From NCBI GenBank assembly GCA_903839725.1, contig CAIMDG010000002.1, positions 241,117-305,116 of the forward strand: a stretch of 64,000 bases of DNA, in the 5' to 3' direction. The DNA comes from an uncultured bacterium (GTDB lineage Bacteria > Patescibacteriota > Minisyncoccia > Phycocordibacterales > PALSA-1337). The position numbers were made by a program, and so were the translations under genes. Shown here one piece after another: positions 1 through 64,000 of this stretch. How positions within the stretch are numbered: the first letter of the stretch is position 1; each line of letters starts with the position of its first letter. Under the pieces are notes generated by a model. The model was not told the DNA's origin, did not search any database, and worked only from the letters and a program-made list of their open reading frames with translations.

Positions 1-24
1 AAGAGATAGGGGATCTGTTGATTC

Positions 25-61
25 AAAAATTCAAGGTTACAAATTGTAACCTTGAATTTTT
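25..61. promoter_or_regulatory. 37-bp perfect palindrome (18-bp arms around a central A, AAAAATTCAAGGTTACAA-A-TTGTAACCTTGAATTTTT) overlapping the -35 region of the ORF6N gene promoter; candidate operator
   Basis: Hand-paired from sequence: positions 25-42 pair with 44-61. A related 23-bp palindrome lies at 357-379. Confidence 0.5.
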
Positions 62-70
62 TGATATAAT
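44..70 (+). promoter_or_regulatory. Candidate sigma70-type promoter with extended -10: TTGTAA (44-49) then TGaTATAAT (62-70)
   Basis: TGnTATAAT motif at 62-70, about 65 nt upstream of the ATG at 137. A GGAGGG RBS at 124-129 is partly buried in a hairpin at 105-126. Confidence 0.4.
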
Positions 71-136
71 ACATGTGCGTCTGCCTATTATAAAATAGAA
101 AAACCTCCGTGTCGGACGGAGGGTATTTAGAATTAT

Positions 137-676
137 ATGATACAAGAAATTATTACTATCCCGAATGAAACACTTATAAGCAAAATATTTTTGATAAGAG
201 GTAAGAAGGTCATGTTTGATCGTGACTTAGTAGAACTATATGAAGTAGAAACTAAAGTACTTAATCAAGCAGTGAGAAGAAATCTCGAACGATTTCCTGA
301 AGACTTCATGTTCAAACTGAATGCTGAAGAAACTGAGATGTGGCAACATAATCCTCTAAGGTCACAAATTGTGACCTTAAAGAGGGGTCAGCATATCAAA
401 TATTTTCCAACCGTATTTACCGAACAAGGTGTAGCGATGCTCTCAAGTGTTCTCAAAAGTCCTCGAGCTATTCAAGTAAATATACAGATTATCAGAACTT
501 TCACCAAACTTCGTGAAATACTAACCGAAAATAAAAAGCTAGCGGAGAAAGTCGAAAAGATGGAAAGGAAATATGGCAAACATATTTATGAAATATTTAA
601 AGTAATCAATCATCTAACTACCAAAAAGGAAGTGCCAAAAGAAAAGATAGGATTTAGAAAAACTGATACCAAATAA
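137..676 (+). CDS. ORF6N/KilA-N domain protein (phage antirepressor-like N-terminal DNA-binding domain)
   Basis: N-terminal segment IFLIRGKKVMFDRDLVELYEVETKVLNQAVRRNLERFPEDFMF is typical of the ORF6N/KilA-N family. Good RBS upstream and rho-independent terminator downstream. Confidence 0.55.
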   Translation: MIQEIITIPNETLISKIFLIRGKKVMFDRDLVELYEVETKVLNQAVRRNLERFPEDFMFKLNAEETEMWQHNPLRSQIVTLKRGQHIKYFPTVFTEQGVAMLSSVLKSPRAIQVNIQIIRTFTKLREILTENKKLAEKVEKMERKYGKHIYEIFKVINHLTTKKEVPKEKIGFRKTDTK

Positions 677-680
677 GTAA

Positions 681-716
681 AACCGCACAGACCTATTCAG
701 GTGTGTGCGGTTTTTT
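681..716 (+). terminator. Rho-independent terminator (12-bp stem with one mismatch, 8-nt loop, T-tract)
   Basis: aaccgcacagac / gtgtgtgcggtt followed by tttt. Confidence 0.55.
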
Positions 717-755
717 CGAGCTTACGCTCCGGATTTTCACCGAGTGGACGAACCA

Positions 756-1511
756 CTATTTGTCGGCGGAAACAAGTGCTTCCATATTCCAACGTTTAAC
801 GATCTTAATTTTCTTGAAACCAGCAGCTTTGAGTGAATCAAAGACTTCTGATTCCTTGTATTTAAGATCCGGTTGATTGTCTCGAGCATAATGTTCGACC
901 CATTCGATACCATATGCCCGATCTGCAGGCGAGGAATACACATTCACAATCGTCGTGAGTTGTTTCAGGAGACTGCGCTGATGAACTTTTTCATCATTCT
1001 GCGCAATCTTGTCACCATTCACGAACCTGCCGTTCGGACGAAGCACGCGAGCAATTTCTTTGACGATTTCGCTGCGCACTTGCTGGGGGAGGTTGTGCAA
1101 TACGTATCCAGACACCACCACATCAAAACTATTTGCTTCGCATCCTTTCAAGAATTGAAGCGCATCATTCTGAGTAACGGTTATCGAGATGTTCGCATCA
1201 CGAAGAGTAGACTTCTGACCTTCGATAACACGAGCTTCATATTGTTTGAGCATGGTCGGTTCAATGTCGACACCCACGATGTGCACATTCTTCATCTCTG
1301 CACAGAGTGCCATCGTCGTCATTCCATTTCCGCACCCAAGATCAAGGACCTTCGCCTGACCAGTAAACTTCTTTGGAAGTCCTTTCCGAGCAGATGTTGC
1401 AATCCCGTGTTCAAAGGCAGGAATGTGGGGAATGGCGCGAAGGAGACGATCATAATCTTCTCCGACAATGCCCGCAAAACGACCGTCAGATGTAACGTTT
1501 GTTTTTTTCAT
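756..1511 (-). CDS. Class I SAM-dependent methyltransferase
   Basis: Motif I VLDLGCGNGMTT and Rossmann-fold pattern; 251 aa. Confidence 0.8.
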   Translation of the reverse strand: MKKTNVTSDGRFAGIVGEDYDRLLRAIPHIPAFEHGIATSARKGLPKKFTGQAKVLDLGCGNGMTTMALCAEMKNVHIVGVDIEPTMLKQYEARVIEGQKSTLRDANISITVTQNDALQFLKGCEANSFDVVVSGYVLHNLPQQVRSEIVKEIARVLRPNGRFVNGDKIAQNDEKVHQRSLLKQLTTIVNVYSSPADRAYGIEWVEHYARDNQPDLKYKESEVFDSLKAAGFKKIKIVKRWNMEALVSADK

Positions 1512-1544
1512 ATATGTTGTTGTAAAGAACTAGGTTGATGTTTT

Positions 1545-1596
1545 TCTGTTTCGTCCTTTCGGACTCATCAGTCGGAATAACACATTCCGAGACAGA
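1545..1596 (-). ncRNA. Hammerhead ribozyme, type III (open stem III), canonical core
   Basis: Minus-strand RNA reads UCUGUC|UCGGAAU-GUGUU-AUUCCGA-CUGAUGA-GUCC-GAAA-GGAC-GAA-ACAGA. This gives stem III ACAGA/UCUGU, a GUC cleavage triplet, a 7-bp stem I with a 5-nt loop, the CUGAUGA box, stem II GUCC/GGAC with a GAAA tetraloop, and the GAA box. All invariant hammerhead nucleotides are present. Confidence 0.85.
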
Positions 1597-1701
1597 GACG
1601 GATTGGCATTCTCCGTCGGTTCTGCAAACCATGCTCACGCTTTTAGAAAGGTGACAACAATGAGTGCTTTTGAATCAAAGGTGGCACTATCCTTTGGGTG
1701 A

Positions 1702-2034
1702 TTACCCGAAAATCGCCTTCATAGCAGCCTCAATTACTTCATTAGGTTTAGGACAATTAGATTCCCAAAAAAATTCACCCTTAATATCTGTTTCTCTGAG
1801 AAGAGGGGTGTCTTCGCCATCTCTCTTAATCATAATCTTGGAAGGATCGACTCCGTGCCGAAGAAGATGACAGGCGAATATTGTGGCGGTCATACACCTC
1901 CCAATCGCCCTCTGTTCCAGTGAAGTCTCCATATCACCTACTAAAGGTGAACATTCGACACATCCACATGTTCCAGCGTAAGTAAACATCTTTTGAAGTT
2001 GTTCGAGTTCTGCTTGAATCTGCTCATTTTTCAT
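1702..2034 (-). CDS. Small cysteine-rich protein, DUF1858-like (redox disulfide domain) with an insertion
   Basis: GTCGCVEC ... ETSLEQRA ... HGVDPSKIM resembles the DUF1858 pattern GMxCxGC ... ETxEEAA ... HGxDxxxLL; weak. Confidence 0.35.
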   Translation of the reverse strand: MKNEQIQAELEQLQKMFTYAGTCGCVECSPLVGDMETSLEQRAIGRCMTATIFACHLLRHGVDPSKIMIKRDGEDTPLLRETDIKGEFFWESNCPKPNEVIEAAMKAIFG

Positions 2035-2195
2035 AACTATTTCCTTTTCTGGTGTTCAATGGCACACCTACTTAAAGCCTTGTTTTAAATGTTCTGTTAT
2101 TGACTTTCTGGTATAAGTATATCATAATTTTCATTCTTGGTCAAACAAAGTAAAATAAATATGTTGTAATTTGGCTTTATATAGCCATAAAATAC

Positions 2196-2232
2196 TGTTG
2201 ACAATCAATTGACAAAATGTAATCAATTTGTT
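2196..2232 (+). promoter_or_regulatory. Candidate promoter region for the TrmB-family gene with tandem TTGACA motifs (TTGACAatcaaTTGACAaaatgtaatcaatttgttaggaTAT)
   Basis: Two TTGACA hexamers, followed by an ACAAATTG element that is also present in the 25-61 and 357-379 palindromes. Confidence 0.35.
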
Positions 2233-2245
2233 AGGATATGTATCA

Positions 2246-3007
2246 ATGAAGGAAAAACTCCAACAAATAGGCCTTAATTCAACAGAGATAGACATCTATC
2301 TAGCTCTTTTGGAGCATGGCAAAATAACACCTGCCAATATCAGTCGTATTACAGGTATCAATAGAAGCACGACCTATGCAGCTGCAGATGAATTGAAGAA
2401 AAAGGGAATTATCGAAGAAGATCTATCTGGAAAGACCAAGTATCTCATCGCTTTACCACCAGAAAGGCTGACTGATTATCTTGAAAAGAAGATTACTGAA
2501 CTCAAACGTCAGGAGCATCTCGTCAAAAGCATCATCCCCGAACTAGAACTACTTCCGAAGTCAGGGAACTACTCAATTCCAAAGGTGCAATTTATAAATG
2601 GCGCGGACATCGAGGAATTCTTGTACAAAAAAACTCCTATTTGGGAACAAAGCATGCGCGACATGAATGAAAAAACCTGGTGGGGATTCCAGGATCATAC
2701 ATTCGTAGAGAATCCTGCTTACTTGAAATGGATTCTCTGGTACTGGAAACAAGCAAAGGAAGAAATAGACTTAAAATTATTCACCAATCAATCTGAAATA
2801 GAAGAGGGGATGAAAGCTGAGAATCTTTCGCGTAGACAGCTCAAATTGTGGACCGGCGACAGCTTTACATCAACACAATGGATACTAGGGGAATACATTG
2901 TTTCGATAGTGACACGCGAAAAATTACATTATTTGGTTCAGATCAGAGACAAAGTGCTTGCGGATAGTATGCGAAATTTTGCAAAAAAATTGTGGAGTAA
3001 AGATTAA
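2246..3007 (+). CDS. TrmB-family transcriptional regulator (N-terminal winged HTH)
   Basis: MKEKLQQIGLNSTEIDIYLALLEHGKITPANISRITGINRSTTYAAADELKKKGII matches the TrmB N-terminal HTH. Start chosen at MKEKL with AGGA 10 nt upstream; the ORF track starts at 2228. Confidence 0.7.
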   Translation: MKEKLQQIGLNSTEIDIYLALLEHGKITPANISRITGINRSTTYAAADELKKKGIIEEDLSGKTKYLIALPPERLTDYLEKKITELKRQEHLVKSIIPELELLPKSGNYSIPKVQFINGADIEEFLYKKTPIWEQSMRDMNEKTWWGFQDHTFVENPAYLKWILWYWKQAKEEIDLKLFTNQSEIEEGMKAENLSRRQLKLWTGDSFTSTQWILGEYIVSIVTREKLHYLVQIRDKVLADSMRNFAKKLWSKD

Positions 3008-3009
3008 TA

Positions 3010-3042
3010 AAAAACGACGAGTTCATCCAAGTGAACTCGTCG
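3010..3042 (-). terminator. Hairpin (11-bp stem cgacgagttca/tgaactcgtcg) with a U-tract on the minus strand; terminator for 3065..3532 and possibly weakly bidirectional
   Basis: Perfect 11-bp stem at 3015-3025/3032-3042; A-tract at 3010-3014 gives a U-tract on the minus strand. Confidence 0.5.
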
Positions 3043-3064
3043 CGAAGAGACTGAAAGAGCGCCA

Positions 3065-3532
3065 TCACATCAGAAAACTCAAACACTGATCAGGCTCGAT
3101 AATATAATCGAGATACAGCCAATAGATGATAGGCATTTGGCCTCGAATATTTTGGACCTGTGGCACAAATAGATTGTTATCACTGTCACGCACGACTGAT
3201 TGCCAGAGATGAGGCTTCTTGCCCTTGAAAATTGAGTGGCAGTGTTCATACGTGGCAATCGACACCCCGTCTTCCAAATTTAAACAATCACCCAAAAGTG
3301 CTCTTGTTTTGATGGTATCGAAGGCGTCATATGCCGGAAGAGTGGAACTATTCCCGAGCTGAAATGACAGAGGGAAAATCCTCCCAATATCAAGCTTGGG
3401 ACGGTCAGTTGAAACATACTCTGGAAATACCCATGCAGAAGCCCACTCAGGAAGCGATAACGACGGCCTATATGCTACCGAACGACTGCGGCTCAATATC
3501 ACCGTAGGAATGATTATTTGTGGATTTTTCAT
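3065..3532 (-). CDS. Hypothetical protein
   Basis: 155-aa ORF with a terminator downstream; no recognisable family. Confidence 0.4.
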   Translation of the reverse strand: MKNPQIIIPTVILSRSRSVAYRPSLSLPEWASAWVFPEYVSTDRPKLDIGRIFPLSFQLGNSSTLPAYDAFDTIKTRALLGDCLNLEDGVSIATYEHCHSIFKGKKPHLWQSVVRDSDNNLFVPQVQNIRGQMPIIYWLYLDYIIEPDQCLSFLM

Positions 3533-3728
3533 TGTAAAAGAAAGTTGATATATCTTATTTATACATGTAAAAAATAGATAGTCAATTCATGCGCATTTTT
3601 ATAAATCATGCTACATTGACTGATATTAGACATTACAAACTAACCGCCTCCAGATAGGCAGGTTTGAAGATACAACAAATAATCTTGTCGCTATCAATTC
3701 AAGTCTGAAATCTGAAGGCGAAACTACA

Positions 3729-5870
3729 ATGACGAAAAAACAATACTCGATCGAAATCGGTGGCAAGATATTATCAGCCGAATTCAACGACCTCGCTGAG
3801 AATGCTGACGGGTCAGTCATCGTGCGTTACGGAAATACTGCAGTGCTCGCTACTGCTGTTATGGGCGACTTGAAAGATGGAGATTTCTTTCCTCTCACTG
3901 TTGATTTTGAGGAGCGTTTCTACGCTGCAGGAAGAATTCTTGGATCACGTTTCGTACGACGTGAAGGAAAACCTTCTACAGAGGCTATTTTGTCAGGACG
4001 TATCATCGACCGTACCATCCGCCCACTTTTCAATCAGAAAATGCGTAATGAAGTCCAGGTTATTGTCACCACTCTTGCAATAGATGAGTACGATCCAGAT
4101 GTTATCTCAGTTATCGCTGCATCACTCGCTCTTGGTACATCACGTATTCCATGGAATGGACCTGCTTCTGCTATTCGTATTGCTAAGGATCATAACTGGT
4201 TCATCAATCCTGATTATGCAACACGCGATGAGGCGAAGATAGACCTTGAATTGGTTGCATGCGGAAAAGATGGCATGATCAATATGATCGAAGTGGCTAG
4301 TAGGGAAGTTGGCGAAGACCTCATGAACGAATCACTTGCCCGAGCGAGTGAAGAAATAGAGAAAATCCAAACATGGCAAAAACAAATCATTGCTGAAATA
4401 GGCAAACCAAAAGCAACGATCGTATTACCTGAACCAACTCCTGGAACAACTGAGTTATTCAAGGCTGAAATCACACCAAAACTCAAAGAGTACATCATGA
4501 GTAGCACACCAGGTCATGCTCGTATCAATGAAATCAATGGTATCTGGTCAAATACATTTGCTGAAAAGTTTCCTGAAGGAAATAAAGCAATGGCGCAAGA
4601 AGTATTCGAAGAAGCGGTCAATGAATTGCTCCATGAAGAAGCTATCAAGAATGGTAAACGTGCTGACGGTAGAACTCTCGACGAAGTTCGCCCGTTGTTT
4701 GCGCAAGCTGGTGGAGTTTCACCGATCCTTCACGGTTCCGGAATCTTCTATCGCGGAGGTACACACATCCTTTCGGCGCTTACATTGGGAAGTCCGGGAG
4801 ATGCTCAGGTTCTCGATGGTTTGATGGAACAACCAGACAAGCGTTTCATGCACCATTACAATTTTCCTCCATTTTCAACAGGTGAAACAGGTCGTGTCGG
4901 TGGCACGAATCGCCGCATGATCGGTCACGGAGCATTGGCTGAAAAGGCATTGGTTCCGGTCATTCCTGCAAAAGATGTATTCCCCTATACGATACGCATC
5001 GTCTCTGAAGCAATGTCTTCGAACGGTTCAACGTCGATGGGATCAGTCTGTGGATCAACACTCGCACTCATGGATGCCGGCGTTCCAATCAAAGCTCCAG
5101 TGGCAGGAATCGCTTCAGGTCTCATGATGAAGAGTCCCACTGAATACAAGGTGCTCACTGACATTCAAGGCCCTGAAGATCATCACGGCGACATGGACTT
5201 CAAGGTTGCAGGTACCCGCACAGGCATCACTGCAGTACAAATGGACGTTAAAGTTGGTGGAATCCCACTCAAGATTCTTGCTGAAGCTTTTGAAAAGGCA
5301 AAGACGGCTCGCTTTACCATTCTCGACGTGATCGAAAAAGAAATCGCTACACCACGAGCAAAAATATCACCACATGCACCAGAAATCATCGTCATGAAGA
5401 TCAAACCTGATCAGATCGGACTCGTTATCGGTTCAGGAGGTAAAACAATAAATGAAATTCGCGACAATACGAAGGTTGAAGATATCACCATCGAAGATGA
5501 TGGAACAATATTTATCACCGGCAAGAATGAAACTGCACAAAAAGCGAAGGATATTATTTATGGTATGACTCGCGAATACAAGCCCGGCGAAAGATTCGAT
5601 GGGGAAGTGACTCGTCTCATGGACTTTGGTGCATTCGTAAAGATTGGACCAAATTCAGAAGGACTTGTTCATGTCTCTGAATTGGCCTCATTCCGTGTCG
5701 AACATGTCGAGACCTATGTCAAAGAAGGGGACAAAGTTCCTGTAGTTGTGAAGGAAGTCGATGAAAAGGGCAGAATAAACCTCTCAATCAAAGCTGCAAA
5801 CCCAAATTTCTTCACCAAAAAAGACGAACTCCCTCGCCCACCGCGCCCCGATTTCAAAAAGAGATACTAG
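3729..5870 (+). CDS. pnp: Polynucleotide phosphorylase (polyribonucleotide nucleotidyltransferase)
   Basis: Two RNase PH domains plus KH (IGLVIGSGGKTINEIRD) and S1 (GEVTRLMDFGAFVKI) domains; 713 aa with a short basic/proline C-terminal tail. Confidence 0.95.
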   Translation: MTKKQYSIEIGGKILSAEFNDLAENADGSVIVRYGNTAVLATAVMGDLKDGDFFPLTVDFEERFYAAGRILGSRFVRREGKPSTEAILSGRIIDRTIRPLFNQKMRNEVQVIVTTLAIDEYDPDVISVIAASLALGTSRIPWNGPASAIRIAKDHNWFINPDYATRDEAKIDLELVACGKDGMINMIEVASREVGEDLMNESLARASEEIEKIQTWQKQIIAEIGKPKATIVLPEPTPGTTELFKAEITPKLKEYIMSSTPGHARINEINGIWSNTFAEKFPEGNKAMAQEVFEEAVNELLHEEAIKNGKRADGRTLDEVRPLFAQAGGVSPILHGSGIFYRGGTHILSALTLGSPGDAQVLDGLMEQPDKRFMHHYNFPPFSTGETGRVGGTNRRMIGHGALAEKALVPVIPAKDVFPYTIRIVSEAMSSNGSTSMGSVCGSTLALMDAGVPIKAPVAGIASGLMMKSPTEYKVLTDIQGPEDHHGDMDFKVAGTRTGITAVQMDVKVGGIPLKILAEAFEKAKTARFTILDVIEKEIATPRAKISPHAPEIIVMKIKPDQIGLVIGSGGKTINEIRDNTKVEDITIEDDGTIFITGKNETAQKAKDIIYGMTREYKPGERFDGEVTRLMDFGAFVKIGPNSEGLVHVSELASFRVEHVETYVKEGDKVPVVVKEVDEKGRINLSIKAANPNFFTKKDELPRPPRPDFKKRY

Positions 5871-5954
5871 AGAAAAAATAACAATAATCAAATCTCAATT
5901 TCCAAATGATCACATTTGATGTGTAACGACCCGCACACTACATAAGTACGGGTG

Positions 5955-6003
5955 GAACAATTCCCAGCGGGATGTCGTCTCATCGTGTAATTCTTGATGA
6001 TAA
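5955..6003 (+). repeat. Family-1 structured repeat, copy A (core only, 3' part displaced by the family-2 element)
   Basis: gaACAATTCCCAGCGGGATgTCGTCtcatcgtgtaattctt matches the cores at 11201, 43693, 51063 (reverse complement) and 52176 (reverse complement). Confidence 0.6.
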
Positions 6004-6028
6004 AATGAGGTTGAATTAGAACCCCTGA

Positions 6029-6147
6029 CATATATGAATAAAATGGACACTGCGAGCCTGACTGAGGCGAGCACTAGGAATTTTTCAGCAGACGAATGAG
6101 CACATTCGCCACTGGGCAAATATCCGCGTCCATTTTATTCATATATG
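6029..6147 (-). repeat. Family-2 GC-rich structured repeat, copy 1: a 20-bp perfect inverted repeat (catatatgaataaaatggac / gtccattttattcatatatg) enclosing a ~79-nt core
   Basis: The reverse-complemented core cggatattt...gctgaaaaattcctagtgctcgcctcagtcaggctcgcagt matches 13340-13400. Confidence 0.6.
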
Positions 6148-6235
6148 CGGCTGGTTCTTCTCGCTGAGATTCTTATTTTATCTAGACACATACCAAGTAT
6201 TTCTGTTTTATCCCACACGCGCTATAATAGTCCCA

Positions 6236-7732
6236 ATGGACGACACTCAAGATCCACAAAACGACATAGTCAGCTCTGAAAATACGGAAACAACTGAGAA
6301 TGATGAATCAGAAATAAAATCTGGTCAGGTATTCGATATATCTGATGACAACATATCTCCTGCTTCAAATACTGAAGACGAGATGCCTCGCCCTATTTCA
6401 CGTACAACAATCCCTACGATAAAACCGAAGCCCCGCGTTATACCGATTCAAAATATTCCACCAGTAACAATACAATCAAAAGTCATACCTGATATTTCAG
6501 AAAAGACTCAGGAACAAACACCTATAAGACCATTCACTGGCTCCTTATCAAATTTGGAAATGGAAGTTGGTTCTCTGATCCCTCGAAACATGCAACAAAA
6601 AGAAAATCCTTTTGTTCATACAGCACCACCAGAAGAAAAAACAGAAACAGCTCATGAATACGACCAAAAAAATCTCAGAACATATGAAGGTGATGTTGCC
6701 AACATGCTCGCACATACCAAAACTTCAACCACGTCAATAGCTATTGCGGAAAGTCGTAAAACACACGGAACTGACATGATGGGAAGTGATGTCCAGACTC
6801 ATTCTACTGGAAAATTACTGCTTGTATTGGCAAGCATAGTACTTGTTGTTGGTGGGGTATTTGGTGCATATTATTTTTACAGTAAAAGCCCCTTGGCTCA
6901 AAAAGCTGTACCTGTAGTCCCCGAACAAAAAGTCACAAGTCTTATTCCCGCTGATGTACATACGAGTATAGCTATAAATAACCTCGGGCAAGCTGAAATT
7001 ATTTCACGCATCAAACAAGAAATTGCAAAACCATTACCAGGGGACACCATCAAAGATATTGTTCTTGTACGTGAAAATAATGCTGCTATTTCAACGGTCC
7101 TGTCGACTGACATATTAAAGACGATGAATATAGAGCCACCAAATATCCTTACTCGCACCCTCACACCACAATGGATGCTCGGTGTATATTCGAATGAAAA
7201 TAACGAGAAGAGTGTCTTTACTGTTTTCACAACAAATTATTTCCAAAATGCATTTTCAGGAATGCTCCAGTGGGAAAAAATAATGCCTGATGATATAAAA
7301 CAATACTTATTTGCTACACCACCACAAGGAATATCAAACAATCCTGGACAAGCAGTAAGACCAACCGTCGGTCCTGGAAGTCCTTTCGCTAACATCAATG
7401 CTCTTTTACCAAACTCAGATGTTCCAACCTCAACAAATCAAACAGGAACAACAACCAAACTTGCCAAGAAGTTGGCGCCAGCATCAACAACAGTCTCCTC
7501 GACTACAGAAATAGTAGTTCCTGAACCACCACTACAAGCATATGTGACGATCAATGGTCAATTTGAAGATCGTATTGTTAAAAACAAAGATATTCGCGCA
7601 TTCAAGACAACAGATGGTACTGTTCTTTTCCTCTACTCATTTATAGATAGCAATAAACTCATCATTACCGATAAAGAAGAGACTCTGGCCGACATATTGA
7701 TACGCCTTGAAAAACAAACATTCATGAGGTAG
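6236..7732 (+). CDS. Hypothetical membrane-anchored protein (acidic S/T-rich N-terminus, one TM helix, C-terminal domain)
   Basis: TM segment LLLVLASIVLVVGGVFGAYYFY; 498 aa; followed 3 nt later by a DksA/TraR-like gene. Confidence 0.45.
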   Translation: MDDTQDPQNDIVSSENTETTENDESEIKSGQVFDISDDNISPASNTEDEMPRPISRTTIPTIKPKPRVIPIQNIPPVTIQSKVIPDISEKTQEQTPIRPFTGSLSNLEMEVGSLIPRNMQQKENPFVHTAPPEEKTETAHEYDQKNLRTYEGDVANMLAHTKTSTTSIAIAESRKTHGTDMMGSDVQTHSTGKLLLVLASIVLVVGGVFGAYYFYSKSPLAQKAVPVVPEQKVTSLIPADVHTSIAINNLGQAEIISRIKQEIAKPLPGDTIKDIVLVRENNAAISTVLSTDILKTMNIEPPNILTRTLTPQWMLGVYSNENNEKSVFTVFTTNYFQNAFSGMLQWEKIMPDDIKQYLFATPPQGISNNPGQAVRPTVGPGSPFANINALLPNSDVPTSTNQTGTTTKLAKKLAPASTTVSSTTEIVVPEPPLQAYVTINGQFEDRIVKNKDIRAFKTTDGTVLFLYSFIDSNKLIITDKEETLADILIRLEKQTFMR

Positions 7733-7735
7733 AAT

Positions 7736-8107
7736 ATGGGCATGAATAAAAAGGAGACCGAACAATTCAAAAAGAAACTCGTCGCAGAAAAGGCTGAACT
7801 CGAAGCTGAATTAGCTTTGGTTGGTCAACGTAATCCCAATAATCCCAATACTTGGGAAGCAAATACTGGTGGTATGGAAGTTGACGCTGCTGATGAAAAT
7901 GAAGTAGCAGACAAACTCGAAGAATACGAAGGTAATGCGGGTATTGTTACACAACTTGAAAACCAACTTATCGAAGTAAATGCCGCACTTGATCGTATCG
8001 AAAAAGGAACCTATGGTCTCTGCGAGAAATGTGGCAAACCTATAGATAAGGGCCGTCTCGAAGCAAACCCATCATCACGATTTAGTATCGATCACGCAAC
8101 TAAATAA
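7736..8107 (+). CDS. DksA/TraR-family C4-type zinc-finger protein
   Basis: Coiled-coil N-terminus and C-terminal C4 finger with the GLCEKCGKPI spacing typical of DksA/TraR. Confidence 0.65.
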   Translation: MGMNKKETEQFKKKLVAEKAELEAELALVGQRNPNNPNTWEANTGGMEVDAADENEVADKLEEYEGNAGIVTQLENQLIEVNAALDRIEKGTYGLCEKCGKPIDKGRLEANPSSRFSIDHATK

Positions 8108-8112
8108 TATAA

Positions 8113-8136
8113 AAAGCCTCGAAAGAGGCTTTTTTG
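8113..8136 (+). terminator. Rho-independent terminator (6-bp stem, GAAA tetraloop, T5)
   Basis: agcctc-gaaa-gaggct-ttttt. Confidence 0.6.
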
Positions 8137-8266
8137 TTTCCGCTTATCACCGAGAGTCCAAAAGGAACATGTTGGACTTTCTGCACTATGTAGAACATTT
8201 TAAATCTTCATCAAGATTTGATTCTTTTTTCATCAATTCTTCATTCAACTGCAGTATGATCCAATC

Positions 8267-9793
8267 ATGGCAATTGCAAAAACATATACAGCTCAACTCA
8301 ATGGACTTGAAACTGAAATCATAACTGTTGAAGTAGACATAACAAATGGTCTCCATGCATTTTCAGTCGTTGGTATGGGTGACAGATCAGTAACAGAAGC
8401 CAAAGATCGCATATCAGCAGCAATAAAAAATAGTGAGTACACATCTCCGAAACAGAAAAATCAAAAAGTTGTCATATCACTTGCGCCCGCGGATCTGAAG
8501 AAGGAAGGAACCAATTTTGATCTTGCGATGGCAATAGCATATCTTTCAGCTGCGCATGAAATAGATTTTGACCCTGAACACACACTAATTCTTGGAGAAT
8601 TATCACTGGAAGGTCATGTAACTAAAATCCATGGTATTTTACCTATTCTCTGTAAGGCTCCAGAATACGGCTTTACGTCTGTATTTATACCAGAAAAAAA
8701 TAGTACTGAGGCTTCCTTGGCACGAGATATAACAATATATCCAGTCAATTCATTACAGGAAATTATACATCATATTTCTGGAACACAAATTATTAAAGCG
8801 CTCGAACATTCTCAATATAGTGATCATGCGACAGATAGTGCACATATCGACATGAAAACAATTCGAGGTAATGAGGTTGCGAAAAGGGGATTAGAAATTG
8901 CTGCAGCCGGTGGACACAATGTCATCATGTATGGACCGCCAGGTACAGGAAAGACTATGCTGGCACAAAGTTTTGCATCAATACTTCCTGCATTGTCATA
9001 TGAACATGCTGTTGAAGTTACAGGGATACATTCAGCCGCTCGTACACTACAAAATAATCTCATCTACAATCCACCATTTCGAGCGCCCCACCACACAGCC
9101 TCGTACCCATCGATTGTTGGTGGTGGAATCATTCCCAAACCAGGAGAGATAACATTAGCTCACCGAGGCGTGCTATTTGCCGATGAATTTCCGGAATTTG
9201 ATCGAAAAGTTATAGAGGCATTACGGCAACCTCTTGAAAATGGAACAATAACAATCTCTCGAGCACGTGGCGTGATAACATTTCCTGCACAATGCATCTT
9301 GATAGCTTCGATGAATCCTTGTCCTTGCGGAAAAAGTGGCACAAAAGAATGTTCGTGTTCACAACACACCATCGAAAACTACCGACGCAAAATTTCTGGA
9401 CCGATTGCTGATCGTATTGATATATGGCTCAACGTTGAGAAGGTGGATTATGAAAAACTAGCAGCAAAAGTACATATATCTGAATCTTCAGAATCGATAC
9501 GGAAAAGAGTTACTGTATGTCGTTCTCGGCAGTTCGAAAGATTTAGAAAATACAAGATAAAGAAAACATACAATAGCGAACTTTCCGCAGCTGATATAGA
9601 AACATGTGTACACATTGAAGATGGGGCCCGCTCTATATTAGCAGTATCTGCAGAAAAGCTTGAACTATCCGGCAGAGCATTCCACAGAATTATCAAAGTA
9701 GCACAAACTATAGCTGATCTAGAACAAAAAGAAATAATCTCCAAGGAACATATACTTGAAGCCCTACAATATAGACGCAAAATATCAAACTAG
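8267..9793 (+). CDS. comM: YifB/ComM-family Mg-chelatase-like AAA+ ATPase
   Basis: Lon-protease-like N-domain, Walker A MYGPPGTGKTMLA, C-terminal Mg-chelatase subunit ChlI-like domain; 508 aa. Confidence 0.9.
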   Translation: MAIAKTYTAQLNGLETEIITVEVDITNGLHAFSVVGMGDRSVTEAKDRISAAIKNSEYTSPKQKNQKVVISLAPADLKKEGTNFDLAMAIAYLSAAHEIDFDPEHTLILGELSLEGHVTKIHGILPILCKAPEYGFTSVFIPEKNSTEASLARDITIYPVNSLQEIIHHISGTQIIKALEHSQYSDHATDSAHIDMKTIRGNEVAKRGLEIAAAGGHNVIMYGPPGTGKTMLAQSFASILPALSYEHAVEVTGIHSAARTLQNNLIYNPPFRAPHHTASYPSIVGGGIIPKPGEITLAHRGVLFADEFPEFDRKVIEALRQPLENGTITISRARGVITFPAQCILIASMNPCPCGKSGTKECSCSQHTIENYRRKISGPIADRIDIWLNVEKVDYEKLAAKVHISESSESIRKRVTVCRSRQFERFRKYKIKKTYNSELSAADIETCVHIEDGARSILAVSAEKLELSGRAFHRIIKVAQTIADLEQKEIISKEHILEALQYRRKISN

Positions 9794-10878
9794 AATGGAT
9801 TCTTGGCACCTCTAATCTCAAAGTGAACGTGTGAGCCAGTTGAGTTTCCGGTAGAGCCCATGAGAGCGATATTCTGACCCTGCTTCACATAGTCACCTGC
9901 ATGAACAATGTTCTTTGAAAGGTGAGCATACACAGTCTGAGTACCATTTGGATGAGCAATAATAATAAAATTACCATATCCTCCATGCCAACCAGAATTA
10001 AATGCACTTACTATGACAGTTCCTTCTGCTGCAGCATATATAGGAGTACCTATTGGTGCAGCAAGATCAATACCATTATATCCGTGCAGACCTTGAGTCT
10101 TTCTACCACCGACGATCGGACGAATATAATATCCTGAATATGATGGGCCATTTGTACCATGAGCAATATTACCTGAAGAAACGGTTTTTGAAGAAGGTGG
10201 CTGGACCTGAAGTTCAGCATCAGGAATAATAACTGTTTGACCAATAGCGAGAGGGGATGTGAGAGTCAAATCATTATACTGAAGGACTTCAGTAAGATCC
10301 GCTTTGTAGATAGAGACAATACCTTTAATAGTATCTCCCTTCTTTACCGTATAACTAATTCCTGACACAGGCAAAATAATAAGTGTCTGACCTGTCTTGA
10401 GTGGAGAAGATCGTGAAATACCTAAATCTGAGTTTGACCACACAATAGTATTTACTGAAACATCAAACATCTTCGCAATAGTCGATAAAGTATCGCCATC
10501 ACGAACTACATATATACTAACCTGAGTATTTACTGAATCATTTGCGATAATTGGATCCGTGATTGAAATATCAGCAACAAGAATTTGACTATCACTGACT
10601 GGAATACTATCTGATGACTTTTCAACAATTTGATCATGATTAACTGTTGCCTGGAGAAGGGCAATAGTCTGTGAATTGGGATATTGTATCAAAGGCTGTA
10701 CTTTTGCAGATGCTTCCTGACCTTCAAATATCGATGAAATGAAAGAAAAAAGACCGGCGTGTGCGGTCATTGGGTATAAAAAGGGGACAAGTACAGGAAT
10801 AATAAAAAGAACTGTTCCTGTCATAGAACGCTTGAATAGACGGCTATATTTGGTTGCGAGAATGGTCTTGAATTTCAT
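9790..10878 (-). CDS. M23 family metallopeptidase with tandem LysM domains (cell-wall hydrolase)
   Basis: LysM motifs (DGDTLSTIAKMF; KKGDTIKGIVSIY) and an M23 core (HGYNGIDLAAP ... HVHFEIR). Start set at MKFKT (10878) ahead of a signal/TM segment; the ORF track extends to 11148, and an alternative start is 10824. Confidence 0.75.
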   Translation of the reverse strand: MKFKTILATKYSRLFKRSMTGTVLFIIPVLVPFLYPMTAHAGLFSFISSIFEGQEASAKVQPLIQYPNSQTIALLQATVNHDQIVEKSSDSIPVSDSQILVADISITDPIIANDSVNTQVSIYVVRDGDTLSTIAKMFDVSVNTIVWSNSDLGISRSSPLKTGQTLIILPVSGISYTVKKGDTIKGIVSIYKADLTEVLQYNDLTLTSPLAIGQTVIIPDAELQVQPPSSKTVSSGNIAHGTNGPSYSGYYIRPIVGGRKTQGLHGYNGIDLAAPIGTPIYAAAEGTVIVSAFNSGWHGGYGNFIIIAHPNGTQTVYAHLSKNIVHAGDYVKQGQNIALMGSTGNSTGSHVHFEIRGAKNPF

Positions 10879-11168
10879 AACAAAACTAGAGTTTTTGCAA
10901 ATCGTACATACTTCCTTTTTCGATACTCTAGGTAGGGCTCCCAATAAATTAAATGGCTCTGTAAAGCCATTATAATGGGTGCATCCCGAGGGGTGCTCTA
11001 CTAGCCTATCAAGCTCACAAACATTGTCAATCGGGGCTATACACAGCCACAAATAATGACTTACTGTCAATTTTTGTTGTAGCAAATTGAATGTTGCCCG
11101 TGAGTTAGAGTGAGGAGGTTGTTTGTGTGTTCCTGATTGAGATGACAACGGTTAATGGGTTGACTGTT

Positions 11169-11297
11169 GGAGCGAGGTGGCACATATACCCACATGAAAC
11201 AATTCCCAGCGGGATATCGTCCCATTACACTATTCTTTAGGCACTGACTTACTATCGTAACAGATGTTTCATGTGGGTATATGTGACACCTCGCTCC
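11169..11297 (+). repeat. Family-1 structured repeat, copy B: a 33-bp inverted repeat (one G.A mismatch) enclosing a 63-nt conserved core
   Basis: 5' arm ggagcgaggtggcacatatacccacatgaaaca, 3' arm tgtttcatgtgggtatatgtgacacctcgctcc. Core: aACAATTCCCAGCGGGATATCGTCccattacactattctTTAGGCACtgacttactatcgtaacagatgtttc. Confidence 0.7.
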
Positions 11298-11360
11298 ATA
11301 TTAAGAATTAAAAACAACTTTTATTACTCTACACCGCAGGCACATGGTATGATGCTCTTC

Positions 11361-13298
11361 ATGTCCACACTCAATAATGAACAACAACGAGCCATTGAAA
11401 CAACCGATGGACCAGTCCTTATCATTGCCGGAGCAGGATCAGGCAAAACACGCGTCATCACTCATCGAATACAGAACCTCATCAGAAAAGGTGTCGCTCC
11501 GCACGCTATTCTTGCTATAACATTCACCAATAAAGCCGCGAAAGAGATGCGCGAGCGAGTTCATGCCCTACTTTCAGAAGATTCGGGCTTGAATAGACCA
11601 GTATCAATGAGTGACCGACCATTTGTGAGTACATTTCACGCACTTGGTGTTCACATTATCCGTGAAAATGCCGCACTTCTTGGGCTCACACGACATTTCA
11701 CTATATATGACCGATCTGATTCACGTCGTGCCATCAAAGATGCTATGGAAAAGTGTTCAGTTGATCCAAAACAGTTCGAACCGGGTACTGTATTGAATCT
11801 CATATCACGCGCAAAAGGAGATGGTAGAACATTTCTCGAATACAAAGATTTTGCAAAAGGGTATACCGAGGAAATAGTTGCTCAAGTGTGGGAAAAGTAT
11901 GATGCCATCTTGGCAAAAGAGAAATCTTTAGACTTCGACGACTTGCTCTTGAAGGCCGCACGACTTCTCGCTGAGAATAAAACAGTGCGTGCACACTATC
12001 ATAACGTATGGAAATACATTCACATCGATGAATATCAAGATACGAACCGCGTGCAGTATCAAATTGCTAAATTTCTTGTTAGCGAAAGTCAGAATATTTG
12101 CGTCGTAGGAGATGCTGATCAAAATATTTATAGTTGGCGTGGTGCTACAATCGAAAATATTCTCAATTTTGAAAAGGATTATCCTAACACAACAGTTATT
12201 ACACTCGAAAAAAATTATCGTTCAACAAAAACAATTCTTGCAGCGGCAAATAATGTTATTGAATTAAATACATTACGCAAAAAGAAGACACTGTACACGG
12301 ACAATGCCGATGGCGACAAAATAACTATGATCGCTTCATATACAGAACTCGATGAAGCCCGTTCGATCGCTGATACAGCACGGGAGATTATGGAGAAGGG
12401 TACATCTGCACGACAGATTGCTGTATTGTATCGAGCAAATTTCCAATCACGCGCAATTGAAGAGGCCTTCATCAAGAAAAATATTCCGTATCAACTCGTC
12501 GGTGTTCGATTCTTCGAGAGAAAAGAAATTAAAGACATACTTTCATATATTCGTGCTGCCTTGAACCCTGAAAGTACCACTGATCTAGCTCGCATCATCA
12601 ATGTTCCTGCGCGAGGAATAGGGAAGGTTACCATCGCAAAAATAGTAGCTGGACAAGAATCAACATTACCAAGTGCTACCCGTGAAAAAATAGCCCAGTT
12701 TAGGCGTATTCTGGCTGATATTCATGCGGAGTTGCTCAGCAAAAAACCATCTGAATCCGTGCGTTTTGTGATTCAGGAAACTGGAATAGAAAAACTACTT
12801 CGCAATGGTGACAGTGAGGATGAAGAGCGTTTACTTAACATACAAGAATTGGTTTCTGTAGCTGCACAATATGACCACCTCACTCCAGAAGAGGGTATCG
12901 AATCACTTCTTTCGAATGCTGCGCTCGCAAGTGATCAAGATGATCTCCAGAAAGATGAAGACGCAGTGAAACTCATGACGGTACACGCTTCGAAAGGTCT
13001 CGAATTCGAATACGTATTCATCGCAGGACTTGAACAGGATCTTTTTCCATTCAAGCACATGGATGAAGCAGAGGTGAGTCGCGCCGAAGAGGAAGAAGAG
13101 CGCAGATTGTTCTATGTGGCACTCACTCGTGCAAAGAAAAAAGTATATTTAAGCCATACGATTATACGTACAGTGTATGGAGCACAACGTGTGAACAATC
13201 CGTCTGAATTTATCGGCAATATAAACAAAGATTTAATTGACGAACCTTCATCGCCACAAAAACCAAGTGGGGCTAAGGCGTTATTTATTGATTTTTAG
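11361..13298 (+). CDS. pcrA: ATP-dependent DNA helicase PcrA/UvrD (SF1)
   Basis: MSTLNNEQQRAIE start, Walker A AGAGSGKTRV, helicase motifs through VTRAKKKVYL. The ORF-track start at 11271 runs into the repeat stem, so start is set at 11361; 11344 is also possible. Confidence 0.9.
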   Translation: MSTLNNEQQRAIETTDGPVLIIAGAGSGKTRVITHRIQNLIRKGVAPHAILAITFTNKAAKEMRERVHALLSEDSGLNRPVSMSDRPFVSTFHALGVHIIRENAALLGLTRHFTIYDRSDSRRAIKDAMEKCSVDPKQFEPGTVLNLISRAKGDGRTFLEYKDFAKGYTEEIVAQVWEKYDAILAKEKSLDFDDLLLKAARLLAENKTVRAHYHNVWKYIHIDEYQDTNRVQYQIAKFLVSESQNICVVGDADQNIYSWRGATIENILNFEKDYPNTTVITLEKNYRSTKTILAAANNVIELNTLRKKKTLYTDNADGDKITMIASYTELDEARSIADTAREIMEKGTSARQIAVLYRANFQSRAIEEAFIKKNIPYQLVGVRFFERKEIKDILSYIRAALNPESTTDLARIINVPARGIGKVTIAKIVAGQESTLPSATREKIAQFRRILADIHAELLSKKPSESVRFVIQETGIEKLLRNGDSEDEERLLNIQELVSVAAQYDHLTPEEGIESLLSNAALASDQDDLQKDEDAVKLMTVHASKGLEFEYVFIAGLEQDLFPFKHMDEAEVSRAEEEEERRLFYVALTRAKKKVYLSHTIIRTVYGAQRVNNPSEFIGNINKDLIDEPSSPQKPSGAKALFIDF

Positions 13299-13308
13299 TT
13301 TAGTGGGT

Positions 13309-13427
13309 AAGCAAGCCCCACAACATGACTGCGGAGAGACACGGATATTTTTTTGCTGAAAAATTCCTAGTGCTCGCGCCAGTCGCGCTCGCAATGTCCC
13401 TATGTGGTAATGTTGTAGGGCTTGCTT
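13309..13427 (+). repeat. Family-2 GC-rich structured repeat, copy 2: an 18-bp inverted repeat (aagcaagccccacaacat / atgttgtagggcttgctt, one C.A mismatch that is G.U on the opposite strand) enclosing the core
   Basis: Core acggatattt...GCTGAAAAATTCCTAGTGCTCGCgCCAGTCgcGCTCGCAatgtcc matches the reverse complement of 6049-6127. Confidence 0.6.
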
Positions 13428-13452
13428 TCGTTTCACTAATACGTAATTATCA

Positions 13453-14271
13453 ATGGTATCGATGGAATTATTTGCAAAAAAATCTTTGGGGCAGCATTTT
13501 TTGAATTCAACACATGTATTGGATCAGATTATTGAGGCTGCACACATACAAAAAGGGGAGACTGTTCTTGAAATCGGACCGGGGACAGGCGTCCTTACAA
13601 AAAGATTGCTTGAAACTGGAGCAAAGGTCGTCACTATTGAAAAAGATGTGCGAGCTGAAGAGGTTCTCCGATCAAAATTTGAGGAAGAATTGAAAAGTGG
13701 GCAACTTACGCCCATTCAAGGAGATGTTTTAAGCGAAAACGTATTAGATTCCTATTTAAATAAAGAAAAATTAGCAGCATACGCGCTTGTTGCTAATATT
13801 CCGTACTACATCACTGGTGCGATACTAGAAAAATTCCTCGAGCATGAACCCCGACCTGATCGTATGGTACTTTTGGTACAAAAAGAAGTCGCTGAAAGAA
13901 TCGTGGCTCGGGATGCCAAAGAAAGTATCCTTTCTATTTCGGTCAAAGCATTTGGTATGCCGAAACTTGTCGCAAAAGTACCTCGCGGAGCTTTTACACC
14001 ACCACCAACAGTTGATTCGGCAATTCTATCAATTGAAAATATCAATGATACACTCTTTACACAAAAAAACGTTGTGATATCAAGGTTTTTTGAGATAGTT
14101 CGAGCTGGGTTTGCCCATAAGAGAAAGTATGTTATCCGAAATTTGGAGGCTACTGCGACACAAGAATCGCTCAAAAAGGCTTGGGAATACACACAATTTG
14201 ATCCAAAAAAGCGAGCTGAAGATATCACGCCCGCTCAATGGATAGAAATAGCTAGTCAACTCGGAAAATAA
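13453..14271 (+). CDS. rsmA: 16S rRNA (adenine1518/1519-N6)-dimethyltransferase
   Basis: LGQHFL motif, VLEIGPGTGVLT SAM-binding motif, NIPYYIT motif. Confidence 0.9.
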   Translation: MVSMELFAKKSLGQHFLNSTHVLDQIIEAAHIQKGETVLEIGPGTGVLTKRLLETGAKVVTIEKDVRAEEVLRSKFEEELKSGQLTPIQGDVLSENVLDSYLNKEKLAAYALVANIPYYITGAILEKFLEHEPRPDRMVLLVQKEVAERIVARDAKESILSISVKAFGMPKLVAKVPRGAFTPPPTVDSAILSIENINDTLFTQKNVVISRFFEIVRAGFAHKRKYVIRNLEATATQESLKKAWEYTQFDPKKRAEDITPAQWIEIASQLGK

Positions 14272-14280
14272 GAAGATATC

Positions 14281-15348
14281 TTATGACGAACCGAGGAATG
14301 GAGTAATCCAACCTTCATTTGGATAAGGGATGCATGAATATCCTACGGTCATATAACACATTTGAGTACCTATTTGGTATTTGCCCAACAACTGAGTAGC
14401 TCCCAATGCGGAATATGTCATATACATCTGAGTACCCATTGTGTAAGAAAGTAACACAGGGAATGTTGGGGGAAGTGGACTCATATAAATCAACCATACA
14501 TCGCCACTACAGGTACAATACACTGTTGAAGAAATGAGAGGGGTTCCAAAATCTGTACCAGTTTGAGCTACAGCTGTATTTGGAGAAAAGAATGTTACTA
14601 ATTTTGTAAGAGAATCCTGCATAATACCTGCGACTCCGGTTGGTTTTGTATTTGCTTTAGCCATATTTTTCCTTGCGAGTTCAACAAATTTCTCACGCAT
14701 ATTGGTCGTAGTTGAAAGATCTTTGAGTACTTGATTCTTCAGGTCAGTAGACAATGGTGGTAGCCCTTGTTTTGCAGCGATAGCATTTGTTGCTGCAAAC
14801 ATTTCATCTACATGTGCCAAATTGGGATTTGTATAATCAATTGTAGAAGCTGAACCAGGTTGTGAAGGGGTGGTTTGTGGAACAAATGTGGTTTCATTTG
14901 GTAGGTCCTTAACCAATCCTTGCTGAGCAAGACTAGGGGCAACATAACTGCTCCCAGGTGTGCTTGTAGGTTGTAACAGAGCCGTTTTATTGGATCTATT
15001 GAGTACTTTTATGGTTGAAGGTCCAACATATCCCGTACCAGAAGAAAGACCGTTTGGTGTCAAAATATCATTTCTATACATTTCCTGGAAACGAATGACT
15101 GCTTGTTTCGTAAGTTGACCAAAATACATACTTTCTTGACCAGGCGATCCTATACCTGAGGCACTAATTTGTGTTTTGGAATCACTATTCAGAACTTTCT
15201 GTAATTCACGGACATCACTACCAGACATCCCTACCTGTAAAGAGCGAGTGAACTGAAAATTTGACGCGTTGGCATGTTGAGCATAGACACTAGCAACACT
15301 CACGACACACATGAGTAAAAAATATGAGAATCGATTTGATATATTCAT
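14281..15348 (-). CDS. Secreted protein with a peptidoglycan-binding (PG_binding_1-like) domain
   Basis: Signal peptide MNISNRFSYFLLMCVVSVASVYA; segment LQVGMSGSDVRELQKVLN...FGQLTKQAVIRFQEMY resembles a PG-binding domain. Confidence 0.5.
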   Translation of the reverse strand: MNISNRFSYFLLMCVVSVASVYAQHANASNFQFTRSLQVGMSGSDVRELQKVLNSDSKTQISASGIGSPGQESMYFGQLTKQAVIRFQEMYRNDILTPNGLSSGTGYVGPSTIKVLNRSNKTALLQPTSTPGSSYVAPSLAQQGLVKDLPNETTFVPQTTPSQPGSASTIDYTNPNLAHVDEMFAATNAIAAKQGLPPLSTDLKNQVLKDLSTTTNMREKFVELARKNMAKANTKPTGVAGIMQDSLTKLVTFFSPNTAVAQTGTDFGTPLISSTVYCTCSGDVWLIYMSPLPPTFPVLLSYTMGTQMYMTYSALGATQLLGKYQIGTQMCYMTVGYSCIPYPNEGWITPFLGSS

Positions 15349-15447
15349 GTCTGAATTGTATCACGCTCAATTCAAAAATAGCCTGAGGAATTGTCCCCAG
15401 ATTACAAGAGAATATATGGTTTGATTCTCTGATATAATTATCCGAGT

Positions 15448-16323
15448 ATGGCGTTATCCTACCCACACAGACAAACAATTATCATTGGAGTGATATGTCT
15501 TGTTGCAATTGCAGCTGTTGCCTTTTACACTCAACGAAATAAAGCAGAGACAAATGATGCATTAGGAGTCCAGGCATCAGCAAAAGAAAATACCCGAGAC
15601 GTAACTCTTACCGCAACATCAACAAACTGGCAAAAAGACTTTTTCACTGTATCTACAAGTACAAAATCAACACAAATTTCTAAGTCAGGAAATACCACAT
15701 CTCCTACTCTTACTGACACAGTAGGGAAGGATTTCTTTACTCGATTCATGGTACTCAAGCAAGCAGGTCAAACAACTGATCAAGAGTCAGTCAAGAACGC
15801 AATGGATCAAACGATTGCAAATGCCGCTGCATCAGCTGCACAACCAAAAATATATTCTCTCAGTAACATAAAAATTTCTACAGACACAAGTCTAGATGCT
15901 ATTCATATGTATGCAAACACTGTAGGTTCAACTCTTCTTACAAACATCTCAAGACAAGATCCAACAGAAATTGCCATGAATGCTCTCGACAGACAAAACA
16001 TGGATGAACTCAAAAATATTGACCCTATTATCTCTGGCTACCAAAAAGCAATCAGTGAACTACTTCTCGTAAACGTTCCGCAAGATTTGGCGTCAAGTCA
16101 TGTTGGTATTATTAATGGACTCAGTATATTGCTGTACGTATCTCAAGGATTACGCCGTATCCAAGAAGACTCGATGCAATCAATGGTTTCATTGGGATTA
16201 TATACGACTGGCCAAGATACACTTCGAGCTTCACTTCTCGATACACAAGCGTATCTTCAGGTAAAAAATGTTCCCGTACTTTCAACAGAACCAGGATATT
16301 TATTCCTCACCATAACAAAATAA
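15448..16323 (+). CDS. Hypothetical membrane-anchored protein (first gene of the co-directional T4SS-like cluster)
   Basis: N-terminal TM helix IIIGVICLVAIAAVAFY; 291 aa. Confidence 0.4.
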   Translation: MALSYPHRQTIIIGVICLVAIAAVAFYTQRNKAETNDALGVQASAKENTRDVTLTATSTNWQKDFFTVSTSTKSTQISKSGNTTSPTLTDTVGKDFFTRFMVLKQAGQTTDQESVKNAMDQTIANAAASAAQPKIYSLSNIKISTDTSLDAIHMYANTVGSTLLTNISRQDPTEIAMNALDRQNMDELKNIDPIISGYQKAISELLLVNVPQDLASSHVGIINGLSILLYVSQGLRRIQEDSMQSMVSLGLYTTGQDTLRASLLDTQAYLQVKNVPVLSTEPGYLFLTITK

Positions 16324-16333
16324 TAGTATTACT

Positions 16334-17989
16334 ATGAAGACCTCATTCAAAAAATTTATTGCAACGATCTGTCTCATCAGTATCCTGGTTCCTTCTGTTG
16401 CATTTGTTTCATATCCGAAACCAGCAAATGCAATACTCGGGGTTCAGATTGGTACTGATTGGGATTTCAATAACATTATGGCGCACCTCAAGGATTTCGT
16501 CCTTGATAAACTCGCAGTTACGATCGCAAAACAAATCCTCCACCAACTTACCATGAGTGTCATCGACTGGATCAATGGCGGTTTCAATGGAAGTCCTTCA
16601 TTCCTCACCAACCCTCAATCATTCTTTCTTGATGCTGCAGACCAGGTAACTGGAGTATTCCTTGCATCAGAAACAACCCCTCTCAAAAACCTGTGTGGAA
16701 ACTTGGGAATAGACATCGGTTTGGCTCTCGCATATGGTCAAGTTGCACCGATAAATGCACGTTACAAATGTACACTCGGAAAGATATTTAGTAATGTTCA
16801 AAATCTTCCAAATAGAATAACTGTCCAAGGAAAAAGTCTAACCAAGTTCATGCAAGGGGACTTTTCTCAAGGTGGATGGAAAGGATTCTTGTCGCTTAGT
16901 CAAAATCCAAAAAATAATGCGACCGGAGCATATCTACGAGCACACGGGGATCTCTTAGAAGCTATTGGCATACGAAAAAATGCATTAAACAAAAAACTTG
17001 CTGATGGTAGCGGATTCCTTTCATGGGATTCATGTGAGACACTTGATGCATCTGAAGCAACAATATCACTAGGAGCATCGTCACCAAATGCTAGTTTTTC
17101 TGATCTGCAATCTAATGCTGTCCAAAATGCAAATGATAATGGGGGAGTGGGGCAAGCATCCATCGATACTGGGGATGGAACAAGTGTTCAGGCGAAACTG
17201 GATGCCAATGGAAATATGACCTATAAAGACTGTCACACGGAAACTCCAGGATCTCTCGTTTCTTCACAAATAGTAGGAGCCATGAATGTGCCCTCAGTAG
17301 AGCTTGAATTGGCAAATGATATCAATGCGGTTATCAATGCACTTATTACACAATTGATCACGCAACTCATGAGTGGAGGTCTCGGCGCTTTGAGCAAGTC
17401 TGGATCTGGAGGTGGATTGTCAGCAACTCGAAATGTCATCAGAGACCTCGAACAGAGACAGGCGCAAACAGCTGGCAGTGTAAATCTCACCGGTTCAAAT
17501 AACACTGTTGCAGCCATCAAGGCTCAGTACGACACGGCTGTAAGTCTTTTGAAGACAAGTAAAACAAACTATCAATCTGCTCGCAGTTGTTTTGCAAATA
17601 AGACAGGCTTGTCAGCAACACAACAAACGTATGCACTCAATCAAATCGCCCTTATCGATACCGCAATCAATACACGTGTAAATCCACTCTTAAATCAAAT
17701 GCTTCAAAAGCAGGCGGATCTTGCGTCCTCAATGCCTACACTGAATGTAAGTAGTACAACTGATGCACAAAATCTTGATGCACTACAGGGTCAGCTTGAT
17801 ACATTGCAAGGATCTATAGCAGGAAGCAATAGTTCGCAGGTATATCAAAGCGGTTCAAACACAACAAATACATCCTCGACAACCACCTCGGGTATTGCTG
17901 CTACTGATCTCCAGAATACGCGAACAAGCACAACACAGTTCAATGCCGAAGCTTCACAATTCTTAAACCTGTGCCTTAACCTCCGCTAA
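16334..17989 (+). CDS. Hypothetical secreted protein
   Basis: Signal peptide; 551 aa; S/T/N/Q-rich C-terminus. Confidence 0.4.
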   Translation: MKTSFKKFIATICLISILVPSVAFVSYPKPANAILGVQIGTDWDFNNIMAHLKDFVLDKLAVTIAKQILHQLTMSVIDWINGGFNGSPSFLTNPQSFFLDAADQVTGVFLASETTPLKNLCGNLGIDIGLALAYGQVAPINARYKCTLGKIFSNVQNLPNRITVQGKSLTKFMQGDFSQGGWKGFLSLSQNPKNNATGAYLRAHGDLLEAIGIRKNALNKKLADGSGFLSWDSCETLDASEATISLGASSPNASFSDLQSNAVQNANDNGGVGQASIDTGDGTSVQAKLDANGNMTYKDCHTETPGSLVSSQIVGAMNVPSVELELANDINAVINALITQLITQLMSGGLGALSKSGSGGGLSATRNVIRDLEQRQAQTAGSVNLTGSNNTVAAIKAQYDTAVSLLKTSKTNYQSARSCFANKTGLSATQQTYALNQIALIDTAINTRVNPLLNQMLQKQADLASSMPTLNVSSTTDAQNLDALQGQLDTLQGSIAGSNSSQVYQSGSNTTNTSSTTTSGIAATDLQNTRTSTTQFNAEASQFLNLCLNLR

Positions 17990-17997
17990 TATCTTTT

Positions 17998-20304
17998 ATG
18001 AACATGAAACGTTTTAATCGCTACATAATTCCAGTCAGTGCAATCGCTATTGTAGTGATACTCTTTTCAGTTCAATTTGCATTAGCGCAAGCTAACAATG
18101 CAAACTCAGGAGATAGTGGTACTAGTTTCCTCAAGTGGTTTGGACTCAATCTTCCACAGTTTATCGCCGAATCTCTCGCTCACTTATTCTTCACCCTGCA
18201 AACGATTTGTAGTTGGTTCATTGCTGTTGCTGGAGCATTGCTCAACTTTTCAATTAACCAAACCCTCAATATAAAGTCATTCGTTGAACATACTCCAGCT
18301 ATATATAGTGTATGGAGAGCCGTTCGCGACATCTCGGGCATGATCATTATCTTCTCACTGCTCTACGCTGCACTACGTTTGATACTGGGCTTTGATGCAA
18401 AGTTTGGGGATCTCATCAAAAATATCGTGATTGCTGGCCTACTCATAAACTTCAGTTTCTTTGTAACAGGAGTTGGAATAGACGCATCAAACGTTATATC
18501 GATACAACTGTACAATACGATTGCTCCAGCAAATAGTTTGAATCCTGCCAATATGAACCCAAGTAATATTGAACAGTCACTTGGTGATGGAGGTCTTTCA
18601 GACGTGTTCATGAGATCACTTAATGTAAGTAGTTTGTACGACAACAGTGCCAGCCTTTCTGCAACAGCAAAGAATGATGGTGGTGATTGGACTTTGCCTC
18701 TTTCTATCATCATTCGAGGAGTAACTTCGATTATCATCATGGTGACAGCGGCGCTCAGCTTCTTCTTCGCGGCCTTGGCATTCATGATTAGAATTGTTGT
18801 ATTAATCTTATTGCTCGGATTTTCACCAATTTGGTTTGCGTCCCACGTACTTCCTCAACTCAAAGAATACTCTTCAAAATGGACTGACCTCTACGTTGGG
18901 CAGCTTCTATTCATGCCGGTATATCTTCTTTTGATGTATTTTGCATTAAATGTTCTTACCACGAGTGATTATTTGCAAAATGTTGGACAACAGATATCTA
19001 CTGGTTCAATGTCAGATCAGGGTAAACTTATGGGTTTGGTGATAAACGCTATCTTCGTCATCATCATGATCAATATACCTCTTTTGGCAGCCGTCAAAAT
19101 AGGAGGTGCCACAACAAGTTGGATCAATACCAAGAAATATGGTGCGGAGGGAGTATCGAAGTGGATCGGTAGTCGCACTGGTAATTATGTAGGTAAAAAT
19201 ACAGTTGGTAAGGCTGCTTACGCCTTGAATGATAGTAAGGCTATGAAGAATTTTGCTGCATTCATGCCAGGTCTTGGCGGGGCAGTTTCGAAGGGATTGG
19301 GCAAGGCAGGTAATGCTGGGTTTGGCATGAAGAAGGGTGGATATGAAGATAGTCTCAAGGAAACAAAGAAGGAACAGGCGGCTATGTTCAAGAAGATTGG
19401 AAGTGTTGATAGAAGTAAATATGATTCAGAAGAAGCCTTCCAGAAGGCACAAGCTCAAGCAGGTGAATTCCAAAAACAATATGCGAAGAATGTTGAGTCG
19501 AGTATTCTGTCAACTCCAATACAGACTATTGCTGATAAGATCGGAAATGATAGAAGAAAAGCTGCAAGAATTGCTGAAGTTGATGCAAAGGGAATCGCTC
19601 ATTATGGTTCAGAGGAAGAATATCAAAATGCTCGAGCTGAAGCTGCAAAAGATGCGTGGTATGCAGCACCAAATGTTGGAAAGGTTCTTAGTTATATGTT
19701 TGACAGTAGGGCACACAAAGAAAGTGGCTTTACTTTGAACGAAGAGGCTAATATAAAACAAACTGAAGCAGATCACAAAGCAATAACCGAGCGAATAGAG
19801 GAAACGACTAAGAAAGAAACGGATGCACTGAATGCGGTTGTGGACAGAATCAAAGACAAAGATACTGCTATAGAAAAAGTTGAAGAGGAGATAGAGAAAT
19901 TTAACAGTAACCCAAGTCTAAATCCAATAGAGGAGGAACAGAAGAATAGAGCATTAAGGAATTTGGAAGATTTGAAGAGAGAGAAGCAAACAATAGAGGC
20001 GACGAAAGGAACAAAGGAAATGCTTCAAGATAGAATCAATCAATTTGGAGACTTCAAAGCATTAGCAAATGCTGGAAAGTTTGAGAAGCTTATGGCCACA
20101 ACAACAGTATTGACTGAAGCAGACAAGAAAAAAATATTTGAACTTGCAGTAAAAAGAATACCGCTCACAGGAACGATAGAACGTGTAAACAAGACAAAGG
20201 AAAAAGAGAGGGAAGGATCAATCCTTAGTGAATTCGCAAAGAAAGCAAAAGAAAGTGGCGGTGGAGGTAGTGAACCAAAAGAAGAAAAGCCAAAGACTAC
20301 ATAA
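17998..20304 (+). CDS. VirB6/TrbL-like polytopic membrane protein (T4SS channel component) with a long charged C-terminal tail
   Basis: Signal peptide plus at least 6 TM helices in the first 400 aa, then about 350 aa of K/E-rich coiled-coil-like tail. This architecture is typical of VirB6/TrbL/ConG; assignment is by architecture only. Confidence 0.45.
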   Translation: MNMKRFNRYIIPVSAIAIVVILFSVQFALAQANNANSGDSGTSFLKWFGLNLPQFIAESLAHLFFTLQTICSWFIAVAGALLNFSINQTLNIKSFVEHTPAIYSVWRAVRDISGMIIIFSLLYAALRLILGFDAKFGDLIKNIVIAGLLINFSFFVTGVGIDASNVISIQLYNTIAPANSLNPANMNPSNIEQSLGDGGLSDVFMRSLNVSSLYDNSASLSATAKNDGGDWTLPLSIIIRGVTSIIIMVTAALSFFFAALAFMIRIVVLILLLGFSPIWFASHVLPQLKEYSSKWTDLYVGQLLFMPVYLLLMYFALNVLTTSDYLQNVGQQISTGSMSDQGKLMGLVINAIFVIIMINIPLLAAVKIGGATTSWINTKKYGAEGVSKWIGSRTGNYVGKNTVGKAAYALNDSKAMKNFAAFMPGLGGAVSKGLGKAGNAGFGMKKGGYEDSLKETKKEQAAMFKKIGSVDRSKYDSEEAFQKAQAQAGEFQKQYAKNVESSILSTPIQTIADKIGNDRRKAARIAEVDAKGIAHYGSEEEYQNARAEAAKDAWYAAPNVGKVLSYMFDSRAHKESGFTLNEEANIKQTEADHKAITERIEETTKKETDALNAVVDRIKDKDTAIEKVEEEIEKFNSNPSLNPIEEEQKNRALRNLEDLKREKQTIEATKGTKEMLQDRINQFGDFKALANAGKFEKLMATTTVLTEADKKKIFELAVKRIPLTGTIERVNKTKEKEREGSILSEFAKKAKESGGGGSEPKEEKPKTT

Positions 20305-20310
20305 ATACCC

Positions 20311-20970
20311 ATGAAACAATTTACTCAACAAGAAATCCAAGATCAATTTGATAGACTTCCTACGGAAGTACAGAATGCTATCAATGCAAGTGACTTGCCT
20401 GACAAGATCAGCAGTATAGGCAAAAAGTACGCACTGCATACTGATCAACTTGGTGAACTTGTTGATGAAATAGGTCTCGTTATACTCGGACTTCGACGAT
20501 CATCAGCATTCATAGGTGACATGATCGAGCGCGCTTCACTCAGCTCAAAAGATGCTCATGCAATCGCTGAGGAGGTTAACACTAGTATCTTTTCGACGAT
20601 AAAAGCACATCTCCAAAACGTTGAAAGATTAAATACTGACTCAGCGGATATGGTTCAAGCGGCATCAGATATATCAACGCTCGAACGAGCAGGGGATTTC
20701 ACTATAGACAAGCAAGCTGTTGAGCCAAAGATTGACGTAACAGCAGCTGACAGGCCTCAAATCCTAGATAATGTAGAATATCCAAAGCCTACAACTCCAA
20801 CACCATATAAACAAATTGATCCATTGATAGACCACTTATTGAGCAACCCTGTTTCATCGACCGTCCAAAACGTAAAAATCGTTGAGGCACCAACCAAACC
20901 TACTGAAACTAAGCCCACAGCTCCACCACTAGTACGTAAAGTAGACACTTACCGAGAACCAATTAAATAA
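20311..20970 (+). CDS. Hypothetical protein (T4SS-like cluster)
   Basis: 219-aa ORF, no recognisable motif; P/T-rich C-terminus. Confidence 0.35.
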   Translation: MKQFTQQEIQDQFDRLPTEVQNAINASDLPDKISSIGKKYALHTDQLGELVDEIGLVILGLRRSSAFIGDMIERASLSSKDAHAIAEEVNTSIFSTIKAHLQNVERLNTDSADMVQAASDISTLERAGDFTIDKQAVEPKIDVTAADRPQILDNVEYPKPTTPTPYKQIDPLIDHLLSNPVSSTVQNVKIVEAPTKPTETKPTAPPLVRKVDTYREPIK

Positions 20971-21020
20971 TCGAGTTATACTCTTAGCTCCCACGACATA
21001 CCTCTGATATAATAGAGTCA

Positions 21021-21455
21021 ATGCGTTTTCAAGTTCCCCAATTCATCGAGATTGAAGATAAGATCTTCGGATCACTGACTCTCAAGCAGTTTATTTATCT
21101 TGCTGGAGGAGGCGGGCTTTCATTCTTGGTATATGTATTCATTGGCAATCTCTTCATCTCACTCATACCGATCGCTATTATTCTTGGTATTTCTGGTGCT
21201 CTCGCTTTTTATAAAATAAACAGAAAGCCCTTTGTGGCAGTACTTGAATCTGCATTCAAATATTATCTTGGTACAAAACTCTACATTTGGAAAAAAGAAG
21301 AAAAACCTCGTGCTGATAATGTACAGATGGCAGTAAAGGATGCGAAATTATACGCATCAGTTATGGTTCCTAAGATTTCTGATAGCAAACTCAAGGACCT
21401 AACATGGAGTCTCGATATCAAAGAAAGTATGTATTCAAACAATAACCAGAGATAA
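21021..21455 (+). CDS. VirB3/PrgI-like small membrane protein
   Basis: 144 aa with two adjacent TM helices (LAGGGGLSFLVYVFIGNLF; LIPIAIILGISGALAFY); lies immediately upstream of the VirB4 ORFs as in Gram-positive-type T4SS. Confidence 0.45.
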   Translation: MRFQVPQFIEIEDKIFGSLTLKQFIYLAGGGGLSFLVYVFIGNLFISLIPIAIILGISGALAFYKINRKPFVAVLESAFKYYLGTKLYIWKKEEKPRADNVQMAVKDAKLYASVMVPKISDSKLKDLTWSLDIKESMYSNNNQR

Positions 21456-21456
21456 T

Positions 21457-22098
21457 ATGGCGAACAAATCCCAAACAACTCAAGATTTCGTACCCGTACA
21501 AGAAGTACGTGATGGTGTCGTTATTCTCAAGAATGGGGGAATGCGTTCAATCGTATTGGCATCATCATTGAACTTTGCCCTCAAATCACAAGATGAACAA
21601 GGTTCTATTTTGATGCAATTTCAAAACTTCTTGAATTCTCTCGATTTCTCAGTACAAATATTCATACAATCAAAAAAGCTTGATATACGACCATATCTTG
21701 CACTTCTCGAAGATCGCTACAAAGACCAAGTGACTGAACTTATGAAGATACAGGTGCGAGAATATATCGAATTCATCCGAACATTCGTTGAAAGTACTAG
21801 TATTATGTCCAAGAGTTTCTTCGTAGTTATTCCGTATGATCCACCAATGATCAATTCCAAGAATAATATACTTGGATCAATGATGCCAAGTAAAAATAAA
21901 TCAGACACTGCAAAACAAACTGCTGATGCTCAATTCCAGGAATACAGAAGTCAGCTTGAACAGCGCGTAGCCGTTGTTGAACAGGGACTCGTTCGTTGTG
22001 GAGTTCGTACCGCTGAGCTTGGTACCGAAGAAGTGGTAGAATTGTTCTACAAGCTCTTCAACCCAGGAGAAACCGAGAAACCAATACAAATAACATGA
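21457..22098 (+). CDS. VirB4-like N-terminal domain protein (apparently the separately encoded N-terminal part of VirB4)
   Basis: VQEVRDGVVILKNGGMRSIVLASSLNFALKSQDEQ matches the conserved VirB4/TrbE N-terminal pattern (kdGsl.av.eV.Gidf.l.seeeq). It overlaps the next ORF by 4 nt (ATGA). Confidence 0.45.
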   Translation: MANKSQTTQDFVPVQEVRDGVVILKNGGMRSIVLASSLNFALKSQDEQGSILMQFQNFLNSLDFSVQIFIQSKKLDIRPYLALLEDRYKDQVTELMKIQVREYIEFIRTFVESTSIMSKSFFVVIPYDPPMINSKNNILGSMMPSKNKSDTAKQTADAQFQEYRSQLEQRVAVVEQGLVRCGVRTAELGTEEVVELFYKLFNPGETEKPIQIT

Positions 22099-23903
22099 GT
22101 ATATTTTCAAACATATTTAAAAAGAAAGACTCACCAATCGTCTCTATCCTCCCTGAAGAGATCTACCAGGCCGGTGTTCTCGAACTCAAGGATGTTATTG
22201 CTCCTTCTGCACTCAAGGTAACACCAAAAGAGATCAATCTTGGTGAAAAGGTTGGCCGTACACTCTTTGTTATTTCATATCCACGCTTCCTTGATGAAAG
22301 TTGGTTTGCTCCTATCATCAACCTCGACAAGGTATTCAACGTTTCTATATTTATTCATCCTGTTGACACTGCTCGAGTTCTCCGTCATTTCCAGAAGAAG
22401 GTTGCTGAAGTACAAAGTCAGATATCACGCCGAGAAGAGAAGGGTCTGGTGCGTGATCCAAGTCTCGATACTGCGTATCAGGACCTCGAAATGCTTCGTG
22501 ACCAGCTCATGCAAGCGCAAGAACACCTCTTTGATGTTGGTGTGTATATCACTATTTACGCCAACAATGACAGTGAATTGGACAAGCTCGAATCTGAAAT
22601 CAAATCAATTCTCGAGTCAAAACTTGTCTATGTTAAGCCTGCTCTATTCCAGCAAGAACAAGGATTCAAGAGTGTTATTCCAATAGCCGACGACCAGTTG
22701 GCAGTGTACTCGAAGCTCAATTCTTCGCCACTTTCAAGTCTTTTCCCATTTGTTTCATTCGACCTTACTTCAGACAAGGGTATTCTCTATGGTATCAACC
22801 GCCACAACTCATCATTGGTGCTTTTTGATCGTTACAGTCTCGAAAACTACAACTCCGTAACTTTTGCTACTGCCGGTGCCGGAAAATCATACTGTACGAA
22901 ACTAGAAATCCTCCGCACACTGATGTTCGATGTCGATGTTCTCGTGATTGACCCTGAAAAAGAATACGAATACATGGCCGAAGCAACTGGTGGAAAATAT
23001 TTCAACATATCTCTTAACTCAGAACACCATATCAACCCATTCGACCTTCCTATAGCTCATGAAGGGGAGTCGGCGTCTGACATTCTCCGCTCGAACATCA
23101 TCAACTTGGTTGGATTGTTCCGTATTATGCTTGGAGGTTTGACCCAAGAGGAAGATGCTATCGTCGATCGTGCTATTTCTGAAACATATGCTTTGAAGGA
23201 TATTACTCCAGAATCTGATTTCAGAAATATTGAACCACCGCTTCTTTCAGACTTTGAACTCGTATTGGCAGGAATGGAAGGCGCCGATTCGTTGGTACAG
23301 CGTTTGTCAAAATATACCAAGGGAACATGGGCAGGATTCATCAATCGCCCCTCGAACGTAGATATCAACAATAAATTCGTTGTCTTTTCATTGCGCGACA
23401 TGGAAGATGAACTCAAGCCGGTAGCTATGTATATCGTTACACACTATATTTGGAATGCTATTCGTAAGAATCTCAAGAAACGTCTTCTTGTTATCGATGA
23501 GGCATGGTGGATGATGAAATCCGAAGACACAGCTTCATTCTTGTTCGGTTTGGCAAAACGTGGACGCAAATACTTCCTCGGACTTTCTACTATTACACAG
23601 GACGTGGACGACTTCTTGAAATCTCCATATGGTATGCCAATCGTATCAAACTCATCTATCCAAATTCTTCTCAAACAATCACCAACTGTTATTGATCACA
23701 TTCAGCAAACATTCAACCTTACTGATGAAGAGAAATACTTGCTTCTCGAATCAGATGTTGGAGAGGGAATATTCTTCGTAGGACTCAAACACGTTGCCCT
23801 CAAAATCATTGGTTCATATACAGAAGATCAAATTATCACTACAAACCCTGCTCAAGTTATGCAAATACGCCAGGCCAAGAAAGATCTCGAGAATGCAGGA
23901 TAA
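22095..23903 (+). CDS. virB4: VirB4/TraC/ConE-family T4SS ATPase
   Basis: Walker A TFATAGAGKSY, Walker B LLVIDEAWWMM, and the surrounding motifs are typical of VirB4/CagE; 602 aa. Confidence 0.8.
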   Translation: MSIFSNIFKKKDSPIVSILPEEIYQAGVLELKDVIAPSALKVTPKEINLGEKVGRTLFVISYPRFLDESWFAPIINLDKVFNVSIFIHPVDTARVLRHFQKKVAEVQSQISRREEKGLVRDPSLDTAYQDLEMLRDQLMQAQEHLFDVGVYITIYANNDSELDKLESEIKSILESKLVYVKPALFQQEQGFKSVIPIADDQLAVYSKLNSSPLSSLFPFVSFDLTSDKGILYGINRHNSSLVLFDRYSLENYNSVTFATAGAGKSYCTKLEILRTLMFDVDVLVIDPEKEYEYMAEATGGKYFNISLNSEHHINPFDLPIAHEGESASDILRSNIINLVGLFRIMLGGLTQEEDAIVDRAISETYALKDITPESDFRNIEPPLLSDFELVLAGMEGADSLVQRLSKYTKGTWAGFINRPSNVDINNKFVVFSLRDMEDELKPVAMYIVTHYIWNAIRKNLKKRLLVIDEAWWMMKSEDTASFLFGLAKRGRKYFLGLSTITQDVDDFLKSPYGMPIVSNSSIQILLKQSPTVIDHIQQTFNLTDEEKYLLLESDVGEGIFFVGLKHVALKIIGSYTEDQIITTNPAQVMQIRQAKKDLENAG

Positions 23904-23928
23904 TAAAAGGGGGTGATATAATGAATCT

Positions 23929-25140
23929 ATGGCAGAACAAATCGGAAAACCCACATATAGAGTAGGAATTATGGGAGGAATTGTGTGGCTTACCATAGCT
24001 ACTGTGGCTGATTTGTTTACTCTTATCCCATTTGTTGGGGATTTTGTTGGGCCTATATTCTGGGTATGTTTCAGTATATATCTCTGGAAAATCGGTTGTG
24101 GTTTTATAAATGCACGACGATTGGCTACTGAAGTCGTGTCTGCTGTAGGGGAGATGATACCTGTAGTACAAGAATTGCCACTCATTCTTGCAGGAGTACT
24201 TGTTGTCCTTATCATGATTCGATTTGAAGATAAAACGGGTATAAGTGTTATGCCTGCAAAAGGTAAATTTGGAATAGCTAAAAAGGGGTCAGATGGTAAT
24301 TACCTCAATCAAGGTAAGACAAAGGAGTTATTCAATAAAGGCTACGGAAACCCACTCAATGAAAATGGAGTACGAGCTCCACAAACAGGGAATACGTACC
24401 GACCTGAACAAGGTGGTCAAACAATAACAGCCAATATGTCAGGGGCTGGGAGATCATTTAATGTGAATGGTGTCAGAGTGCCATCACAACCAAGAGCTTC
24501 TGTGGCAGGAGTGTCGAATACGGCTACGGCTTACAGTGAACCAACTTTTTCGAAAGGGCCATCAACTGGTTATGATGCAAAAAATGCATTTATGTCTTCA
24601 CAAAAAGGTGCCAACCCCGATAAAGATCTCGCAGATGCTCAGGCGGCGTATGAAAAAGCTAAGCAATCAAATGTTGATGTAGAAAGTTCACAGCACGCAT
24701 ACTCTGAACGAAATATGGATGAGGCATACAGGAATATGCAATCAGCAAAAGAAAATCAGAGAAGAAAGGCTGAGCTTGGCGACAAAGCGTACGCAACTGA
24801 ACATAAAGCTAATCTTGAATCTAGGTGGGATGAACAAAATAAACGAGAGGAGGGGGATGGTTCAATAAAAATGAATACCAGAAGAGTAGGTGATGGTGCA
24901 AATACGACCAATACTTCCTCATCAGAACTTGGCACAGATTCTTCAACCGGTATGGAATGGTCTCATGCAGGAATTATACGAAAAATGGATTCCGCTACAG
25001 GTGGACGAGCAGGGAGATTGGCTGACAAAATAGGTAAAGTCGCAGGCGTTGATGGATCTGTTGCTCATTCGCTTGCTACCGGAGAAGGTATTCAGGCGGG
25101 TACATCTAAAAAAGAGCTTGGGGACAAAATGAACCCATAA
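23929..25140 (+). CDS. Hypothetical polytopic membrane protein with a polar N/G/Q/K-rich C-terminal tail (T4SS-like cluster)
   Basis: 3-4 TM helices in the first 110 aa; 403 aa. Confidence 0.4.
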   Translation: MAEQIGKPTYRVGIMGGIVWLTIATVADLFTLIPFVGDFVGPIFWVCFSIYLWKIGCGFINARRLATEVVSAVGEMIPVVQELPLILAGVLVVLIMIRFEDKTGISVMPAKGKFGIAKKGSDGNYLNQGKTKELFNKGYGNPLNENGVRAPQTGNTYRPEQGGQTITANMSGAGRSFNVNGVRVPSQPRASVAGVSNTATAYSEPTFSKGPSTGYDAKNAFMSSQKGANPDKDLADAQAAYEKAKQSNVDVESSQHAYSERNMDEAYRNMQSAKENQRRKAELGDKAYATEHKANLESRWDEQNKREEGDGSIKMNTRRVGDGANTTNTSSSELGTDSSTGMEWSHAGIIRKMDSATGGRAGRLADKIGKVAGVDGSVAHSLATGEGIQAGTSKKELGDKMNP

Positions 25141-25202
25141 TTATTGTTATAACTGGTGATAACTTCTTATGCCCATTCAGATATTCATGATAAAATACTG
25201 TC

Positions 25203-26231
25203 ATGAATCGTCGTTTTATTTCTCTTTTTATACTCTCATTCGTACTCCTTACCGGCATTGCACATGCCCAAATCCCGACACTTTCTAGTACTGGACTCAA
25301 TCTGAATGCGTCAACAAATAACCCAATACCAGGACAAAACGTCACCATCACTGCGACAAGCTATAGTGCCGACTTGGATACGTCTCAAATTTCATGGATT
25401 GTAAATGGAAAACTCTTTCAAAGTGGTATTGGTATGAAGAAGCTCGATGTCAAAGCACCCCCTCTCGGCAAAGAATTGAGTATTGATGTGAACGCTGTCA
25501 CTTCAAGTGGCAGAAAAATGATTTCAAACATTGTCGTTGGATCTGGCTCAGTTGATTTGATCATAGAGTCTGATGGCTACGTACCACCTCTCTTTCTCGG
25601 AAAAATTGCTCCTGTAGTACAAAACAAAGTTACTGTTATTGCCATGCCTCATATCGCTGATTCTTCAGGCAAGGAATATGATCCGAAAGATCTCGTGTAC
25701 AAGTGGGAGCGAAATGACAGTGTTCTTCAGGACCAATCAGGTTATGGAAAACAATCTGTTTCTATAAAGGGAACTGTGCTGCCACGAGGGTATACTCTCA
25801 ATGTCACTGTGCAATCTCGTGATAATAAAGCTCAAGCAAAAGGTTCGATAGGTATCGGTTACGCAGGCCCTTCTGCGCAGTTTTATGTGAATGATTCCTT
25901 GTATGGGGTATTTTACAACCGAGCAATTAAAAATTCACTCTCAATCGGTTCAAGTAGGGAATCGGGAGTGCGTGTAGTTCCTTATGGCTTCAATAAGCCA
26001 TCAAATGACATTGGTGATCTATCTCTTGCATGGACAATCAATAGTACTGATCATCCAGAATTAAATACGAATGAATCTATCATCATCCGTGCGCCGGAAA
26101 ATTCTGACGGAGTTTCAAATGTTTCACTCAGTATAAATAATACAAAAGAAATACTTCAAAGTGTGCAAGCAAATTTTTCTGTAAAATTTAAGAAAAATAC
26201 AGGTTCAGCAAGTGATGCGGTAACTTTTTAA
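25203..26231 (+). CDS. Hypothetical secreted protein (T4SS-like cluster)
   Basis: Signal peptide MNRRFISLFILSFVLLTGIAHA; beta-rich, 342 aa. Confidence 0.4.
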   Translation: MNRRFISLFILSFVLLTGIAHAQIPTLSSTGLNLNASTNNPIPGQNVTITATSYSADLDTSQISWIVNGKLFQSGIGMKKLDVKAPPLGKELSIDVNAVTSSGRKMISNIVVGSGSVDLIIESDGYVPPLFLGKIAPVVQNKVTVIAMPHIADSSGKEYDPKDLVYKWERNDSVLQDQSGYGKQSVSIKGTVLPRGYTLNVTVQSRDNKAQAKGSIGIGYAGPSAQFYVNDSLYGVFYNRAIKNSLSIGSSRESGVRVVPYGFNKPSNDIGDLSLAWTINSTDHPELNTNESIIIRAPENSDGVSNVSLSINNTKEILQSVQANFSVKFKKNTGSASDAVTF

Positions 26232-26234
26232 ATC

Positions 26235-27452
26235 ATGAATTCATTTTACACAAAAATACATATCATCATTCTTGTTCTTATTCTTAGTATTTTCTGCATA
26301 CCAACAGTCCAATCGACACATGCACAAAATGGAAATATCCAAGGTGGTTATACACTTCTCGAACCACTTCCAGATATTACAAATGGGGGAGGGTCAGTAA
26401 CAAATGTACAATTTCAGGATTATATTGGATACGCATTCAATCTCATGATTGCTTTGGCCGCTGTTGCTGCAGTCTTCATGATTGTTTGGGGAGGTCTCCA
26501 ATACATGAGTACAGATGCATGGGAAGGGAAGTCTGCCGGTATATCCAAACTCAAAAATGCAGTGCTTGGTTTATTACTTATTCTTTGCTCCTATTTAATA
26601 CTGAGAACAATAGACCCAAGACTCGTTACAATACCGTCAACACTGGTACCTCCACTTACAGGACTTGACTACACTCCACAAATCAATAATTTCCTCAAAG
26701 GGATTACTGGTGAAATGAATAGCATGCGAGTTGAAAATGCACAAATACTTACTGATGTGAACTCAGCAAGACAAACTGTTGATGATTTGGAAATACAGAT
26801 TCAAGAGCTTATGGGTGAAGAAGGTTGGACTGATAGTTCAGACTATGAATCAGTATGTCAAACAGAAAACACAGATTTGCCAGCAGCATGTGCACAATAT
26901 GCAGCACTTATCGACCAACAAAAAACTGCTGAAGTTGCCATATCTGGTGGAGTCGCAAGAGGTGTCATGAATGACATAGTTGTCGGATGTACAGCCGGTT
27001 CTCCTGACGGGGCTTCGGACGCAGACCTGGCAACATGTCGATCAAAACTCTTGGCAGCTCGCGACAAACGTGTTGCGGAACTTAACGCACTTGGTGATCC
27101 TGCCGCTGCAGCCAAAGTAATGGACTATGGAGTATACGCATCTACATTACTCGACATGAATCAGTCAGTTACAAGCAAGATCGGCTCGGGAAACTGGATT
27201 ACCAGCGGACTCAAAAGTACTACCGAGGCAGCACTCTATGCAACAGGTCCAGTTAATGGTTTGATTGGTGGTGTTGTTATAAATGCAACTAGTAATGCAT
27301 GGGATAGATCAAATGCCGCCTTAGCTGTTACGGAGATTAACTCTGCCATGAGTAGAAACGTGGGACATATAACTGATCCAACAATAAAAGCAAAGTTAGT
27401 TAGCCAAGCAACAGCCATCGTAAGATCACTAGGTGGTACTCCAACTTTCTAA
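26235..27452 (+). CDS. VirB2/TrbC-like pilin domain (N-terminal ~130 aa) fused to a ~270-aa C-terminal extension
   Basis: Signal peptide, then two hydrophobic helices (AFNLMIALAAVAAVFMIVWGGLQYM; AVLGLLLILCSYLILRTI) separated by a short polar loop, as in TrbC/VirB2 pilins; assignment by architecture only. Confidence 0.3.
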   Translation: MNSFYTKIHIIILVLILSIFCIPTVQSTHAQNGNIQGGYTLLEPLPDITNGGGSVTNVQFQDYIGYAFNLMIALAAVAAVFMIVWGGLQYMSTDAWEGKSAGISKLKNAVLGLLLILCSYLILRTIDPRLVTIPSTLVPPLTGLDYTPQINNFLKGITGEMNSMRVENAQILTDVNSARQTVDDLEIQIQELMGEEGWTDSSDYESVCQTENTDLPAACAQYAALIDQQKTAEVAISGGVARGVMNDIVVGCTAGSPDGASDADLATCRSKLLAARDKRVAELNALGDPAAAAKVMDYGVYASTLLDMNQSVTSKIGSGNWITSGLKSTTEAALYATGPVNGLIGGVVINATSNAWDRSNAALAVTEINSAMSRNVGHITDPTIKAKLVSQATAIVRSLGGTPTF

Positions 27453-27482
27453 TAAATTAATGATGAAAATCTATTAAAAGAT

Positions 27483-28754
27483 ATGAAAAACCGAAATACA
27501 CAAATAATCATAGCGTTCATCATTCTGATCCTTGTGGCCGCGGCTATCTTTTGGTTTTTCTTTTTGAAAACTACACCGGTAACAACTCCAGGTGGGGATA
27601 CGACTCAACCAGGCTTTTCTCCTTTTGGAACAAGCACCCGTAGGACAGGCCCTGGAACGCCTCCTGGACAAGGAGGGGCCACAAGTACTACTAGCGCGAG
27701 TCCTATTCCTGTACTACGCCTTCTTAGTAATACGCCTGTTGGAGGATATGGCGCAAGCACTACTGCAAGCACAACAATTATTCGCTGGGTTGACCGTGGA
27801 CGAGGTAGTATACTCGAAACAACAGGGGATTCATTGGATATCAAGAAACTCTCAAATACTCTCGTTCCTCGTATATATCAAAGTCAGTGGAATAAAAACA
27901 TAAGTGCATTCATCGCCTCAGTAATACCTGAGAATAGTGCTCGCCAGAATACTATCTATACAGAAATGATGCCTCAAGCATCTTCGACCGGTGGCACTGA
28001 CTCAAGTACTTCTCTTTTTGAACTCAAAGGAAAAACTCTACCAGATGGTATTACTTCCTACTCAGTCTCACCAAAGAAAGACAAGGTGTTCTTCTTCAGT
28101 GTCCAAAATGGACGAGGTACAGGATACATATCAGCAATTACCGGTGGGGCTCTTACCCAAATCTTCGACACCCCTATCACTCAAGTTACAACTGATTGGC
28201 CAGAAGAAAATACTATTGTTATAACAACAAAGGGCGTTTCAAATGAAAATGGATTCTTGTATTTCATCAATCCAAAAACTGGTGTATGGAAAAAGATTGC
28301 GGGACCTATCCCAGGACTTACAGCTGTAGTAAACCACGATGCTTCGTACGCTCTTATATCTGCACGAGGAGTGGATGGAACAATTCAGACTGGAATATAT
28401 CGAGTAGCAAGCAGTACGATGATTAATGCCGTGATTCAAACGCTCGCAGATAAGTGTACGTGGGGTAACTTCTACAAAAATCTTATATACTGTGCAGTTC
28501 CAAGCAGACCAGTTGCTGGCTCATACCCAGAAGATTGGTATACAGGAATAGTTTCATTCTCAGATAAAATATGGCAAATGAATGCAACCACGGGAGAAAT
28601 TAACTTGGTTGCAAATATCATCGGCCAGAGTGATCGTCCAATAGATGGCTTCAATCTTGGTACAGATTCAAAAGATAACTTCCTCTTCTTCATGAATAAG
28701 ACCGACTTGTCATTATGGTCATTAGACTTGGTAAGTAGTAAAAGTACAAACTAA
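27483..28754 (+). CDS. Hypothetical membrane-anchored protein with a P/G/T-rich linker and beta-rich C-domain (last gene of the cluster)
   Basis: N-terminal TM IIIAFIILILVAAAIFWFFFL; 423 aa. Confidence 0.4.
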   Translation: MKNRNTQIIIAFIILILVAAAIFWFFFLKTTPVTTPGGDTTQPGFSPFGTSTRRTGPGTPPGQGGATSTTSASPIPVLRLLSNTPVGGYGASTTASTTIIRWVDRGRGSILETTGDSLDIKKLSNTLVPRIYQSQWNKNISAFIASVIPENSARQNTIYTEMMPQASSTGGTDSSTSLFELKGKTLPDGITSYSVSPKKDKVFFFSVQNGRGTGYISAITGGALTQIFDTPITQVTTDWPEENTIVITTKGVSNENGFLYFINPKTGVWKKIAGPIPGLTAVVNHDASYALISARGVDGTIQTGIYRVASSTMINAVIQTLADKCTWGNFYKNLIYCAVPSRPVAGSYPEDWYTGIVSFSDKIWQMNATTGEINLVANIIGQSDRPIDGFNLGTDSKDNFLFFMNKTDLSLWSLDLVSSKSTN

Positions 28755-28760
28755 TACATT

Positions 28761-28792
28761 AAAAAATCCCACCGATCTGGTGGGATTTTTTA
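28761..28792. terminator. Bidirectional rho-independent terminator (A-tract, 8-bp stem atcccacc/ggtgggat, T-tract)
   Basis: Between the convergent genes 27483..28754 (+) and yidC (-). Confidence 0.6.
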
Positions 28793-28798
28793 ATGCGA

Positions 28799-29548
28799 CT
28801 ATTCTTTGAAATATTTCTTACGAATATATAATTCTTGACCGAGGGTGAATAGGGAACTGACTGACCAATATATAGCAATTATAGAAGCTGCTTGGGGAAA
28901 CTGTGACGGAATAAGCCAATATGTTGAAGCGAAAGCGAGGAGAGGCAACATGTATTTCATCTGTGTTGTCATTGAGCCAGATAACTTTGATGCAAAGTCA
29001 GAAGGAAGAACACCTCCATTTTTAGCAACCATCTCCTTGTGCTGACGTGAAGCAATAGAATAATGCATCTGGAAGAACTGTATAATTGCTGTCACAAGAG
29101 ACAATATAATGCTCTTTCCACTAATATTGAGACCGAGGAGGGTCAATGTAACTACGGGAACATGAACGAAGCTATATAACAATTCTGGATGGATTGCGGG
29201 ACTGATCTTATAAAACACTGAGATCAGTGCGATAAGTATCGGTAATTGAATAATAAGCAAAAGAACACCTGAAAAGGGCTTAATATTCTTTGTTTTGTAC
29301 AATTCCATCACTTTTGCAGCTTGCAACTGACGATCTTTACTGTATTGGGCCTTGATTTTGTTTGCCTCGGGCTCAATTTCTTTCATGCGAACCTGAGTGA
29401 GGAGGGCACTCTTCGAAAGAGGGAAGAGAATAAGTCGAATAATAACGGTAAATATAATAACAGCAACACCGACATCTACCCATGGAAGTACATCCATAAT
29501 ACCGACAAGCCCATTATAGAGAGGGCGAAATACAATTTCATTATACAT
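28799..29548 (-). CDS. yidC: Membrane protein insertase YidC/Oxa1 family (short form)
   Basis: 249 aa with the conserved YidC core TM pattern; gene order rpmH-rnpA-yidC. Confidence 0.85.
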   Translation of the reverse strand: MYNEIVFRPLYNGLVGIMDVLPWVDVGVAVIIFTVIIRLILFPLSKSALLTQVRMKEIEPEANKIKAQYSKDRQLQAAKVMELYKTKNIKPFSGVLLLIIQLPILIALISVFYKISPAIHPELLYSFVHVPVVTLTLLGLNISGKSIILSLVTAIIQFFQMHYSIASRQHKEMVAKNGGVLPSDFASKLSGSMTTQMKYMLPLLAFASTYWLIPSQFPQAASIIAIYWSVSSLFTLGQELYIRKKYFKE

Positions 29549-29559
29549 AGGCTTTAATG

Positions 29560-29895
29560 TTACCTCAAAAGTCTCGATTTCACAAAGACTTCCTTTACTT
29601 CAGTTTCAATAGCTTTTTGAGTTGCCTGGAATAATTGTGGCTTGGCAATAATCGCAATATGGGTGTTAGGAACTATTTCTGAAAAAATTACTCTTACTGC
29701 TTCATACATTTTCTTTCTAAATTTATTGCGCTGCACAGCTGTTTTAGCGATTTTCACAGGAACTGTTGTAGAAATTCTGGTATCAGGAGATCCGGGAAGG
29801 GCACGTAACAGAAAAAGGGCAGAGTGAGATACTCTCCCATTTTTCATAACTAATGCGAATTGTTCACCAGACAATCTCTGAGAACGAGGCAACAT
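29560..29895 (-). CDS. rnpA: Ribonuclease P protein component
   Basis: MLPRSQRLSGEQFALVMKNGRVSHSALFLL matches the RnpA N-terminus; lies immediately downstream of rpmH. Confidence 0.85.
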   Translation of the reverse strand: MLPRSQRLSGEQFALVMKNGRVSHSALFLLRALPGSPDTRISTTVPVKIAKTAVQRNKFRKKMYEAVRVIFSEIVPNTHIAIIAKPQLFQATQKAIETEVKEVFVKSRLLR

Positions 29896-29896
29896 G

Positions 29897-30031
29897 TTAT
29901 ACAGCTACGCGCTTGCGACCCTTGGCTCGGCGACGTGCCAAAACCTTGCGACCAGGAGCAGTTTTCATGCGAACACGAAATCCGTGTGACTTGGCACGCT
30001 TTCTTTTGTTTGGATTATACGTAAATGACAT
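29897..30031 (-). CDS. rpmH: 50S ribosomal protein L34
   Basis: Hand translation of the minus strand gives [44 protein letters not shown], the L34 consensus. Below the ORF-track size cut-off. Confidence 0.85.
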
Positions 30032-30071
30032 GGGGATACTATAGTGTAAAAAGCTAATATATGCAAGCTAG

Positions 30072-30187
30072 GAGGCACAAGGGGTGTCTGTACTCATTTT
30101 CTGTACAAGTTTGTAAACATTGTGGTACGCGGTGTAATGTACATGTCTCTAAACTTGTACAGAAAATGAGTACAGACACCCCTTGTG
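30072..30187. repeat. 38-bp perfect inverted repeat (ggcacaaggggtgtctgtactcattttctgtacaagtt ... aacttgtacagaaaatgagtacagacaccccttgtgcc) flanking a 40-nt spacer, in the rpmH-dnaA intergenic region
   Basis: Hand-verified complementarity; DnaA-box-like TTATCaACA and cTcTCCACA motifs lie just downstream, around 30230-30260. Confidence 0.6.
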
Positions 30188-30298
30188 CCTACCAAACAGG
30201 GAAAACAATTTTACTATCCCCAACTTATCAACATATTTTATCGCTCTCCACAAGTTTGCATATTTATAAACAGGTATATACTTAGAGACACCAAACCT

Positions 30299-31645
30299 AT
30301 GAATCCTCACTCAAAAATGTGGCAGACTGCTTTAATAGAAATCGAGACCGCAGTCTCACAGGCAAATTTTTCAACTTGGTTCAAAGAGACACGTATATTA
30401 AAAGAAGAGGAGGGTGTCATATTTCTCGGAGTCCCTAACTCATTCACCCAAGAATGGCTCTATAAGAAGTTTCATAACTCTATTCTGCGTATATTGAGAC
30501 AAATGAATGATGGTGTGAGAGCACTCGAATACGTCGTAGTCAAAGATGAAGAGAAGCGTGGTGGTGAATCAAAGAAAAATGGCTTTGTAGCACCTACTCT
30601 TTCTATGCCTTTGCAGGATTTCTACATAAACAAAGAAGATAACCTCAATCCACGCTATACATTTGATAACTTTGTTGTTGGACCATTCAATGAACTGGCT
30701 CATGCAGCCTCACAGACAGTTATAAAGAACCCTGGACATACCTATAACCCACTATTCATCTACGGAGATACTGGTCGTGGTAAAACACACCTTATGCAGG
30801 CAGTGGGGAACCAGATCAAGAAGCTATACCCAGACAAGAAGTTGTTCTATATGACATCAGAACGTTTTGGTTCAGAGCTATTCATCGCCATCCAAGAAAA
30901 TAAGGTTCAACAATTCAAGGACAGATATAGAAAATATGATGTTGTGATCATGGACGATATCCAATTCTTCGCAAACAAGGAGAAGTTCCAGGAAGAACTC
31001 TTCCATTTCTTCAATACATTCAAGGATAGTGGTCGCCAACTCATCTTTTCTTCAGATAAACACCCAAATATCATCACGGGCCTTGAAGATCGCCTCCGTG
31101 GACGATTTAGTGCGGGAATGGTTGTAGATATACCTGAACCTGACCTAGAATCTCGTATGGTAATAGTGCGTGCAAAGTGTGCAACACACAATATAACTCT
31201 TCCTGAAGATGTTATTGAACACCTCGCTTCATCCATCGAAGACAATATCCGTGAAATAGAGGGGATTATCAACGTTATCTCATGCCAAACACAACTCAAA
31301 AATAAACAGTTATCATTGAATGAAATAAAGAATATCCTCAAAAATAACACCAAACCAAAGAAAACTCTCTCAGTAAAAGAGGTAGTAAAGATTGTTTCTG
31401 ACTTCTATAACATAGACGAGGAGAGTATTAACAATAAAACTCGCAGAAAAGAGGTTGTTCGCCCTCGCCAGGTTGTTATGTACATCCTCAGAGAAGATTT
31501 TGGTATGTCATTTCCTTCAATAGGGGAGAAGTTGGGAGGAAGAGATCACACAACAGTCATTCACTCGTACGAAAAAGTGAAGGAGGAAATAAAAACTGAT
31601 ACATTATTGTCTCAGGAGATTGGACAGGTGCGTTCAATGTTATAA
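30299..31645 (+). CDS. dnaA: Chromosomal replication initiator DnaA
   Basis: Walker A IYGDTGRGKTHL, sensor motifs, C-terminal DNA-binding domain (RDHTTVIHSYEKV). Start placed at MNPHSKMWQTAL; the ORF track starts at 30185. Confidence 0.9.
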   Translation: MNPHSKMWQTALIEIETAVSQANFSTWFKETRILKEEEGVIFLGVPNSFTQEWLYKKFHNSILRILRQMNDGVRALEYVVVKDEEKRGGESKKNGFVAPTLSMPLQDFYINKEDNLNPRYTFDNFVVGPFNELAHAASQTVIKNPGHTYNPLFIYGDTGRGKTHLMQAVGNQIKKLYPDKKLFYMTSERFGSELFIAIQENKVQQFKDRYRKYDVVIMDDIQFFANKEKFQEELFHFFNTFKDSGRQLIFSSDKHPNIITGLEDRLRGRFSAGMVVDIPEPDLESRMVIVRAKCATHNITLPEDVIEHLASSIEDNIREIEGIINVISCQTQLKNKQLSLNEIKNILKNNTKPKKTLSVKEVVKIVSDFYNIDEESINNKTRRKEVVRPRQVVMYILREDFGMSFPSIGEKLGGRDHTTVIHSYEKVKEEIKTDTLLSQEIGQVRSML

Positions 31646-31866
31646 GTATGTGGATAAGGTGGGGTATATATGTGAATAGTACTGGGAATAGTATCTTATA
31701 AGAAAATGTTTTTAAAAGAGAAAGGGTAATAAGAAAAAGATGTTGGAATGTTTCCACATACAAATTTAACAAAGACATATAAAATAAACTTATATATAGC
31801 CATATAAAAAGATATCAACATATTCACAGATATAATGACACTATTTTAAATATATAAACTAAAAAC
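31646..31866. promoter_or_regulatory. Candidate oriC: AT-rich dnaA-dnaN spacer with a perfect DnaA box TGTGGATAA (about 31652-31660) and a very AT-rich unwinding region
   Basis: Conserved gene order rpmH-rnpA-yidC / dnaA-dnaN; perfect 9-mer DnaA box; a run of more than 150 nt at about 80 percent AT. Confidence 0.55.
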
Positions 31867-32973
31867 ATGAAATTCGAAACAAATTTACAAAAGTTAAAGG
31901 AGGCAGTGACTCTCGCAGAGCATATAGCGGGAATACATATCACTCTACCAGTCCTCTCTTGTATTCTGATAGAGGTAAAAAAGAATATTGCTATGCTCCG
32001 TGCAACAAATTTGGATGTTGGCATGGAAATTTTATTGTCTGTTAAGACCCATGAAGAGGGGGTTGTGGCTATTCCTGCGAAAACACTCTCTTCTTTCCTT
32101 TCTCAAATTCCCGATCAAAATCATGTCGTTCAACTGGAACTTATTTCTGGAAACATTCAAATAATTTCTGCAAAAACCCGCGGTGTTATAAAAACGATGC
32201 CAATAGAGGACTTTCCTTCAATTCCTTCAATTCCAGATGCTGAACAATTTACTCTTTCTAGCGAACTTTTTGTGAAAGGTTTGAAGTCTGTTTGTTATAG
32301 TGCTTCAATATCGAGCGTAAAACCAGAACTTTCCAGTGTATATGTATATAAAGATGCTGGAAATGTGACCTTTGTTGCAACAGACTCCTTCCGCTTGGCC
32401 GAGAAGAAGATAAAAATAAACATTCCTTCACAGTTTAATGATATCTTGATTCCCTCCAAGAATGTGTCTGAAATAATCCGTACACTCGAATATATTGCTT
32501 CTGATGTTCAGGTTGCCTCAAATAAAAACCTTATTTCATTCAAATCAGGGGATATATACATCGTTTCTCGCGTGATTGATGGTGTATTTCCCGATTATCG
32601 ACAAATTATACCCAAGAATTTCAGTACGGAGGCAATTGTGCTTAAGCAAGATTTCCTCAATGCTCTCAAGGTTTCGAATATATTTTCTGATAAATTCAAT
32701 CAAGTTCATATTACCGTTGATCCAAAAGGGAAGGTGTTCGAAATACAGACAAAAAATGTTGATGTGGGAGAAAATAAGACCCTTGTTGACGCCGCACTTA
32801 CTGGCGAACGTGTTGAAATAAATTTTAACTACAAATACATCGCTGATAGTTTTCAGTCAGTTGATTCAGACAGTGTATCCCTTCAGTTTACTGGCTTGAA
32901 TAGACCGATGGTGGTCAGACCAATTTCTGGAGAACAATCATTCATGTACTTGGTGATGCCAATGAATAGGTAA
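31867..32973 (+). CDS. dnaN: DNA polymerase III beta sliding clamp
   Basis: 368 aa, three-domain clamp pattern; follows dnaA. Confidence 0.9.
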   Translation: MKFETNLQKLKEAVTLAEHIAGIHITLPVLSCILIEVKKNIAMLRATNLDVGMEILLSVKTHEEGVVAIPAKTLSSFLSQIPDQNHVVQLELISGNIQIISAKTRGVIKTMPIEDFPSIPSIPDAEQFTLSSELFVKGLKSVCYSASISSVKPELSSVYVYKDAGNVTFVATDSFRLAEKKIKINIPSQFNDILIPSKNVSEIIRTLEYIASDVQVASNKNLISFKSGDIYIVSRVIDGVFPDYRQIIPKNFSTEAIVLKQDFLNALKVSNIFSDKFNQVHITVDPKGKVFEIQTKNVDVGENKTLVDAALTGERVEINFNYKYIADSFQSVDSDSVSLQFTGLNRPMVVRPISGEQSFMYLVMPMNR

Positions 32974-32977
32974 TACC

Positions 32978-33238
32978 ATGTTCAATATAGGACAGTTTTT
33001 CAAGAATATACAAAACCGTCACACAAAGGAGCTTTTTGTACGTTCTGTTATTCAAGAATCAATCAATCAGAATGTTGGTGTAAAGATTCCTCTTGAAGAT
33101 ATAACCCTTTCTTCAGGGGTTATTACTTTGAAAAACATTAGTTCAGGTCTACAATCTACTATTTTTATCAAGAATCAAAAAATAATAGATTCTATAAATA
33201 GTACGCAAACGATTCAGAATATCACTACAATTCGATAG
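32978..33238 (+). CDS. DUF721/DciA-like small protein (weak)
   Basis: The segment LEDITLSSGVITLKNISSGLQSTIFIKNQKIIDSIN fits the DUF721 pattern usually found after dnaN/recF. Confidence 0.3.
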   Translation: MFNIGQFFKNIQNRHTKELFVRSVIQESINQNVGVKIPLEDITLSSGVITLKNISSGLQSTIFIKNQKIIDSINSTQTIQNITTIR

Positions 33239-33239
33239 A

Positions 33240-35780
33240 TTACTGTTGAGTGGCGAAGTCTACAGAAGCCTCGGCTTTATTGAATACCGAGTCGTAAACG
33301 GTCACGGAGAGGGTGCTGGTTGAAGAAAGATCGCCACCTACATCTGCAGGAACAAAAGATATATTGAGTGGGTTATTTTCTGTACTTAGAACATATTTAC
33401 CATTGAGAGATACTTCAGTCTTCTGTATAGGATACATTCCCGATGATTGTAATTGAAGAGAGAGGGGTACGCTCGGATTGATGATCGAATTTGAAATAGG
33501 AGAAAGGATTGATATGTGAGGAGCTGTTGCCGGTGTGTGAACAGTGTCTTTTTCAGTAGGAACAGAGAATGTTGCACCTTCAACAAATTCAGGATGAGCT
33601 ACTTTCCATGTATCAAACCACTTTCGTGCCCCATATTCCCAGTAAGAATATTGTGAGTCTTTGGTTGGATCAGCAGGCGCTGGACCACGAGGATTACTTG
33701 GGTCGACCCATTGAAGAATAGTATGAACACTCGGAACAACAAGATCTTTTTGTGTTTCAGCAGGTGTGTATTCAGTAGCTAGTTTTCCAGAGATTGAATC
33801 TATCTTATATGAAACACCTCCTTGCCAAATACCACGTAAAGGAGTTGGGCCATCAGTAAGTGGGGGTGGGGGAGTTTGAAAATTTTCAGGAGGGAAATTC
33901 TTTGCAACTTGTGATACGAATGCTCCCCAGAGAGGAGAAATAATCAGACCAGCCACATTCTGGGACATAGGAGTGTTATCATTTTTTCCTGCCCATGCAC
34001 CAACAACAAGGTTCGGTGTGTATCCAAGGATCCACACATCACGGAAGTCGTTGGTTGTACCTGTTTTGATGGCTACTTGTCTACCAACACTATCGGCAAT
34101 TTGTCTCAAGCTTGCCATGCGTACCGCAGGATCAGAGAGGATATCTGATATTTGTCGAGCAATTTCTGGGGCAAGAACTTGCGCGGGGTTAGTTTTTGAT
34201 TCTTCGAGAACATTTCCCTTATTGTCTATAACTTTCAATATTGAGCGATACGGATTGCGTATACCATCGTTCGCAAATACACCATACGCACTTGTCATAT
34301 CGAGTAAACTCACTTCGCCTCCTCCGAGAGTAAGGCTGAGACCATACCTGTCAGGATCATTGAGGCTTGTAATACCCATGTCGTGTGCTGTTTGTATAGA
34401 ATCTTTGATCCCTGCGAGGTATAGAGCCTTTACCGCGGGGATATTTCTCGATTCAGCGAGTGCTTGTTTGATAGTGAGTGGGCCCTCAAACTTTGAGTCA
34501 TAGTCATTGGGGGAATAACAGACTTTTGTTGGATCGTCATTTGGATTGTTCGGTTTTCCATCAACAGAGCAGAGTGTCGAAAATTCTGTTTCAGCATCAA
34601 AGAGGATAGTTTGAGGAGTGTAACCTTTCTTGAAAAGAGTTGAATAGACAAAAGGTTTGATTGTTGATCCTGGTTGACGTTGTGCAAGTGCAATATTGAA
34701 GTTTCCATCGACAGAAGAGTCAAAATAATCCTTTGATCCGATCATGGTTAGTATATCTCCCGTTTTGGGGTCAATCGCAACCATAGCAGTATTACTTGCA
34801 TTGAATGTTGAGGTCATTGAAGGAGCAAATTTCTTTACAGAATCCTCAGCTTTCTGTTGCATTGCATAGTCCAATGTCGTTATGATTTTAAGACCGCCAC
34901 TCATGGCTGCCTCCTCTCCATATTTTTGAGTTATGTAGTCACGGACGAACATAACAAAATGTGGTGCACGAATACTTCCTGAATTTTTTGAGAGGAATTC
35001 AACTTTTTCTTTGACTGAAGTATTGTAGTCGGCCTGTGTAATCATTCCTACGTCGAGCATGCGCTGAAGGACGAGTCTGTGACGAGAATCAAGTTCTGCT
35101 CGATGTGTACCGTATGGTGAATAGTAGGTTGGGGCTTGGGGGATAGCGGCAAGATATGCAGCCTGTGCTAATGTGAGGTCTTTTGCAGGGTGTCCGAAGA
35201 ATTGCTGACTAGCTTCTTCAACACCAAAAGTCGTTCCTCCGTACGAAGTTTCATTAAGATATGTCTCCAATATCTTCTCCTTACTCATGATTTGAGTGAG
35301 CTTGATAGCGAGCACCCATTCCTTTATTTTTCTTGATATTGTCTTGTCTTGGGTGAGTAAAGAGTTTTTGACCACCTGTTGAGTGATAGTTGAAGCTCCT
35401 TGACCATAGCCACCTGAAGCAATGTTTGCAAAAACCGCACGAATGATTGATGTTGGTTCAATACCTATGTTGTTGTAGAAGTTTGTGTCCTCAATAGCTA
35501 TCGTCGCTCGTTGTACGAGAGGGGATATGTCTGACAGAGCGAGAGTTGTTCGTTTTGCATCTGTGCCGGTATCATACAAAAGTATTGTTCCTGTACGATC
35601 GTATATTTTTGTTGAATCTGAAACTTTTCGATTCTCAAATGAACTCAAATCAGGAATCTTGAGTGTAGCTACCCATAGTGAAGTTAGTCCAGCACCAATA
35701 AAGAATAAAGATATGGCAACAAGTATCGCTGAGCGAATGTGGCGTCTATGTTTGTGATGATGTTTTGGGTGCTGGGTCAT
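33240..35780 (-). CDS. Class A penicillin-binding protein (PBP1A-type transglycosylase/transpeptidase) with a C-terminal extension
   Basis: GT51 motifs (EDxxFYxHxG-like; RAVFANIASGGYGQGASTITQQVVKN), transpeptidase SxxK (STIKP) and KTG (KTGTTND); 846 aa. Confidence 0.85.
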   Translation of the reverse strand: MTQHPKHHHKHRRHIRSAILVAISLFFIGAGLTSLWVATLKIPDLSSFENRKVSDSTKIYDRTGTILLYDTGTDAKRTTLALSDISPLVQRATIAIEDTNFYNNIGIEPTSIIRAVFANIASGGYGQGASTITQQVVKNSLLTQDKTISRKIKEWVLAIKLTQIMSKEKILETYLNETSYGGTTFGVEEASQQFFGHPAKDLTLAQAAYLAAIPQAPTYYSPYGTHRAELDSRHRLVLQRMLDVGMITQADYNTSVKEKVEFLSKNSGSIRAPHFVMFVRDYITQKYGEEAAMSGGLKIITTLDYAMQQKAEDSVKKFAPSMTSTFNASNTAMVAIDPKTGDILTMIGSKDYFDSSVDGNFNIALAQRQPGSTIKPFVYSTLFKKGYTPQTILFDAETEFSTLCSVDGKPNNPNDDPTKVCYSPNDYDSKFEGPLTIKQALAESRNIPAVKALYLAGIKDSIQTAHDMGITSLNDPDRYGLSLTLGGGEVSLLDMTSAYGVFANDGIRNPYRSILKVIDNKGNVLEESKTNPAQVLAPEIARQISDILSDPAVRMASLRQIADSVGRQVAIKTGTTNDFRDVWILGYTPNLVVGAWAGKNDNTPMSQNVAGLIISPLWGAFVSQVAKNFPPENFQTPPPPLTDGPTPLRGIWQGGVSYKIDSISGKLATEYTPAETQKDLVVPSVHTILQWVDPSNPRGPAPADPTKDSQYSYWEYGARKWFDTWKVAHPEFVEGATFSVPTEKDTVHTPATAPHISILSPISNSIINPSVPLSLQLQSSGMYPIQKTEVSLNGKYVLSTENNPLNISFVPADVGGDLSSTSTLSVTVYDSVFNKAEASVDFATQQ

Positions 35781-35875
35781 ATGGTCGTCATTATATCATT
35801 AAGGATAATCAAAAACGCCCCCTAACTGTGGGCATTTTTTGATTATTACTCATTGAGTAATTAAAGAAAAGTCTT

Positions 35876-36151
35876 TTATATTTCGTATTTGTCTCCAAAT
35901 GGATCAACTTCTTCGTCATCGAGGCCAACTTCTTCAGAACCAAGTGAATCCTCATCATCTGTTACCACAGGCAGATCATCATCAGTTTTTTCTTCTACAG
36001 CACCAACCACAGGTTCAGGCTCATCGATTTCGATGATTTTTGGAGCCTTTGCGGGAAGTTCCTCTTCTTCGTGTTCCTCTGTATGATCAACACGTTTCTT
36101 TTCTACGGCCTTACCTTTTTGTTTAGTTTTTGTTGCTCGATTGTGTGGCAT
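35876..36151 (-). CDS. Hypothetical small basic/acidic protein
   Basis: Start set at MPHNRATKTKQKGK, with AAGGAG 6 nt upstream on the minus strand; highly acidic C-terminus. Confidence 0.35.
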   Translation of the reverse strand: MPHNRATKTKQKGKAVEKKRVDHTEEHEEEELPAKAPKIIEIDEPEPVVGAVEEKTDDDLPVVTDDEDSLGSEEVGLDDEEVDPFGDKYEI

Positions 36152-36267
36152 GCTCCTTAAATTAAGCTCGTAATTTTTGTATGTGAATAGTTGTAACAAA
36201 GCTTGGGGTTTTTTGCAATAAAAGAGAGCTGTGGATAGTGTGGTCGTGTCCTCGCACAACATGACTC

Positions 36268-36366
36268 TCTTCCGTCGCCTGCCCAGTGGAGGCCGTGCTC
36301 GCCCTCGGGCGCTGATCGCTGGGCCTTCGGCGGCCCGACTCGCTAGTCGTCATCCTCGGCGCACTT
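36268..36366 (+). repeat. Family-3 GC-rich structured repeat, copy 1 (expanded by two GC-rich hairpin insertions, no flanking inverted repeat)
   Basis: Shares the segments tccgtcgcctgc / gggcgctSatcgctgg / catcctcggcgcact with the reverse complement of 56029-56080. Confidence 0.55.
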
Positions 36367-36407
36367 CAGAAAGTTTTGCTGCGCAGTAATACGTTTTTGC
36401 GGGGACA

Positions 36408-36884
36408 CTAATTCTTCACATGAGCCGAATGGGTGAGTGCTACGGCAATCGCATCATATTCATCGTCGAGGGCTTTCTTCGTTGGTAGGATAATGAGTAG
36501 GCCAAGCATTTTGAATATACGATCCTTGCTACTTGTACCATCACTCGTTATGGCCATTTTGACTTGCATAGGAGCATATTCGAATACTGATACATTTCTC
36601 CGTGTAGCTTCATAGATGATAATTCCACGAGCCTCAGCAACACGCATGGCCGTCTTTTGATTCTTGGTGATGAATAGTGTTTCTAGCGCTATTGCGTCAG
36701 GCTTGAATCGGTCGAGGATTTTTCCTGTTTCAGTACCAACTTGGTTGAGTCGGGTGTAGATGGAATCTTTTGAATTGGTTTGTAGACAGTCAGAATAGAG
36801 AAGGGTTTCTTTACCTATTTTTGGTTTCTCTATGATGGCCATACCGAGACGGTCATAGCCCGGATCAATGCCGAGGATTTTCAT
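36408..36884 (-). CDS. ruvC: Crossover junction endodeoxyribonuclease RuvC
   Basis: MKILGIDPGYDRLGMAII start and RNase H-like fold motifs. Start placed at MKIL (36884); the ORF track starts at 36932. Confidence 0.85.
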   Translation of the reverse strand: MKILGIDPGYDRLGMAIIEKPKIGKETLLYSDCLQTNSKDSIYTRLNQVGTETGKILDRFKPDAIALETLFITKNQKTAMRVAEARGIIIYEATRRNVSVFEYAPMQVKMAITSDGTSSKDRIFKMLGLLIILPTKKALDDEYDAIAVALTHSAHVKN

Positions 36885-37762
36885 TATTTTTTTACTGTAA
36901 TCCCACGTCGTTCGAGAGTTGCACTGACCCAAGGATTCACTGAAAGAACTTTCTCTATAAATTCAGGCGTGAAGTGTCTTCTGTCTAGCGTGTCTAGGAG
37001 TTGATGACTTTTTTTAATAGCTTTAACTAACAAATCTTGATTTTTGAATATCATACCCCCTTCAGCTGAACTTTCTCCATCTATGAACGGTGTCGCGATG
37101 AGGGCTTTGAGTAGAAAGTCTTCATTTGCCAACAATTCCGGGGATAGAAATCTGACATATGATTCCCTTATCTTTATGAGAGCAAGGCCAAAATCTATAT
37201 TTGTATTGAGTTCAGGAAGTGTTGCTATGCCGCGTATGTCTAAGCCATATAGCTTTTTGAAAGTAGCAAGACCATACCCGCCGTAATTATTTGTAAACTC
37301 ATTGATCAAACGAATGGCTGCTTCTGGATTTTTCTTGAGTATAGATATGAGACATTCTGGAGAACCTCCGGGGAGGAGCTCGTATATCTCGAGAATACTT
37401 CGGGGACTTTTGTTGATAACACCTTCAAATAAGTCTGCGTCGGCAATTACTTCACTTTTCTTTTTTTCAGATAAGTATTTGAAACAGTAGAAATTATATG
37501 AGAGTGCGTCTTTGATAAATTCCTTATTTAGCAACAAACTATCATCAGCATCCTGAATAAGAGAGGGGTGAAGTCCTATTACCCGTGCCATAAATTCAGG
37601 GTCTTTATTCAGACCACTTCTTCGAACTGCACCAGCTTGCTGTATAGTTGCAAGTTTTTTGATACGTTCAAATTCCTCGTCACGAAGTTCATTCCAGGCT
37701 GTTTTTTCGGCTTCTGATGACTGATCGATTTTCCCTACAACAGCTTTGAAGGCATCTTCCAT
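36884..37762 (-). CDS. Hypothetical protein
   Basis: 292-aa ORF between yebC and ruvC, same strand. Confidence 0.45.
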   Translation of the reverse strand: MEDAFKAVVGKIDQSSEAEKTAWNELRDEEFERIKKLATIQQAGAVRRSGLNKDPEFMARVIGLHPSLIQDADDSLLLNKEFIKDALSYNFYCFKYLSEKKKSEVIADADLFEGVINKSPRSILEIYELLPGGSPECLISILKKNPEAAIRLINEFTNNYGGYGLATFKKLYGLDIRGIATLPELNTNIDFGLALIKIRESYVRFLSPELLANEDFLLKALIATPFIDGESSAEGGMIFKNQDLLVKAIKKSHQLLDTLDRRHFTPEFIEKVLSVNPWVSATLERRGITVKK

Positions 37763-37774
37763 ATATTTTGGGAA

Positions 37775-38305
37775 TTACTCCGCATTCGTATATACATTTT
37801 GAACCTCATCATTTTCTTCAAGTTCTTCAACGAGTTTGGTGAGCACTTCGATGTCCGCATCCTCGAGTGGCATAGTAGATGTTGCTTCCCAGACATTATT
37901 CTTCTTATGAAAGGCCCATGAAGCACTACCAGGGGAGGCGAGTTCGAAACCATTCTTGCTCAGGATGTGTTTCACTTCTTGAGCAGCCTTGTTTCTGTTA
38001 TCGGTAAGAGCATCGATAAGAATAGCTACACCGCCAGGACCATAACTCTCATACACGATTGATTCCATGTCTGCAGAATTGTCAGTTGTTGCTTTCTTGA
38101 CCGCACGATCGATAGTATCGTTAGGCATATTTTCTGCACGAGCCTTTTCGATAGCTGCTGCAAGACCTGGTGAAGAGAGAACACCTTTTGCTTTCTTTGC
38201 TTCAACGGTAATGAGGCGAACGAGCTTACCAAAATTTTTACTCTTCTGAGCATCATTCTTGGCTTTGATATGCTTTATTTTTGAATATTTGTTATGGCCT
38301 GACAT
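37775..38305 (-). CDS. yebC: YebC/PmpR-family DNA-binding transcriptional regulator
   Basis: MSGHNKYSKIKHIKAKNDAQKSKNFGKL is the YebC N-terminal consensus. Confidence 0.9.
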   Translation of the reverse strand: MSGHNKYSKIKHIKAKNDAQKSKNFGKLVRLITVEAKKAKGVLSSPGLAAAIEKARAENMPNDTIDRAVKKATTDNSADMESIVYESYGPGGVAILIDALTDNRNKAAQEVKHILSKNGFELASPGSASWAFHKKNNVWEATSTMPLEDADIEVLTKLVEELEENDEVQNVYTNAE

Positions 38306-38306
38306 A

Positions 38307-38780
38307 AGGATAGTTTACAGTGAAAAGTGCAAAATGCAAAGTTATGAAATGACTATTTATTTTTTAATGATTTTACGGTTGAACCGAGGATTTTTGATAT
38401 TTCCTGAGCTTCTTTCAATAGTAAAGTTGCAGATTCTTTACTTTTTGGCTCAGTATCTTTAAGGAGAGCAATCCAATACCTACTTTCATTCGAAGACTTA
38501 AGGGCATGATTAATAAAATGAGAAAAATCTTTTCTGGTAGAGCAAGCTTGGGCCTCTACAATATTTGCTCCAATACTGGTTGCACTACGGATTAACTGTT
38601 TTGAAATTACTTCAGTAACAAAATCTTTACTAGAGATAGATCTTATTAGTTTAATTACAGAGATAGAAAAACCGTATGTACGCTTTATTAAGGCTTCTTT
38701 ATATGTCTTATTATCCATACTTAAAACTATATCATTAACAACTTAAACTTTGCATTTTGCACTATAAACTTTTCACTATA
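38307..38780. mobile_element. Cassette of a four-helix-bundle (23S rRNA IVS) protein gene bounded by ~35-bp imperfect inverted repeats, inserted between ruvB and yebC
   Basis: Left inverted repeat at 38307-38343 (ggatagtttacagtgaaaagtgcaaaatgcaaagtt). The reverse complement of the right repeat at 38746-38780 is ...agtgaaaagtttatagtgcaaaatgcaaagtt. The right repeat overlaps the ruvB stop, and the left repeat abuts the yebC start. Confidence 0.55.
38353..38718 (-). CDS. Four-helix-bundle protein (23S rRNA intervening-sequence protein family, TIGR02436-like)
   Basis: 121 aa; the pattern SIGANIVEAQACSTRKDFSHFINHALKSSNESRYWIALL is typical of this family. Confidence 0.7.
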   Translation of the reverse strand: MDNKTYKEALIKRTYGFSISVIKLIRSISSKDFVTEVISKQLIRSATSIGANIVEAQACSTRKDFSHFINHALKSSNESRYWIALLKDTEPKSKESATLLLKEAQEISKILGSTVKSLKNK

Positions 38781-39786
38781 ATAATTTCCCCGACCCCTTC
38801 ACTCCAAGATGATTGTACGCTTTATCAGTTGCGATTCTTCCACGAGGTGTTCTTTCGAGAAGTCCGAGTTGGATCAAATATGGTTCATATACTTCCTCGA
38901 TTGTTGCTTGTTCTTCAGAGAGAGCAGCTGCGACCGTATTCAAGCCAACAGGCCCACCACCAAATTTATTAATGATGACATTGAGGATTTCGCGGTCAGC
39001 GCTAGTGAGACCGATCTTGTCGACACCGAGCATAGATAAAGCCTTCTCAACAACTTCCTTGGTGAGTGTTGTTTTGTTGATCTGAGCATAATCACGACAA
39101 CGTTTGAGATGATAGTTGGCAGTACGTGGCGTGAATCGGGAACGAATAGCAATTTCTTTCACTGCATCAGGGTGTATTTCTATGTCGAGAATCTTCGCAG
39201 ACCTCTTGATGATCTCTGCAATTTCGTTATCCGAATAAAATTCAAGCTTGAATACTCCTCCCGAGAATCGGGAACGAAGTGGTGCGGATATCATAGCTAC
39301 ACGAGTCGTTGCTGCTATCAATGTGAAAGCAGGAAGGTCAAGCTGAATCGTTCGTGCCGAAGGACCTTTGCCGATAATGATATCAAGCATGCCTGATTCC
39401 ATGGCAGGGTAGAGAACTTCCTCGATAGCTTTGTTGAGACGATGAATTTCATCGATGAATAGAATATCTCCTGCAGATAAGTTGGTGAGTATTGATGCAA
39501 GATCTCCGATTTTCAAAATCGCAGGTCCAGAAGTTACTTTCATCTGTGTACCCGTTTCTTTTGCGATGAGGTGGGCGAGTGTGGTTTTTCCGAGACCTGG
39601 AGGGCCATAGAAAAGGATGTGCTCAGGTGGATGATTGCGCTCTTTTGCTGCGGTGAGGAGAATATGGAGGTTGTCTTTGATGTTCTTTTGCCCAATGTAT
39701 TCAGCCCACTTCGCAGGACGTAGGGTTTGGTCCAAAAAACCAACGTCTTTCTCATCTATAGGGTTTTGTGGGGAAGTACTTGACAT
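38776..39786 (-). CDS. ruvB: Holliday junction branch-migration helicase RuvB
   Basis: Walker A FYGPPGLGKTTLA, AAA+ motifs, C-terminal winged helix. Confidence 0.9.
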   Translation of the reverse strand: MSSTSPQNPIDEKDVGFLDQTLRPAKWAEYIGQKNIKDNLHILLTAAKERNHPPEHILFYGPPGLGKTTLAHLIAKETGTQMKVTSGPAILKIGDLASILTNLSAGDILFIDEIHRLNKAIEEVLYPAMESGMLDIIIGKGPSARTIQLDLPAFTLIAATTRVAMISAPLRSRFSGGVFKLEFYSDNEIAEIIKRSAKILDIEIHPDAVKEIAIRSRFTPRTANYHLKRCRDYAQINKTTLTKEVVEKALSMLGVDKIGLTSADREILNVIINKFGGGPVGLNTVAAALSEEQATIEEVYEPYLIQLGLLERTPRGRIATDKAYNHLGVKGSGKLL

Positions 39787-39811
39787 TTATATTAGTGTAT
39801 GCTAAGGTGTT

Positions 39812-39897
39812 ACAGAAGAAGCAGGATTCACGATCCAAGATTCAAGAATAGTCGCAATACCATATTGTGTCTATTCTTGAATCTTGAATCCTACATC
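39812..39897. repeat. Long imperfect hairpin (gattcaagaatag / ctattcttgaatc core with extended arms, ~19-nt loop) in the ruvB upstream region
   Basis: Hand-paired; it sits within a 425-nt noncoding stretch (39790-40216). Confidence 0.4.
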
Positions 39898-40216
39898 ATG
39901 TTTTTTAATGCGCTCCTTTCGAACGTATGAACCTCTAAGCAATGGCCTTCCCAGGTTTGGGTGTAATGCTAAGGACATGTTGGTTGTTATGCTTGCATAA
40001 CGTACTGAAATTATCCTCGGGATTCCACCTCGCTTGACGCATCACGCGACAAGATATTGCTTAGAGATTCCTATGTTTGAATATACATCGCCGACAAGGC
40101 GGTTTATTCGTATATGAGGTGATACTTCTGGATATATCCTACTCTTGTCGCACTATAAAAATCAATTGACAGTGGGGATAAAATGGTTGGTAAGATGACG
40201 ATGGTAAACCTAGTTT

Positions 40217-40546
40217 CTATCGAAGATCTTTGACTCCCGATTTTTTGAAACTTTCACTCATACCACGTTGTGCTTGGATGAGCTCTTCATTGAGTTCACG
40301 AATACGCTGTTCGTTGGTACGTATTCTTGTATTCATTTCCATCATTTCTTTTTGATCTTTCATTCTTTTTCCAACGTCCGTGTGCATTTTTTGTTGCATC
40401 TCAGCCATTTCTGCGTCGATATTGTTTACTTCGACTTGTTTTTTTGCTAGAAATTCACGCTCAACTTGTAATTCATGGAGCTCTTTTTGTATTTCTTGTT
40501 TACTTTTCTGGATTGCTTCTGTGAAATTTTTATTGATTGGTTGCAT
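40217..40546 (-). CDS. Hypothetical coiled-coil protein
   Basis: 109 aa, heptad-rich, no TM helix; immediately downstream of pilB. Confidence 0.4.
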   Translation of the reverse strand: MQPINKNFTEAIQKSKQEIQKELHELQVEREFLAKKQVEVNNIDAEMAEMQQKMHTDVGKRMKDQKEMMEMNTRIRTNEQRIRELNEELIQAQRGMSESFKKSGVKDLR

Positions 40547-40557
40547 ATATGTATATG

Positions 40558-42231
40558 TTAATCATTAAGCGAGATAACACGTTCAAGTTCTTCGATCGAC
40601 GTACGACCATCGAGCACTTTAAGAATACCATCTTGTTTCATTGTAAGTAACCCTTGTCCTTTTGCTGCTGCCCAAATTTCACGTTCACTCGGACTCATTT
40701 CAACTGCATCCTCAACTTTCTCATCAGTAAGAATCGCCTCATAAACACCGACACGGCCTTTGTAGCCAGTTCCGTTACATGCATCACAACCTACAGCAGT
40801 CCACATCTTTCCTCGTTCTGCAGGAATGAGAGCCTTGTCTTCAATGGATTGGATAGTTGATTCTATTTCTTTTTGATTTTCTCCTTCAATGGAAATTTCT
40901 TTTTTACATACTTTACAGAGAGTGCGCACGAGACGTTGTGCCATCGCCACACGCAATGCAGACGTAATGATCTTTGGGTTGATACCGAGGTCGATCAAGC
41001 GGGGGAATGTACCTGCAGCATCATTGGTGTGTAGAGTAGAGAACACCAAGTGGCCAGTAAGGGCCGAGTTGATGGCTATATCAGCGGTTTCATTGTCACG
41101 GATTTCACCGATCATGATAACGTCAGGGTCTTGTCGAACCGCAGCACGGAGACCTTCGGCAAAGCTATATCCCTTCTCATTCACTTGAGTTTGTACGATA
41201 CCAGGAAGGTGGTATTCGATAGGGTCTTCGAGGGTAATGATCTTGATCTGTGGGTCACGGATTTTTTTCAAGAATGCATAGAGCGTCGTGGTTTTTCCTG
41301 AACCTGTTGGGCCAGTGGTGAGGAGCATGCCGTCAGGACGATTCATTTCTCTTTCGAGGATAGCAAGTAACTTTGGGTGAATACCCATGTCCTCGAGTTT
41401 TACGTCGATTGATTTTGGGTTGAGGAGACGCATAACGATAGATTCATTGTATGCACCAGGAAGTACGGATACACGGACTTCAATATCCCCGATGGGAAGA
41501 CGGATACTGAAACGTCCATCCTGAGAATCTTTTTTGATGTTCAATTTCATTCCTGAGAGCAGTTTGATACGTGACAACATCAGTGCATATGTTTCAGGAT
41601 CAAAACGGGTGACTTCCTGGAGCACACCATCGAGACGATATCTGAGTAATATGTACATTTCCTCTGGCTCAAGGTGCACGTCGGAAGCGTTGACAGCAAG
41701 TGCTCCTGCAAGAATCGTTTCGAGGATGCGGGATATGCGATAGCTCTTATTTGTTTTCAAGAGTTCTTCGATGGCTGTCACGATAGAAGGGAGGCTCTTT
41801 GCCTTATCGATGATTTCTGTTATTTCATCGCTTGATATTTCGAGTGATCCACCTTTACTTTCATATGCGAATGAAAGGTCTTTGTACATGAGCCATGCTT
41901 TTTCGAGACCTTGTGTAGAGGTGATATAGAGTTCGGGTTTGTATCCTTTTGCAACAATCTTATTGAGAACCTCTCCAACTTGAGGGTCTTGCGGATTTCG
42001 CGCAGCAATTTTGATCAGTTTGTCAGACAGTGCGTACGCTGCCATCTTTGTAGTACGAGCTGTTGTCTCGTCTATGAAACGAAGTGCATCAGTATTGATG
42101 GGAGTTCCAAGAAGGTTCACATACTCGATATTGTATTTTGCTGAGAGGATTTGTACGAGATCCTCTTCTTCTTTGTGCATAAGGTCGCCAAGTCTGCGAT
42201 TTTGCTTATCTTCGTCAAAATGGATAGTCAT
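40558..42231 (-). CDS. pilB: Type IV pilus assembly ATPase PilB (GspE family)
   Basis: Walker A LLTTGPTGSGKTTTL, Asp box, His box, tetracysteine CDACNGTGYKGR motif; 557 aa. Confidence 0.85.
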   Translation of the reverse strand: MTIHFDEDKQNRRLGDLMHKEEEDLVQILSAKYNIEYVNLLGTPINTDALRFIDETTARTTKMAAYALSDKLIKIAARNPQDPQVGEVLNKIVAKGYKPELYITSTQGLEKAWLMYKDLSFAYESKGGSLEISSDEITEIIDKAKSLPSIVTAIEELLKTNKSYRISRILETILAGALAVNASDVHLEPEEMYILLRYRLDGVLQEVTRFDPETYALMLSRIKLLSGMKLNIKKDSQDGRFSIRLPIGDIEVRVSVLPGAYNESIVMRLLNPKSIDVKLEDMGIHPKLLAILEREMNRPDGMLLTTGPTGSGKTTTLYAFLKKIRDPQIKIITLEDPIEYHLPGIVQTQVNEKGYSFAEGLRAAVRQDPDVIMIGEIRDNETADIAINSALTGHLVFSTLHTNDAAGTFPRLIDLGINPKIITSALRVAMAQRLVRTLCKVCKKEISIEGENQKEIESTIQSIEDKALIPAERGKMWTAVGCDACNGTGYKGRVGVYEAILTDEKVEDAVEMSPSEREIWAAAKGQGLLTMKQDGILKVLDGRTSIEELERVISLND

Positions 42232-42308
42232 ATGAGTACTAGTATATCAGCCCTATGAGCTCTCGTGAACGTCGAAAACAGGGTATAACAGAGCCCTTTT
42301 ATGGGTAT

Positions 42309-42343
42309 TGACAATGCCCCTCAATATGGTATAATAGTAACAA
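42309..42343 (+). promoter_or_regulatory. Near-consensus sigma70 promoter (TTGACA, N17, TATAAT)
   Basis: ttgacaatgcccctcaatatggtataat upstream of the lipoprotein gene. Confidence 0.5.
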
Positions 42344-42409
42344 ATCTCGGAGGTGGCCCTCTTGAGATACATTTCAACAAAAACGTCGGTTGTCGGTCTT
42401 TAAAAACTT

Positions 42410-43099
42410 ATGAAAACAAACAAGATTGGCCTGTTGGCCATGTCGGTAATGGTCGTCATGTTGGCGACCGGGTGTGCAGTAACCAAGAATAACATCACTC
42501 AAGATGCGTCTGGTTATCGGAACACGTCGTTCCAGATCGGGACTCCGACCATAGACACCCACACGCCGGGCATGCACTTCAAGAAACCGGTCATGATTCC
42601 GGTTCCTACGGGTGCCAAGCAGCCCAAGCAACTCTCCCAAGCCCAAGGTCAGCAAGACCAACAGGTGCAGGGGGCAGTGGTGGTTCCGGATGTGTCGAGC
42701 ATCTGCTCGACGTGCGACGTTCAAGTCGCATCGTCGGATTGGACGAGTTCCACTCCGAACAACCAACAGACCCAAGACTTGCAAGCCTCGGAACCCAAGC
42801 CTCAATACCTGATGGCTTGGGAGGAAGGAGCTTCGCAAGCCTCTCCCGGAAACGTCATCGTTCATGATGGCATCTGGGGAAATGGTTGGGTCACTGGTGG
42901 GACTTGGTTCGGCGGTAGTCGTTCCTCCGGTTGGTTCGGAGGTTCGCGCGGCCATAGTATTCACAACAGATCAGTTGTGAGCCGTGGGCACTACAGTAGT
43001 TGTCGTCCAACGGTCAGTCGCACTCGTTGTGTGACGCCAAGCCGCTCGACGTGCACAACGCCGGCGCGTAGTGGTCATTCAGGCCATTCAGGCCGCTAG
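42410..43099 (+). CDS. Lipoprotein (lipobox LATGC) with a G/S/R/T-rich low-complexity C-terminus; gene lies in a GC-rich islet
   Basis: Signal peptide plus a Cys lipobox. Local GC is visibly higher than the surroundings, and the antisense ORF 42374..42964 is a GC artefact. Confidence 0.45.
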   Translation: MKTNKIGLLAMSVMVVMLATGCAVTKNNITQDASGYRNTSFQIGTPTIDTHTPGMHFKKPVMIPVPTGAKQPKQLSQAQGQQDQQVQGAVVVPDVSSICSTCDVQVASSDWTSSTPNNQQTQDLQASEPKPQYLMAWEEGASQASPGNVIVHDGIWGNGWVTGGTWFGGSRSSGWFGGSRGHSIHNRSVVSRGHYSSCRPTVSRTRCVTPSRSTCTTPARSGHSGHSGR

Positions 43100-43177
43100 T
43101 AGTTCTTTTGCAATCGCGAGCCAGCCATCTTTCACAAGGTGGCTGTCTTTTTTTATACGGTGCGCTATGATTCGAGC

Positions 43178-43651
43178 ATGAAGATATTTACGTCACATTC
43201 TCTCGATGAAACACGCGACATTGCAAAGCAATGGTTAATCGATATTTCAAATATATATAATGATCCTGACGAAGCACTGGTAGTTGGTCTCTCAGGCCAC
43301 CTTGGTGCAGGTAAAACTGCTTTTGTAAAATGTATTGCGAGTGAGCTCGGAATTCAAGGTGAAATAACCAGTCCAACATTCGTACTCATGAAGATGTATG
43401 AAATTAAGTTAAAAGGAAAAGATCAAAAGGTAAAAGTAGACGTGCCATGGAAGCGTCTTGTGCACATTGATGCGTATAGACTTGAAAGGAGAGAGGAGCT
43501 CGATGCTTTGAATTGGGAACAGTTAGTAGCTGACAAGAATAATCTCATCCTTATAGAGTGGCCAGAACAGGTTGGTTTGAAGGATTTTGAGAAATCTGCA
43601 CATATTAAATTTGAAATAAAAGAGGGGGTGCATACTATTGCAGTTGCGTAG
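43178..43651 (+). CDS. tsaE: tRNA threonylcarbamoyladenosine biosynthesis protein TsaE
   Basis: P-loop GLSGHLGAGKTAFVK and the TSPTFVLMKMYE motif. Start placed at MKIFTSH; the ORF track starts at 43139. Confidence 0.75.
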   Translation: MKIFTSHSLDETRDIAKQWLIDISNIYNDPDEALVVGLSGHLGAGKTAFVKCIASELGIQGEITSPTFVLMKMYEIKLKGKDQKVKVDVPWKRLVHIDAYRLERREELDALNWEQLVADKNNLILIEWPEQVGLKDFEKSAHIKFEIKEGVHTIAVA

Positions 43652-43663
43652 TTTAAGCTTATC

Positions 43664-43786
43664 GTATCTCTAGACACACTGCCCGTCGAAACAATTCCCA
43701 GCGGGATATCGTCTTTTAATATTATACTTTAGGCACATATATTAGAACGTCACGGATGTTTCGACGGGCAGTGTGTCTAGAGATAC
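43664..43786 (+). repeat. Family-1 structured repeat, copy C: a 30-bp perfect inverted repeat (gtatctctagacacactgcccgtcgaaaca / tgtttcgacgggcagtgtgtctagagatac) enclosing a 63-nt core
   Basis: Core aACAATTCCCAGCGGGATATCGTCttttaatattatacTTTAGGCACatatattagaacgtcacggatgtttc; about 30 nt upstream of the polA start. Confidence 0.75.
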
Positions 43787-43816
43787 GTTACTTCAATACT
43801 GGTGTACAATATACCT

Positions 43817-46324
43817 ATGGCAAAGAAATCAGCCGAACATAATAAAAGACTCATATTGCTCGATGCACACGCTATTTTGCATCGTGCATATCATGCGCTA
43901 CCTGATTTCGCGACTGCAAAAGGAGAACCAACCGGTGCTTTGTACGGACTTTCAACTATGGTAATCAAAGCGATTGAAGATTTGAAACCTGATTATCTCG
44001 TTGCATGTTACGACTTGAAAGGTCCTACATATCGTCATGAATTGTATAAAGAATATAAAGCAGGTAGAAAAGCTGTTGAGGATGATTTGATTGCTCAGAT
44101 GAAACGATCACGCGATATTTTTACTGTTCTCAATATTCCCATTTATGATAAACAAGGATTTGAAGCTGACGACATGCTCGGCACTATTGTTGAACAAGTA
44201 AAAAAACAGAAACTACCAATCGATATCATTATTGCTTCAGGAGATATGGACACGTTGCAGCTCGTAGATGATAAGCGTGTTCAGGTGTACACCTTGAAGA
44301 AGGGTATCAAAGACACCATCATGTATGACGAGGAAGGCGTGAAGACTCGATTTGGTTTTGGACCCGAACTCATTCCTGACTACAAAGGTCTTCGAGGTGA
44401 TCCGTCTGATAATATCGTCGGTGTAAAAGGTATTGGCGAAAAGACTGCAACAATTCTTATTACTACATTTGGAACGATCGAGAACATGTATGTTGAGCTT
44501 GAAGCAGGTCATGAACAGAAATTTAGTGATGCAGGTATCACTCCACGCATAATCCAGTTACTCAAAGATAATAAAGAAGAAGCAGAATTCAGTAAGATGC
44601 TCGCAACCATTCGTCGTGATGCACCTATCGAATTTGTTGTACCCGAGAAAACATTCAAGGAAGCCCTCGACACAAAAAAAGTCACCGAACTCTGGAACGA
44701 ACTCGAATTTCGCACTCTTTCCCAGCGTCTCAAAAATGTTGTTGAAGGCAAAGCAAAGGGGATGAGCGTTACGTCTGCATCTAGTAACGGCACAGTCGAC
44801 TCCGCAGGCGCAAGCGATCTCCCGACTTCGACCGAAGGGAGAACGAAGGGAGATACGCTTACGCCGAAAGGAGGCGGTGTAAATACATCAGAAACCGACG
44901 GTCAGTCAGGCCTTTTTCCAGTAATCCCCAAAGCAGAGCTTGAAACAACATCCCTCGCGCTCTGGTTGGCAAACTCCAACCTCACCAACCCAACTCTCGA
45001 AGACATACTTACATTCGCGAATGTTGAAGATTTCGCTAGCGCAAAGAAAATTATCTTTGATCAACTCGACGCAAAGGGTCTTCGAAAAGTGTATGAAAAT
45101 ATCGAACTACCACTTATTCCTATTGTAGAAAAAATGGAAAAGCGTGGGGTGAAGATAGATCGAAAGGTCTTGAATCATTTGGCGACAACATATCACGCAG
45201 AAGTGGCATCGTTAGAAAAAAGAATTTACGAGTTAGCAGGCATGGAATTTAATATTAGTTCACCAAAACAGTTAGGTGAGGTTCTTTTTGATAAACTTGG
45301 GCTCGTTGGTAAAAATATGAAGAAGACTGGTAGTGGGGCACGATCAACACGTGAATCCGAACTTGAGAAATTGAGAGATCTACATCCAATCGTGCCACTT
45401 ATTTTCGAATATCGAGAATTATCAAAACTTCTTGGAACATATATAGATGCTATTCCGCCACTACTCGATGATCAGGATCGTTTGCATACACACTTCCTGC
45501 AGACAGGAACTACGACTGGTCGTATGGCTTCACAAAATCCAAATATTCAGAATATTCCGATAAAGTCGGAATTGGGCAAAGCGATTCGTACCGCATTTAT
45601 CGCCGAAAAGGGATATGTATTAGCAAGTTTTGATTATTCGCAGGTTGAATTGCGTATTGCTGCCTTCATGTCAGGTGATCAAAGGTTGATTGATATTTTC
45701 AAAAATGGTGAAGATGTACATACGTCAGTGGCGGCTTCCGTATTCAAGGTACCGATGAATGAAGTAACTTCAGAAATGCGTCGTCGTGCAAAGGTTATTA
45801 ACTTCGGCATCATGTATGGTATGGGTGTTCTTGCGCTCAAACAGAATCTCGGAACAAGTCGTGACGAAGCACAACAGTATTTGAATAATTATTTTGAAAC
45901 ATTTTCGGGTTTGGCGAGTTATCTCGACAAGGTCAAAGCAGAGACTGCTCAAAGAGGGTATACAGAAACATTTTTTGGTCGTCGTCGTTATTTTGAAGGT
46001 ATCAATTCCAAGATTCCATTTATTCGTGCGGCCGCTGAACGTATGGCTATCAATGCACCAGTGCAGGGAACAGGTGCGGACATCATCAAACTCGCGATGA
46101 TAAAGATCGATCAGTATATAGCTGAACACACGTTGGCGGATGTTATATCACCACTTCTCCAAGTGCATGATGAACTTATCTATGAGATCAAGAAAGATGC
46201 GGCTGAAAAGATCGTTTCTGAGATTAAAAAGCTTATGGAAACAGTTATTGACGCCAAAGACATTCACGGTATTGTGCTCAAAGCATCTGCTGATGTGGGT
46301 ATGAATTGGGGAGAGCTGAAATAG
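43817..46324 (+). CDS. polA: DNA polymerase I (5'-3' exonuclease plus polymerase domains; the 3'-5' exonuclease region is replaced or shortened by a low-complexity linker)
   Basis: 5' nuclease motifs (LILLDAHAILHRAYHA), pol motifs A/B/C (DYSQVELRI; RRRAKVINFGIMYG; HDEL), and an S/T/G-rich segment at about residues 330-400. Start placed at MAKKS. Confidence 0.9.
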   Translation: MAKKSAEHNKRLILLDAHAILHRAYHALPDFATAKGEPTGALYGLSTMVIKAIEDLKPDYLVACYDLKGPTYRHELYKEYKAGRKAVEDDLIAQMKRSRDIFTVLNIPIYDKQGFEADDMLGTIVEQVKKQKLPIDIIIASGDMDTLQLVDDKRVQVYTLKKGIKDTIMYDEEGVKTRFGFGPELIPDYKGLRGDPSDNIVGVKGIGEKTATILITTFGTIENMYVELEAGHEQKFSDAGITPRIIQLLKDNKEEAEFSKMLATIRRDAPIEFVVPEKTFKEALDTKKVTELWNELEFRTLSQRLKNVVEGKAKGMSVTSASSNGTVDSAGASDLPTSTEGRTKGDTLTPKGGGVNTSETDGQSGLFPVIPKAELETTSLALWLANSNLTNPTLEDILTFANVEDFASAKKIIFDQLDAKGLRKVYENIELPLIPIVEKMEKRGVKIDRKVLNHLATTYHAEVASLEKRIYELAGMEFNISSPKQLGEVLFDKLGLVGKNMKKTGSGARSTRESELEKLRDLHPIVPLIFEYRELSKLLGTYIDAIPPLLDDQDRLHTHFLQTGTTTGRMASQNPNIQNIPIKSELGKAIRTAFIAEKGYVLASFDYSQVELRIAAFMSGDQRLIDIFKNGEDVHTSVAASVFKVPMNEVTSEMRRRAKVINFGIMYGMGVLALKQNLGTSRDEAQQYLNNYFETFSGLASYLDKVKAETAQRGYTETFFGRRRYFEGINSKIPFIRAAAERMAINAPVQGTGADIIKLAMIKIDQYIAEHTLADVISPLLQVHDELIYEIKKDAAEKIVSEIKKLMETVIDAKDIHGIVLKASADVGMNWGELK

Positions 46325-46439
46325 GGAAGATACGTTTGCTTACGAATGATAGACGAAGAGGAATGTATTGACATTGACACTACTATCTAGTTGTGGTATT
46401 TTTTGCCTTGAACATACGCAACAACGGAATCTTTGTCCT

Positions 46440-46751
46440 ATGAAAAATCAATCGCTTCATGAAGGTGTAGGGCCGTTTTTGGCCTTAGAATTGGGGGTTG
46501 AAATAACTCACCAATGGACCAGTAACAACTCTGTCGACTTCGAATTTAAACCAAATCCCGAGAAGCAGATATTCGGGACGCACATGAAAGATGCGTTACA
46601 AAAATACTACTCACCCAGCAAAGGTAATCAATTTTCAGCACTGGATGAACACTCAGGTATGGGATCGCTGATTGATGGGGTAAATATCAGTCACTCAGTG
46701 GCCTTTTCGATTTACACAGGCAGCATCAGATTAACCATTGAGGAAATATGA
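46440..46751 (+). CDS. Hypothetical small protein (first of a translationally coupled pair)
   Basis: Start placed at MKNQSL; the ORF track starts at 46368 inside a promoter-like TTGACA region. Overlaps the next ORF by 4 nt. Confidence 0.3.
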   Translation: MKNQSLHEGVGPFLALELGVEITHQWTSNNSVDFEFKPNPEKQIFGTHMKDALQKYYSPSKGNQFSALDEHSGMGSLIDGVNISHSVAFSIYTGSIRLTIEEI

Positions 46752-47047
46752 GCAATACACTAAGCAGGTTTCTCAACAATAAACTTGGAGGCAAACTCAT
46801 TCTGGATTCTCGTTGGATTCCAGACCGTAAATTCAAGATCGAATGCGGACAGATCGTCCCTTCGGTTTCATCAATTGCGAAACTCGTGCGTGAATACTAC
46901 GGGGCACAGTTTGTTGATGTTGTATTTGATGAATTCGACAATTTGATGAGTGAGTTTACAATGCTCGGCCAGCGGTATTGGATCGTCATCACTCCGATCT
47001 ATTTGTCACACCCACCCTTCATTCTTGTGAATATCGTGCCGTTATAA
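46748..47047 (+). CDS. Hypothetical small protein (second of the coupled pair)
   Basis: 99 aa; ATGA overlap with the previous ORF. Confidence 0.3.
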   Translation: MSNTLSRFLNNKLGGKLILDSRWIPDRKFKIECGQIVPSVSSIAKLVREYYGAQFVDVVFDEFDNLMSEFTMLGQRYWIVITPIYLSHPPFILVNIVPL

Positions 47048-47117
47048 TTTTAGTTTGAACCAAGGTGTCCAGAGAGCAGTCTCTGGCACTTTTTTTATTA
47101 GAGCATATACTGTAGGC

Positions 47118-47855
47118 ATGTTATATGTTTTTCATGGCACCGATATGGCTCAGTCAGCTCACAAAGCTCATGCCTTGGTCAATTCACTGCGTAGTAAGAA
47201 ACCTGATGCGTCATTTGTCAGGATTGAGGCAAGTTCCTGGAATTCATCGATAATTCAAGAACATGGGGGAGGGCAAGGCCTCTTTTCTAATAAATATATT
47301 ATTTTACTTGATCGTATCTCTGAGAATGCTGAAGCCAAAGAGGCATTTTCTGATACAGCTTCTATCCTGCACGAATCAACAAACATTTTTATTGTTCTTG
47401 AAGGAAAGTTGAATGCGGATTGGAAAAAAGCATGCGAAAAATATGCAGAGAAAATAGTGGTAAGTGATGAAAAAGTTGATGTTGGCGGAGCGTCAAAAAA
47501 ATCTGATTTTAATATTTTTGCATTGGCCGACGCACTCGGTAGCCGTGATTCATTCATGACATGGTCTATCTATAGACAAGCGGTAGATGCGGGAATAGAA
47601 GCCGAAAGTATTATTGGCACATTATTTTGGCAAGTTAAGTCTATGATTCTTGCCTCAACAGGGAAGAGTGCTGGAGAAACAGGGCTTAGTCCTTTTGTAT
47701 TTAGTAAAGCAAAGAAGCATGCAGGGAATTATTCAAGTGCGGAATTGTATGACCTTGTGAAAGGTTTGATTACTGTGTATCATGATAGTCATCGTGGACT
47801 TGTAGATGCGGAGAGTGGGCTTGAGGTGTTGTTGCTCAAGAATAGGAAGGGGTAA
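47118..47855 (+). CDS. holA: DNA polymerase III delta subunit-like protein
   Basis: MLYVFHGTD start and a C-terminal helical region resemble HolA. Start placed at MLYV; the ORF track starts at 47055. Confidence 0.4.
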   Translation: MLYVFHGTDMAQSAHKAHALVNSLRSKKPDASFVRIEASSWNSSIIQEHGGGQGLFSNKYIILLDRISENAEAKEAFSDTASILHESTNIFIVLEGKLNADWKKACEKYAEKIVVSDEKVDVGGASKKSDFNIFALADALGSRDSFMTWSIYRQAVDAGIEAESIIGTLFWQVKSMILASTGKSAGETGLSPFVFSKAKKHAGNYSSAELYDLVKGLITVYHDSHRGLVDAESGLEVLLLKNRKG

Positions 47856-47875
47856 TTATTATTTTAACAACTATC

Positions 47876-48409
47876 ATGAATACAGTTCAAAAATTTACAC
47901 TTTTATTTGCACATGTTTTTATTACATATGTAGTTTTCCTGGTTATATTTTGGCCTCTCGCATTTTTGGGAAGTTCCCTAGTCTCTCAAGGCAAATACAT
48001 TAGTGGTGGTATCACTGTGATGATTGCTACTTTTGTTGTTACCTATATTTCGTCGAGAATAATTTCAAAGATGTTTCCTTTTGATAAGGGTGTTAAGCGC
48101 TTTATTATTACAGCCGGTATTATAGGAATTATTTGTTCTGTGGTTAGATTTTTTTACTTGCATAATCCAGTAGAGTCACTGAATATGGCTCTCTTGGGTT
48201 TTGCTCTACTTGGATATGTCCCAGGGTCATTTTTCTTGAGACCACGTTTGCTTGAAGATGGAACAATTCTGCCTGAAAGTAAATCAAAGATTATTAGTAC
48301 GATTAGTCATAGAATCCATTCAATTAAGACAAGTCCAATAATTATTTTGGGAATTGCCGCTCTTATTCTATTGGTAGTAGTTACTTTAATAAATTTAAAA
48401 TATAAGTAG
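47876..48409 (+). CDS. Hypothetical polytopic membrane protein
   Basis: Four predicted TM helices; 177 aa. Confidence 0.4.
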   Translation: MNTVQKFTLLFAHVFITYVVFLVIFWPLAFLGSSLVSQGKYISGGITVMIATFVVTYISSRIISKMFPFDKGVKRFIITAGIIGIICSVVRFFYLHNPVESLNMALLGFALLGYVPGSFFLRPRLLEDGTILPESKSKIISTISHRIHSIKTSPIIILGIAALILLVVVTLINLKYK

Positions 48410-48415
48410 TGATAC

Positions 48416-49249
48416 TTACCCATACACTTCTACCGCTTCGGCAAGCGTGCGAGGGTAACGTTTTGTTTTGTCTGTAGAAAGATTATTTTCCATCATTTCA
48501 GTACTTGTGATGGTATCAGTCCATATTCTTTCACCTTCTGGACCAAGTTCCTGTAGTTTTTTAATGAATAATTTTCTATATTTTTTTATTCCCCCACCAA
48601 TATCGAGATGAAACATCAAGCTAAGGCTCGATGATACTTTTTCAGGGAAATGAGGTTTAGCTTTCTCGCGGGCAATCAATTCATCAACACTACTCGTGCC
48701 TCGGGTTGGATAATTTTTAAACCATAAAGTTGAAGCTTCTTTGTACACATCAAGATCTTTGAAGTATGTAAGAAATGATGAAATTTCTTTGTCTATTACT
48801 TTTTCTGATATAGGGCGAGTACGTACATGCCCCACGTCCTTGTCTTTAAGGTCAGATTTATTTTTTATACTATCTCTAAATTCAAGAATATATTTTTTTG
48901 CAACCTCTTCAGTAAGATAGGTCATATTGGGTGATTGTCCCTCAATTGCCCTGAGAACTTGGTCTTCAGGAACTCCATCTTTCTGGGCTATACGTTCCGA
49001 ATCTATAAATAAGTACCCATCAATGTCACTTCCTACGTGTGCTGTACCTTTTGTCATTGATCCGAACATGCAAAAAGAAAGTACTTCATCGTGCTTTTCT
49101 TTTATTTCATCAACCGCCTCTCTCACCGCTTGCATTCGCTCTTGTGCGAATGTTTCTTTTGATAAAACAAAACGTTTGTTGGTCTCATTCTTGGGACGTT
49201 CTTTGGTGAGTGATTCGAGTTGTTCGGGGGTGTAACCTTCTTTGTTCAT
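48416..49249 (-). CDS. Pol-beta-superfamily nucleotidyltransferase domain protein
   Basis: hGS-x9-DxD signature FGSMTKGTAHVGSDIDGYLFID; 277 aa with a helical C-terminal region. Confidence 0.55.
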   Translation of the reverse strand: MNKEGYTPEQLESLTKERPKNETNKRFVLSKETFAQERMQAVREAVDEIKEKHDEVLSFCMFGSMTKGTAHVGSDIDGYLFIDSERIAQKDGVPEDQVLRAIEGQSPNMTYLTEEVAKKYILEFRDSIKNKSDLKDKDVGHVRTRPISEKVIDKEISSFLTYFKDLDVYKEASTLWFKNYPTRGTSSVDELIAREKAKPHFPEKVSSSLSLMFHLDIGGGIKKYRKLFIKKLQELGPEGERIWTDTITSTEMMENNLSTDKTKRYPRTLAEAVEVYG

Positions 49250-49309
49250 TAACCTATTATAATAGAAAGCCCCGATCCTTTCGGATGGGGCGTGAGAGTT
49301 TTGAAAGCT

Positions 49310-49822
49310 TTATCGGCTACAGTCCCACTTGGCACATTCGGCGCAGGGTTTACCTTTTTCTTTTTCCGTCGGAATATGTCCGCAGATTTTACAGCGGAGA
49401 TTGTTTCCGGACTGTTGCTCGCGCATCCCAAGAGTGGCCAGTATTATGCGCAAATTAGCAGCATTCTTGTCCAAGCGATTTGCCAACTCCACAGTCGTCT
49501 CTTGGAACGTGCGAACTATTCTTTGAGATATAAATTCAGATGCGTTCTCGCGACAGACCATATCGAAACTACTTTCGAGCCTCGTTTGTCCTTGTTCCCG
49601 CGGACCATAAGGATCGATGCTCAATATGACAACCTTCACGTTGATGAACAGTGTGTCACACTGACCTTTCTCGTGAGGGGTGATCTTGATGACCTCGATT
49701 GTTTCAGCTGCCTGATTCAATCTTTCGAGGGCAGCGAAGGTGCCTTCGAATATGAGTTGCATCATCTTCCTCGTGGAAGGGTCATTTCCGTAACATTTCT
49801 CATCTATGCTTATCTTGGCCAT
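49310..49822 (-). CDS. Hypothetical protein with a C-terminal C4 zinc ribbon (CKICG ... CAECAKWDC)
   Basis: 170-aa ORF 60 nt upstream of the nucleotidyltransferase gene, same strand. Confidence 0.4.
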   Translation of the reverse strand: MAKISIDEKCYGNDPSTRKMMQLIFEGTFAALERLNQAAETIEVIKITPHEKGQCDTLFINVKVVILSIDPYGPREQGQTRLESSFDMVCRENASEFISQRIVRTFQETTVELANRLDKNAANLRIILATLGMREQQSGNNLRCKICGHIPTEKEKGKPCAECAKWDCSR

Positions 49823-49943
49823 ACGGCCTCCTTCTTTGTTGTGGTGTTAAACACCTTTAATTTCTGCATTTAAATGGTGCAGTTCCATTTCAGATACTAC
49901 TCCGAGGGAATTGATTGTCAACTAGATTGAGGTGTTTGTTCAG

Positions 49944-50018
49944 GTGCGCCCAGTTGGATTCGAACCAACGACCCACTCCTTAAAAGGGAGTTGCTCTACC
50001 ACCTGAGCTATGGGCGCA
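49944..50018 (-). tRNA. tRNA-Lys (anticodon TTT)
   Basis: Hand-folded cloverleaf: acceptor GCGCCCA, anticodon loop CTTTTAA, T-loop TTCGAAT. Confidence 0.85.
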
Positions 50019-50079
50019 TGCATGAAAGAGTACCACAAATTTGTAGTTAGGCAATATTGATACTGTGCCACACAACTTT

Positions 50080-50454
50080 TTATATTCCCCCAGCGTAATC
50101 GAATCCCCAGAATCCTGGACCCAAGAATATTGATGCTACTGCCAATGTGAGCAGAAGAACATAGTAATTCACACCATCAGAAAAGAGTTTTCCTTCACTT
50201 GCTTTGAATCCAAGTTTTATAACAAGGATAGCGGCATTGAGGAGTGCAGCGAGTTGAGTATACAACCCAATAACCAAAAATACTCCAATAACTAGTTCCG
50301 CAATTCCGTAGAGGGTTGTATTGCTTCCTGAACTTTGTCCATGTTTTTTGACTTTCTGATATCCAAAATAGATAAGTGTTCCTCCGAGAACGACGCGAAT
50401 GAGGAACGGTGCGAATTGCTCGTAGGTGTAGAGGGTAGGGAATAGTGAAAGCAT
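50080..50454 (-). CDS. DoxX-family membrane protein
   Basis: 124 aa with the DoxX-like TM pattern (FLIRVVLGGTLIYFGYQK). Confidence 0.65.
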   Translation of the reverse strand: MLSLFPTLYTYEQFAPFLIRVVLGGTLIYFGYQKVKKHGQSSGSNTTLYGIAELVIGVFLVIGLYTQLAALLNAAILVIKLGFKASEGKLFSDGVNYYVLLLTLAVASIFLGPGFWGFDYAGGI

Positions 50455-50497
50455 GATAGTTATTGTTATTGCTATGTTGGTATTATAGTATGCCTAT

Positions 50498-50989
50498 ATG
50501 ATAAAAGGGAAATCAATGCCAAGAGATATTCGACTAATTTTGGACAATATCCGTAGTGTTCATAATGTAGGCTCTATTTTCCGTACAGCTGACACCCTCG
50601 GTATTTCAAAGATATATTGTCTTGATACGACACCTACTCCTGTAGATCGATTCAAAAATAAGAGGAAGGACTTTGCGAAAGTTTCATTGGGTGCTGAGGA
50701 TACTGTGTTATGGGAACACGTGAGTAATTTCAAATCTATAATCTCAAATCTAAAAAAAGAAGGTTTTACCATTATTGCTCTTGAACAGGCGAATAATTCT
50801 GTTGACTATAAGCTGGTTGAATCGACCAATAAGACTGTAGTCATTCTCGGCAATGAAGTAGACGGTGTCTCAAAAGAATTATTACAGGAATGTGACATTG
50901 TTGCTGAAATACCTTTGATAGGGAAGAAAGAGTCCTTGAATGTATCGGTATCAGCGGGAATATTTTTGTATAGGTTGTTGGATAATTGA
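50498..50989 (+). CDS. SPOUT (TrmH/SpoU-family) RNA 2'-O-methyltransferase
   Basis: SpoU motifs HNVGSIFRTADTLG, ILGNEVDGVS, ESLNVSVSAGIFLY. Confidence 0.8.
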   Translation: MIKGKSMPRDIRLILDNIRSVHNVGSIFRTADTLGISKIYCLDTTPTPVDRFKNKRKDFAKVSLGAEDTVLWEHVSNFKSIISNLKKEGFTIIALEQANNSVDYKLVESTNKTVVILGNEVDGVSKELLQECDIVAEIPLIGKKESLNVSVSAGIFLYRLLDN

Positions 50990-50996
50990 TTATTTC

Positions 50997-51131
50997 GAGC
51001 CGGACGCGGTGACATGTGCACCTGCGAACAACTCCGTGACGATAGTGAATAAGTGCCTGAAGAATTACATAATGAGACGATATCCCGCTGGGAATGTTGT
51101 TCGCGGGTGCACATGTCACCGTGTCCGGCTC
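50997..51131 (-). repeat. Family-1 structured repeat, copy D: a 36-bp inverted repeat (perfect except for two G.U wobbles on the + strand) enclosing the core in reverse orientation
   Basis: 5' arm gagccggacgcggtgacatgtgcacctgcgaacaac, 3' arm gttgttcgcgggtgcacatgtcaccgtgtccggctc. Loop: ...GTGCCTgAAGaattacataatgaGACGATATCCCGCTGGGAATgTTg. Confidence 0.75.
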
Positions 51132-51148
51132 TGAATTGTGATTCGTCC

Positions 51149-52075
51149 TTACACTTTACTCAACTTTTGATGAGTGTCACAAAAATGAGTACCGCGACCA
51201 CCAAGAACGATGCGAACAATAGTTCCATTGCACCCCTTCTTATCACAAGGCGTTCCTGTTCTTTGGTAGGCATGATGACCTTCATGAAAACTTCCTTTTT
51301 CTCCGAGCACATTGCGATAGTCGGACGTCGAATCACCACCAAAATCGATACCTTTTGCAAGCGTTTGTTTGATTGCCTTGAATAGGTCGGTGAGCTGTTT
51401 TGTTGTTACATTCTCTACAGGTTCCTGTGGGTGTATACCTGCACGCCATAAAGATTCATCAGCATAAATATTCCCGATACCCGCAATGATGGATTGATCC
51501 ATAAGTACCTGTTTTATTTTCCCGTGAGGTCTTAGCAGTATTCTTTCTTCAAAAACTTTTTGAGTAAATGTATCTTCAAGAGGTTCGGGACCGATTCTTT
51601 CTAGATGTAGTGATGTAGTTTTTTCATGTGATGGTATCAATGTTACCTTGGCGAATTTTCGAACATCAGAAAGAGCGAGATTCTTCTTATTTGAAAAACT
51701 GAGCATGAAACGGATATACGCATTAAATGGATCTTTCAGTGCTTCTGGTTCAATAGCTTCCCACGGATCTTTTGTATTCGAGGTATTAAAACGATATGTG
51801 CCATAGAGTAAGTGGCCGGTCATTTTCATATGCACCAAGATAGTATCTCCATGTTCAAGATTGATTAGAATATTTTTTGCACGACGATGTACGGATATAA
51901 CTTTCTTTCCAAGAATAGTTTTTTTGAATTGGCTGAAATAAGCTCGATCTTTAATGGTATCTGAACCTTTGAAGTATGGACTATTATAATTTGACCATAC
52001 ATCCACTATAGTAAGCCCTACTATATGTTCTTGTAGGCCATTCACAGTGGTTTGTACTTCTGGTAGTTCGGGCAT
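51149..52075 (-). CDS. mutM: Formamidopyrimidine-DNA glycosylase (Fpg/MutM; Fpg/Nei family)
   Basis: N-terminal PELPEVQT with catalytic Pro2/Glu3, H2TH region, C-terminal zinc finger CDKKGCNGTIVRIVLGGRGTHFC. Confidence 0.85.
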   Translation of the reverse strand: MPELPEVQTTVNGLQEHIVGLTIVDVWSNYNSPYFKGSDTIKDRAYFSQFKKTILGKKVISVHRRAKNILINLEHGDTILVHMKMTGHLLYGTYRFNTSNTKDPWEAIEPEALKDPFNAYIRFMLSFSNKKNLALSDVRKFAKVTLIPSHEKTTSLHLERIGPEPLEDTFTQKVFEERILLRPHGKIKQVLMDQSIIAGIGNIYADESLWRAGIHPQEPVENVTTKQLTDLFKAIKQTLAKGIDFGGDSTSDYRNVLGEKGSFHEGHHAYQRTGTPCDKKGCNGTIVRIVLGGRGTHFCDTHQKLSKV

Positions 52076-52142
52076 ATATAGATACTAGTCCGTAAAAGGG
52101 AATCAGTAAACTGTGAAGCCTCCCAGATGAGTACACCCTGAT

Positions 52143-52215
52143 AAAACATCCGTTACGTACTAATATGAGTGCCTGAAGAATACGATAATGAGACGATATC
52201 CCGCTGGGAATGTTG
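52143..52215 (-). repeat. Family-1 structured repeat, copy E (complete core in reverse orientation, no flanking inverted repeat detected)
   Basis: aaaacatccgttacgtactaatatgaGTGCCTgAAGaatacgataatgaGACGATATCCCGCTGGGAATgTTg. Confidence 0.6.
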
Positions 52216-52268
52216 CGCGCAACTAGTATGAGTGAGGTGTTCTTCAAAATTATTGATATACTATACGC

Positions 52269-53531
52269 ATGCGTTATTATCTCGCAGTACTTTTTACTCT
52301 CGTAGCATTCGGCCTCCCTTGGGTTGCTATTCAATATCCCGACGCAACATCAAGTGTAGTACGTGCCCTTGAAGACGTCGGTAGTCAGCTTGCAGCGGTG
52401 ATCCTATCTCACAATCCAAAATCTATTGTTGAAATCCAGTCAAAATATGTTGCAGTATCCACTCCAGCCGCACCAAAAGTTCGTATTCTGATTGTTCCAG
52501 GTCATGAACCTGATTTCGGGGGAGCGGAATACAGTACTCTCAAGGAAAGAGATATGACAGTAATGCTTGCTGATAATCTCGCAGCATTTCTCAATAGAAA
52601 TACTCATTATCAAGTATTCCAAACACGCTCGTATCATTCATGGAATCCTGACTTTGAAACATACTTTACTAATTCGTGGGACGACATTGTCGCGTGGTCG
52701 AAAGCTTCACACGCAGAATTTTCACAATTAGTTTCAGCAGGCACGGTCAAAAAAAGTGCACCAGTGATATATCACAATAGGGCACCTGAGAAAGTTGCCA
52801 CACATCTGTTTGGTATTACCAAATGGGCAAATGAAAATAATATCGACATTACTATTCACGTTCACTTCAACGATGTCCCTGGTCACAGCCGGAATAGTCC
52901 TGGAAAAAATACAGGATTCTCTATCTATGTCCCTCAAAAACAATATTTGAATAGCACCACCACCAAGGCTGTTGCAGAAACTGTATTCAAACGTCTCGCA
53001 AAATATAACGGAGTGAGTGATTTGGCGGGGGAGTCTGCGGGAATAGTCGAAGAACCAGATCTCATTGCTATCGGGGTTAATAATACATCTGATGCCGCAA
53101 GTTTACTTATAGAATATGGATATATATACGAACCTCAATTTACTAACCCAGACACACAGCCTCTAGCGATACAGGATCTCGCATTTCAAACATATTTAGG
53201 ACTTGAAGATTTCTTTGGTGCGCAAGCGGGAGTATCTTTTGGGTATGATACATTGATGATTCCTCACCAGTGGAATACGACAATTACAAAAAAAGAGGCA
53301 CCAACAGAAGATGTGTTCGCACTTCAGACAGCATTGTTACTTGAAGGTACATATCCGCCAAGTAATAGAAGTATGAATGATTGTCCTCGATCAGGAACAT
53401 TTGGTCCTTGTACCAAAGCAGCTCTCGATTCATTCCAAAAAAAATATAATATTACTTCAGAAAAAGAAATAGTTGGTCCACAAACACTCAATATTTTAAA
53501 TAATTTGTACTCCGTGAAGTCTATTAACTAA
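52269..53531 (+). CDS. N-acetylmuramoyl-L-alanine amidase (Amidase_3-like) with a C-terminal peptidoglycan-binding domain
   Basis: Signal/TM start, amidase_3-like region (ILIVPGHEPDFGGAEY ... HVHFNDV), C-terminal PG_binding_1-like region (DVFALQTALLLEG ... PCTKAALDSFQKKYNI). Confidence 0.55.
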   Translation: MRYYLAVLFTLVAFGLPWVAIQYPDATSSVVRALEDVGSQLAAVILSHNPKSIVEIQSKYVAVSTPAAPKVRILIVPGHEPDFGGAEYSTLKERDMTVMLADNLAAFLNRNTHYQVFQTRSYHSWNPDFETYFTNSWDDIVAWSKASHAEFSQLVSAGTVKKSAPVIYHNRAPEKVATHLFGITKWANENNIDITIHVHFNDVPGHSRNSPGKNTGFSIYVPQKQYLNSTTTKAVAETVFKRLAKYNGVSDLAGESAGIVEEPDLIAIGVNNTSDAASLLIEYGYIYEPQFTNPDTQPLAIQDLAFQTYLGLEDFFGAQAGVSFGYDTLMIPHQWNTTITKKEAPTEDVFALQTALLLEGTYPPSNRSMNDCPRSGTFGPCTKAALDSFQKKYNITSEKEIVGPQTLNILNNLYSVKSIN

Positions 53532-54093
53532 GTACTTTGAGCGCAGCTTTGACCTTGGCACCTGTGTCAGTGATATCTTTGTGTACTTTTTTGAGTGCCT
53601 CGCGAGCCTCGTTCGCATCATATCCGAGAGCTTTGAGGGCTTCGATTGCGTCCGCATCGGCAGACATACCTGCTGACATATCTTCTCCGGAAATACCTCC
53701 GAGCTTGTCGCGTAATTCAAGGACAATCTTTTCTGCAGTTTTTCTACCAATACCTGAAACTTTGACCAAGTGAGCTGTTGAACCAGAACGGATAGCGCTT
53801 GCGAGAGTGTCACTTGATACTATTGAAAGTATATTCAATGCACTCTTCGGGCCAATACCAGAAATGGAAATAAGTAGTTCAAAAAAGTCCTTTTCTTTTC
53901 TACTAGTGAATCCGTATAAGTCGAGAGCATCTTCACGTACAACGAGATGAGTAAGAAGGGTGGCCTCGGCGCCGATTTTGAGCATATGTAATGACTCGTC
54001 AGTGACGAATACTTTATAGCCAAGTCCATTGATATCTATGGATACATAGCGATTGCCCAATTCAAGTACATTTCCTCGTATAGATGAGATCAT
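53524..54093 (-). CDS. ruvA: Holliday junction DNA helicase subunit RuvA
   Basis: MISSIRGNVLE start, OB fold, two HhH motifs (ISGIGPKSALNIL; VSGIGRKTAEKIV), C-terminal domain III. Confidence 0.85.
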   Translation of the reverse strand: MISSIRGNVLELGNRYVSIDINGLGYKVFVTDESLHMLKIGAEATLLTHLVVREDALDLYGFTSRKEKDFFELLISISGIGPKSALNILSIVSSDTLASAIRSGSTAHLVKVSGIGRKTAEKIVLELRDKLGGISGEDMSAGMSADADAIEALKALGYDANEAREALKKVHKDITDTGAKVKAALKVLS

Positions 54094-54168
54094 AGGCCTA
54101 TTATAGCAGGTTTCTTTACTTTTTCTCGATATCATGATAAGTTCTTGGTACGTAAAACATATATAACC

Positions 54169-54432
54169 ATGCCTATTACCTCATCAGCCAAGAAAGCTCT
54201 CCGCGCCTCAAAGAAGAAGCGTGTTTTTAATATTCGTCGTAGTAATGCTATCGAGAGAGAAATGAAGGATTTTCGTCGTTTGATCGCCGCAAAGAAGGTT
54301 GCTGATGCAACAAAGCTCGTTCCTGCTATTTATCAAGCTCTTGATAAGGCAGTAAAGACCAATCTCATCAAAGCCAACACTTCATCACGTACCAAATCTC
54401 GCGTGATGGCAGCACTCAAGCGTGCAGCATAA
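54169..54432 (+). CDS. rpsT: 30S ribosomal protein S20
   Basis: MPITSSAKKALRASKKKRVFNIRR matches the S20 N-terminus. Start placed at MPIT; the ORF track starts at 54145. Confidence 0.8.
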   Translation: MPITSSAKKALRASKKKRVFNIRRSNAIEREMKDFRRLIAAKKVADATKLVPAIYQALDKAVKTNLIKANTSSRTKSRVMAALKRAA

Positions 54433-54437
54433 GGATT

Positions 54438-54519
54438 TAGTTTACAGTTGTAAGTTTACAATGAAAAGTTGTGGCACATGTGCAACAACTTTTCATTTTG
54501 CATTTTTCACTGTAAACTA
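54438..54519. repeat. Gene-less ~80-bp imperfect palindrome whose outer arms (tagtttacagt / actgtaaacta) match the inverted-repeat ends of the four-helix-bundle cassette at 38307-38780
   Basis: Left arm ttagtttacagttgtaagtttacaatgaaaagttgtggcacatg, right arm catgtgcaacaacttttcattttgcatttttcactgtaaactag. The shared motif ataaggat(t)agtttacag occurs at both loci. Confidence 0.5.
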
Positions 54520-54527
54520 GTTTAATT

Positions 54528-54599
54528 GCCCTCGTCGTTCAATGGATAGGACGCAAGATTGCGGATCTTGCAATGTAGGTTCGATTCCTACCGGGGGCA
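54528..54599 (+). tRNA. tRNA-Arg (anticodon GCG by hand fold; check with tRNAscan)
   Basis: Acceptor GCCCTCG/CGGGGGC (one G.U), anticodon stem CAAGA/TCTTG, loop TTGCGGA, T-loop TTCGATT. Homologous to the tRNA-Arg at 60224. Confidence 0.7.
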
Positions 54600-54650
54600 C
54601 AACAGGGGAAAGTTAAAAGTCTAAAGAAAAAAAGGTATAATCTACATACC

Positions 54651-55460
54651 ATGTTAGAACAGGCACCACAATCATATCAAGAAATATATCGTGAACGATT
54701 TGATAATGATCACATAATAGGGAATACTTTTTCTTTTGATGATCCAGATCAAGGTAAATCAACTGTTTTAAAAATAAGTAAACTCAATAGTATTTTAGGT
54801 GAAGGTGCGTACGCATCTTGGGTTGCAGATGTTGATGTGGAGCTTGCCGGCGATTCTGGAACAGAAAAGAAGACTCATCGTATGGCCCTAAAGAAGTATC
54901 GTGAAAATGAACCGCGTGTTGATGAACATGTTCAACAGTCATATAAAAATTTTCGTTTACTTAAATCAAAGGGAATAGCGACGTGGGATACCTATCGAAT
55001 CAATCAGGAACATAAGCTCGCACTGATGACACTAGGTGCTCGCAATGAAGGTGTGCTTGTTACTGTAAATGACAAAGGAGAACATGCAAGCAAAGAAGTC
55101 TTTGAAAAGAATCCCATGGATGCAGTAGCCAATTTCGGTGAATTTATTTCTCAAACAAAATCAATCATCGCTAAGTTACGTGAGCACGTATTACGTGTGA
55201 ATACAGATGCGTGGGGCATTGAGTTTGTTCCTGTTGAGGGAAAACCAGGGGCGTATAAGCTTCGATTGCTTGTAGCCGATCTCGATGGGATTGATACCTC
55301 AGATAATCCATACAATATTGAGAATTACGGTGCGGATATACAAGACGCATGGAATAGAGAAAATTTATATTTTTTACATATTGCTCTTCGGGGAATTTTA
55401 CCAGGAGACAAAAAAGAAAAAGAAGCATTTGCTGATGTTGTTGTACACAAGAGTATGTAA
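54651..55460 (+). CDS. Protein-kinase-like fold protein (atypical; possible small-molecule or protein phosphotransferase)
   Basis: Gly-rich loop LGEGAYAS, putative VAIK-like Lys (MALKKY), catalytic-loop-like VNTDAWG and a DFG-like DLDG about 26 aa later. Weak, pattern-based. Confidence 0.3.
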   Translation: MLEQAPQSYQEIYRERFDNDHIIGNTFSFDDPDQGKSTVLKISKLNSILGEGAYASWVADVDVELAGDSGTEKKTHRMALKKYRENEPRVDEHVQQSYKNFRLLKSKGIATWDTYRINQEHKLALMTLGARNEGVLVTVNDKGEHASKEVFEKNPMDAVANFGEFISQTKSIIAKLREHVLRVNTDAWGIEFVPVEGKPGAYKLRLLVADLDGIDTSDNPYNIENYGADIQDAWNRENLYFLHIALRGILPGDKKEKEAFADVVVHKSM

Positions 55461-55486
55461 CAAAAATACCGATCTCTCGGTATTTT

Positions 55487-55954
55487 TTAGAAGCCAAATT
55501 TCTCGAGTATCTTCTTGAGTATAGGTTCGTAGTGTTCTGTTTCTGCAATATATCGAAGAAGGATTTCACGAACTTTCTCAGGGTCAATATTTTCATCGAT
55601 ATAGATCACGATAAGAGGCATGAATGTCTTACTCGACTTCAAAATAAGTTTTGCAGGAAGTTCATCGTGTGGTACCCAGAATGAATCAAGCGATAAGAAA
55701 GGGTAGAGTACTTTGTCGAGAATGATGCCGCGGTCATTGATCTCGCAGTACAGCTCATGTGGTGGGTGTGAGGCGTGAAGTACCAATGCCCCCGCTGCCA
55801 CAATCACGAGTACGCCACTGATGATGTCACCAAATATAAAAGCAACGACTGCAAGTGCAAGCGCAATAATACCAACTGACCAATACCAGTCAGAAGTTTT
55901 TTCTACGTAGAGGTGCGATGGAGCGTTCCAAGAGATGAGAGCTTCAGTTGCCAT
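55487..55954 (-). CDS. Hypothetical membrane protein
   Basis: Two TM helices (WYWSVGIIALALAVVAFIFG; ISGVLVIVAAGALVL); 155 aa. Confidence 0.4.
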   Translation of the reverse strand: MATEALISWNAPSHLYVEKTSDWYWSVGIIALALAVVAFIFGDIISGVLVIVAAGALVLHASHPPHELYCEINDRGIILDKVLYPFLSLDSFWVPHDELPAKLILKSSKTFMPLIVIYIDENIDPEKVREILLRYIAETEHYEPILKKILEKFGF

Positions 55955-56000
55955 GAAAGAATTATAGCATTCATTTTTTATTAGTGCTGTGTATAAACAG

Positions 56001-56108
56001 AAACATACGACTGCACAATAAGGCTTTCTGTAGTGCGCCGAGGATGGGTAGCCAGCGATGAGCGCCCGCAGGCGACGGAAGAAAGCCTTATTGTGCAGTC
56101 GTATGTTT
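56001..56108 (-). repeat. Family-3 GC-rich structured repeat, copy 2: a 26-28-bp perfect inverted repeat (acatacgactgcacaataaggctttc / gaaagccttattgtgcagtcgtatgt) enclosing a 52-nt GC-rich core
   Basis: Core tgtagtgcgccgaggatgggtagccagcgatgagcgcccgcaggcgacgga is the reverse complement of the conserved segments of 36268-36366. Confidence 0.65.
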
Positions 56109-56209
56109 ATGCAAAAAACATTCTTAGCTAACTATCCCATTTGAAAATAATCCCAAACTATGTCAGTATTTCCTGACGCTCCTACGCTATAGCTTCGGAG
56201 TGGAGACCT

Positions 56210-56296
56210 GGATGGGTGGCTGAGTGGTCTAAGGCAACGGTCTTGAAAACCGTCGCCCTCGCAAGGGGGCCGTGAGTTCGAATCTCACCCCATCCG
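56210..56296 (+). tRNA. tRNA-Ser (anticodon TGA), long variable arm
   Basis: Acceptor GGATGGG/CCCATCC, anticodon loop CTTGAAA, variable arm TCGCCCTCGCAAGGGGGCC, T-loop TTCGAAT. Confidence 0.85.
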
Positions 56297-56297
56297 C

Positions 56298-56684
56298 ATG
56301 AGAATACTTGGAATCGATTATGGTTCAAAACGCATAGGTATTGCAGTGTCCGATGAAGCGGCACAATTTGCATTACCAGTGAGTGTAGTTAAAAATTCTG
56401 ACACGGCAATATCGGAGATAGTAGAAATTGCTCGCCAGCATGCAATTCAAGAAATTGTCATGGGCGAATCTCGGAACTACAAGGGTGAACCAAATACTAT
56501 TTTTCTCGACAGCCTTACATTCAAGGGACTACTCGAAAAAGAAGGGTATACAGTTCGTCTTGAACCAGAATTTATGACAAGCATGAATGCGGAACGATTC
56601 CAGGGCAAGAATGAATTGCACGATGCATCAGCTGCGGCACTTATATTACAAAGTTTTTTGGATACACGAAGAAATAGTGCATAA
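56298..56684 (+). CDS. ruvX: Putative pre-16S rRNA nuclease / Holliday junction resolvase-like protein RuvX (YqgF)
   Basis: MRILGIDYGSKRIGIAVSDE is the YqgF N-terminal consensus. Confidence 0.85.
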   Translation: MRILGIDYGSKRIGIAVSDEAAQFALPVSVVKNSDTAISEIVEIARQHAIQEIVMGESRNYKGEPNTIFLDSLTFKGLLEKEGYTVRLEPEFMTSMNAERFQGKNELHDASAAALILQSFLDTRRNSA

Positions 56685-56693
56685 TATACACAT

Positions 56694-57095
56694 ATGATTT
56701 CATACGATGATTTTAAAAAAGTAGAAATTCGTGCAGGAAAAATACTTTCAGCGGAAAAAATTCCTGACACTGACAAGCTCTTGGAGCTATCAGTTGATTT
56801 TGGGGAGACCAAAGAAGTTGCTCCTATTGCCGTAGAAGGTGATGTAATCCCAACTGATGCCCCCGTTCCAGTAAAGGTTCCTGCTCCACGTCAGATTGTC
56901 TCTGGTATATCAATGCATTTTCCTGATCCAGCCGTGCTTGTAGGTAAGACGTGTATGTTCGTCGCTAATCTCGAACCCCGAACAATCCGTGGTTTTGAAA
57001 GTAACGGTATGATATTTGCTGTTTCAACTCCTGAAGGCGGTTTTTCATTACTTGAGCCCAATGCGTCAATTCCTCCGGGCACAAAGGCTGCATAA
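56694..57095 (+). CDS. tRNA-binding domain protein (CsaA/EMAP-like OB fold)
   Basis: FKKVEIRAGKILSAEKIPDTDKLLELSVDFGE ... IVSGISMHFPDPAVLVGKTCMFVANLEPRTIRG matches the tRNA-binding arm pattern. Confidence 0.55.
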   Translation: MISYDDFKKVEIRAGKILSAEKIPDTDKLLELSVDFGETKEVAPIAVEGDVIPTDAPVPVKVPAPRQIVSGISMHFPDPAVLVGKTCMFVANLEPRTIRGFESNGMIFAVSTPEGGFSLLEPNASIPPGTKAA

Positions 57096-57098
57096 TAT

Positions 57099-57710
57099 AT
57101 GTCTATTTCTGCATTCATCAATCCTGAGACGATTATCTCTACGTTAGGAACGCTTGGAGTCATCACGATCATATTCCTTGAGACTGGGGTTTTCTTTGGT
57201 TTCTTTTTTCCAGGAGATACTCTGCTTTTTACTGCTGGGTATCTATCGATTCATGGCTATGTATCACTGCCCGTTCTTCTTGTTGGTGCATGTATCGCTG
57301 CGATAGTAGGGGATACCGTTGGGTATGCATTCGGAAAGAAGATTGGTCCTGCATTATTTACAAAAGAAAATTCAGTTCTTTTTGATAAGAAGCATATCCT
57401 CCGTGCGCAATCGTTTTATGAATTATATGGAAAGAAGACTATTATTTTGGCACGATTCTTGCCCATAATTAGAACATTTGCCCCTATTGTTGCCGGTGTT
57501 GGAAATATGAAATATAGAACTTTCATTACGTACAATGTTATTGGAGGTTGTTTGTGGACATGGCTCATGTTGCTATTGGGCTATGGATTTGGCTCAGTAA
57601 TTCCAAATCCTGATAGATATATCATTCCCGTCATTATCGTCATTATGCTTGTTTCAGCCGCACCAGCACTTCGTGAGATATTCAAGAAAAGAAAGGATAT
57701 ACACCGATAA
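57099..57710 (+). CDS. DedA-family membrane protein
   Basis: LETGVFFGFFFPGDTLLFTAGYL is the SNARE-associated/DedA signature. Confidence 0.7.
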   Translation: MSISAFINPETIISTLGTLGVITIIFLETGVFFGFFFPGDTLLFTAGYLSIHGYVSLPVLLVGACIAAIVGDTVGYAFGKKIGPALFTKENSVLFDKKHILRAQSFYELYGKKTIILARFLPIIRTFAPIVAGVGNMKYRTFITYNVIGGCLWTWLMLLLGYGFGSVIPNPDRYIIPVIIVIMLVSAAPALREIFKKRKDIHR

Positions 57711-57755
57711 CATACTTCATGTTTGTGGCTCTTGTAGTATAATTGACGCATGCAC

Positions 57756-58709
57756 ATGTCTGTCTTTGATACATTATTCCCCGCACCTCGATTTCTCGTG
57801 ATGGATCACGCAGGCTTGGAGATATCAGACGACTCTATACGTTGCGTACAATTTGCTCGAACTATTCATGGAATGAGAATTAAAAAATATGCTTCGATGG
57901 ATATTCCAGCGGGTATTATTGAAGGAGGAGATATCAAGAATGAAGCGGAATTCAAGAGAATTCTTACGGAATTCGATGAAAAAAATGATTTGTCGTACGT
58001 AAAAGTTTCTATACCTGAAGAAAAGGCGTACATGTTCCAAACTGATGTACCTAGTACCGATCCTCACATCGCAACTCAGAATATTGAATTCAAGCTCGAG
58101 GAAAACGTTCCACTCTCTGCAGCGGATGCGGTATTTTATTTTGATTTGATCCCCGCAGCTCTTACGGGAGGAGCAATTCGAGCGAGTGTATCAGTTGTTC
58201 CTCGAAGTTACATTGAACGATACATACACATACTTCGAGAATGTGATATTTTTCCAATTGCATTTGAAGTTATCCCGACAGCAGTGGCTCGCTCAGTCGC
58301 TTCTCCTGATATGTCCACGACGGAGCTCATAGTTCATGGCATGAAGAATAAGACGGGCATATATATCATTTCTGGAGGCGTGGTGACATTCACCTCAACT
58401 GTTGACTACGGTAGTAGTACAGCACCTGAAGCGTATAGTGACTTGCTTGCCAAAGAAATAACACGAGTCAATTCGTATTGGTTGTCTCGAACAGGTATTC
58501 ATCCCAATATACAAAGAGTAGTTTTGACAGGAAGTGGCGTATCGGGATATCGAGCGACTTTGACCACTGCAATTACGGGAATCATTCCACATATCGAAGT
58601 TGCACAGGTATGGTCGCATGTATTGGATCTTGCTACATACACCCCACCTATAGTTCAGGAAGAATCTTTGAATTACGCTGTCGCGGCAGGACTTGGTTTA
58701 GATTCATAA
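57756..58709 (+). CDS. pilM: Type IV pilus assembly protein PilM-like (actin-like ATPase fold)
   Basis: ~318 aa with a PilM-like N-terminus (LVMDHAGLEISDDSIRCVQF) and an actin-fold pattern; followed by PilN/PilO-like single-TM proteins. The ORF track starts at 57750. Confidence 0.55.
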   Translation: MSVFDTLFPAPRFLVMDHAGLEISDDSIRCVQFARTIHGMRIKKYASMDIPAGIIEGGDIKNEAEFKRILTEFDEKNDLSYVKVSIPEEKAYMFQTDVPSTDPHIATQNIEFKLEENVPLSAADAVFYFDLIPAALTGGAIRASVSVVPRSYIERYIHILRECDIFPIAFEVIPTAVARSVASPDMSTTELIVHGMKNKTGIYIISGGVVTFTSTVDYGSSTAPEAYSDLLAKEITRVNSYWLSRTGIHPNIQRVVLTGSGVSGYRATLTTAITGIIPHIEVAQVWSHVLDLATYTPPIVQEESLNYAVAAGLGLDS

Positions 58710-58713
58710 TTAT

Positions 58714-59256
58714 ATGAGACACACACTTATACCAACTGAAGAGAAAAAGGCATTACATCGAGAATATCATATACGATTGTTTGTAGTGGCTTTGTTCGCA
58801 CTTTCAGCGGTTAGTATTATTGGCATGGTCGGTCTTTTCCCAGCATTCATGGAAGCTTCAGTCGAAGAAGTCTCCCAAATTCACGTAGTTGGTTCACTCG
58901 CTGAACAACAAAAGAATGATCAAACTAGCCAATTTAAAGATGAATTAATAGCGGCAAAAAATATTAGTCTCGGACTTTCTTCACAGATCAAGACGTCACT
59001 CCTGTCTGATGCTGTTATCGCAGTAGTTGCGGCTCGTGGAGATGCAATCATATCTTCGATTTCAGCAATGCGTAATGCAAGTTCAACCGTGATCGTCTCA
59101 GTGCAGGGTAGTGCATCCACACGTAAGGTATTGTTGGCCTTTGAAGATAAAATAAAATCAACAATTTCAGGTGTGACGGTTGTCGTTCCTCCAGAAGAAT
59201 TGGTACAGGCCAAGAATGTGAAGTTTTCGTTTAAAGTATATTTTGACACACCATGA
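58714..59256 (+). CDS. PilN-like single-pass membrane protein
   Basis: N-terminal TM LFVVALFALSAVSIIGMVGLFPAF; 180 aa; position in the pilM operon. Confidence 0.4.
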   Translation: MRHTLIPTEEKKALHREYHIRLFVVALFALSAVSIIGMVGLFPAFMEASVEEVSQIHVVGSLAEQQKNDQTSQFKDELIAAKNISLGLSSQIKTSLLSDAVIAVVAARGDAIISSISAMRNASSTVIVSVQGSASTRKVLLAFEDKIKSTISGVTVVVPPEELVQAKNVKFSFKVYFDTP

Positions 59257-59828
59257 AATCAGTAACTATTTCACAACATAAAAAGTTAATAGTAATTGCA
59301 TGCGTAGCATGTGTTGTTCTGGTTGCGTTGTATGCATATATGTATTACAGCGTAAATATTGCAACCGAACGAGCAGTTGCTGCAAAAGTCCTTATTCAAG
59401 AACATACCTTCAGTGATGCGAATGCGAATAAAATAAAAAAACTGTACCAAACTACCGAAAAACAGCGTGCAGATATACTGAAGCACGTTATACCTTCAAA
59501 TAAAATGCTTACATTTATTGAAACACTCGAGGCAGTGGGGGATGAGGCAGGGAGTACACTCACATTGTCTGCGGTAAGTGGTAGTAAAATGAGTGATACA
59601 GTTCCTACAGGAATGGAGCTCTTCCACGCACATGCAAATGTTTCAGGTTCATGGTCATCAGTGATGCAAACCTTGATGCTTGCTGAGGCACTACCATTCG
59701 TTACTGTGCTTGATTCAGTTCAGCTTGATACTTCAGCTACGGCAGGTACAAAAAATACCCACAGATGGCAGGCTTCATTCGACATTACTATGCTTGCCAG
59801 TCTCGCAACTTCAACCCCACAAAAATAA
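59253..59828 (+). CDS. PilO-like single-pass membrane protein
   Basis: TM LIVIACVACVVLVALYAYMYY, coiled coil, C-terminal domain; 4-nt overlap with the previous gene. Confidence 0.4.
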   Translation: MKSVTISQHKKLIVIACVACVVLVALYAYMYYSVNIATERAVAAKVLIQEHTFSDANANKIKKLYQTTEKQRADILKHVIPSNKMLTFIETLEAVGDEAGSTLTLSAVSGSKMSDTVPTGMELFHAHANVSGSWSSVMQTLMLAEALPFVTVLDSVQLDTSATAGTKNTHRWQASFDITMLASLATSTPQK

Positions 59829-59829
59829 C

Positions 59830-60168
59830 ATGCACATGTTCCACCCTACATCTTCACAAGCACCTACCATTCCTTCATCGGTTTCTTCATGGAAATCATT
59901 CGGTCATCGGATAGGGCGCGACCCATTCACTGACTGGGCAACTGTTATTGCAACTTCAGTCGTACTTATTATTGTAAGTGTTGTTGTTGGAATAAATATC
60001 TACTTCAGTGTTGAGGCGACATTGAATCAAGTTCCAGATGATCAATTCCAAGCTGCTATCGTCAAGCCGGATGTATTCAAACAAGTGCTTACGAGCTTCG
60101 ATGAACGTGCTCAAAAGTATTCAACAATACTTCATGGTTACAATGGGCCACGAGATCCTTCGATGTAG
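59830..60168 (+). CDS. Small single-pass membrane protein (pilus operon, hypothetical)
   Basis: Start placed at MHMFHPTSS; TM ATVIATSVVLIIVSVVVGINIYF. Confidence 0.3.
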   Translation: MHMFHPTSSQAPTIPSSVSSWKSFGHRIGRDPFTDWATVIATSVVLIIVSVVVGINIYFSVEATLNQVPDDQFQAAIVKPDVFKQVLTSFDERAQKYSTILHGYNGPRDPSM

Positions 60169-60223
60169 AGAAGATCTCGCATTTATTGGTGATTTTTGAA
60201 AGGTGTGCTAACTTTTGTGTATC

Positions 60224-60295
60224 GCCCTTGTAGTTCAATGGATAGAACTGCGGACTTCTAAGCCGTCGATGTTGGTTCGATTCCAACCAAGGGCA
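60224..60295 (+). tRNA. tRNA-Arg (anticodon TCT)
   Basis: Acceptor GCCCTTG/CAAGGGC, anticodon loop CTTCTAA, T-loop TTCGATT. Confidence 0.8.
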
Positions 60296-60306
60296 CAACG
60301 TTAAAC

Positions 60307-60344
60307 AACCACTAGCGAGCCAAGCAGTTGGCTCGCTAGTGGTT
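60307..60344. terminator. 15-bp perfect hairpin (aaccactagcgagcc-aagcagtt-ggctcgctagtggtt) between convergent tRNA genes
   Basis: Hand-paired. The 32-nt 3' half recurs exactly at about 62022-62052. Confidence 0.55.
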
Positions 60345-60355
60345 ATATTATGTAG

Positions 60356-60428
60356 TGCGCGATGCAGGACTTGAACCTGCGACCTTCTCTGTGTAAAAGA
60401 GTTGCTCTACCAACTGAGCTAATCGCGC
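60356..60428 (-). tRNA. tRNA-Val (anticodon TAC)
   Basis: Reverse complement gives GCGCGATTAGCTCAGTTGGTAGAGCAACTCTTTTACACAGAGAAGGTCGCAGGTTCAAGTCCTGCATCGCGCA, with anticodon loop TTTACAC. Confidence 0.8.
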
Positions 60429-60578
60429 GAATTTCGCATAGTTTAGTAATAATTATATATTATTACTGATTCTTGCGAAATTCGGATCGGACAATTTCTT
60501 TTGGCGAAGCCTAAAGAAATTTCCGACCAGAATTTCACTTAAATTGCGAACAAGGCTACTTTAGCGTATATTCTCTCT

Positions 60579-61352
60579 ATGAGCAAGAAAGATGTAAAAG
60601 ACATACCAATCCTCTATGAGGATGATCAGTGCCTCGTGGTCAACAAACCAGCGGGTCTAATGGTGCATGCAGATGGTAGATCAGAAGGTCCATTCCTGAC
60701 TGATTGGGTTATAAAGAACTATCCAGAAACTGCCAATGTCGGTGAACCTATCCGCACCCCAGAAGGGGAAGTTGTTGTACGTCCTGGCATTGTTCACCGC
60801 CTCGACAGAGAGACAACTGGCGCACTTATCATTGCAAAAACAGCAGAAGCACACGCGCATCTCAAGGCGCAATTCAAGGATCGTACCGTTCATAAAAAAT
60901 ATCTTGTATTTGTATGGGGAGAGTTTACTGAAGAATTCGGAACAATCAATCGCTCGATCGGCCGCAGTAGTAGTGACTTCCGTCGATGGTCAGCGCAGCG
61001 TGGTATTCGTGGGGAAGTACGAAAAGCTGAGACATATTGGACACGTATCGGTAAAGCGCAAATCGGAGATGATCCACATGCCAAGTTTTCATTGTTGATA
61101 GCTGAACCAAAGACTGGTCGTACGCACCAGATTCGCGTGCATATGCTTGCAGTACAGCATCCAGTTGTCGGAGATACACTCTACGCTGAAAAGAAGCCTA
61201 TGGCTCTTGGATTCAAGAGATTGGCCCTTCATTCATGGTCAATCGAGTTCGAAAACATGGAAGGAAAGAGTATTCACGTCATTGCACCACTTCCTCGAGA
61301 TTTCACTCATGCATGTAAAGAATTGGGCGTTGATCCTAAAAAGATCAAATAG
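60579..61352 (+). CDS. RluA-family pseudouridine synthase
   Basis: Catalytic motif HRLDRETTGALIIAKT and the RluA core; no S4 domain. Confidence 0.85.
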   Translation: MSKKDVKDIPILYEDDQCLVVNKPAGLMVHADGRSEGPFLTDWVIKNYPETANVGEPIRTPEGEVVVRPGIVHRLDRETTGALIIAKTAEAHAHLKAQFKDRTVHKKYLVFVWGEFTEEFGTINRSIGRSSSDFRRWSAQRGIRGEVRKAETYWTRIGKAQIGDDPHAKFSLLIAEPKTGRTHQIRVHMLAVQHPVVGDTLYAEKKPMALGFKRLALHSWSIEFENMEGKSIHVIAPLPRDFTHACKELGVDPKKIK

Positions 61353-61392
61353 TCTTGAATATTTAATGGCTATATGATAAGGTAGTCCCACT

Positions 61393-61839
61393 ATGGCAAC
61401 TAAGGTAATTTCAACCGTCAATATTGAAGAGCGCAAGAAACTCGACATTCGTCCTGGTGACCTTGTTCGTGTATGGCAGAAAATCGAAGAAGACAAGGGT
61501 AAGTTCCGTCTTCAGGCATTCGAAGGTATCGTTATGTCACACAAGCATGGCCGTGAAGCCGGAGGTATGTTCGCTGTTCGTAAGGTTGTCGGTGGTATTG
61601 GAGTAGAACGCATTTTCCCATTATATTCTCCTATGGTTGATGAGATCGAACTCGTTCGCCGCTCAAAGGTCCGCCGCGCAAAGCTTTATTTCATCCGTCG
61701 CAAGGCAGCAAAGGAAATTCGTCACCAGATGCGTCGCATTCTCGACACAAAGGATCCCAATGAAGTTGTTAAAACAGACGTCATCAAAAAGGGAACAAAG
61801 GCTGATGCAAAGGAAGAGGTTACTGCAGAAGCAAAATAA
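61393..61839 (+). CDS. rplS: 50S ribosomal protein L19 (with a C-terminal K/E-rich extension)
   Basis: GDLVRVWQKIEEDKGKFRLQAFEGIVMS ... matches the L19 consensus. Confidence 0.85.
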   Translation: MATKVISTVNIEERKKLDIRPGDLVRVWQKIEEDKGKFRLQAFEGIVMSHKHGREAGGMFAVRKVVGGIGVERIFPLYSPMVDEIELVRRSKVRRAKLYFIRRKAAKEIRHQMRRILDTKDPNEVVKTDVIKKGTKADAKEEVTAEAK

Positions 61840-61852
61840 TACAAACAAAAAA

Positions 61853-61875
61853 ACCGCTGAGAAGCGGTTTTTTTG
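61853..61875 (+). terminator. Rho-independent terminator (accgct-gaga-agcggt, T7)
   Basis: 6-bp stem, GAGA loop, T-tract. Confidence 0.65.
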
Positions 61876-61897
61876 TTGCCCACTAGCAATTATGTAA

Positions 61898-62060
61898 CGT
61901 GTGCGCGGGAGAAGACTCGGCCTCGCCTCTCACTCGGCTACCCGCCTCGTTCGGGCTGGCCACCGGCTCGCGGTTTCGTGTTGCTACACGAAACATCGCT
62001 CCGCCGTTCGAGTCTTGAACGCGAGCCAAGCAGTTGGCTCGCTAGTGGTTATTTAATGTG
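61898..62060. repeat. GC-rich insert bounded by a 21-nt direct repeat of the tRNA-Leu 3' end (gtgtgcgcgggagaagactcg at 61898-61918 and 62061-62081); it also contains a partial copy of the 60307 hairpin
   Basis: Exact 21-mer duplication; GC of the intervening ~140 nt is visibly far above the local background. Confidence 0.5.
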
Positions 62061-62062
62061 TG

Positions 62063-62146
62063 TGCGCGGGAGAAGACTCGAACTTCCATGCCCTAACGGG
62101 CGCTACCACCTCAAGGTAGTGCGTCTACCAATTTCGCCACCCGCGC
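62063..62146 (-). tRNA. tRNA-Leu (anticodon GAG), long variable arm
   Basis: Reverse complement gives GCGCGGGTGGCGAAATTGGTAGACGCACTACCTTGAGGTGGTAGCGCCCGTTAGGGCATGGAAGTTCGAGTCTTCTCCCGCGCA. Confidence 0.85.
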
Positions 62147-62247
62147 ATGGGTGTGGGGACACTATAGCTGAATGTGTGTACTTTTTCAATCTTTTAAAGT
62201 TATTACCAAAACTTTTCACTTTTCACTTTTAACTGTAAACTTGAATC

Positions 62248-62823
62248 ATGTTATATACCCGCAAAGGTGACGACGGTACAACGAGTGCTTTCAATTCCAA
62301 GAAAGGTCAGCGTATGTCCAAAAGTTCATGCCAGACAGAGTCCCTCGGAGCACTCGATGAACTCAACTCATTCCTCGGTTTACTCAAAGTGAAGTCAGTA
62401 GATATTTCATGGGGCCTACCTACGCAGGCAGGCGTGAATGGAAAAACACTCTCATATATAGTTGGTTGGACTCAAGATTGTTTGTTTACTATTCAAGCCG
62501 AAGTTGCTGGAGCGGGGAAGACTATTACTGCCGAAAAAATAACAGAGATCGAAATGATGGTGGATAGTGCGGAAAAAGAATTACCACCGATCACTACTTT
62601 TTTTATTTCAGGAGGAACAGAAATTGCAGCACTGTGTGACATTTCTCGTACACTTGCACGTAAGGCAGAGCGTCGTGTTGTCGCTGCTGTCGAAGAAAAA
62701 GAGATTATCGTAAGTCCAGAAACACTCGCATTCCTCAATCGACTTTCTTCGCTATTCTATGTTCTCGCTCGACTTATGAACCATAAATCTGGTATAAAGG
62801 AGGTATCGCCCAGTTACCACTAG
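62248..62823 (+). CDS. PduO-type ATP:cob(I)alamin adenosyltransferase-family protein
   Basis: MLYTRKGDDGTTSAFNSKKGQRMSKSS ... LDELNSFLGL matches the PduO/MMAB N-terminal signature. Confidence 0.65.
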   Translation: MLYTRKGDDGTTSAFNSKKGQRMSKSSCQTESLGALDELNSFLGLLKVKSVDISWGLPTQAGVNGKTLSYIVGWTQDCLFTIQAEVAGAGKTITAEKITEIEMMVDSAEKELPPITTFFISGGTEIAALCDISRTLARKAERRVVAAVEEKEIIVSPETLAFLNRLSSLFYVLARLMNHKSGIKEVSPSYH

Positions 62824-62914
62824 CTGGCGGTATATCTGGGAAGGTCATTGCTTCGGTTCGTTCGGCCTTTTTGTGTCCCTTAAAAGGGGATAGTCCTTCT
62901 CATGATGTGTATAT

Positions 62915-62990
62915 GGTGCCTATGGTGTAATGGTTAGCACTAGAGCTTGTGGAGCTTTCAGTTCGGGTTCGAATCCCGATAGGCACCCCA
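62915..62990 (+). tRNA. tRNA-His (anticodon GTG) with encoded G-1 and 3' CCA
   Basis: G-1 pairs with C73; acceptor GTGCCTA/TAGGCAC, anticodon loop TTGTGGA, T-loop TTCGAAT, then CCA. Confidence 0.85.
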
Positions 62991-63022
62991 TTCGAGAATG
63001 AGGATATAAATAATTTTACTAC

Positions 63023-63310
63023 TTGACTTCTTTTTTCTTTACTATATCATTCAAATATACGTTTGAATGTATGTTGTGTGCGTGGTGTCAATTTATTAAG
63101 TTCTTAGCTTCAAATAAACATATGAAAAATGAAAGTAATAATGATCGTATTGTCCGTGTCATTGTGGGTATTGTATTGATTGTTATTGGGTATGTAACTT
63201 CGGGGTATATCTCAGCTATTTCTTATATCGTTGGGATAATCTCACTCTTTACCGCAGTAACTGGTTTTTGCTTACTTTATACACTCCTTGGTTTTTCGAC
63301 AAAGAAATAA
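63023..63310 (+). CDS. DUF2892-family small inner-membrane protein (YgaP-associated)
   Basis: Two TM helices (RIVRVIVGIVLIVIGYV; IVGIISLFTAVTGFCLLY); lies upstream of a rhodanese gene. Confidence 0.5.
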   Translation: MTSFFFTISFKYTFECMLCAWCQFIKFLASNKHMKNESNNDRIVRVIVGIVLIVIGYVTSGYISAISYIVGIISLFTAVTGFCLLYTLLGFSTKK

Positions 63311-63323
63311 TTAAGCAACATAC

Positions 63324-63782
63324 ATGTCTTCTCACACTCAAATGAATACACCTGTGCATACAAATAGCCCCCAAAAAAAGATTTTTGTCTGGTTAGGTAT
63401 TGTCGTAGTTGTTGTAGTCTTGTTCTTTTTGATAGGTAGTTTGGGCAGCACGACATCAGTAAGTAATAGCGCCTATAACACATTATTGGGTTCCCAAGAA
63501 TTTATATCGATGTACAAAGCTACTCCACATGCCGAATTGATTGATGTCCGAACTCCTGCCGAATTCAGTACAAGTCACATTGCAGGTGCAATCGATATTG
63601 ATTATGAAGGTTCAGATTTTGAAACAGCAGTGAAAGCACTTGATCCTTCAAAGACATATTTTGTTTATTGTCGTTCAGGCAATAGGTCCGGAAAGGCTAC
63701 GGCTATTATGCAACAAGATGGTATAGCGCATATTTATCAGCTTCAAGGTGGCATTATCGCTGCCCCTGCTTTATTGAAGTAG
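63324..63782 (+). CDS. Rhodanese-domain protein (sulfurtransferase-like) with an N-terminal TM anchor
   Basis: Rhodanese pattern LIDVRTPAEF ... active-site loop CRSGNRSG. Confidence 0.75.
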   Translation: MSSHTQMNTPVHTNSPQKKIFVWLGIVVVVVVLFFLIGSLGSTTSVSNSAYNTLLGSQEFISMYKATPHAELIDVRTPAEFSTSHIAGAIDIDYEGSDFETAVKALDPSKTYFVYCRSGNRSGKATAIMQQDGIAHIYQLQGGIIAAPALLK

Positions 63783-63801
63783 ATCAGTCCGCTCATTTTC
63801 T

Positions 63802-64000
63802 ATGAAAAAAGAAACAAAACAACTTGAAATAGAATCTTTGGCCAAGAAGCTTCTCGTAGCTGGAGATTCAACAAGACTCAAAATCCTATGTCTTATCTTT
63901 GAAGACAAGAAGGTGTGCGTATCGGAGATGGCAAAAAAACTTGGTATGAGTGTCGCGATTGTGTCGCATCATTTACAGTCGCTTGCAAAGACTGGATTTC
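63802..64000 (+). CDS. ArsR-family transcriptional regulator (3'-truncated by the window edge)
   Basis: LKILCLIFEDKKVCVSEMAKKLGMSVAIVSHHLQSL is the ArsR HTH. Confidence 0.6.
   Translation, partial: MKKETKQLEIESLAKKLLVAGDSTRLKILCLIFEDKKVCVSEMAKKLGMSVAIVSHHLQSLAKTGF

Follow-up and report, generated by a model that had tools for sequence, protein, structure and literature searches.

Introduction

The glmS ribozyme cleaves itself within the 5′ leader of a bacterial mRNA, and its cut defines a 5′-OH end; in Bacillus subtilis the 5′-OH exposed by this cleavage triggers decay of the message by RNase J1. A synthetic element, RiboJ, consists of the sTRSV hammerhead placed in 5′ UTRs, where it standardizes 5′ ends and removes variable leaders, with increases of about 2-fold in mRNA and 2–10-fold in protein (PMC6206723). 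The function of the hammerheads encoded in bacterial genomes is an acknowledged open question (PMC6155905); in the prophage regions that hold most of those known, the context is difficult to interpret.

Here we describe a hammerhead from an uncultured freshwater bacterium, found in a 64-kb stretch of DNA that was analyzed as a whole (hereafter, the window) and predicted, in a reading made from the sequence alone (hereafter, the sequence-only reading), to lie between two co-oriented genes. It is single-copy, chromosomal and attached to one host gene, a setting that is unusually clean for asking what a bacterial hammerhead is for. We think it fairly probable that an active type III hammerhead sits in the 5′ leader of a methyltransferase mRNA, where it would both cut and insulate the message.

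Sequence and predicted structure of the hammerhead element

Read on the minus strand from 1596 to 1545, the window sequence resolves into the parts of a type III hammerhead: the 5′ strand of stem III (UCUGU, 1596–1592), the cleavage-site base C17 (C1591), a 7-bp stem I (UCGGAAU, 1590–1584, with AUUCCGA, 1578–1572) closed by loop 1 (GUGUU, 1583–1579), the core CUGAUGA (1571–1565), stem II (GUCC, 1564–1561, with GGAC, 1556–1553) closed by loop 2 (GAAA, 1560–1557), GAA (1552–1550) and the 3′ strand of stem III (ACAGA, 1549–1545), with a cut predicted 3′ of C1591, between 1591 and 1590. Each part that the sequence-only reading had listed for a canonical type III hammerhead agrees with the window sequence to the base. 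The invariant core is complete (C3, U4, G5, A6, N7, G8 and A9; G12, A13 and A14; the A15.1–U16.1 pair, which is A1549–U1592; and H17, which may not be G and is C1591), and the Watson–Crick pairs that adjoin it are present at G1564–C1553 (10.1–11.1) and U1590–A1572 (1.1–2.1). Alignment to positions 1–54 of the Rfam model gives the type III topology, with stems I and II closed by loops and stem III open.

A covariance search with Rfam Hammerhead_3 (RF00008), which had been put forward as a check on the prediction, bore it out: the full model matched at 1598–1543 on the minus strand with 50.5 bits against a gathering score of 48.5 bits (E = 3.7e-8 over the whole 64-kb window and 2.3e-10 locally). 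This was the sole ribozyme match, and the sole family other than tRNA, that Rfam returned in the window. The modest score is due to a loop 2 that is shorter and a loop 1 that is longer than in the Rfam consensus, there being no core mismatches. The bare pattern CTGATGAG-N(4–30)-CGAAAC has a single occurrence in the window and did not arise in any of 100 dinucleotide shuffles, and the minimum free energy (MFE) structure of the isolated 56-nt RNA is the three-way junction (−16.7 kcal/mol, z = −2.2). The exact core string appeared in no paper that a literature search returned. Judged by its sequence, the element has every feature of the family that we examined, and we regard it as very probably self-cleaving. 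The ribozyme class itself is well known, and this copy can be found by any Rfam-based annotation.

Recurrence and structural conservation in related genomes

Twelve orthologous methyltransferase loci (given L numbers below) were compared with the window. The same hammerhead stands 33–34 nt ahead of the orthologous methyltransferase start in L019, L013/L014, L017/L018, L099 and L101, which with the window make six distinct hammerhead-positive loci. Their RF00008 scores are 50.5 bits (window and L019), 47.9 bits (L013), 47.7 bits (L017), 47.1 bits (L099) and 43.3 bits (L101), the last four lying just under the gathering score. A search of 460 kb with a dedicated covariance model, built from five hammerhead variants, retrieved the six orthologous loci alone, at 82–90 bits, the next best match scoring 13 bits; the sequence searched took in about 80 unrelated methyltransferase loci, as a negative control, and all of the hammerhead-negative orthologues. 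Neither RF00008 nor the dedicated model found a hammerhead in the more distant orthologous loci L103, L100, L102, L015 and L016, which indicates that the methyltransferase does not need one.

The hammerhead-positive genomes are close relatives, with TrmB proteins 92–96% and PNPase 88–95% identical, so most of the sequence identity among their hammerheads reflects shared ancestry and is not proof of constraint. Flanking proteins are 76–100% identical between the window and these relatives, as in L099 (TrmB 95%, PNPase 95%, NYN 100%, S15 98%, Xer 94%) and L017/L018 (TrmB 92%, PNPase 88%, NYN 95%, S15 80%, Xer 76%), and among the hammerhead-negative loci the identity of TrmB to that of the window is 75% in L103 and 44% in L100 and L102. 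An "ultraconservation" of the hammerhead beside methyltransferases that are only 53–57% identical was considered and rejected, because the genomes are closely related and the methyltransferase is the outlier.

The case for selection on the RNA structure is built not on overall identity but on where the substitutions fall: they either compensate one another or lie in loops, and the core is untouched. In the six-sequence alignment 99% of the pair cells hold standard pairs, compared with 25–48% in slid-partner controls. Stem II carries double compensatory changes in three of its four pairs across these six sequences from close relatives (GUCC/GGAC in the window, GCUC/GAGC in L099 and GUCU/AGAC in L101), and the CUGAUGA/GAA/C17 core shows no substitution at all. 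All seven pairs of stem I (14 bases) are invariant among the six loci, and hence no covariation is seen there; nor is any seen among these close relatives in the short stem III (5 bp, or 4 bp in L101, which has lost the outer pair), where four of the five pairs are invariant. The covariation that the sequence-only reading had proposed as a check in all three stems was accordingly found in stem II and not in stems I and III, and the core mutations whose occurrence in orthologous intergenic regions it had treated as adverse were found in none of the six loci. The Rfam score, the intact core, the recurrence and the compensation in stem II together support its predicted cut at 1591/1590 in a hammerhead between co-oriented genes, and the alignments indicate that the RNA structure of the hammerhead is under selection.

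Most natural hammerheads dock loops 1 and 2 through a common motif, UNmYN in loop 1 and RNnA in loop 2, in which the 3′ A of loop 2 joins two residues of loop 1, the 5′ U and the penultimate pyrimidine, in a base triple; the loops of sTRSV are UGUGCUU and GUGA (Dufour et al. 2009, PMC2632901). Loop 1 of the window reads UGUGUUA if the terminal U1584–A1578 pair opens, and with loop 2 GAAA it fits this motif at the sequence level. The variant loops, UGAGUA for loop 1 in L099 and AAAA for loop 2 in L013, both keep the motif, and the first and penultimate U of loop 1 and the last A of loop 2 are invariant among the hammerhead loci. The first U of loop 1 can also form a Watson–Crick pair with A1578, which would compete with the tertiary contact. 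We consider an sTRSV-type loop–loop contact likely on these grounds, and the earlier suggestion of minimal loops that may lack tertiary contacts is probably mistaken.

The methyltransferase gene and its leader

The gene downstream of the ribozyme (1511–756, minus strand) encodes a class I SAM-dependent methyltransferase of 251 aa with matches to Methyltransf_25 and related families. The protein falls under every NCBIfam cut-off, and PADLOC reports only a generic methyltransferase domain (mad2). The start codon at 1511, like the stop codon of the upstream ORF at 1702, was placed correctly by the sequence-only reading, and 33 nt separate the ribozyme from the AUG. These nucleotides (1544–1512, minus strand) form an A/C-rich leader that lacks an SD sequence and is predicted to be unpaired in the 3′ cleavage product, and they include AGUUCUUUACAACAAnAnAU, which is invariant in all six hammerhead-positive loci. 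The ACAACAA..AUAUG part of the leader recurs in the hammerhead-negative orthologue L100, and its role is therefore probably in the initiation of translation, not in the ribozyme.

Homologues of the methyltransferase span 98% to about 45% identity, and scans of genomes and metagenomes with the protein returned almost exclusively generic methyltransferases, only L019 being useful. A single tight group of genomes contains two allele types of the gene that have diverged deeply (the window, L019, P0003 and L013 carry type A, and L017, L099 and L101 carry type B), such that the alleles of close relatives are only 53–57% identical. At the DNA level, identity is 78–94% in the backbone, about 65% in the methyltransferase coding sequence and about 85–100% in the hammerhead and leader. 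The methyltransferase of P0003 is 77% identical to that of the window, and this locus carries an ORF of 117 aa and a gap that, at 190 nt, equals that of the window.

Promoter homology and the mosaic upstream region

Gene order is the same in all relatives: PNPase, a divergent TrmB-family regulator, the methyltransferase unit, NYN, S15 and an Xer-like recombinase. A promoter-like site (TTGACC-17-TATACT, with TG in the spacer; 10 of 12 consensus matches) lies at 2144–2116 on the minus strand, from which transcription would start near 2109. The TrmB-proximal intergenic region that contains this promoter and about 35 nt of leader is 84% homologous to L017 and L101, where the homologous promoter directly precedes the hammerhead–methyltransferase unit; one homologous promoter serves all of the locus architectures. 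A scan found no promoter-like or terminator-like site between 1702 and 1511, and the site at 2144–2116 is probably the only promoter of the ORFan–hammerhead–methyltransferase transcript. A degenerate local promoter at about 1650–1620, suggested by a first MAFFT alignment with the TTGACA..TG..-10 elements of other loci, was rejected, the true homologue being the site at 2144–2116. The proposal of a bicistronic transcript with no internal promoter therefore holds for the window genome, in which the sole good promoter is upstream of the ORFan.

The promoter-proximal leader (CCAGAAAGTCAATAACAGAACATTTAAAACAAG, 2115–2079, minus strand) is common to all hammerhead-positive loci, and what follows it is variable. 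The slot is empty in L017/L018 and L101, in which no ORF precedes the hammerhead and the ribozyme occupies a monocistronic 5′ leader; the hammerhead of L017 starts 4 nt after the promoter-proximal leader, and we estimate that the RNA cut off there would amount to only about 43 nt. In the window the slot is occupied by 481 nt (2078–1598), made up of a 5′ module (2078–2030, minus strand) with the hairpin GGUGUgccauugaACACC, an SD-like AAGGAAA and an ATG, then a 110-aa ORF (2034–1702, minus strand) and a 3′ flank. The 5′ module is shared with L019 and L099 and missing from L017 and L101, and the homology of the window to L019 and L099 stops at 2030/2029. Between the window and L019, whose methyltransferases are 98% identical, only the ORF body (2029–1707) is swapped, for the sequence of an unrelated 119-aa ORF; compared with L099, which encodes a different ORF of 105 aa, the variable part is 2028–1599. 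Homology between loci resumes at the 5′ edge of the hammerhead (window position 1598 versus L099 and L017).

The four slot ORFs give no meaningful alignment to one another and have no Pfam, PHROG or PADLOC match. The 110-aa ORF of the window, which the sequence-only reading had called DUF1858-like, has no Pfam match even at E ≤ 10 and no homologue except itself among 5.8 billion protein clusters, and the earlier name is not upheld; an AF2 single-sequence model of this ORFan (pLDDT 48.8) was too poor for a fold search. On sequence comparison the locus is a mosaic, with the hammerhead as the fixed junction between swapped neighbors. The fixed association, as the alignments have it, is that of the hammerhead with the methyltransferase leader; the operon-internal arrangement that had been proposed for the window holds for that genome but is not conserved, as the ribozymes of L017/L018 and L101 show.

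A model for processing of the methyltransferase message

The observed basis for the model that follows is the motif, its recurrence, the structural selection on it, the promoter homology and the mosaic locus. In the window genome, transcription would proceed from the promoter at 2144–2116 through the short conserved leader and the 110-aa ORFan. Once transcribed, the ribozyme would fold, with stems I and II docked by the sTRSV-type loop–loop contact, and would cleave itself co-transcriptionally 3′ of C1591. The upstream RNA, whether leader alone or ORFan mRNA, would then end in a 2′,3′-cyclic phosphate, 6 nt past a hairpin in the ORF-bearing lineages, and the methyltransferase mRNA would begin with a 5′-OH at U1590, where the 7-bp stem I hairpin starts. 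In the cleaved message this hairpin would be followed by the unstructured A-rich leader and the AUG, and the predicted fold of the 3′ product does have a 5′-terminal hairpin and an open start region. The methyltransferase message would in this way receive one constant 5′ end and leader, both where the slot is empty (L017, L101) and where it is filled (window, L019, L099).

The position of the ribozyme is that of an insulator, between the promoter and upstream RNA on one side and the AUG on the other with no intervening promoter, and what stands upstream varies (no ORF, or one of 105, 110 or 119 aa), the ribozyme and leader being the constant part. We infer cleavage in vivo, the loop–loop contact and an insulating or stabilizing effect on expression, and we give the insulating role specifically about an even chance. 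A broader version, in which the hammerhead and the 33-nt leader form a natural insulator that accommodates both ORFan insertion and methyltransferase allele exchange with no change in the expression of the downstream gene, and in which a different structured RNA may substitute in L100 and L102, is one that we entertain only tentatively and think rather doubtful.

Thermodynamic modeling of the RNA in context counts neither for nor against hammerhead folding. A nearest-neighbor model, which ignores tertiary contacts, places the active fold 0.7–3.5 kcal/mol above the MFE, and its main competitor is a generic CUG/CAG mispair. A hairpin with the arms GACGGA and UCCGUC around the loop gaaugccaa (1617–1597, minus strand) abuts stem III, and after cleavage 6 nt would separate it from the new 3′ end of the upstream RNA; an analogous hairpin, with the arms GAGAG and CUCUC, occupies the same place in L099. 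In predicted folds the 5′ arm of the window hairpin can instead pair with UCUCUGUC, which would mask the cleavage site.

This last feature bears on a different reading, in which the ribozyme is active but lowers or gates methyltransferase expression, either through attack on the 5′-OH by an RNase J-type exonuclease or through the arm GACGGAGA switching its pairings. The alternative pairing of 1617–1610 with 1598–1591 is indeed the MFE structure in context in the lineage of the window, L013 and L019, but the masking arm is lineage-specific and is missing from L017 and L101. The placement of the ribozyme in a 5′ leader, as in glmS, and the divergent TrmB-family regulator conserved beside the unit would also suit a regulatory role. 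Against this, the 3′ product starts in a stable 7-bp hairpin, a structure that is normally protective of a 5′ end, and the six-locus alignment contains no ligand-binding domain or further conserved structure attached to the hammerhead. We consider down-regulation or gating unlikely.

The hammerhead might also have no role in host expression and be a relic, or the functional end, of a mobile or phage-derived element, marking a border of cassette exchange. We regard this reading as quite improbable. The compensatory changes indicate continuing selection on the structure of the RNA, and the neighborhood belongs to the core chromosome (PNPase, S15, PolA, PcrA, PBP1A). In favor of the reading, the sequence on both sides of the ribozyme varies although the backbones are nearly identical, the break in homology at the 5′ edge of the ribozyme is sharp, and prokaryotic hammerheads typically occur beside small non-conserved ORFs and in prophage contexts (PMC3088659; PMC6155905). 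A tyrosine recombinase gene lies nearby but is syntenic in all relatives, as expected of an XerC/D-type housekeeping gene. An ORF6N gene in the vicinity matches the defense candidate PDC-S05 (PADLOC); on the other hand, searches of 50,697 phage records and of viral contigs returned no match, the slot ORFs lack PHROG matches, and the 64-kb window contains a single hammerhead copy, with no second ribozyme flanking the cassette. That the resemblance to a hammerhead is due to chance, or is what decay has left of one, with cleavage lost, is extremely improbable, for although the window scores only 2 bits over the gathering threshold, the orthologues fall just below it (43.3–47.9 bits) and stem III is short, the E-value is 3.7e-8, no shuffle contains the core pattern, the invariant positions are intact in six loci, all stem II changes are compensatory and the low score comes from loop lengths, not core mismatches.

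Processing and insulation of the methyltransferase message, the reading that we prefer, comes with its own natural comparison set: an empty slot or different ORFs upstream, two methyltransferase alleles downstream, and distant orthologues that lack the ribozyme or have another structured leader. Because nature supplies loci with and without the element, the insulator or processing hypothesis is directly testable. If it is not confirmed, the element is simply another Rfam-detectable hammerhead.

Comparison with known ribozymes

Three features set the window hammerhead apart from standard examples, namely its fixed leader position at one chromosomal gene, its place at the conserved junction of a mosaic locus and its close architectural match to sTRSV and RiboJ. 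With the RF00008 family it shares the complete core, the closed stems I and II, the open stem III and a score above the gathering threshold; it differs from the family consensus in a loop 2 tetraloop that is 4 nt shorter and in the longer loop 1. The classic members of RF00008 come from viroids, satellite RNAs and plant or animal repeats, whereas the window element is chromosomal, single-copy and bacterial. Among bacterial hammerheads it is of type III, type II also being common in bacteria.

The likeness to the sTRSV (+) hammerhead covers the segment lengths, with a 6-bp stem I and a 7-nt loop if U1584–A1578 is open, and the 4-bp stem II GUCC/GGAC with its GNRA tetraloop, and the two agree at 42 of 53 bases when the sTRSV sequence is taken from the cassette given in PMC3280281. 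Loop 1 is UGUGUUA in the window and UGUGUUU or UGUGCUU in sTRSV, and loop 2 is GAAA and GUGA, respectively. Three stem I pairs are swapped, all in a compensatory manner, and the last base of loop 1 in the window is an A that can close a seventh pair with U1. The window element is found in bacterial DNA, in an mRNA leader, whereas sTRSV is a circular RNA replicon, and the similarity may be convergent.

Hammerheads of prophage regions (Perreault et al. 2011; De la Pena review 2017) are likewise located between co-oriented genes in a presumed polycistronic RNA and adjoin small non-conserved ORFs that change between strains. They differ from the window element in that the latter is one ribozyme and not a cluster, has no phage genes around it and stays fixed at a single syntenic site beside one conserved host gene; nowhere in the 64 kb do several hammerheads lie beside integrase or phage genes. 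Compared with glmS, the window hammerhead has another fold and neither a metabolite cofactor nor an aptamer, and although glmS cleavage destabilizes its message, any effect here may run in either direction.

A functional parallel may be RiboJ, the synthetic derivative of sTRSV. In both, a hammerhead follows the promoter or upstream RNA and precedes the start of translation, and in both, cleavage would fix the downstream 5′ end and leave a 5′ hairpin on the product. The window element is natural and lacks the added 23-nt hairpin of RiboJ, its leader is unstructured and has no SD sequence, and its insulating effect is putative. If the insulator proposal is true, the design principle of RiboJ already existed in nature; and if the broader version holds as well, the window hammerhead would represent the first counterpart of RiboJ found in nature and would give a chromosomal bacterial hammerhead a concrete role.

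Allelic divergence of the methyltransferase gene and its leader

Two allele types of the SAM methyltransferase gene were distinguished among the loci compared, type A in the window (756–1511, minus strand) and type B in the orthologous loci L099 (3001–3765), L017 (2392–3153) and L101 (3001–3762), and their mutual identity is just 54–57% (about 65% at the DNA level), whereas the flanking genes are 76–100% identical among genomes carrying the two types. Unlike the hammerhead itself, the leader segment directly 3' of it co-segregates with methyltransferase allele type. Diverged alleles amid similar flanks, together with the co-segregation of this leader segment, suggest that the gene has been subject to allelic replacement or balancing selection. 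A 50-aa ORF with a GTG start (1486–1638, minus strand) traverses the hammerhead and is also seen in L019, another hammerhead-positive locus; almost certainly this is no gene but an artefact arising from the conserved RNA sequence.

Two hammerhead-negative orthologues, L100 and L102, have a different conserved structured leader at the hammerhead position, 3' of an ORF (L100:2897–3003 and L102:2893–3003). By comparison of the two sequences, its first element is a covarying hairpin (GGAGGAAG/CUUCCUCC in L100, AGAGAAG/CUUCUCU in L102); after it comes a nested stem, ACUC..GAGyC..yGAC-ACGA-GUCr..GrUUC..GAGU, and compensatory differences occur at 4 pairs between these two sequences. No Rfam family matched this leader at E ≤ 10. 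The structure may be a functional analogue, a processing element or a riboswitch.

Translation start signals and a candidate operator

A GGAG, GAGG or AGGA motif lies upstream of just 4 of the 50 window ORFs of at least 150 aa, and many of the 50 have a TATAAT-like box ending 6–12 nt 5' of the ATG (example starts: 6236, 15448, 23929, 43178, 54651 and 57750 on the plus strand; 35780, 49249 and 55954 on the minus strand). Judging from these upstream sequences, the genome appears to depend largely on leaderless or SD-less mRNAs, and the long, structured leader of the methyltransferase gene would be exceptional in this respect. Between the TrmB-family regulator gene and the methyltransferase promoter lies a conserved repeat, TTTTGTCAA-N7/8-GTCAACAG (2150–2237, minus strand), also found in homologous regions of L017, L101, L103 and L016, the last with the version TTGTCAAT..TTGACAG; this repeat is a candidate operator for the regulator.

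Variable neighbours in a core chromosomal setting

A 13-kb stretch (49945–62987) contains seven tRNA genes, distributed over both strands, and the remainder of the window is core chromosome, encoding YifB, an M23 peptidase, PcrA, PBP1A, PolA and PNPase. The interval between the PNPase and TrmB-family genes forms a second variable slot: it holds a 155-aa ORF in the window (3065–3532, minus strand), for which no family match was found, ORFs of 165 and 307 aa in L101 and a PNP_UDP_1 gene in L017, and is empty in L099. Convergent with the methyltransferase gene is a gene for an ORF6N-domain protein (137–676, plus strand), a position occupied in type B loci by a Gcw_chp-family gene instead; over its full length, the ORF6N-domain protein matches the phage-defence candidate PDC-S05 (PADLOC; E = 3e-57).

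Follow-up and report, generated by a model that had tools for sequence, protein, structure and literature searches.

Probable foldback DNA repeats with a conserved centre and diverging but complementary arms in a lineage of Parcubacteria

The repeat family described here (family 1), from a groundwater Parcubacteria genome (probably Candidatus Taylorbacteria), probably represents, in a judgement that we hold with moderate confidence, a lineage-specific group of small non-coding foldback DNA repeats that resemble MITEs and REPINs but show an inverted pattern of conservation; it is neither a gene for a folded RNA nor a promoter, terminator or coding sequence. The unit of approx. 125 to 140 bp consists of a conserved 63-bp centre enclosed by inverted-repeat arms of 30 - 39 bp, and intergenic spacers acquire, lose, exchange or invert the hairpin as a whole, including the arms. 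The arms are inherited as a copy spreads and subsequently diverge no more slowly than expected under neutrality, while their complementarity is kept.

A search of the window (i.e., the whole stretch of 64,000 nucleotides analysed) with the 23-nt core ACAATTCCCAGCGGGATATCGTC, allowing up to 2 mismatches, identified five matches (5957+, 11199+, 43691+, 51098- and 52214-), as compared to 0 expected by chance (100 shuffles). A covariance model, which the preceding sequence-only reading had proposed as a check, was run on the window with filters off and returned exactly the same five copies (108, 106, 103, 72 and 36 bits), with no further match below E=0.05; both searches thus confirm the five-copy family proposed by that reading. 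Twenty further copies were found in related assemblies of independent samples, and the comparison set comprised 25 copies, drawn from Taylorbacteria-like assemblies and scaffolds of related Parcubacteria; these assemblies and scaffolds are labelled with L numbers (L002 to L041). The five copies in the window, designated A to E, and two hairpins with a different core (family 2) are as follows:

5930-5995, + strand: copy A, truncated; 5' arm at 5930-5959, core nt 1-36 at 5960-5995 (35.8 bits)
6028-6148, + strand: family-2 hairpin with 20-bp perfect arms and a 79-nt core; adjoins truncated copy A, not a family-1 member
11168-11298, + strand: copy B, intact hairpin; arms at 11168-11201 and 11265-11298, loop at 11202-11264 (106 bits)
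13309-13427, - strand: site F hairpin with a family-2 core, in the pcrA-ksgA spacer downstream of pcrA
43663-43787, + strand: copy C, intact hairpin; arms at 43663-43693 and 43757-43787, loop at 43694-43756 (108 bits)
50997-51131, - strand: copy D, intact hairpin; arms at 50997-51032 and 51096-51131, loop at 51033-51095 (103 bits)
52113-52242, - strand: copy E, recombinant; 5' arm at 52242-52212, loop at 52211-52149 (72 bits)

Copies B, C and D form hairpins with arms of 31 - 36 bp (34, 31 and 36 bp, respectively) around a loop with a constant length of exactly 63 nt, as expected from the initial description of their cores as lying in the loops of long stems, and their folding z-scores range from -10 to -13 on both strands. 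The stem of copy B, which is located between pcrA and a divergently oriented M23/LysM peptidase gene, contains one G.A mismatch, while that of copy C, between tsaE and polA, is perfect. Copy D, located between spoU and mutM, which are convergent, shows two non-Watson-Crick pairs, both of which are, as had been noted before, G.U on the + strand (i.e., transition mismatches). Stem length is uniform throughout the family (30 - 39 bp), and the outer tips of the stems are often GAAG or GGAG. The window also contains the dnaA/dnaN origin region.

Copies A and E had been described as stemless; we found that both retain the 5' arm and that intact hairpins are present at the orthologous sites, and they are damaged or recombinant copies instead. 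Copy A, for which the match covers HMM positions 2-44, lacks the 3' half of the loop and the 3' arm, and the family-2 hairpin comes next. At the orthologous position in L010 (8396-8518), the hairpin is intact and its 30-bp arms are perfect, and the 5' arm agrees with that of copy A at 28 of 30 positions; beside this hairpin, L010 carries the right end alone of the family-2 hairpin. The same copy is decayed in L037, where 12 of 30 arm pairs are mismatched and the conserved loop blocks are mutated. Copy E, located between mutM and an amidase gene, is a chimera, as the loop from approx. nt 28 onward and the 3' segment 52148-52113 derive from another copy. Replacement of the 3' half of the loop and the 3' arm by this foreign half-element explains why copy E has no stem; L016 and L032 carry an intact hairpin with 31-bp arms at this site, between flanks identical to those in the window. 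The nearest relative of the copy E loop in the window is the D loop of L032 (2 differences) and, across genomes, D and E loops are mutually nearest (2 - 4 differences, as compared to 10 differences from their own orthologs). That copies exchange centre sequence among themselves can be regarded as partly established.

Comparison of orthologous spacers showed how the hairpins come and go. Site C, occupied in the window strains, is empty in L028 and L033, which have a 34-nt spacer without a palindrome, and only the right half (from ..GGCAC on) remains in the L025 strain; similarly, site E is empty in L033 and site A is empty in L039, again without a palindrome. The absence of palindromes from the empty C and E sites indicates that the arms arrive with the element, and none of the empty sites (A, C and E) supports pre-existence of the arms as an empty palindrome. 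The B spacer contains hairpins with unrelated arms in the window, L010 (+) and L037 (flipped), two diverged hairpins in tandem in L039, and no hairpin in L038, despite 96% identity of PcrA. Strains of one population (L037 and L038; L025 and L022) also differ in their hairpins, and the family is absent from the next relatives, L034 and L035. Target-site duplications were not seen at the hairpins examined, and the approx. 0.6 Mb of sequence examined yielded neither an autonomous partner nor a transposase. No two copies within one genome share identical arms, and thus no recent transposition was caught. Persistence in the same spacers (D in four genomes and B in several) could, against a reading based on mobility, mean function or site preference.

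The arms of non-orthologous copies showed a mean similarity score of 10.9, as compared to 10.4 for shuffled sequences; the original statement that the stems are completely different is thus correct on average, but not for a few pairs of arms at different loci, which are clearly related over the full length (L017/L018) or in the inner 25 nt (L002/L011). This relatedness shows that arms travel with the loop. Orthologous arms are also at shuffle level (0.36 - 0.56 versus 0.40 - 0.49); four-fold sites in mutM are 0.31 - 0.70 identical. At site D, for example, hairpins are also found in L032, L028 and L033, with loops that are 73 - 84% identical and arms that are near random. Although the arms have diverged to near-random similarity, approx. 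97% of their pairs are Watson-Crick; for the inner 12 bp, pairing is seen in 97.2% of cells, covariation is found for 12 of 12 pairs, and G.U accounts for 2 of 216 cells (0.9%). Substitutions, including transversion swaps, are mirrored in both arms, as are indels of 2 nt and 1 nt in L017/L018, 5 nt in L002/L011, and 1 nt in copy D of the window and L028. Transition-type mismatches did not favour either strand (10 versus 4; manual count). Mirrored substitutions and indels together with the near absence of G.U point to copying from arm to arm at the DNA level rather than to selection on an RNA. A change in one arm, including an indel, would be copied into the other arm, likely through replication template switching or intramolecular gene conversion (i.e., quasipalindrome correction). 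Template switching generates perfect stems and also repairs them (PMC8794818, PMC5941160), and perfect inverted repeats reach their highest density among phyla in the parcubacterial ones (PMC13155455).

Orthologous loops are 73 - 89% identical and consist of conserved blocks (nt 1-20, 33-43 and 55-63) with variable spacers of constant length in between. The first 20 nt are almost invariant even in L039, the most distant member, which argues for selection on some function. No covarying pairs were detected inside the 63-nt loop on either strand, and the CCC/GGG mini-hairpin of the core is invariant except in two copies, where it is broken without compensation. Family 1 shows no coding signal, consistent with the previous view that the peptide-like frame of the core is not coding; moreover, it matches no Rfam family, even at E=10, and its copies share no promoter-like or terminator-like signal. 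Four of the five copies in the window are located 30 - 280 nt upstream of genes, in agreement with the reported proximity to gene starts. Across the assemblies, on the other hand, orientation relative to genes is mixed and distance to start codons is not fixed. The centre may represent the part that is read by sequence, probably by a protein; candidates are a host factor or a mobilising enzyme that would merely need a paired stem.

One alternative, which we regard as unlikely, is that the core alone is mobile and enters or replaces the centre of resident hairpins or palindromes, so that stems are locus-specific. The outer stem at site F (AAGCAAGCCCYACAACAT) is homologous to that of the family-1 hairpin present there in L037, L038 and L041, with differences that are mirrored in both arms; a homologous stem around a family-1 core in relatives and a family-2 core in the window indicates that, to some extent, cores are replaced within an existing stem. 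The two family-2 copies of the window occupy family-1 sites, the B spacer gathers hairpins repeatedly, and L034 carries a different hairpin at site D. In addition, the B loop of the window and that of L037 are mutually closest (7 differences) even though these hairpins have unrelated arms and opposite loop orientations. At site F, and at site B in the window as compared to L037, loop and arms have different histories that movement of whole hairpins alone does not explain. Conversely, the empty C and E sites without palindromes, the co-inheritance of arms and loops between loci, and the uniform stems with GAAG/GGAG tips, which are more consistent with a defined element than with random resident hairpins, all speak against a mobile core. 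The earlier proposal that the element inserts into or creates palindromes is about half correct. Chance similarity or an assembly artefact (e.g., foldback chimeras) has next to no probability; amplification or assembly errors can yield palindromes, and in one scaffold, L041, site B coincides with an N gap, but 0 copies are expected by chance and an assembly artefact is refuted by recovery of identical hairpins in assemblies that are independent in both sample and sequencing centre (ENA, JGI, NCBI).

Two functional readings appear quite improbable to us. A structured non-coding RNA (a small RNA or a cis-regulatory or processing element, e.g., an RNase III substrate), with a functional loop and a closing helix that merely has to pair, had been one of the options offered initially. 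It would account for the strong covariation of the closing helix, for loop conservation above neutral expectation at orthologous sites and for the upstream location of most copies in the window, and Correia hairpin repeats, when transcribed, can be cleaved by RNase III (PMC10969869). This option is poorly supported, however, as the loop shows neither covariation nor compensation in the mini-hairpin, G.U pairs are rare, the two strands fold equally well, and indels are mirrored in both arms. The mixed orientation, the flipped loop at site B, the lack of shared transcription signals and of Rfam matches, and the confinement to a narrow clade with decay or turnover of copies between strains also argue against an RNA. 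A host-domesticated binding site for a protein (a nucleoid-associated or a repair- or replication-linked factor), at which the inverted repeats allow cruciform extrusion, would fit the conserved loop blocks with fixed-length spacers and the retention of sites D (four genomes) and E (three) in diverged genomes. Many neighbouring genes act on DNA (pcrA, polA and mutM and, judged from translations alone, probably recO, recJ, rnhA and comEC), but aldolase, iscS, sod and an ATPase are likewise among the neighbours. Absence from the next relatives, variability within a population, the decaying copy A in L037, and the lack of a fixed position or orientation further disfavour such a site.

Our preferred reading, a foldback repeat, invites comparison with known systems. 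Quasipalindrome correction and template switching explain perfect arms, multi-base compensatory changes, mirrored indels, spacer inversion and outward arm growth (PMC8794818, PMC5941160, PMC8604942), but this is a mutational process rather than an element and leaves the conserved 63-bp centre and the multi-copy state unexplained. Prokaryotic MITEs (e.g., the Correia elements (CREE) of Neisseria and ERIC/IRU) are, like family 1, non-coding, multi-copy intergenic repeats of 100 - 200 bp, often near gene starts, with a long hairpin, strain-variable presence, in-place inversion, and nesting or adjacency (PMC10969869). MITEs, however, have conserved terminal inverted repeats that match a parent IS, a variable interior and, usually, target-site duplications, while family 1 has a conserved centre and shuffle-like arms, with no duplications seen and no parent IS found; the initially proposed reversal of the classical MITE pattern is thus borne out. 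REP/REPIN repeats, which are mobilised by RAYT transposases, are likewise intergenic, form hairpins and lack target duplications; a lineage retains them over long periods, and a single-copy enzyme that acts in trans presumably recognises them in the form of folded single strands. Conversely to family 1, REPIN arms are conserved REP sequences and the loop is variable, and the incomplete genomes examined yielded no RAYT-like gene. The attC sites of integrons share with family 1 the character of a recombination-type site that is recognised by structure, with a stem sequence that is free as long as it pairs; however, in attC sites the R''/R' boxes at the stem foot are conserved, the tip is variable, and the sites lie in cassette arrays beside intI, whereas family 1 has a conserved tip and is scattered among syntenic housekeeping genes with no integrase nearby. 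In the origin or nick-site hairpins of HUH-endonuclease replicons (e.g., the nonanucleotide loop of circoviruses and geminiviruses, and ssoA of rolling-circle plasmids), loops are 9 - 20 nt long and lie beside a rep gene on a small replicon, as compared to the 63-nt loop of family 1, which has many copies on the chromosome and lacks an adjacent rep gene, but these hairpins follow the same logic as family 1, namely a conserved loop sequence and stems for which pairing is the sole constraint.

The sequence-only reading had placed five copies of a 23-nt core in the window, and this number was borne out (<=2 mismatches; 0 copies expected in shuffles): copies A (5930..5995, +), B (11168..11298, +), C (43663..43787, +), D (50997..51131, -) and E (52113..52242, -), the spacer, or site, that houses each copy bearing the same letter. 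A covariance model built from 18 family-1 members and run on the window with filters off returned exactly five copies (108, 106, 103, 72 and 36 bits), the remaining matches being generic hairpins only (E > 0.05). Copies B, C and D were confirmed as hairpins with arms of 34, 31 and 36 bp, respectively, and a loop of exactly 63 nt each, and their folding energies were 10-13 sd under those of shuffles on either strand. The unit measures 125-140 bp, and 25 distinct copies were compared overall, including the five per 64 kb of the window; among the 13 intact copies first examined, the loop was 63 nt long (64 in one) and the stems spanned 30-39 bp, of which 0-2 were mismatched.

In exact-pattern scans, genuine copies came from two sources only, one GTDB genome (CAIUOX01; loci L002 and L008) and one JGI metagenome (Ga0194062; loci L010, L011, L014, L016-L018 and L020); other exact matches were chance occurrences in GC-rich coding DNA, and the scan of viral contigs found no family-1 copy. 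Further contigs were chosen by their encoded MutM and PcrA homologues at graded distances and comprised strains of the window organism (L022-L027, L043), relatives by MutM identity (L032, 90%; L028-L031 and L037 (same scaffold), 81%; L033, 77%; L034-L036, 72-74%) and relatives by PcrA identity (L037, L038 and L041, 96%; L039/L040, 81%). By the names that the MutM and PcrA homologues bear, the window belongs to a Parcubacteria bacterium, the closest named relative being a Candidatus Taylorbacteria MAG.

Presence/absence polymorphism was observed at orthologous sites C, E, A, B and F (the last being the pcrA-ksgA spacer). Site C, upstream of polA, is occupied in the window strains only, and L028 and L033 have a 34-nt spacer there that can be aligned to the left and to the right of the insertion point; L039 has no copy at site A. 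The arms were not present as a pre-formed palindrome at empty orthologous sites C (L028, L033) or E (L033), and the pre-existing palindromes that the sequence-only reading had considered as insertion targets were rejected for these empty sites. In strain L025 (MutM identical), only the right half of copy C is present, joined at ..TTT/GGCAC to unrelated DNA just short of the contig end; this junction encodes a 46-aa peptide, for which a protein search revealed no autonomous parent. Site B, upstream of pcrA, is a hotspot: the window has a hairpin in + orientation, L010 a + oriented hairpin with unrelated arms, L037 a hairpin in opposite orientation with perfect 35-bp arms unlike the others, L038 a 135-codon ORF and no hairpin, L039 two diverged hairpins in tandem and L041 an assembly gap (N). 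No direct target-site duplication was found in the flanks of the 13 intact copies. The unit that is gained, lost or changed is the whole hairpin.

Copies A and E, previously taken to be stemless, are instead damaged hairpins. The L010 locus, syntenic with window positions 1-12 kb, has an intact hairpin at site A, and the 5' arm that survives in the window matches an arm of this hairpin at 28/30 positions. The site E hairpin is intact in L016 and L032, where it has 31-bp arms and flanks identical to those of the window on both sides; the window keeps the 5' arm and loop nt 1-27 of this hairpin, the remainder of the loop and the entire 3' arm having been swapped for a different half-element. Only 2 nt distinguish the loop half of this half-element from the L032 D loop. 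In L037, L038 and L041, copy A has lost its pairing (12/30 mismatched) and its conserved loop blocks are mutated as well, indicating that copies can die.

At orthologous sites, loops were 73-89% identical and arms were at shuffle level (0.36-0.56 versus 0.40-0.49), with the exception of site A (0.67); four-fold sites of mutM reached an identity of 0.70 for the window against L032 and of 0.31-0.43 for more distant pairs. The description of the stems as completely different holds on average (non-orthologous arms, 10.9 versus 10.4 for shuffles, sd 2.2), but not for a few pairs of arms that are homologous at different loci (L017/L018 over the full arm, L002/L011 over the inner 25 nt); these pairs show that arms travel with the loop and diverge afterwards. 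Among arms of non-orthologous copies, recurrence was limited to a loosely kept GAAG/GGAG tip and to the 5-6 bp nearest the loop (GAAACA/TGTTTC or variants).

Pairing nevertheless survives this divergence: over the 12 bp of the stem closest to the loop, 97.2% of cells are paired, 12/12 pairs covary and only 2/216 cells are G.U. Differences among related copies are mirrored in both arms, and these mirrored changes, which include 1-, 2- and 5-nt indels as well as C-G to G-C swaps, are the signature of DNA-level copying from arm to arm rather than of selection on an RNA helix; copying of DNA between arms by replication template switching has been described (PMC8794818, PMC5941160). Choice of an RNA strand through G.U mismatches was rejected, as the strand bias of transition-type mismatches (10 versus 4) was not significant. 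Acquired spacers or guides (CRISPR-like) were likewise rejected as a source of the arms: 19 arm sequences (18 hairpin 5' arms and the replaced 3' segment of window E) had 0 matches in 50,697 phage records and nothing beyond 14-nt chance matches at other positions in the compared loci.

The loop has three nearly invariant blocks (nt 1-20, 33-43 and 55-63), separated by spacers of variable sequence and fixed length. Loop similarity does not track orthology. The window's D loop has its nearest relative in the L016 E loop (4 differences, versus 10 to the D orthologues) and the window's E loop in the L032 D loop (2 differences), indicating that loop sequence has been exchanged between copies. At site B, the loops of the window and L037 are mutually nearest, despite a flipped loop and unrelated arms.

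At lower probability, family 1 may also be read as an RNA element that is transcribed, or as a protein-binding site that has been domesticated. For the former, a fold inside the loop was rejected, since RNAalifold found zero covarying pairs there on both strands; the CCC-AGC-GGG mini-hairpin of the loop is invariant, or broken without compensation in two copies. Searches of the window and 12 loci against Rfam gave no family for family 1 at the gathering threshold, and E values of up to 10 added only generic long-hairpin miRNA models on both strands, so that a known RNA family was rejected. Strand asymmetry is missing, as both strands fold alike and G.U pairs are scarce. No promoter or terminator signal is common to the copies: a promoter-like match was found in copy C alone, none of the terminator-like sites in the window coincides with any family-1 copy, and the stems enclose a 63-nt loop and are not followed by a T-run. 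The pseudo-peptide that recurs across copies had been judged non-coding, in agreement with the lack of 3-nt periodicity in the variation of the element and of a conserved start codon; a small peptide was rejected in the sense frame (start codon absent, TAG often present) and in the antisense frame (ATG missing in a subfamily, sole variable site of the conserved block non-synonymous). A 5' UTR regulator of DNA-repair genes was rejected on the mixed orientation of the copies relative to genes (divergent 6, co-directional sense 2, co-directional antisense 3, convergent 1) and on the presence of metabolic genes among the neighbours. Polarity relative to the replication origin was also ruled out: rnpA, yidC, dnaA and dnaN place the origin region within the window, and the copies around dnaA/dnaN (30-33 kb) read +,+ on one side and +,-,- on the other, i.e., with no switch at the origin.

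Copy-specific arms also enclose the core of a second hairpin family (family 2), which was found at the following positions.

Copies of the family-2 core
6028-6148, + strand: core enclosed by copy-specific arms, at a family-1 site
13309-13427, - strand: core enclosed by copy-specific arms, at family-1 site F
L002 7703-7816: third copy

The family-2 core reads ..GCGAG-NNNN-GACTG-NNNN-CGAGCACTAGGAATTTTTCAGCA..AAATATCCGYGTC, and around GACTG it has an internal mini-hairpin of 4 bp, with a different set of compensating changes in each of the three copies (GCCT/AGGC, GCGC/GCGC, GGAC/GTCC). Site F carries a family-1 hairpin in L037, L038 and L041 and the family-2 core in the window; over its outer 18 bp, the stem is homologous in carriers of the two families, with mirrored changes. 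This site is the main fact that a simple model, in which the whole hairpin moves, does not account for, and the shared outer stem around different cores keeps replacement of the core inside an existing stem viable. A core-only element that targets hairpins is possible at lower probability. The F hairpins of L037 and L038 are separated by 11 differences; hypermutation was rejected as their cause because similar clusters occur elsewhere, and they probably represent a recombination tract.

The window and related loci contain the following further features.

Other features of the window and related loci
1543-1598, - strand: type III hammerhead ribozyme (Rfam RF00008, 50.5 bits versus a gathering score of 48.5)
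11057-11069: palindromic motif TGAC-N5-GTCA, TGACTTACTGTCA, then ATTTTTGTTG, upstream of pcrA
~16.3-27.5 kb: type IV secretion/conjugation-like gene cluster downstream of ksgA
30073-30190: very long hairpin, 48-nt arms (94% complementary), 22-nt loop
39816-39906 and 39918-40081; L028 20580-20743: features of the spacer between ruvB and the next gene
55998-56111: hairpin, 32-nt arms (97% complementary), 50-nt GC-rich loop, ~100 nt upstream of tRNA-Ser
L029 11329-17208; L030; L032 12133-16164: integrated island in relatives, at the tRNA-Lys/doxX equivalent of window ~49.9-50.1 kb

The hammerhead ribozyme has a canonical core (CUGAUGA...GAAA) and is kept at the syntenic position in L010 (3981-4036) and L037 (1063-1117). 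The TGAC-N5-GTCA motif, which looks like a putative operator for a regulator of the helicase gene pcrA, is conserved at the same position in L010, L037, L038 and L039 while the adjoining hairpin turns over. The gene pcrA itself is probably called 30 codons too long (window 11271-11360), from an ATG inside the 3' arm of copy B; database proteins P0121/P0122, which use this start, have 675 aa, and since relatives that lack this ATG have 645-648 aa, the true start is probably 11361. The type IV secretion-like cluster (TrbL, PrgI, TraC-like, TraG P-loop, T4SS pilin) is syntenic in L037-L041. The 30073-30190 hairpin lies in the presumed origin region, between dnaA and a short minus-strand ORF upstream of rnpA that we take to be rpmH; the listed dnaA ORF begins within its 3' arm, and this arm includes the motif GTACTCAT, which recurs in several family-1 arms. 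In the ruvB spacer, an imperfect palindrome with 44-nt arms is accompanied by an inverted repeat of 26 nt, its halves 112 nt apart, which L028 also has in altered sequence; these features had no specific Rfam match and may represent a structured RNA that lacks annotation or a further repeat. The 55998-56111 hairpin matched generic hairpin models only (Rfam, E up to 1). The tRNA-Ser segment is inverted in L016 (3958-4046) relative to the window (56298-56210), which suggests, from the alignment, a small inversion or rearrangement adjoining this hairpin. The tRNA-Lys/doxX island, which the window does not carry, encodes a large serine recombinase, together with a rolling-circle Rep (REP_ORF2-G2P) in L029 and L030 and a tyrosine integrase in L032; no family-1 core was found at its borders in these three loci.

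Overall, family 1 is best supported as a lineage-specific foldback repeat of the MITE/REPIN kind in which the pattern of conservation is inverted. The centre would be read by sequence, the arms would need only to pair, and template switching would keep them paired. Parcubacterial phyla are reported to have the highest density of perfect inverted repeats among all phyla (PMC13155455) and the window contains several further long hairpins, so that the genomic background seems permissive. One copy per about 13 kb of the window is a notable density, as bacteria of the candidate phyla radiation have tiny, streamlined genomes. We also consider, as an unlikely reading, that a putative structure-specific DNA enzyme of HUH-nuclease or recombinase type recognises the 63-nt centre on the extruded hairpin, in a self-propagating "hairpin cassette" system. 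Breaks made by it in the loop would then be mended by fold-back synthesis as well as from other copies; such repair would homogenise centres between copies, flip them and swap them between families within one stem (as at site F), and the arms would be rewritten on each occasion. If the centre is truly the handle of a structure-specific enzyme, this would represent a new mode of spreading for small elements.

In family 1, nature offers a clean case of long DNA hairpins whose sequences drift until they are unrelated while pairing stays perfect, and the mirrored substitutions and indels bear on how perfect stems originate and persist. It also warns that covariation in a stem is by itself no proof of RNA. 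In practice, the hairpins mislead gene callers (pcrA) and break assemblies (the N gap of L041 at site B).

The compared loci showed neither a transposase nor a RAYT or integrase linked to the copies, and no RAYT (IS200-like Y1 transposase) is among their annotated genes; no related autonomous IS with matching ends was present in ~0.6 Mb of compared sequence, viral contigs or plasmids, and carriage by plasmids or viruses was rejected for want of a match. Like MITEs, family-1 elements are small, non-coding, dispersed, multi-copy and polymorphic for presence or absence; MITEs, however, have terminal inverted repeats common to their members and are expected to show target-site duplications, whereas the arms of family 1 are at shuffle level and its copies have no such duplication. 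In REP/REPIN elements the conserved REP sequence forms both arms, while family 1 conserves the loop instead. Integron attC sites have conserved R''/R' boxes at the foot of the stem and a variable tip, and occur in cassette arrays beside intI; in family 1, by contrast, the tip is conserved and the foot variable, and copies lie between syntenic housekeeping genes with no intI nearby. A hairpin cassette system of the kind outlined here would be distinct from MITEs, REPINs and attC sites alike.

What the first reader, a model, noticed from the sequence alone, without database searches (positions are those of the whole stretch)
6029..56108. Families 2 and 3: GC-rich islets with the same core-in-palindrome architecture, one copy expanded by hairpin insertions
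Family 2 (6029-6147 on the - strand; 13309-13427 on the + strand) shares the core GCTGAAAAATTCCTAGTGCTCGC.CCAGTC..GCTCGCA. Family 3 (36268-36366 on the + strand; 56001-56108 on the - strand) shares tccgtcgcctgc / gggcgctSatcgctgg / catcctcggcgcact. Three of the four copies are again enclosed by copy-specific perfect inverted repeats of 20 bp, 18 bp (one C.A, which is G.U on the other strand) and 26-28 bp. The cores are strikingly GC-rich in an AT-rich genome. The 36268 copy carries two extra GC-rich segments, ccagtggaggccgtgctcgccctc and gccttcggcggcccgactcgctagtcgt. Both can fold as hairpins (one with a cUUCGg-like loop), which looks like expansion of a structured RNA rather than random sequence. 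A 12-mer cacaacatgact is shared between the 13309 family-2 copy and the 36256 family-3 copy at the stem-core boundary. Three unrelated cores using the same palindrome-embedded layout point to a common generating mechanism or a common class of RNA.
Basis: seen in the sequence. Interest (0 to 1): 0.7.

Follow-up and report, generated by a model that had tools for sequence, protein, structure and literature searches.

The report
Capped palindromic hairpin repeats in Patescibacteria
The four GC-rich islets are real copies of two families of intergenic hairpin repeats from a tiny-genome (Patescibacteria) bacterium, each a long self-complementary stem capped by a conserved segment; they are gained, lost, flipped and eroded between close relatives like small mobile DNA, and one cap is a conserved, apparently undescribed folded motif found across this bacterial group.

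Summary
All four copies sit at the stated coordinates in intergenic DNA. Three lie inside long near-perfect inverted repeats, which never occur in shuffled sequence.

Family 2 is not local. An exact 18-mer of its core found 23 further copies in 14 Patescibacteria MAGs. Its 63-nt cap folds as a three-way junction (98% of cells paired, six pairs with compensatory changes). It has no match in Rfam, phage or plasmid collections.

Family 3 is narrow: three copies in two related genomes. Its core alone folds no better than shuffles.

Comparison with relatives shows whole hairpins, arms plus cap, present or absent between otherwise tight gene junctions. One orthologous copy is inverted. Two copies have each lost one arm by deletion.

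The arms are not unrelated between copies. They are fast-diverging homologues that stay self-complementary.

The first extra segment of the 36268 copy is a module that also occurs in the 6029 family-2 copy.

Best reading (confidence about 0.5): a REP/MITE-like class of duplicating palindromic repeats with variable arms and a conserved, structure-constrained cap. No strand bias, promoter or transposase was found, so an RNA function is possible but unproven.

The parts
6018..6158 (-). Family 2 copy A: complete hairpin. Arms are 6018-6048 and 6128-6158; the expanded cap is 6049-6127.
   Evidence: Inverted repeat I9. Covariance model R1 scores 65.5 bits at 6040-6136. Fold of -64.7 kcal/mol, z = -8.3.
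6092..6117 (-). Inserted hairpin module in the P2 loop of family 2 copy A (GCCCAGTGG-CGAAT-GTGCTC-ATTCG).
   Evidence: It is absent from all 24 other family 2 copies. The pattern CCCAGYGG-N(0,12)-GTGCTC occurs only here and at 36282-36300, against 0.02 expected.
5930..5995 (+). Truncated family 1 element (left arm plus about 40 nt of core) lying next to family 2 copy A.
   Evidence: Repeat family D1. The close relative L268 has the complete family 1 hairpin at this site.
13309..13427 (+). Family 2 copy B: hairpin with an 18-nt outer arm (one C.A), a degenerate inner arm, and a canonical 63-nt cap at about 13336-13400.
   Evidence: R1 scores 88.9 bits at 13332-13404. Fold z = -5.65. The orthologous copy in L009 is inverted.
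36236..36432 (+). Family 3 copy A: a decayed hairpin. The core is 36268-36366. Both flanks remain homologous to the arms of copy B but no longer pair well with each other.
   Evidence: right flank against copy B arm, 23 of 32 positions, 0 of 2000 shuffles. The site is empty in L260, L261, L258 and L259.
36283..36306 (+). Insertion 1 in family 3 copy A: the same CCCAGTGG / GTGCTC-loop hairpin module as in family 2 copy A.
   Evidence: Alignment with copy B and the L260 copy. Pattern search.
36323..36350 (+). Insertion 2 in family 3 copy A (GCCTTCGGCGGCCCGACTCGCTAGTCGT). It replaces CTACC and can form two small hairpins.
   Evidence: Alignment and folds. No second instance was found.
55998..56111 (-). 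Family 3 copy B: hairpin with 32-nt arms (97% complementary) and a 50-nt, 70% GC cap at 56030-56079.
   Evidence: Inverted repeat I8. Fold z = -11.2. The site holds 25 nt instead of 135 nt in relative L271.

Best explanation
Families 2 and 3, and family 1 of the same window, belong to one class of small intergenic palindromic repeats in Patescibacteria.

Anatomy. Each unit is about 100-140 bp. It has two long inverted-repeat arms (18-43 bp) around a conserved cap.
- Family 2 cap: a 63-nt three-way junction. P1 is GGACA/TGTCC. P2 is 10 bp with a bulged T and a TGCT loop. P3 is GC-rich with a TC/TC internal loop and a C(A)GTC loop.
- Family 3 cap: a 42-50-nt segment of 70% GC.

Shown here:
- The whole unit, arms included, is what appears and disappears between related genomes, in spacers that are otherwise 2-30 nt long.
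- Paralogous units have homologous arms, so the unit is copied as a whole.
- The arms then diverge faster than the flanking genes, yet both arms change together and stay complementary.
- The loop can flip.
- Units erode by deletions that remove one arm.
- Caps can take up small hairpin modules and share arm segments across families.

Inferred:
- The arms are kept complementary by intra-palindrome template switching or gene conversion (quasi-palindrome correction, known from E. coli genetics), not by selection on an RNA.
- The cap keeps its sequence, loops, bulge and internal loop because a trans-acting factor recognises the folded single strand, as DNA or as RNA. That factor either copies the unit or uses it.
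- When read through from neighbouring genes, the units would form long double-stranded RNA hairpins, which are natural RNase III substrates, carrying the cap.

The copying enzyme and any host function remain unknown.
For: Distribution and structure:
- 23 true family 2 copies in 14 Patescibacteria MAGs, up to 4 per genome, three of them at contig ends.
- Cap structure: 98.3% of cells paired, 6 pairs with changes on both sides, 0 of 500 shuffles reach the observed values, and slid controls give 36-56% paired. RNAalifold independently gives the same structure.
- All 25 copies are intergenic. Where the upstream neighbour is a same-strand gene, the gap from its stop codon to the model hit (18-40 nt in L011, L025, L012, L027, L010, L019, L018b and window copy B) is about the length of the arm (21-42 nt where measured). 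In those copies the arm therefore starts at or very near the stop codon. This was compared by eye, not computed per copy.

Gain and loss of whole units:
- yebC-ruvC spacer: 2 nt in L258/L259, a 133-nt hairpin in L260, and a DUF4116 gene in the window.
- Family 3 copy A is absent in four relatives. Copy B is absent in L271.
- The L260 family 3 copy is absent from the window at 42232-42373.
- Family 1 at 43660-43790 is absent in L260.
- The PNPase downstream spacer is 19-21 nt in L266/L267 and 365 nt in the window.
- There are no copies in 3 x 22 kb of relatives L265-L267.

Arms:
- Arms of same-genome paralogues are alike: mean local score 8.56 against a null of 5.51, and the top pairs exceed the null maximum.
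- Family 3 copy A flank against copy B arm: 0 of 2000 shuffles reach the score.
- Orthologous copies in the window and L009 are both 119 nt and align without gaps only after reverse-complementing (score 157 against 92). The arms carry three fully compensated substitutions.

Erosion: the window and L268 each lost a different arm plus part of a cap at the PNPase site.

No strand bias in non-Watson-Crick cells. A module is shared between families.
Against: - No transposase, recombinase or reverse transcriptase is near any copy examined; neighbours are housekeeping genes.
- No consistent target-site duplication was found. There are no conserved terminal inverted repeats beyond 5 bp.
- The cap is more conserved than neighbouring coding DNA at an orthologous site: about 12% divergence against 31%. 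It keeps its loops, bulge and internal loop in nearly all copies. This argues for function beyond selfish spread, or for concerted evolution among copies.
- Orientation relative to co-directional genes is 10 same to 3 opposite (plus L260). This is a weak hint of sense-strand preference, as expected for an RNA element.
- At the UvrD-upstream site the family 1 arms differ completely between genomes whose flanks are 86% identical. Simple divergence with correction does not easily explain this.
- Family 3 rests on three copies.
Confidence: 0.5

Rival explanations
1. The units are genes or processing cassettes for a family of small structured RNAs. Read-through or own transcription yields a long double-stranded RNA stem. 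RNase III cuts it and releases a capped hairpin of about 90-110 nt, whose three-way-junction cap binds a protein or acts catalytically. The arms need only pair, so they drift.
For: - Strong covariation, with conserved loops, bulge and internal loop, in family 2.
- The cap is conserved at an orthologous site beyond the level of coding DNA.
- Orientation bias of 10 to 3 towards the sense strand of co-directional neighbours.
- On the reverse strand the P3 internal loop reads as tandem G.A/A.G, a common RNA motif (seen directly in the sequence).
- A genuine type III hammerhead lies in the same window, so small ribozymes exist in this genome.
Against: - G.U and A.C cells are equally frequent.
- The orthologous copy is inverted but intact.
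- No conserved promoter was found.
- Copies are deleted freely between close relatives.
- There is no Rfam match even at E<10.
- Family 3 caps do not fold better than shuffles.
Confidence: 0.25
2. The caps are small non-autonomous mobile elements that insert into the loops of pre-existing palindromes such as terminators, as IS1397 and IS621 do with REP sequences. The arms would then be host sequence.
For: - The genome holds long palindromes without caps: 30069-30194, 39816-39906 and 54438-54519.
- Some arms look like A-tract/stem/T-tract terminators, for example L020, L009 and L011.
- Different caps sit on related arms: the 12-mer shared by family 2 copy B and family 3 copy A.
- A small module inserted into loops of two different caps.
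- Family 1 inner arms are replaced while the outer flank is kept.
Against: - Every empty site examined lacks both arms, not just the cap.
- Paralogous copies have homologous arms.
- Most right arms have no T-run shortly after the cap. On my reading of the 25 printed sequences, 5-7 have one.
Confidence: 0.15
3. The units are transcription terminators or intercistronic processing hairpins that merely share loop sequence by common descent, with no mobility.
For: - They lie at gene ends, often starting at the stop codon.
- They are bidirectionally symmetric, with purine-rich 5' arms and pyrimidine-rich 3' arms (A-T pairs 329 against T-A 204).
Against: - Near-identical caps occur in distant classes of Patescibacteria.
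- There is rapid gain and loss at operon junctions that are 2-21 nt in relatives.
- Some copies sit between divergent genes (L018, L020).
- A U-tract is usually missing.
Confidence: 0.08

Closest known systems
REP / REPIN / BIME elements of Proteobacteria
   Same: Short intergenic palindromic repeats that fill spacers at gene ends. They are multi-copy, mosaic in make-up, form hairpins in mRNA, and are gained and lost between strains.
   Different: In REPs the palindrome itself is the conserved sequence, with a 5' GTAG, and the loop or spacer varies. Here the arms vary and the loop (cap) is conserved. No RAYT (TnpA-REP) gene was seen.
Bacterial MITEs (Correia/NEMIS, ERIC, RUP, Rickettsia palindromic elements)
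   Same: Non-coding units of 100-150 bp that fold as long hairpins, lie in intergenic DNA, show presence/absence polymorphism, and break assemblies.
   Different: MITEs have conserved terminal inverted repeats matching a parent IS, and target-site duplications. Here only 5 bp (GGACA/TGTCC) next to the cap is conserved, and no duplication or parent IS was found.
GC clusters and double-hairpin or repetitive hairpin-forming elements of fungal and sponge mitochondria (e.g. PMC2800124, listed)
   Same: GC-rich hairpin-forming islets scattered in the intergenic DNA of an AT-richer compact genome, with nested insertions, several families and no known mobilising enzyme.
   Different: A different host domain and no sequence relation. 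Those elements are themselves the conserved hairpins and are not capped by a conserved loop on variable arms. This comparison rests on the abstract and on general knowledge, not on a test made here.
Integron attC sites
   Same: Structure-defined, sequence-variable imperfect palindromes placed directly after stop codons. They carry conserved extrahelical bases and are recognised as folded single strands.
   Different: attC conserves the outer R boxes and varies the centre, needs an integron integrase, and occurs in cassette arrays. None of these features is present here.
Type III hammerhead ribozyme (Rfam RF00008), present at 1543-1598
   Same: A three-way junction of similar size with an open closing helix, in the same genome.
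   Different: The family 2 junction strands are C / TAG / A, not CUGAUGA / GAA / H. There is no Rfam match.

Membership tests
MITE | Terminal inverted repeats conserved among copies and matching an autonomous IS | tested here: not met
   The arms differ between copies. Only GGACA/TGTCC is conserved. No IS or transposase lies in the window or in the loci examined.
MITE | Target-site duplication flanking each copy | tested here: not met
   Four filled/empty site comparisons show no consistent direct repeat. The one case, GGCTATATTT near the L260 family 3 copy, lies 6 nt outside each arm.
MITE | Multi-copy, with presence/absence polymorphism between related genomes | tested here: met
REP/REPIN | Conserved 20-40-nt imperfect palindrome with a 5' GTAG, and an associated RAYT gene | tested here: not met
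   The arms are not conserved and have no GTAG motif. No Y1 transposase was found among the neighbours that were scanned.
Intrinsic terminator | GC-rich hairpin followed directly by a U-tract | tested here: inconclusive
   On my reading of the 25 family 2 sequences, 5-7 have at least 4 T within about 12 nt after the cap's closing helix; this was not scripted. Most long arms are not followed by a T-run.
Known Rfam RNA families (ribozymes, rRNA, tRNA, sRNAs) | Covariance-model score at or near the gathering threshold | tested here: not met
   No hit over the elements at gathering thresholds or at E up to 10 on short stretches. The best was RAGATH-30 at 16.5 bits against a threshold of 59.5, E = 1.1.
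Structured non-coding RNA (generic) | Conserved secondary structure with compensatory changes | tested here: met
   Family 2: 6 pairs changed on both sides, 98.3% paired, 0 of 500 shuffles. Family 3: only one compensated pair among three copies.
Structured non-coding RNA (generic) | Strand specificity (G.U tolerated and A.C avoided; constant orientation to the transcription unit) | tested here: not met
   G.U 5 against A.C 5 in the cap. Both kinds occur in the arms. The orthologous copy is inverted. Orientation is 10 to 3.
Structured non-coding RNA (generic) | Expression as a discrete transcript | not testable with these tools
   No transcriptome data are available.
Inverton (invertible promoter) | A segment flanked by inverted repeats and found in both orientations, with a nearby invertase and an internal promoter | tested here: inconclusive
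   Both orientations are seen between species, but five assemblies of the same species are identical. No recombinase lies next to the units, and no promoter-like hexamers were seen in the cap by inspection.
IS200/IS605-derived PATE | Two subterminal imperfect hairpins recognised by TnpA, and strand-specific insertion next to a fixed tetranucleotide | not tested
   The cap has two imperfect hairpins with a bulged T. No TnpA was seen, and no fixed flanking tetranucleotide can be defined because the arms vary.

The most novel reading that the evidence does not exclude
The family 2 cap is a new structured nucleic-acid motif found across Patescibacteria. It is a 63-nt three-way junction carried on long RNase III-type stems. 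It would be the recognition or catalytic module of a so far unknown way of copying palindromic units as a whole, or a new multi-copy small RNA or ribozyme released from intercistronic hairpins. Families 1 and 3 would be sister caps that use the same chassis.
Probability: 0.25. Interest if true: 0.8.

Novelty: new variant of a known kind. Interest (0 to 1): 0.6.

Why it matters
Patescibacteria have genomes of about 1 Mb with very short spacers and are thought to carry few repeats. A class of palindromic units that is repeatedly inserted into operon junctions, flipped and deleted would be a main source of structural change in these genomes. It would also cause contig breaks in their MAGs: three family 2 copies lie at contig ends.

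The logic is the reverse of REPs and MITEs, with a conserved, structure-constrained cap on freely drifting but self-correcting arms. This gives a clean natural system for studying how palindromes are maintained.

It also points to an unknown factor that reads a folded 63-nt junction.

Tried and rejected
1. The metagenome scan for family 3 used TCCGTCGCCTGC-N(0,30)-GGGCGCT. That single scan was wasted.
2. Viral-contig scans gave no family 1 or family 2 hit. The 105 hits to a family 3 16-mer were all chance.
3. Phage and plasmid BLAST of the family 2 consensus and of family 3 copy A found no match.
4. Rfam gave nothing for any family, at gathering thresholds or at permissive E-values.
5. The family 2 covariance model does not detect family 3 or family 1. 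The caps are therefore not variants of one motif at the model's sensitivity.
6. Arms as captured foreign or genomic sequence: the arms have no second copy in 74 kb of this genome beyond single chance 12-mers. Their match to viral sequence was not tested.
7. Arms as inverted duplications of the target flank: empty sites show no similarity to either arm. One weak purine-rich resemblance at the UvrD site was left open.
8. Literature searches found no description of these elements. One preprint could not be opened.
9. Extending the genome by 10 kb (L263) and examining L264 gave no further copies.

Full report
**Setting.** The window is a bacterial chromosome segment of 41% GC. It encodes PNPase, UvrD, KsgA, RuvABC, PBP1, PolA, DnaA/DnaN and seven scattered tRNAs. 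Sources name the nearest homologues of RuvC and PNPase as Paceibacterota, Parcubacteria or 'Patescibacteria group'. The same contig occurs in several ENA metagenome assemblies.

**The observation.**
- The inverted repeats are real. 6018-6048/6128-6158 is 31 nt at 84%, with a perfect run of 20. 13309-13326/13410-13427 is 18 nt with one C.A. 55998-56029/56080-56111 is 32 nt at 97%.
- Inverted repeats of this size never occur in shuffled sequence: 7 observed against 0 in 20 shuffles.
- Whole hairpins fold 5.6 to 11 standard deviations better than shuffles.
- Family 3 cores are 70% GC and family 2 cores 50-53%, against 41% for the window.
- The 36268 copy has only a decayed palindrome.
- Rfam has no match for any family, even at E up to 10 on short stretches. 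The only ribozyme is a type III hammerhead at 1543-1598.

**Family 2 is widespread and structured.** An exact 18-mer from its core found 28 places in one-genome-per-species contigs. Of these, 23 are true copies in 14 MAGs labelled Saccharibacteria, Parcubacteria, Taylorbacteria or Patescibacteria. There are up to four per genome, and three lie at contig ends.
- The conserved part is 63 nt: GGACACGGATATTTTTCTGCTGAAAAATTCCTAGTGCTCGCGCCAGTCGCGCTCGCAATGTCC.
- It forms a three-way junction. P1 is GGACA/TGTCC. P2 is 10 bp with a bulged T and a TGCT loop. P3 is GC-rich with a TC/TC internal loop and a C(A)GTC loop.
- On 21 sequences, 98.3% of cells pair and six pairs change on both sides. No shuffle of 500 reaches the observed values, and sliding the partners drops pairing to 36-56%. 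RNAalifold finds the same structure.
- A covariance model recovers all copies and two diverged ones. It finds only the two known copies in the window and does not see family 3 or family 1.
- Non-Watson-Crick cells are G.U 5 against A.C 5. Arm mismatches are of both kinds. Neither strand is therefore favoured.

**Every copy sits on its own long palindrome.** Arms are 18-43 nt and mostly perfect. Where the upstream neighbour is a same-strand gene, the stop-to-hit gap of 18-40 nt is about one arm length, so the arm begins at or near the stop codon. This was compared by eye, not computed per copy. Orientation relative to co-directional neighbours is 10 same to 3 opposite, counting the L260 copy, which is not significant.

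**Whole units are gained and lost.** Relative L260 has RuvC at 88% amino-acid identity and about 76% nucleotide identity, and is syntenic with window 26-47 kb.
- L260 carries a family 2 unit between yebC and ruvC. L258/L259 have a 2-nt spacer there, and the window has a DUF4116 gene.
- L260 carries a family 3 unit with perfect 26-nt arms upstream of a T2SS ATPase gene. The window has none at that site.
- L260 lacks family 3 copy A and the family 1 unit at 43660-43790.
- Relatives L265-L267 have no unit in 22 kb each. Their PNPase-to-next-gene spacer is 19-21 nt in L266 and L267, against 365 nt in the window.
- Family 3 copy B is replaced by 25 nt in L271.
- In every empty site both arms are missing, not just the cap.

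**Units flip and erode.**
- L009 shows 69% nucleotide identity over 6.5 kb of synteny. It has a family 2 unit at the same UvrD-KsgA site and of the same length, 119 nt. The two align without gaps only after reverse-complementing (score 157 against 92). The arms carry three fully compensated substitutions and one half-substitution.
- L268/L269 (PNPase 99% amino-acid, 92.7% nucleotide identity) have, downstream of PNPase, a complete family 1 unit followed by only the last 9 nt of a family 2 cap plus its right arm. The window has the family 1 left arm plus about 40 nt of its core, followed by a complete family 2 unit. Each lineage has therefore deleted a different arm and part of a cap.

**Arms are homologous, not unrelated.**
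- Arms of paralogues within one genome are alike: L021/L027, L013/L024, L024a/b and L018a/b. The mean local score is 8.56 against a null of 5.51, and the best pairs exceed the null maximum.
- The right flank of family 3 copy A matches the arms of copy B at 23 of 32 positions without gaps, reached by 0 of 2000 shuffles.
- The left arm of copy A resembles that of the L260 copy. It also carries the 12-mer shared with family 2 copy B.
- The unit is therefore copied with its arms. The arms then drift quickly while staying paired.
- One observation does not fit simple drift. Upstream of UvrD the family 1 core is conserved, but the arms are unalignable between the window and L268, although the flanks are 86% identical.

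**The 'expansion' of the 36268 copy.** Compared with copy B and the L260 copy, it has two discrete insertions, at 36283-36306 and 36323-36350.
- The first is a hairpin module: CCCAGTGG, a 5-bp stem, then a GTGCTC loop.
- The same module, with a different but again complementary stem (CGAAT/ATTCG against AGGCC/GCCCT), is inserted in the P2 loop of family 2 copy A. It is absent from the other 24 family 2 copies.
- The pattern occurs exactly twice in the window, against 0.02 expected.
- The second insertion can form two small hairpins but has no second instance.
- Family 3 caps alone fold no better than shuffles (z about 0). Only one compensated pair is seen among three copies (CGCC/GGCG against CGUC/GACG).

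**Interpretation.** The data fit a class of duplicating palindromic repeats better than a family of RNA genes.
- The points in favour are gain and loss of whole units at tight operon junctions, homologous arms among paralogues, inversion, loss of one arm by deletion, no strand bias and no promoter.
- The perfect Watson-Crick arms, with paired substitutions, are what intra-palindrome template switching would produce without selection. This is an inference from established quasi-palindrome genetics.
- The cap cannot be explained that way. It keeps its loops, a bulged T and an internal loop in nearly all copies. At the orthologous site it is more conserved than coding DNA. Something therefore reads the folded cap.
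Hence the split of 0.5 for the repeat model and 0.25 for the RNA model.
- No transposase, recombinase or reverse transcriptase lies near any copy examined. There is no match in phage or plasmid collections. Literature searches found no description.

**Verdict.** The RNA nature is unproven and the cores are not unrelated. This is a new variant of a known kind, namely small palindromic intergenic repeats, with reversed logic of a conserved cap on variable arms.

Noticed in passing
window 1543-1598 (-); L265 7991-8043; L267 6520-6599 and 8407-8483: A type III hammerhead ribozyme (Rfam 50.5 bits, gathering score 48.5) lies between two minus-strand genes. The hammerhead itself is conserved in relative L265 (87%). 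The adjacent stretches 1618-1697 and 2026-2089 recur once or twice in L265 and L267, next to small ORFs of unknown function.
   Followed up: partly
window 11168-11298, 43660-43790, 50992-51136, 52140-52220, 5930-5995: Family 1 has a 63-nt core (ATTCCCAGCGGGATATCGTC...) inside 34-41-nt arms, the same architecture as families 2 and 3. At the site upstream of UvrD, the close relative L268 has the same core on completely different arms, although the flanks are 86% identical.
   Followed up: partly
window 30069-30194; L260 16507-16618: A very long palindrome (47-48-nt arms, 22-32-nt spacer) lies directly upstream of dnaA. The relative L260 has a 37-nt perfect palindrome at the same place with a different spacer. 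It may be related to the origin region.
   Followed up: no
window 39787-40216; L260 7408-7970: A 430-nt intergenic region between ruvB and the next gene holds two inverted repeats (39816-39906 and 39926-40073, the latter with a 106-nt spacer). It is conserved at about 78% in L260. No Rfam match. It is a candidate non-coding RNA or regulatory region.
   Followed up: no
window 60315-60353 and 62021-62059: A repeated hairpin, GCGAGCCAAGCAGTTGGCTCGC plus 17 nt (95% identical), lies next to the tRNA-Val and tRNA-Leu genes. It is probably a shared terminator or processing signal.
   Followed up: no
window 36884-37762 (-): A 292-aa ORF with a DUF4116 domain sits between yebC and ruvC. These genes are 2 nt apart in L258/L259 and separated by a family 2 unit in L260, so this junction is a hot spot for insertions.
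   Followed up: partly
L264 2600-3030 against window 55940-56310: L264 is 99.97% identical to the window over 60221-64000 but only 65% over ruvX. Its tRNA-Ser is inverted, and a second copy of the sequence GGATGGGGTGAGATTCGA at one end of that tRNA gene lies about 150 nt away. This suggests recombination or an integration scar, or an assembly chimera.
   Followed up: no
L260 2828-2967: A 25-nt-arm palindrome (GGCACCCCCTTTAAAAAGGGGG...) lies inside the polA reading frame. It falls in the variable stretch that does not align with the window's polA, and recalls the in-frame palindromic elements of Rickettsia.
   Followed up: no
window 36228-36240 and 55983-55996; L260 about 10500; L271 about 1985: Both family 3 copies of the window lie next to a TATMCACAGC motif resembling a DnaA box (TTATCCACA in L260). 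The motif is also present at the empty sites. This could be a target preference or coincidence.
   Followed up: no
L265 1806-3986: A XerC/XerD-type integrase gene interrupted by an intein with a LAGLIDADG domain (726 aa, against 307 aa in L266, L267 and L268).
   Followed up: no
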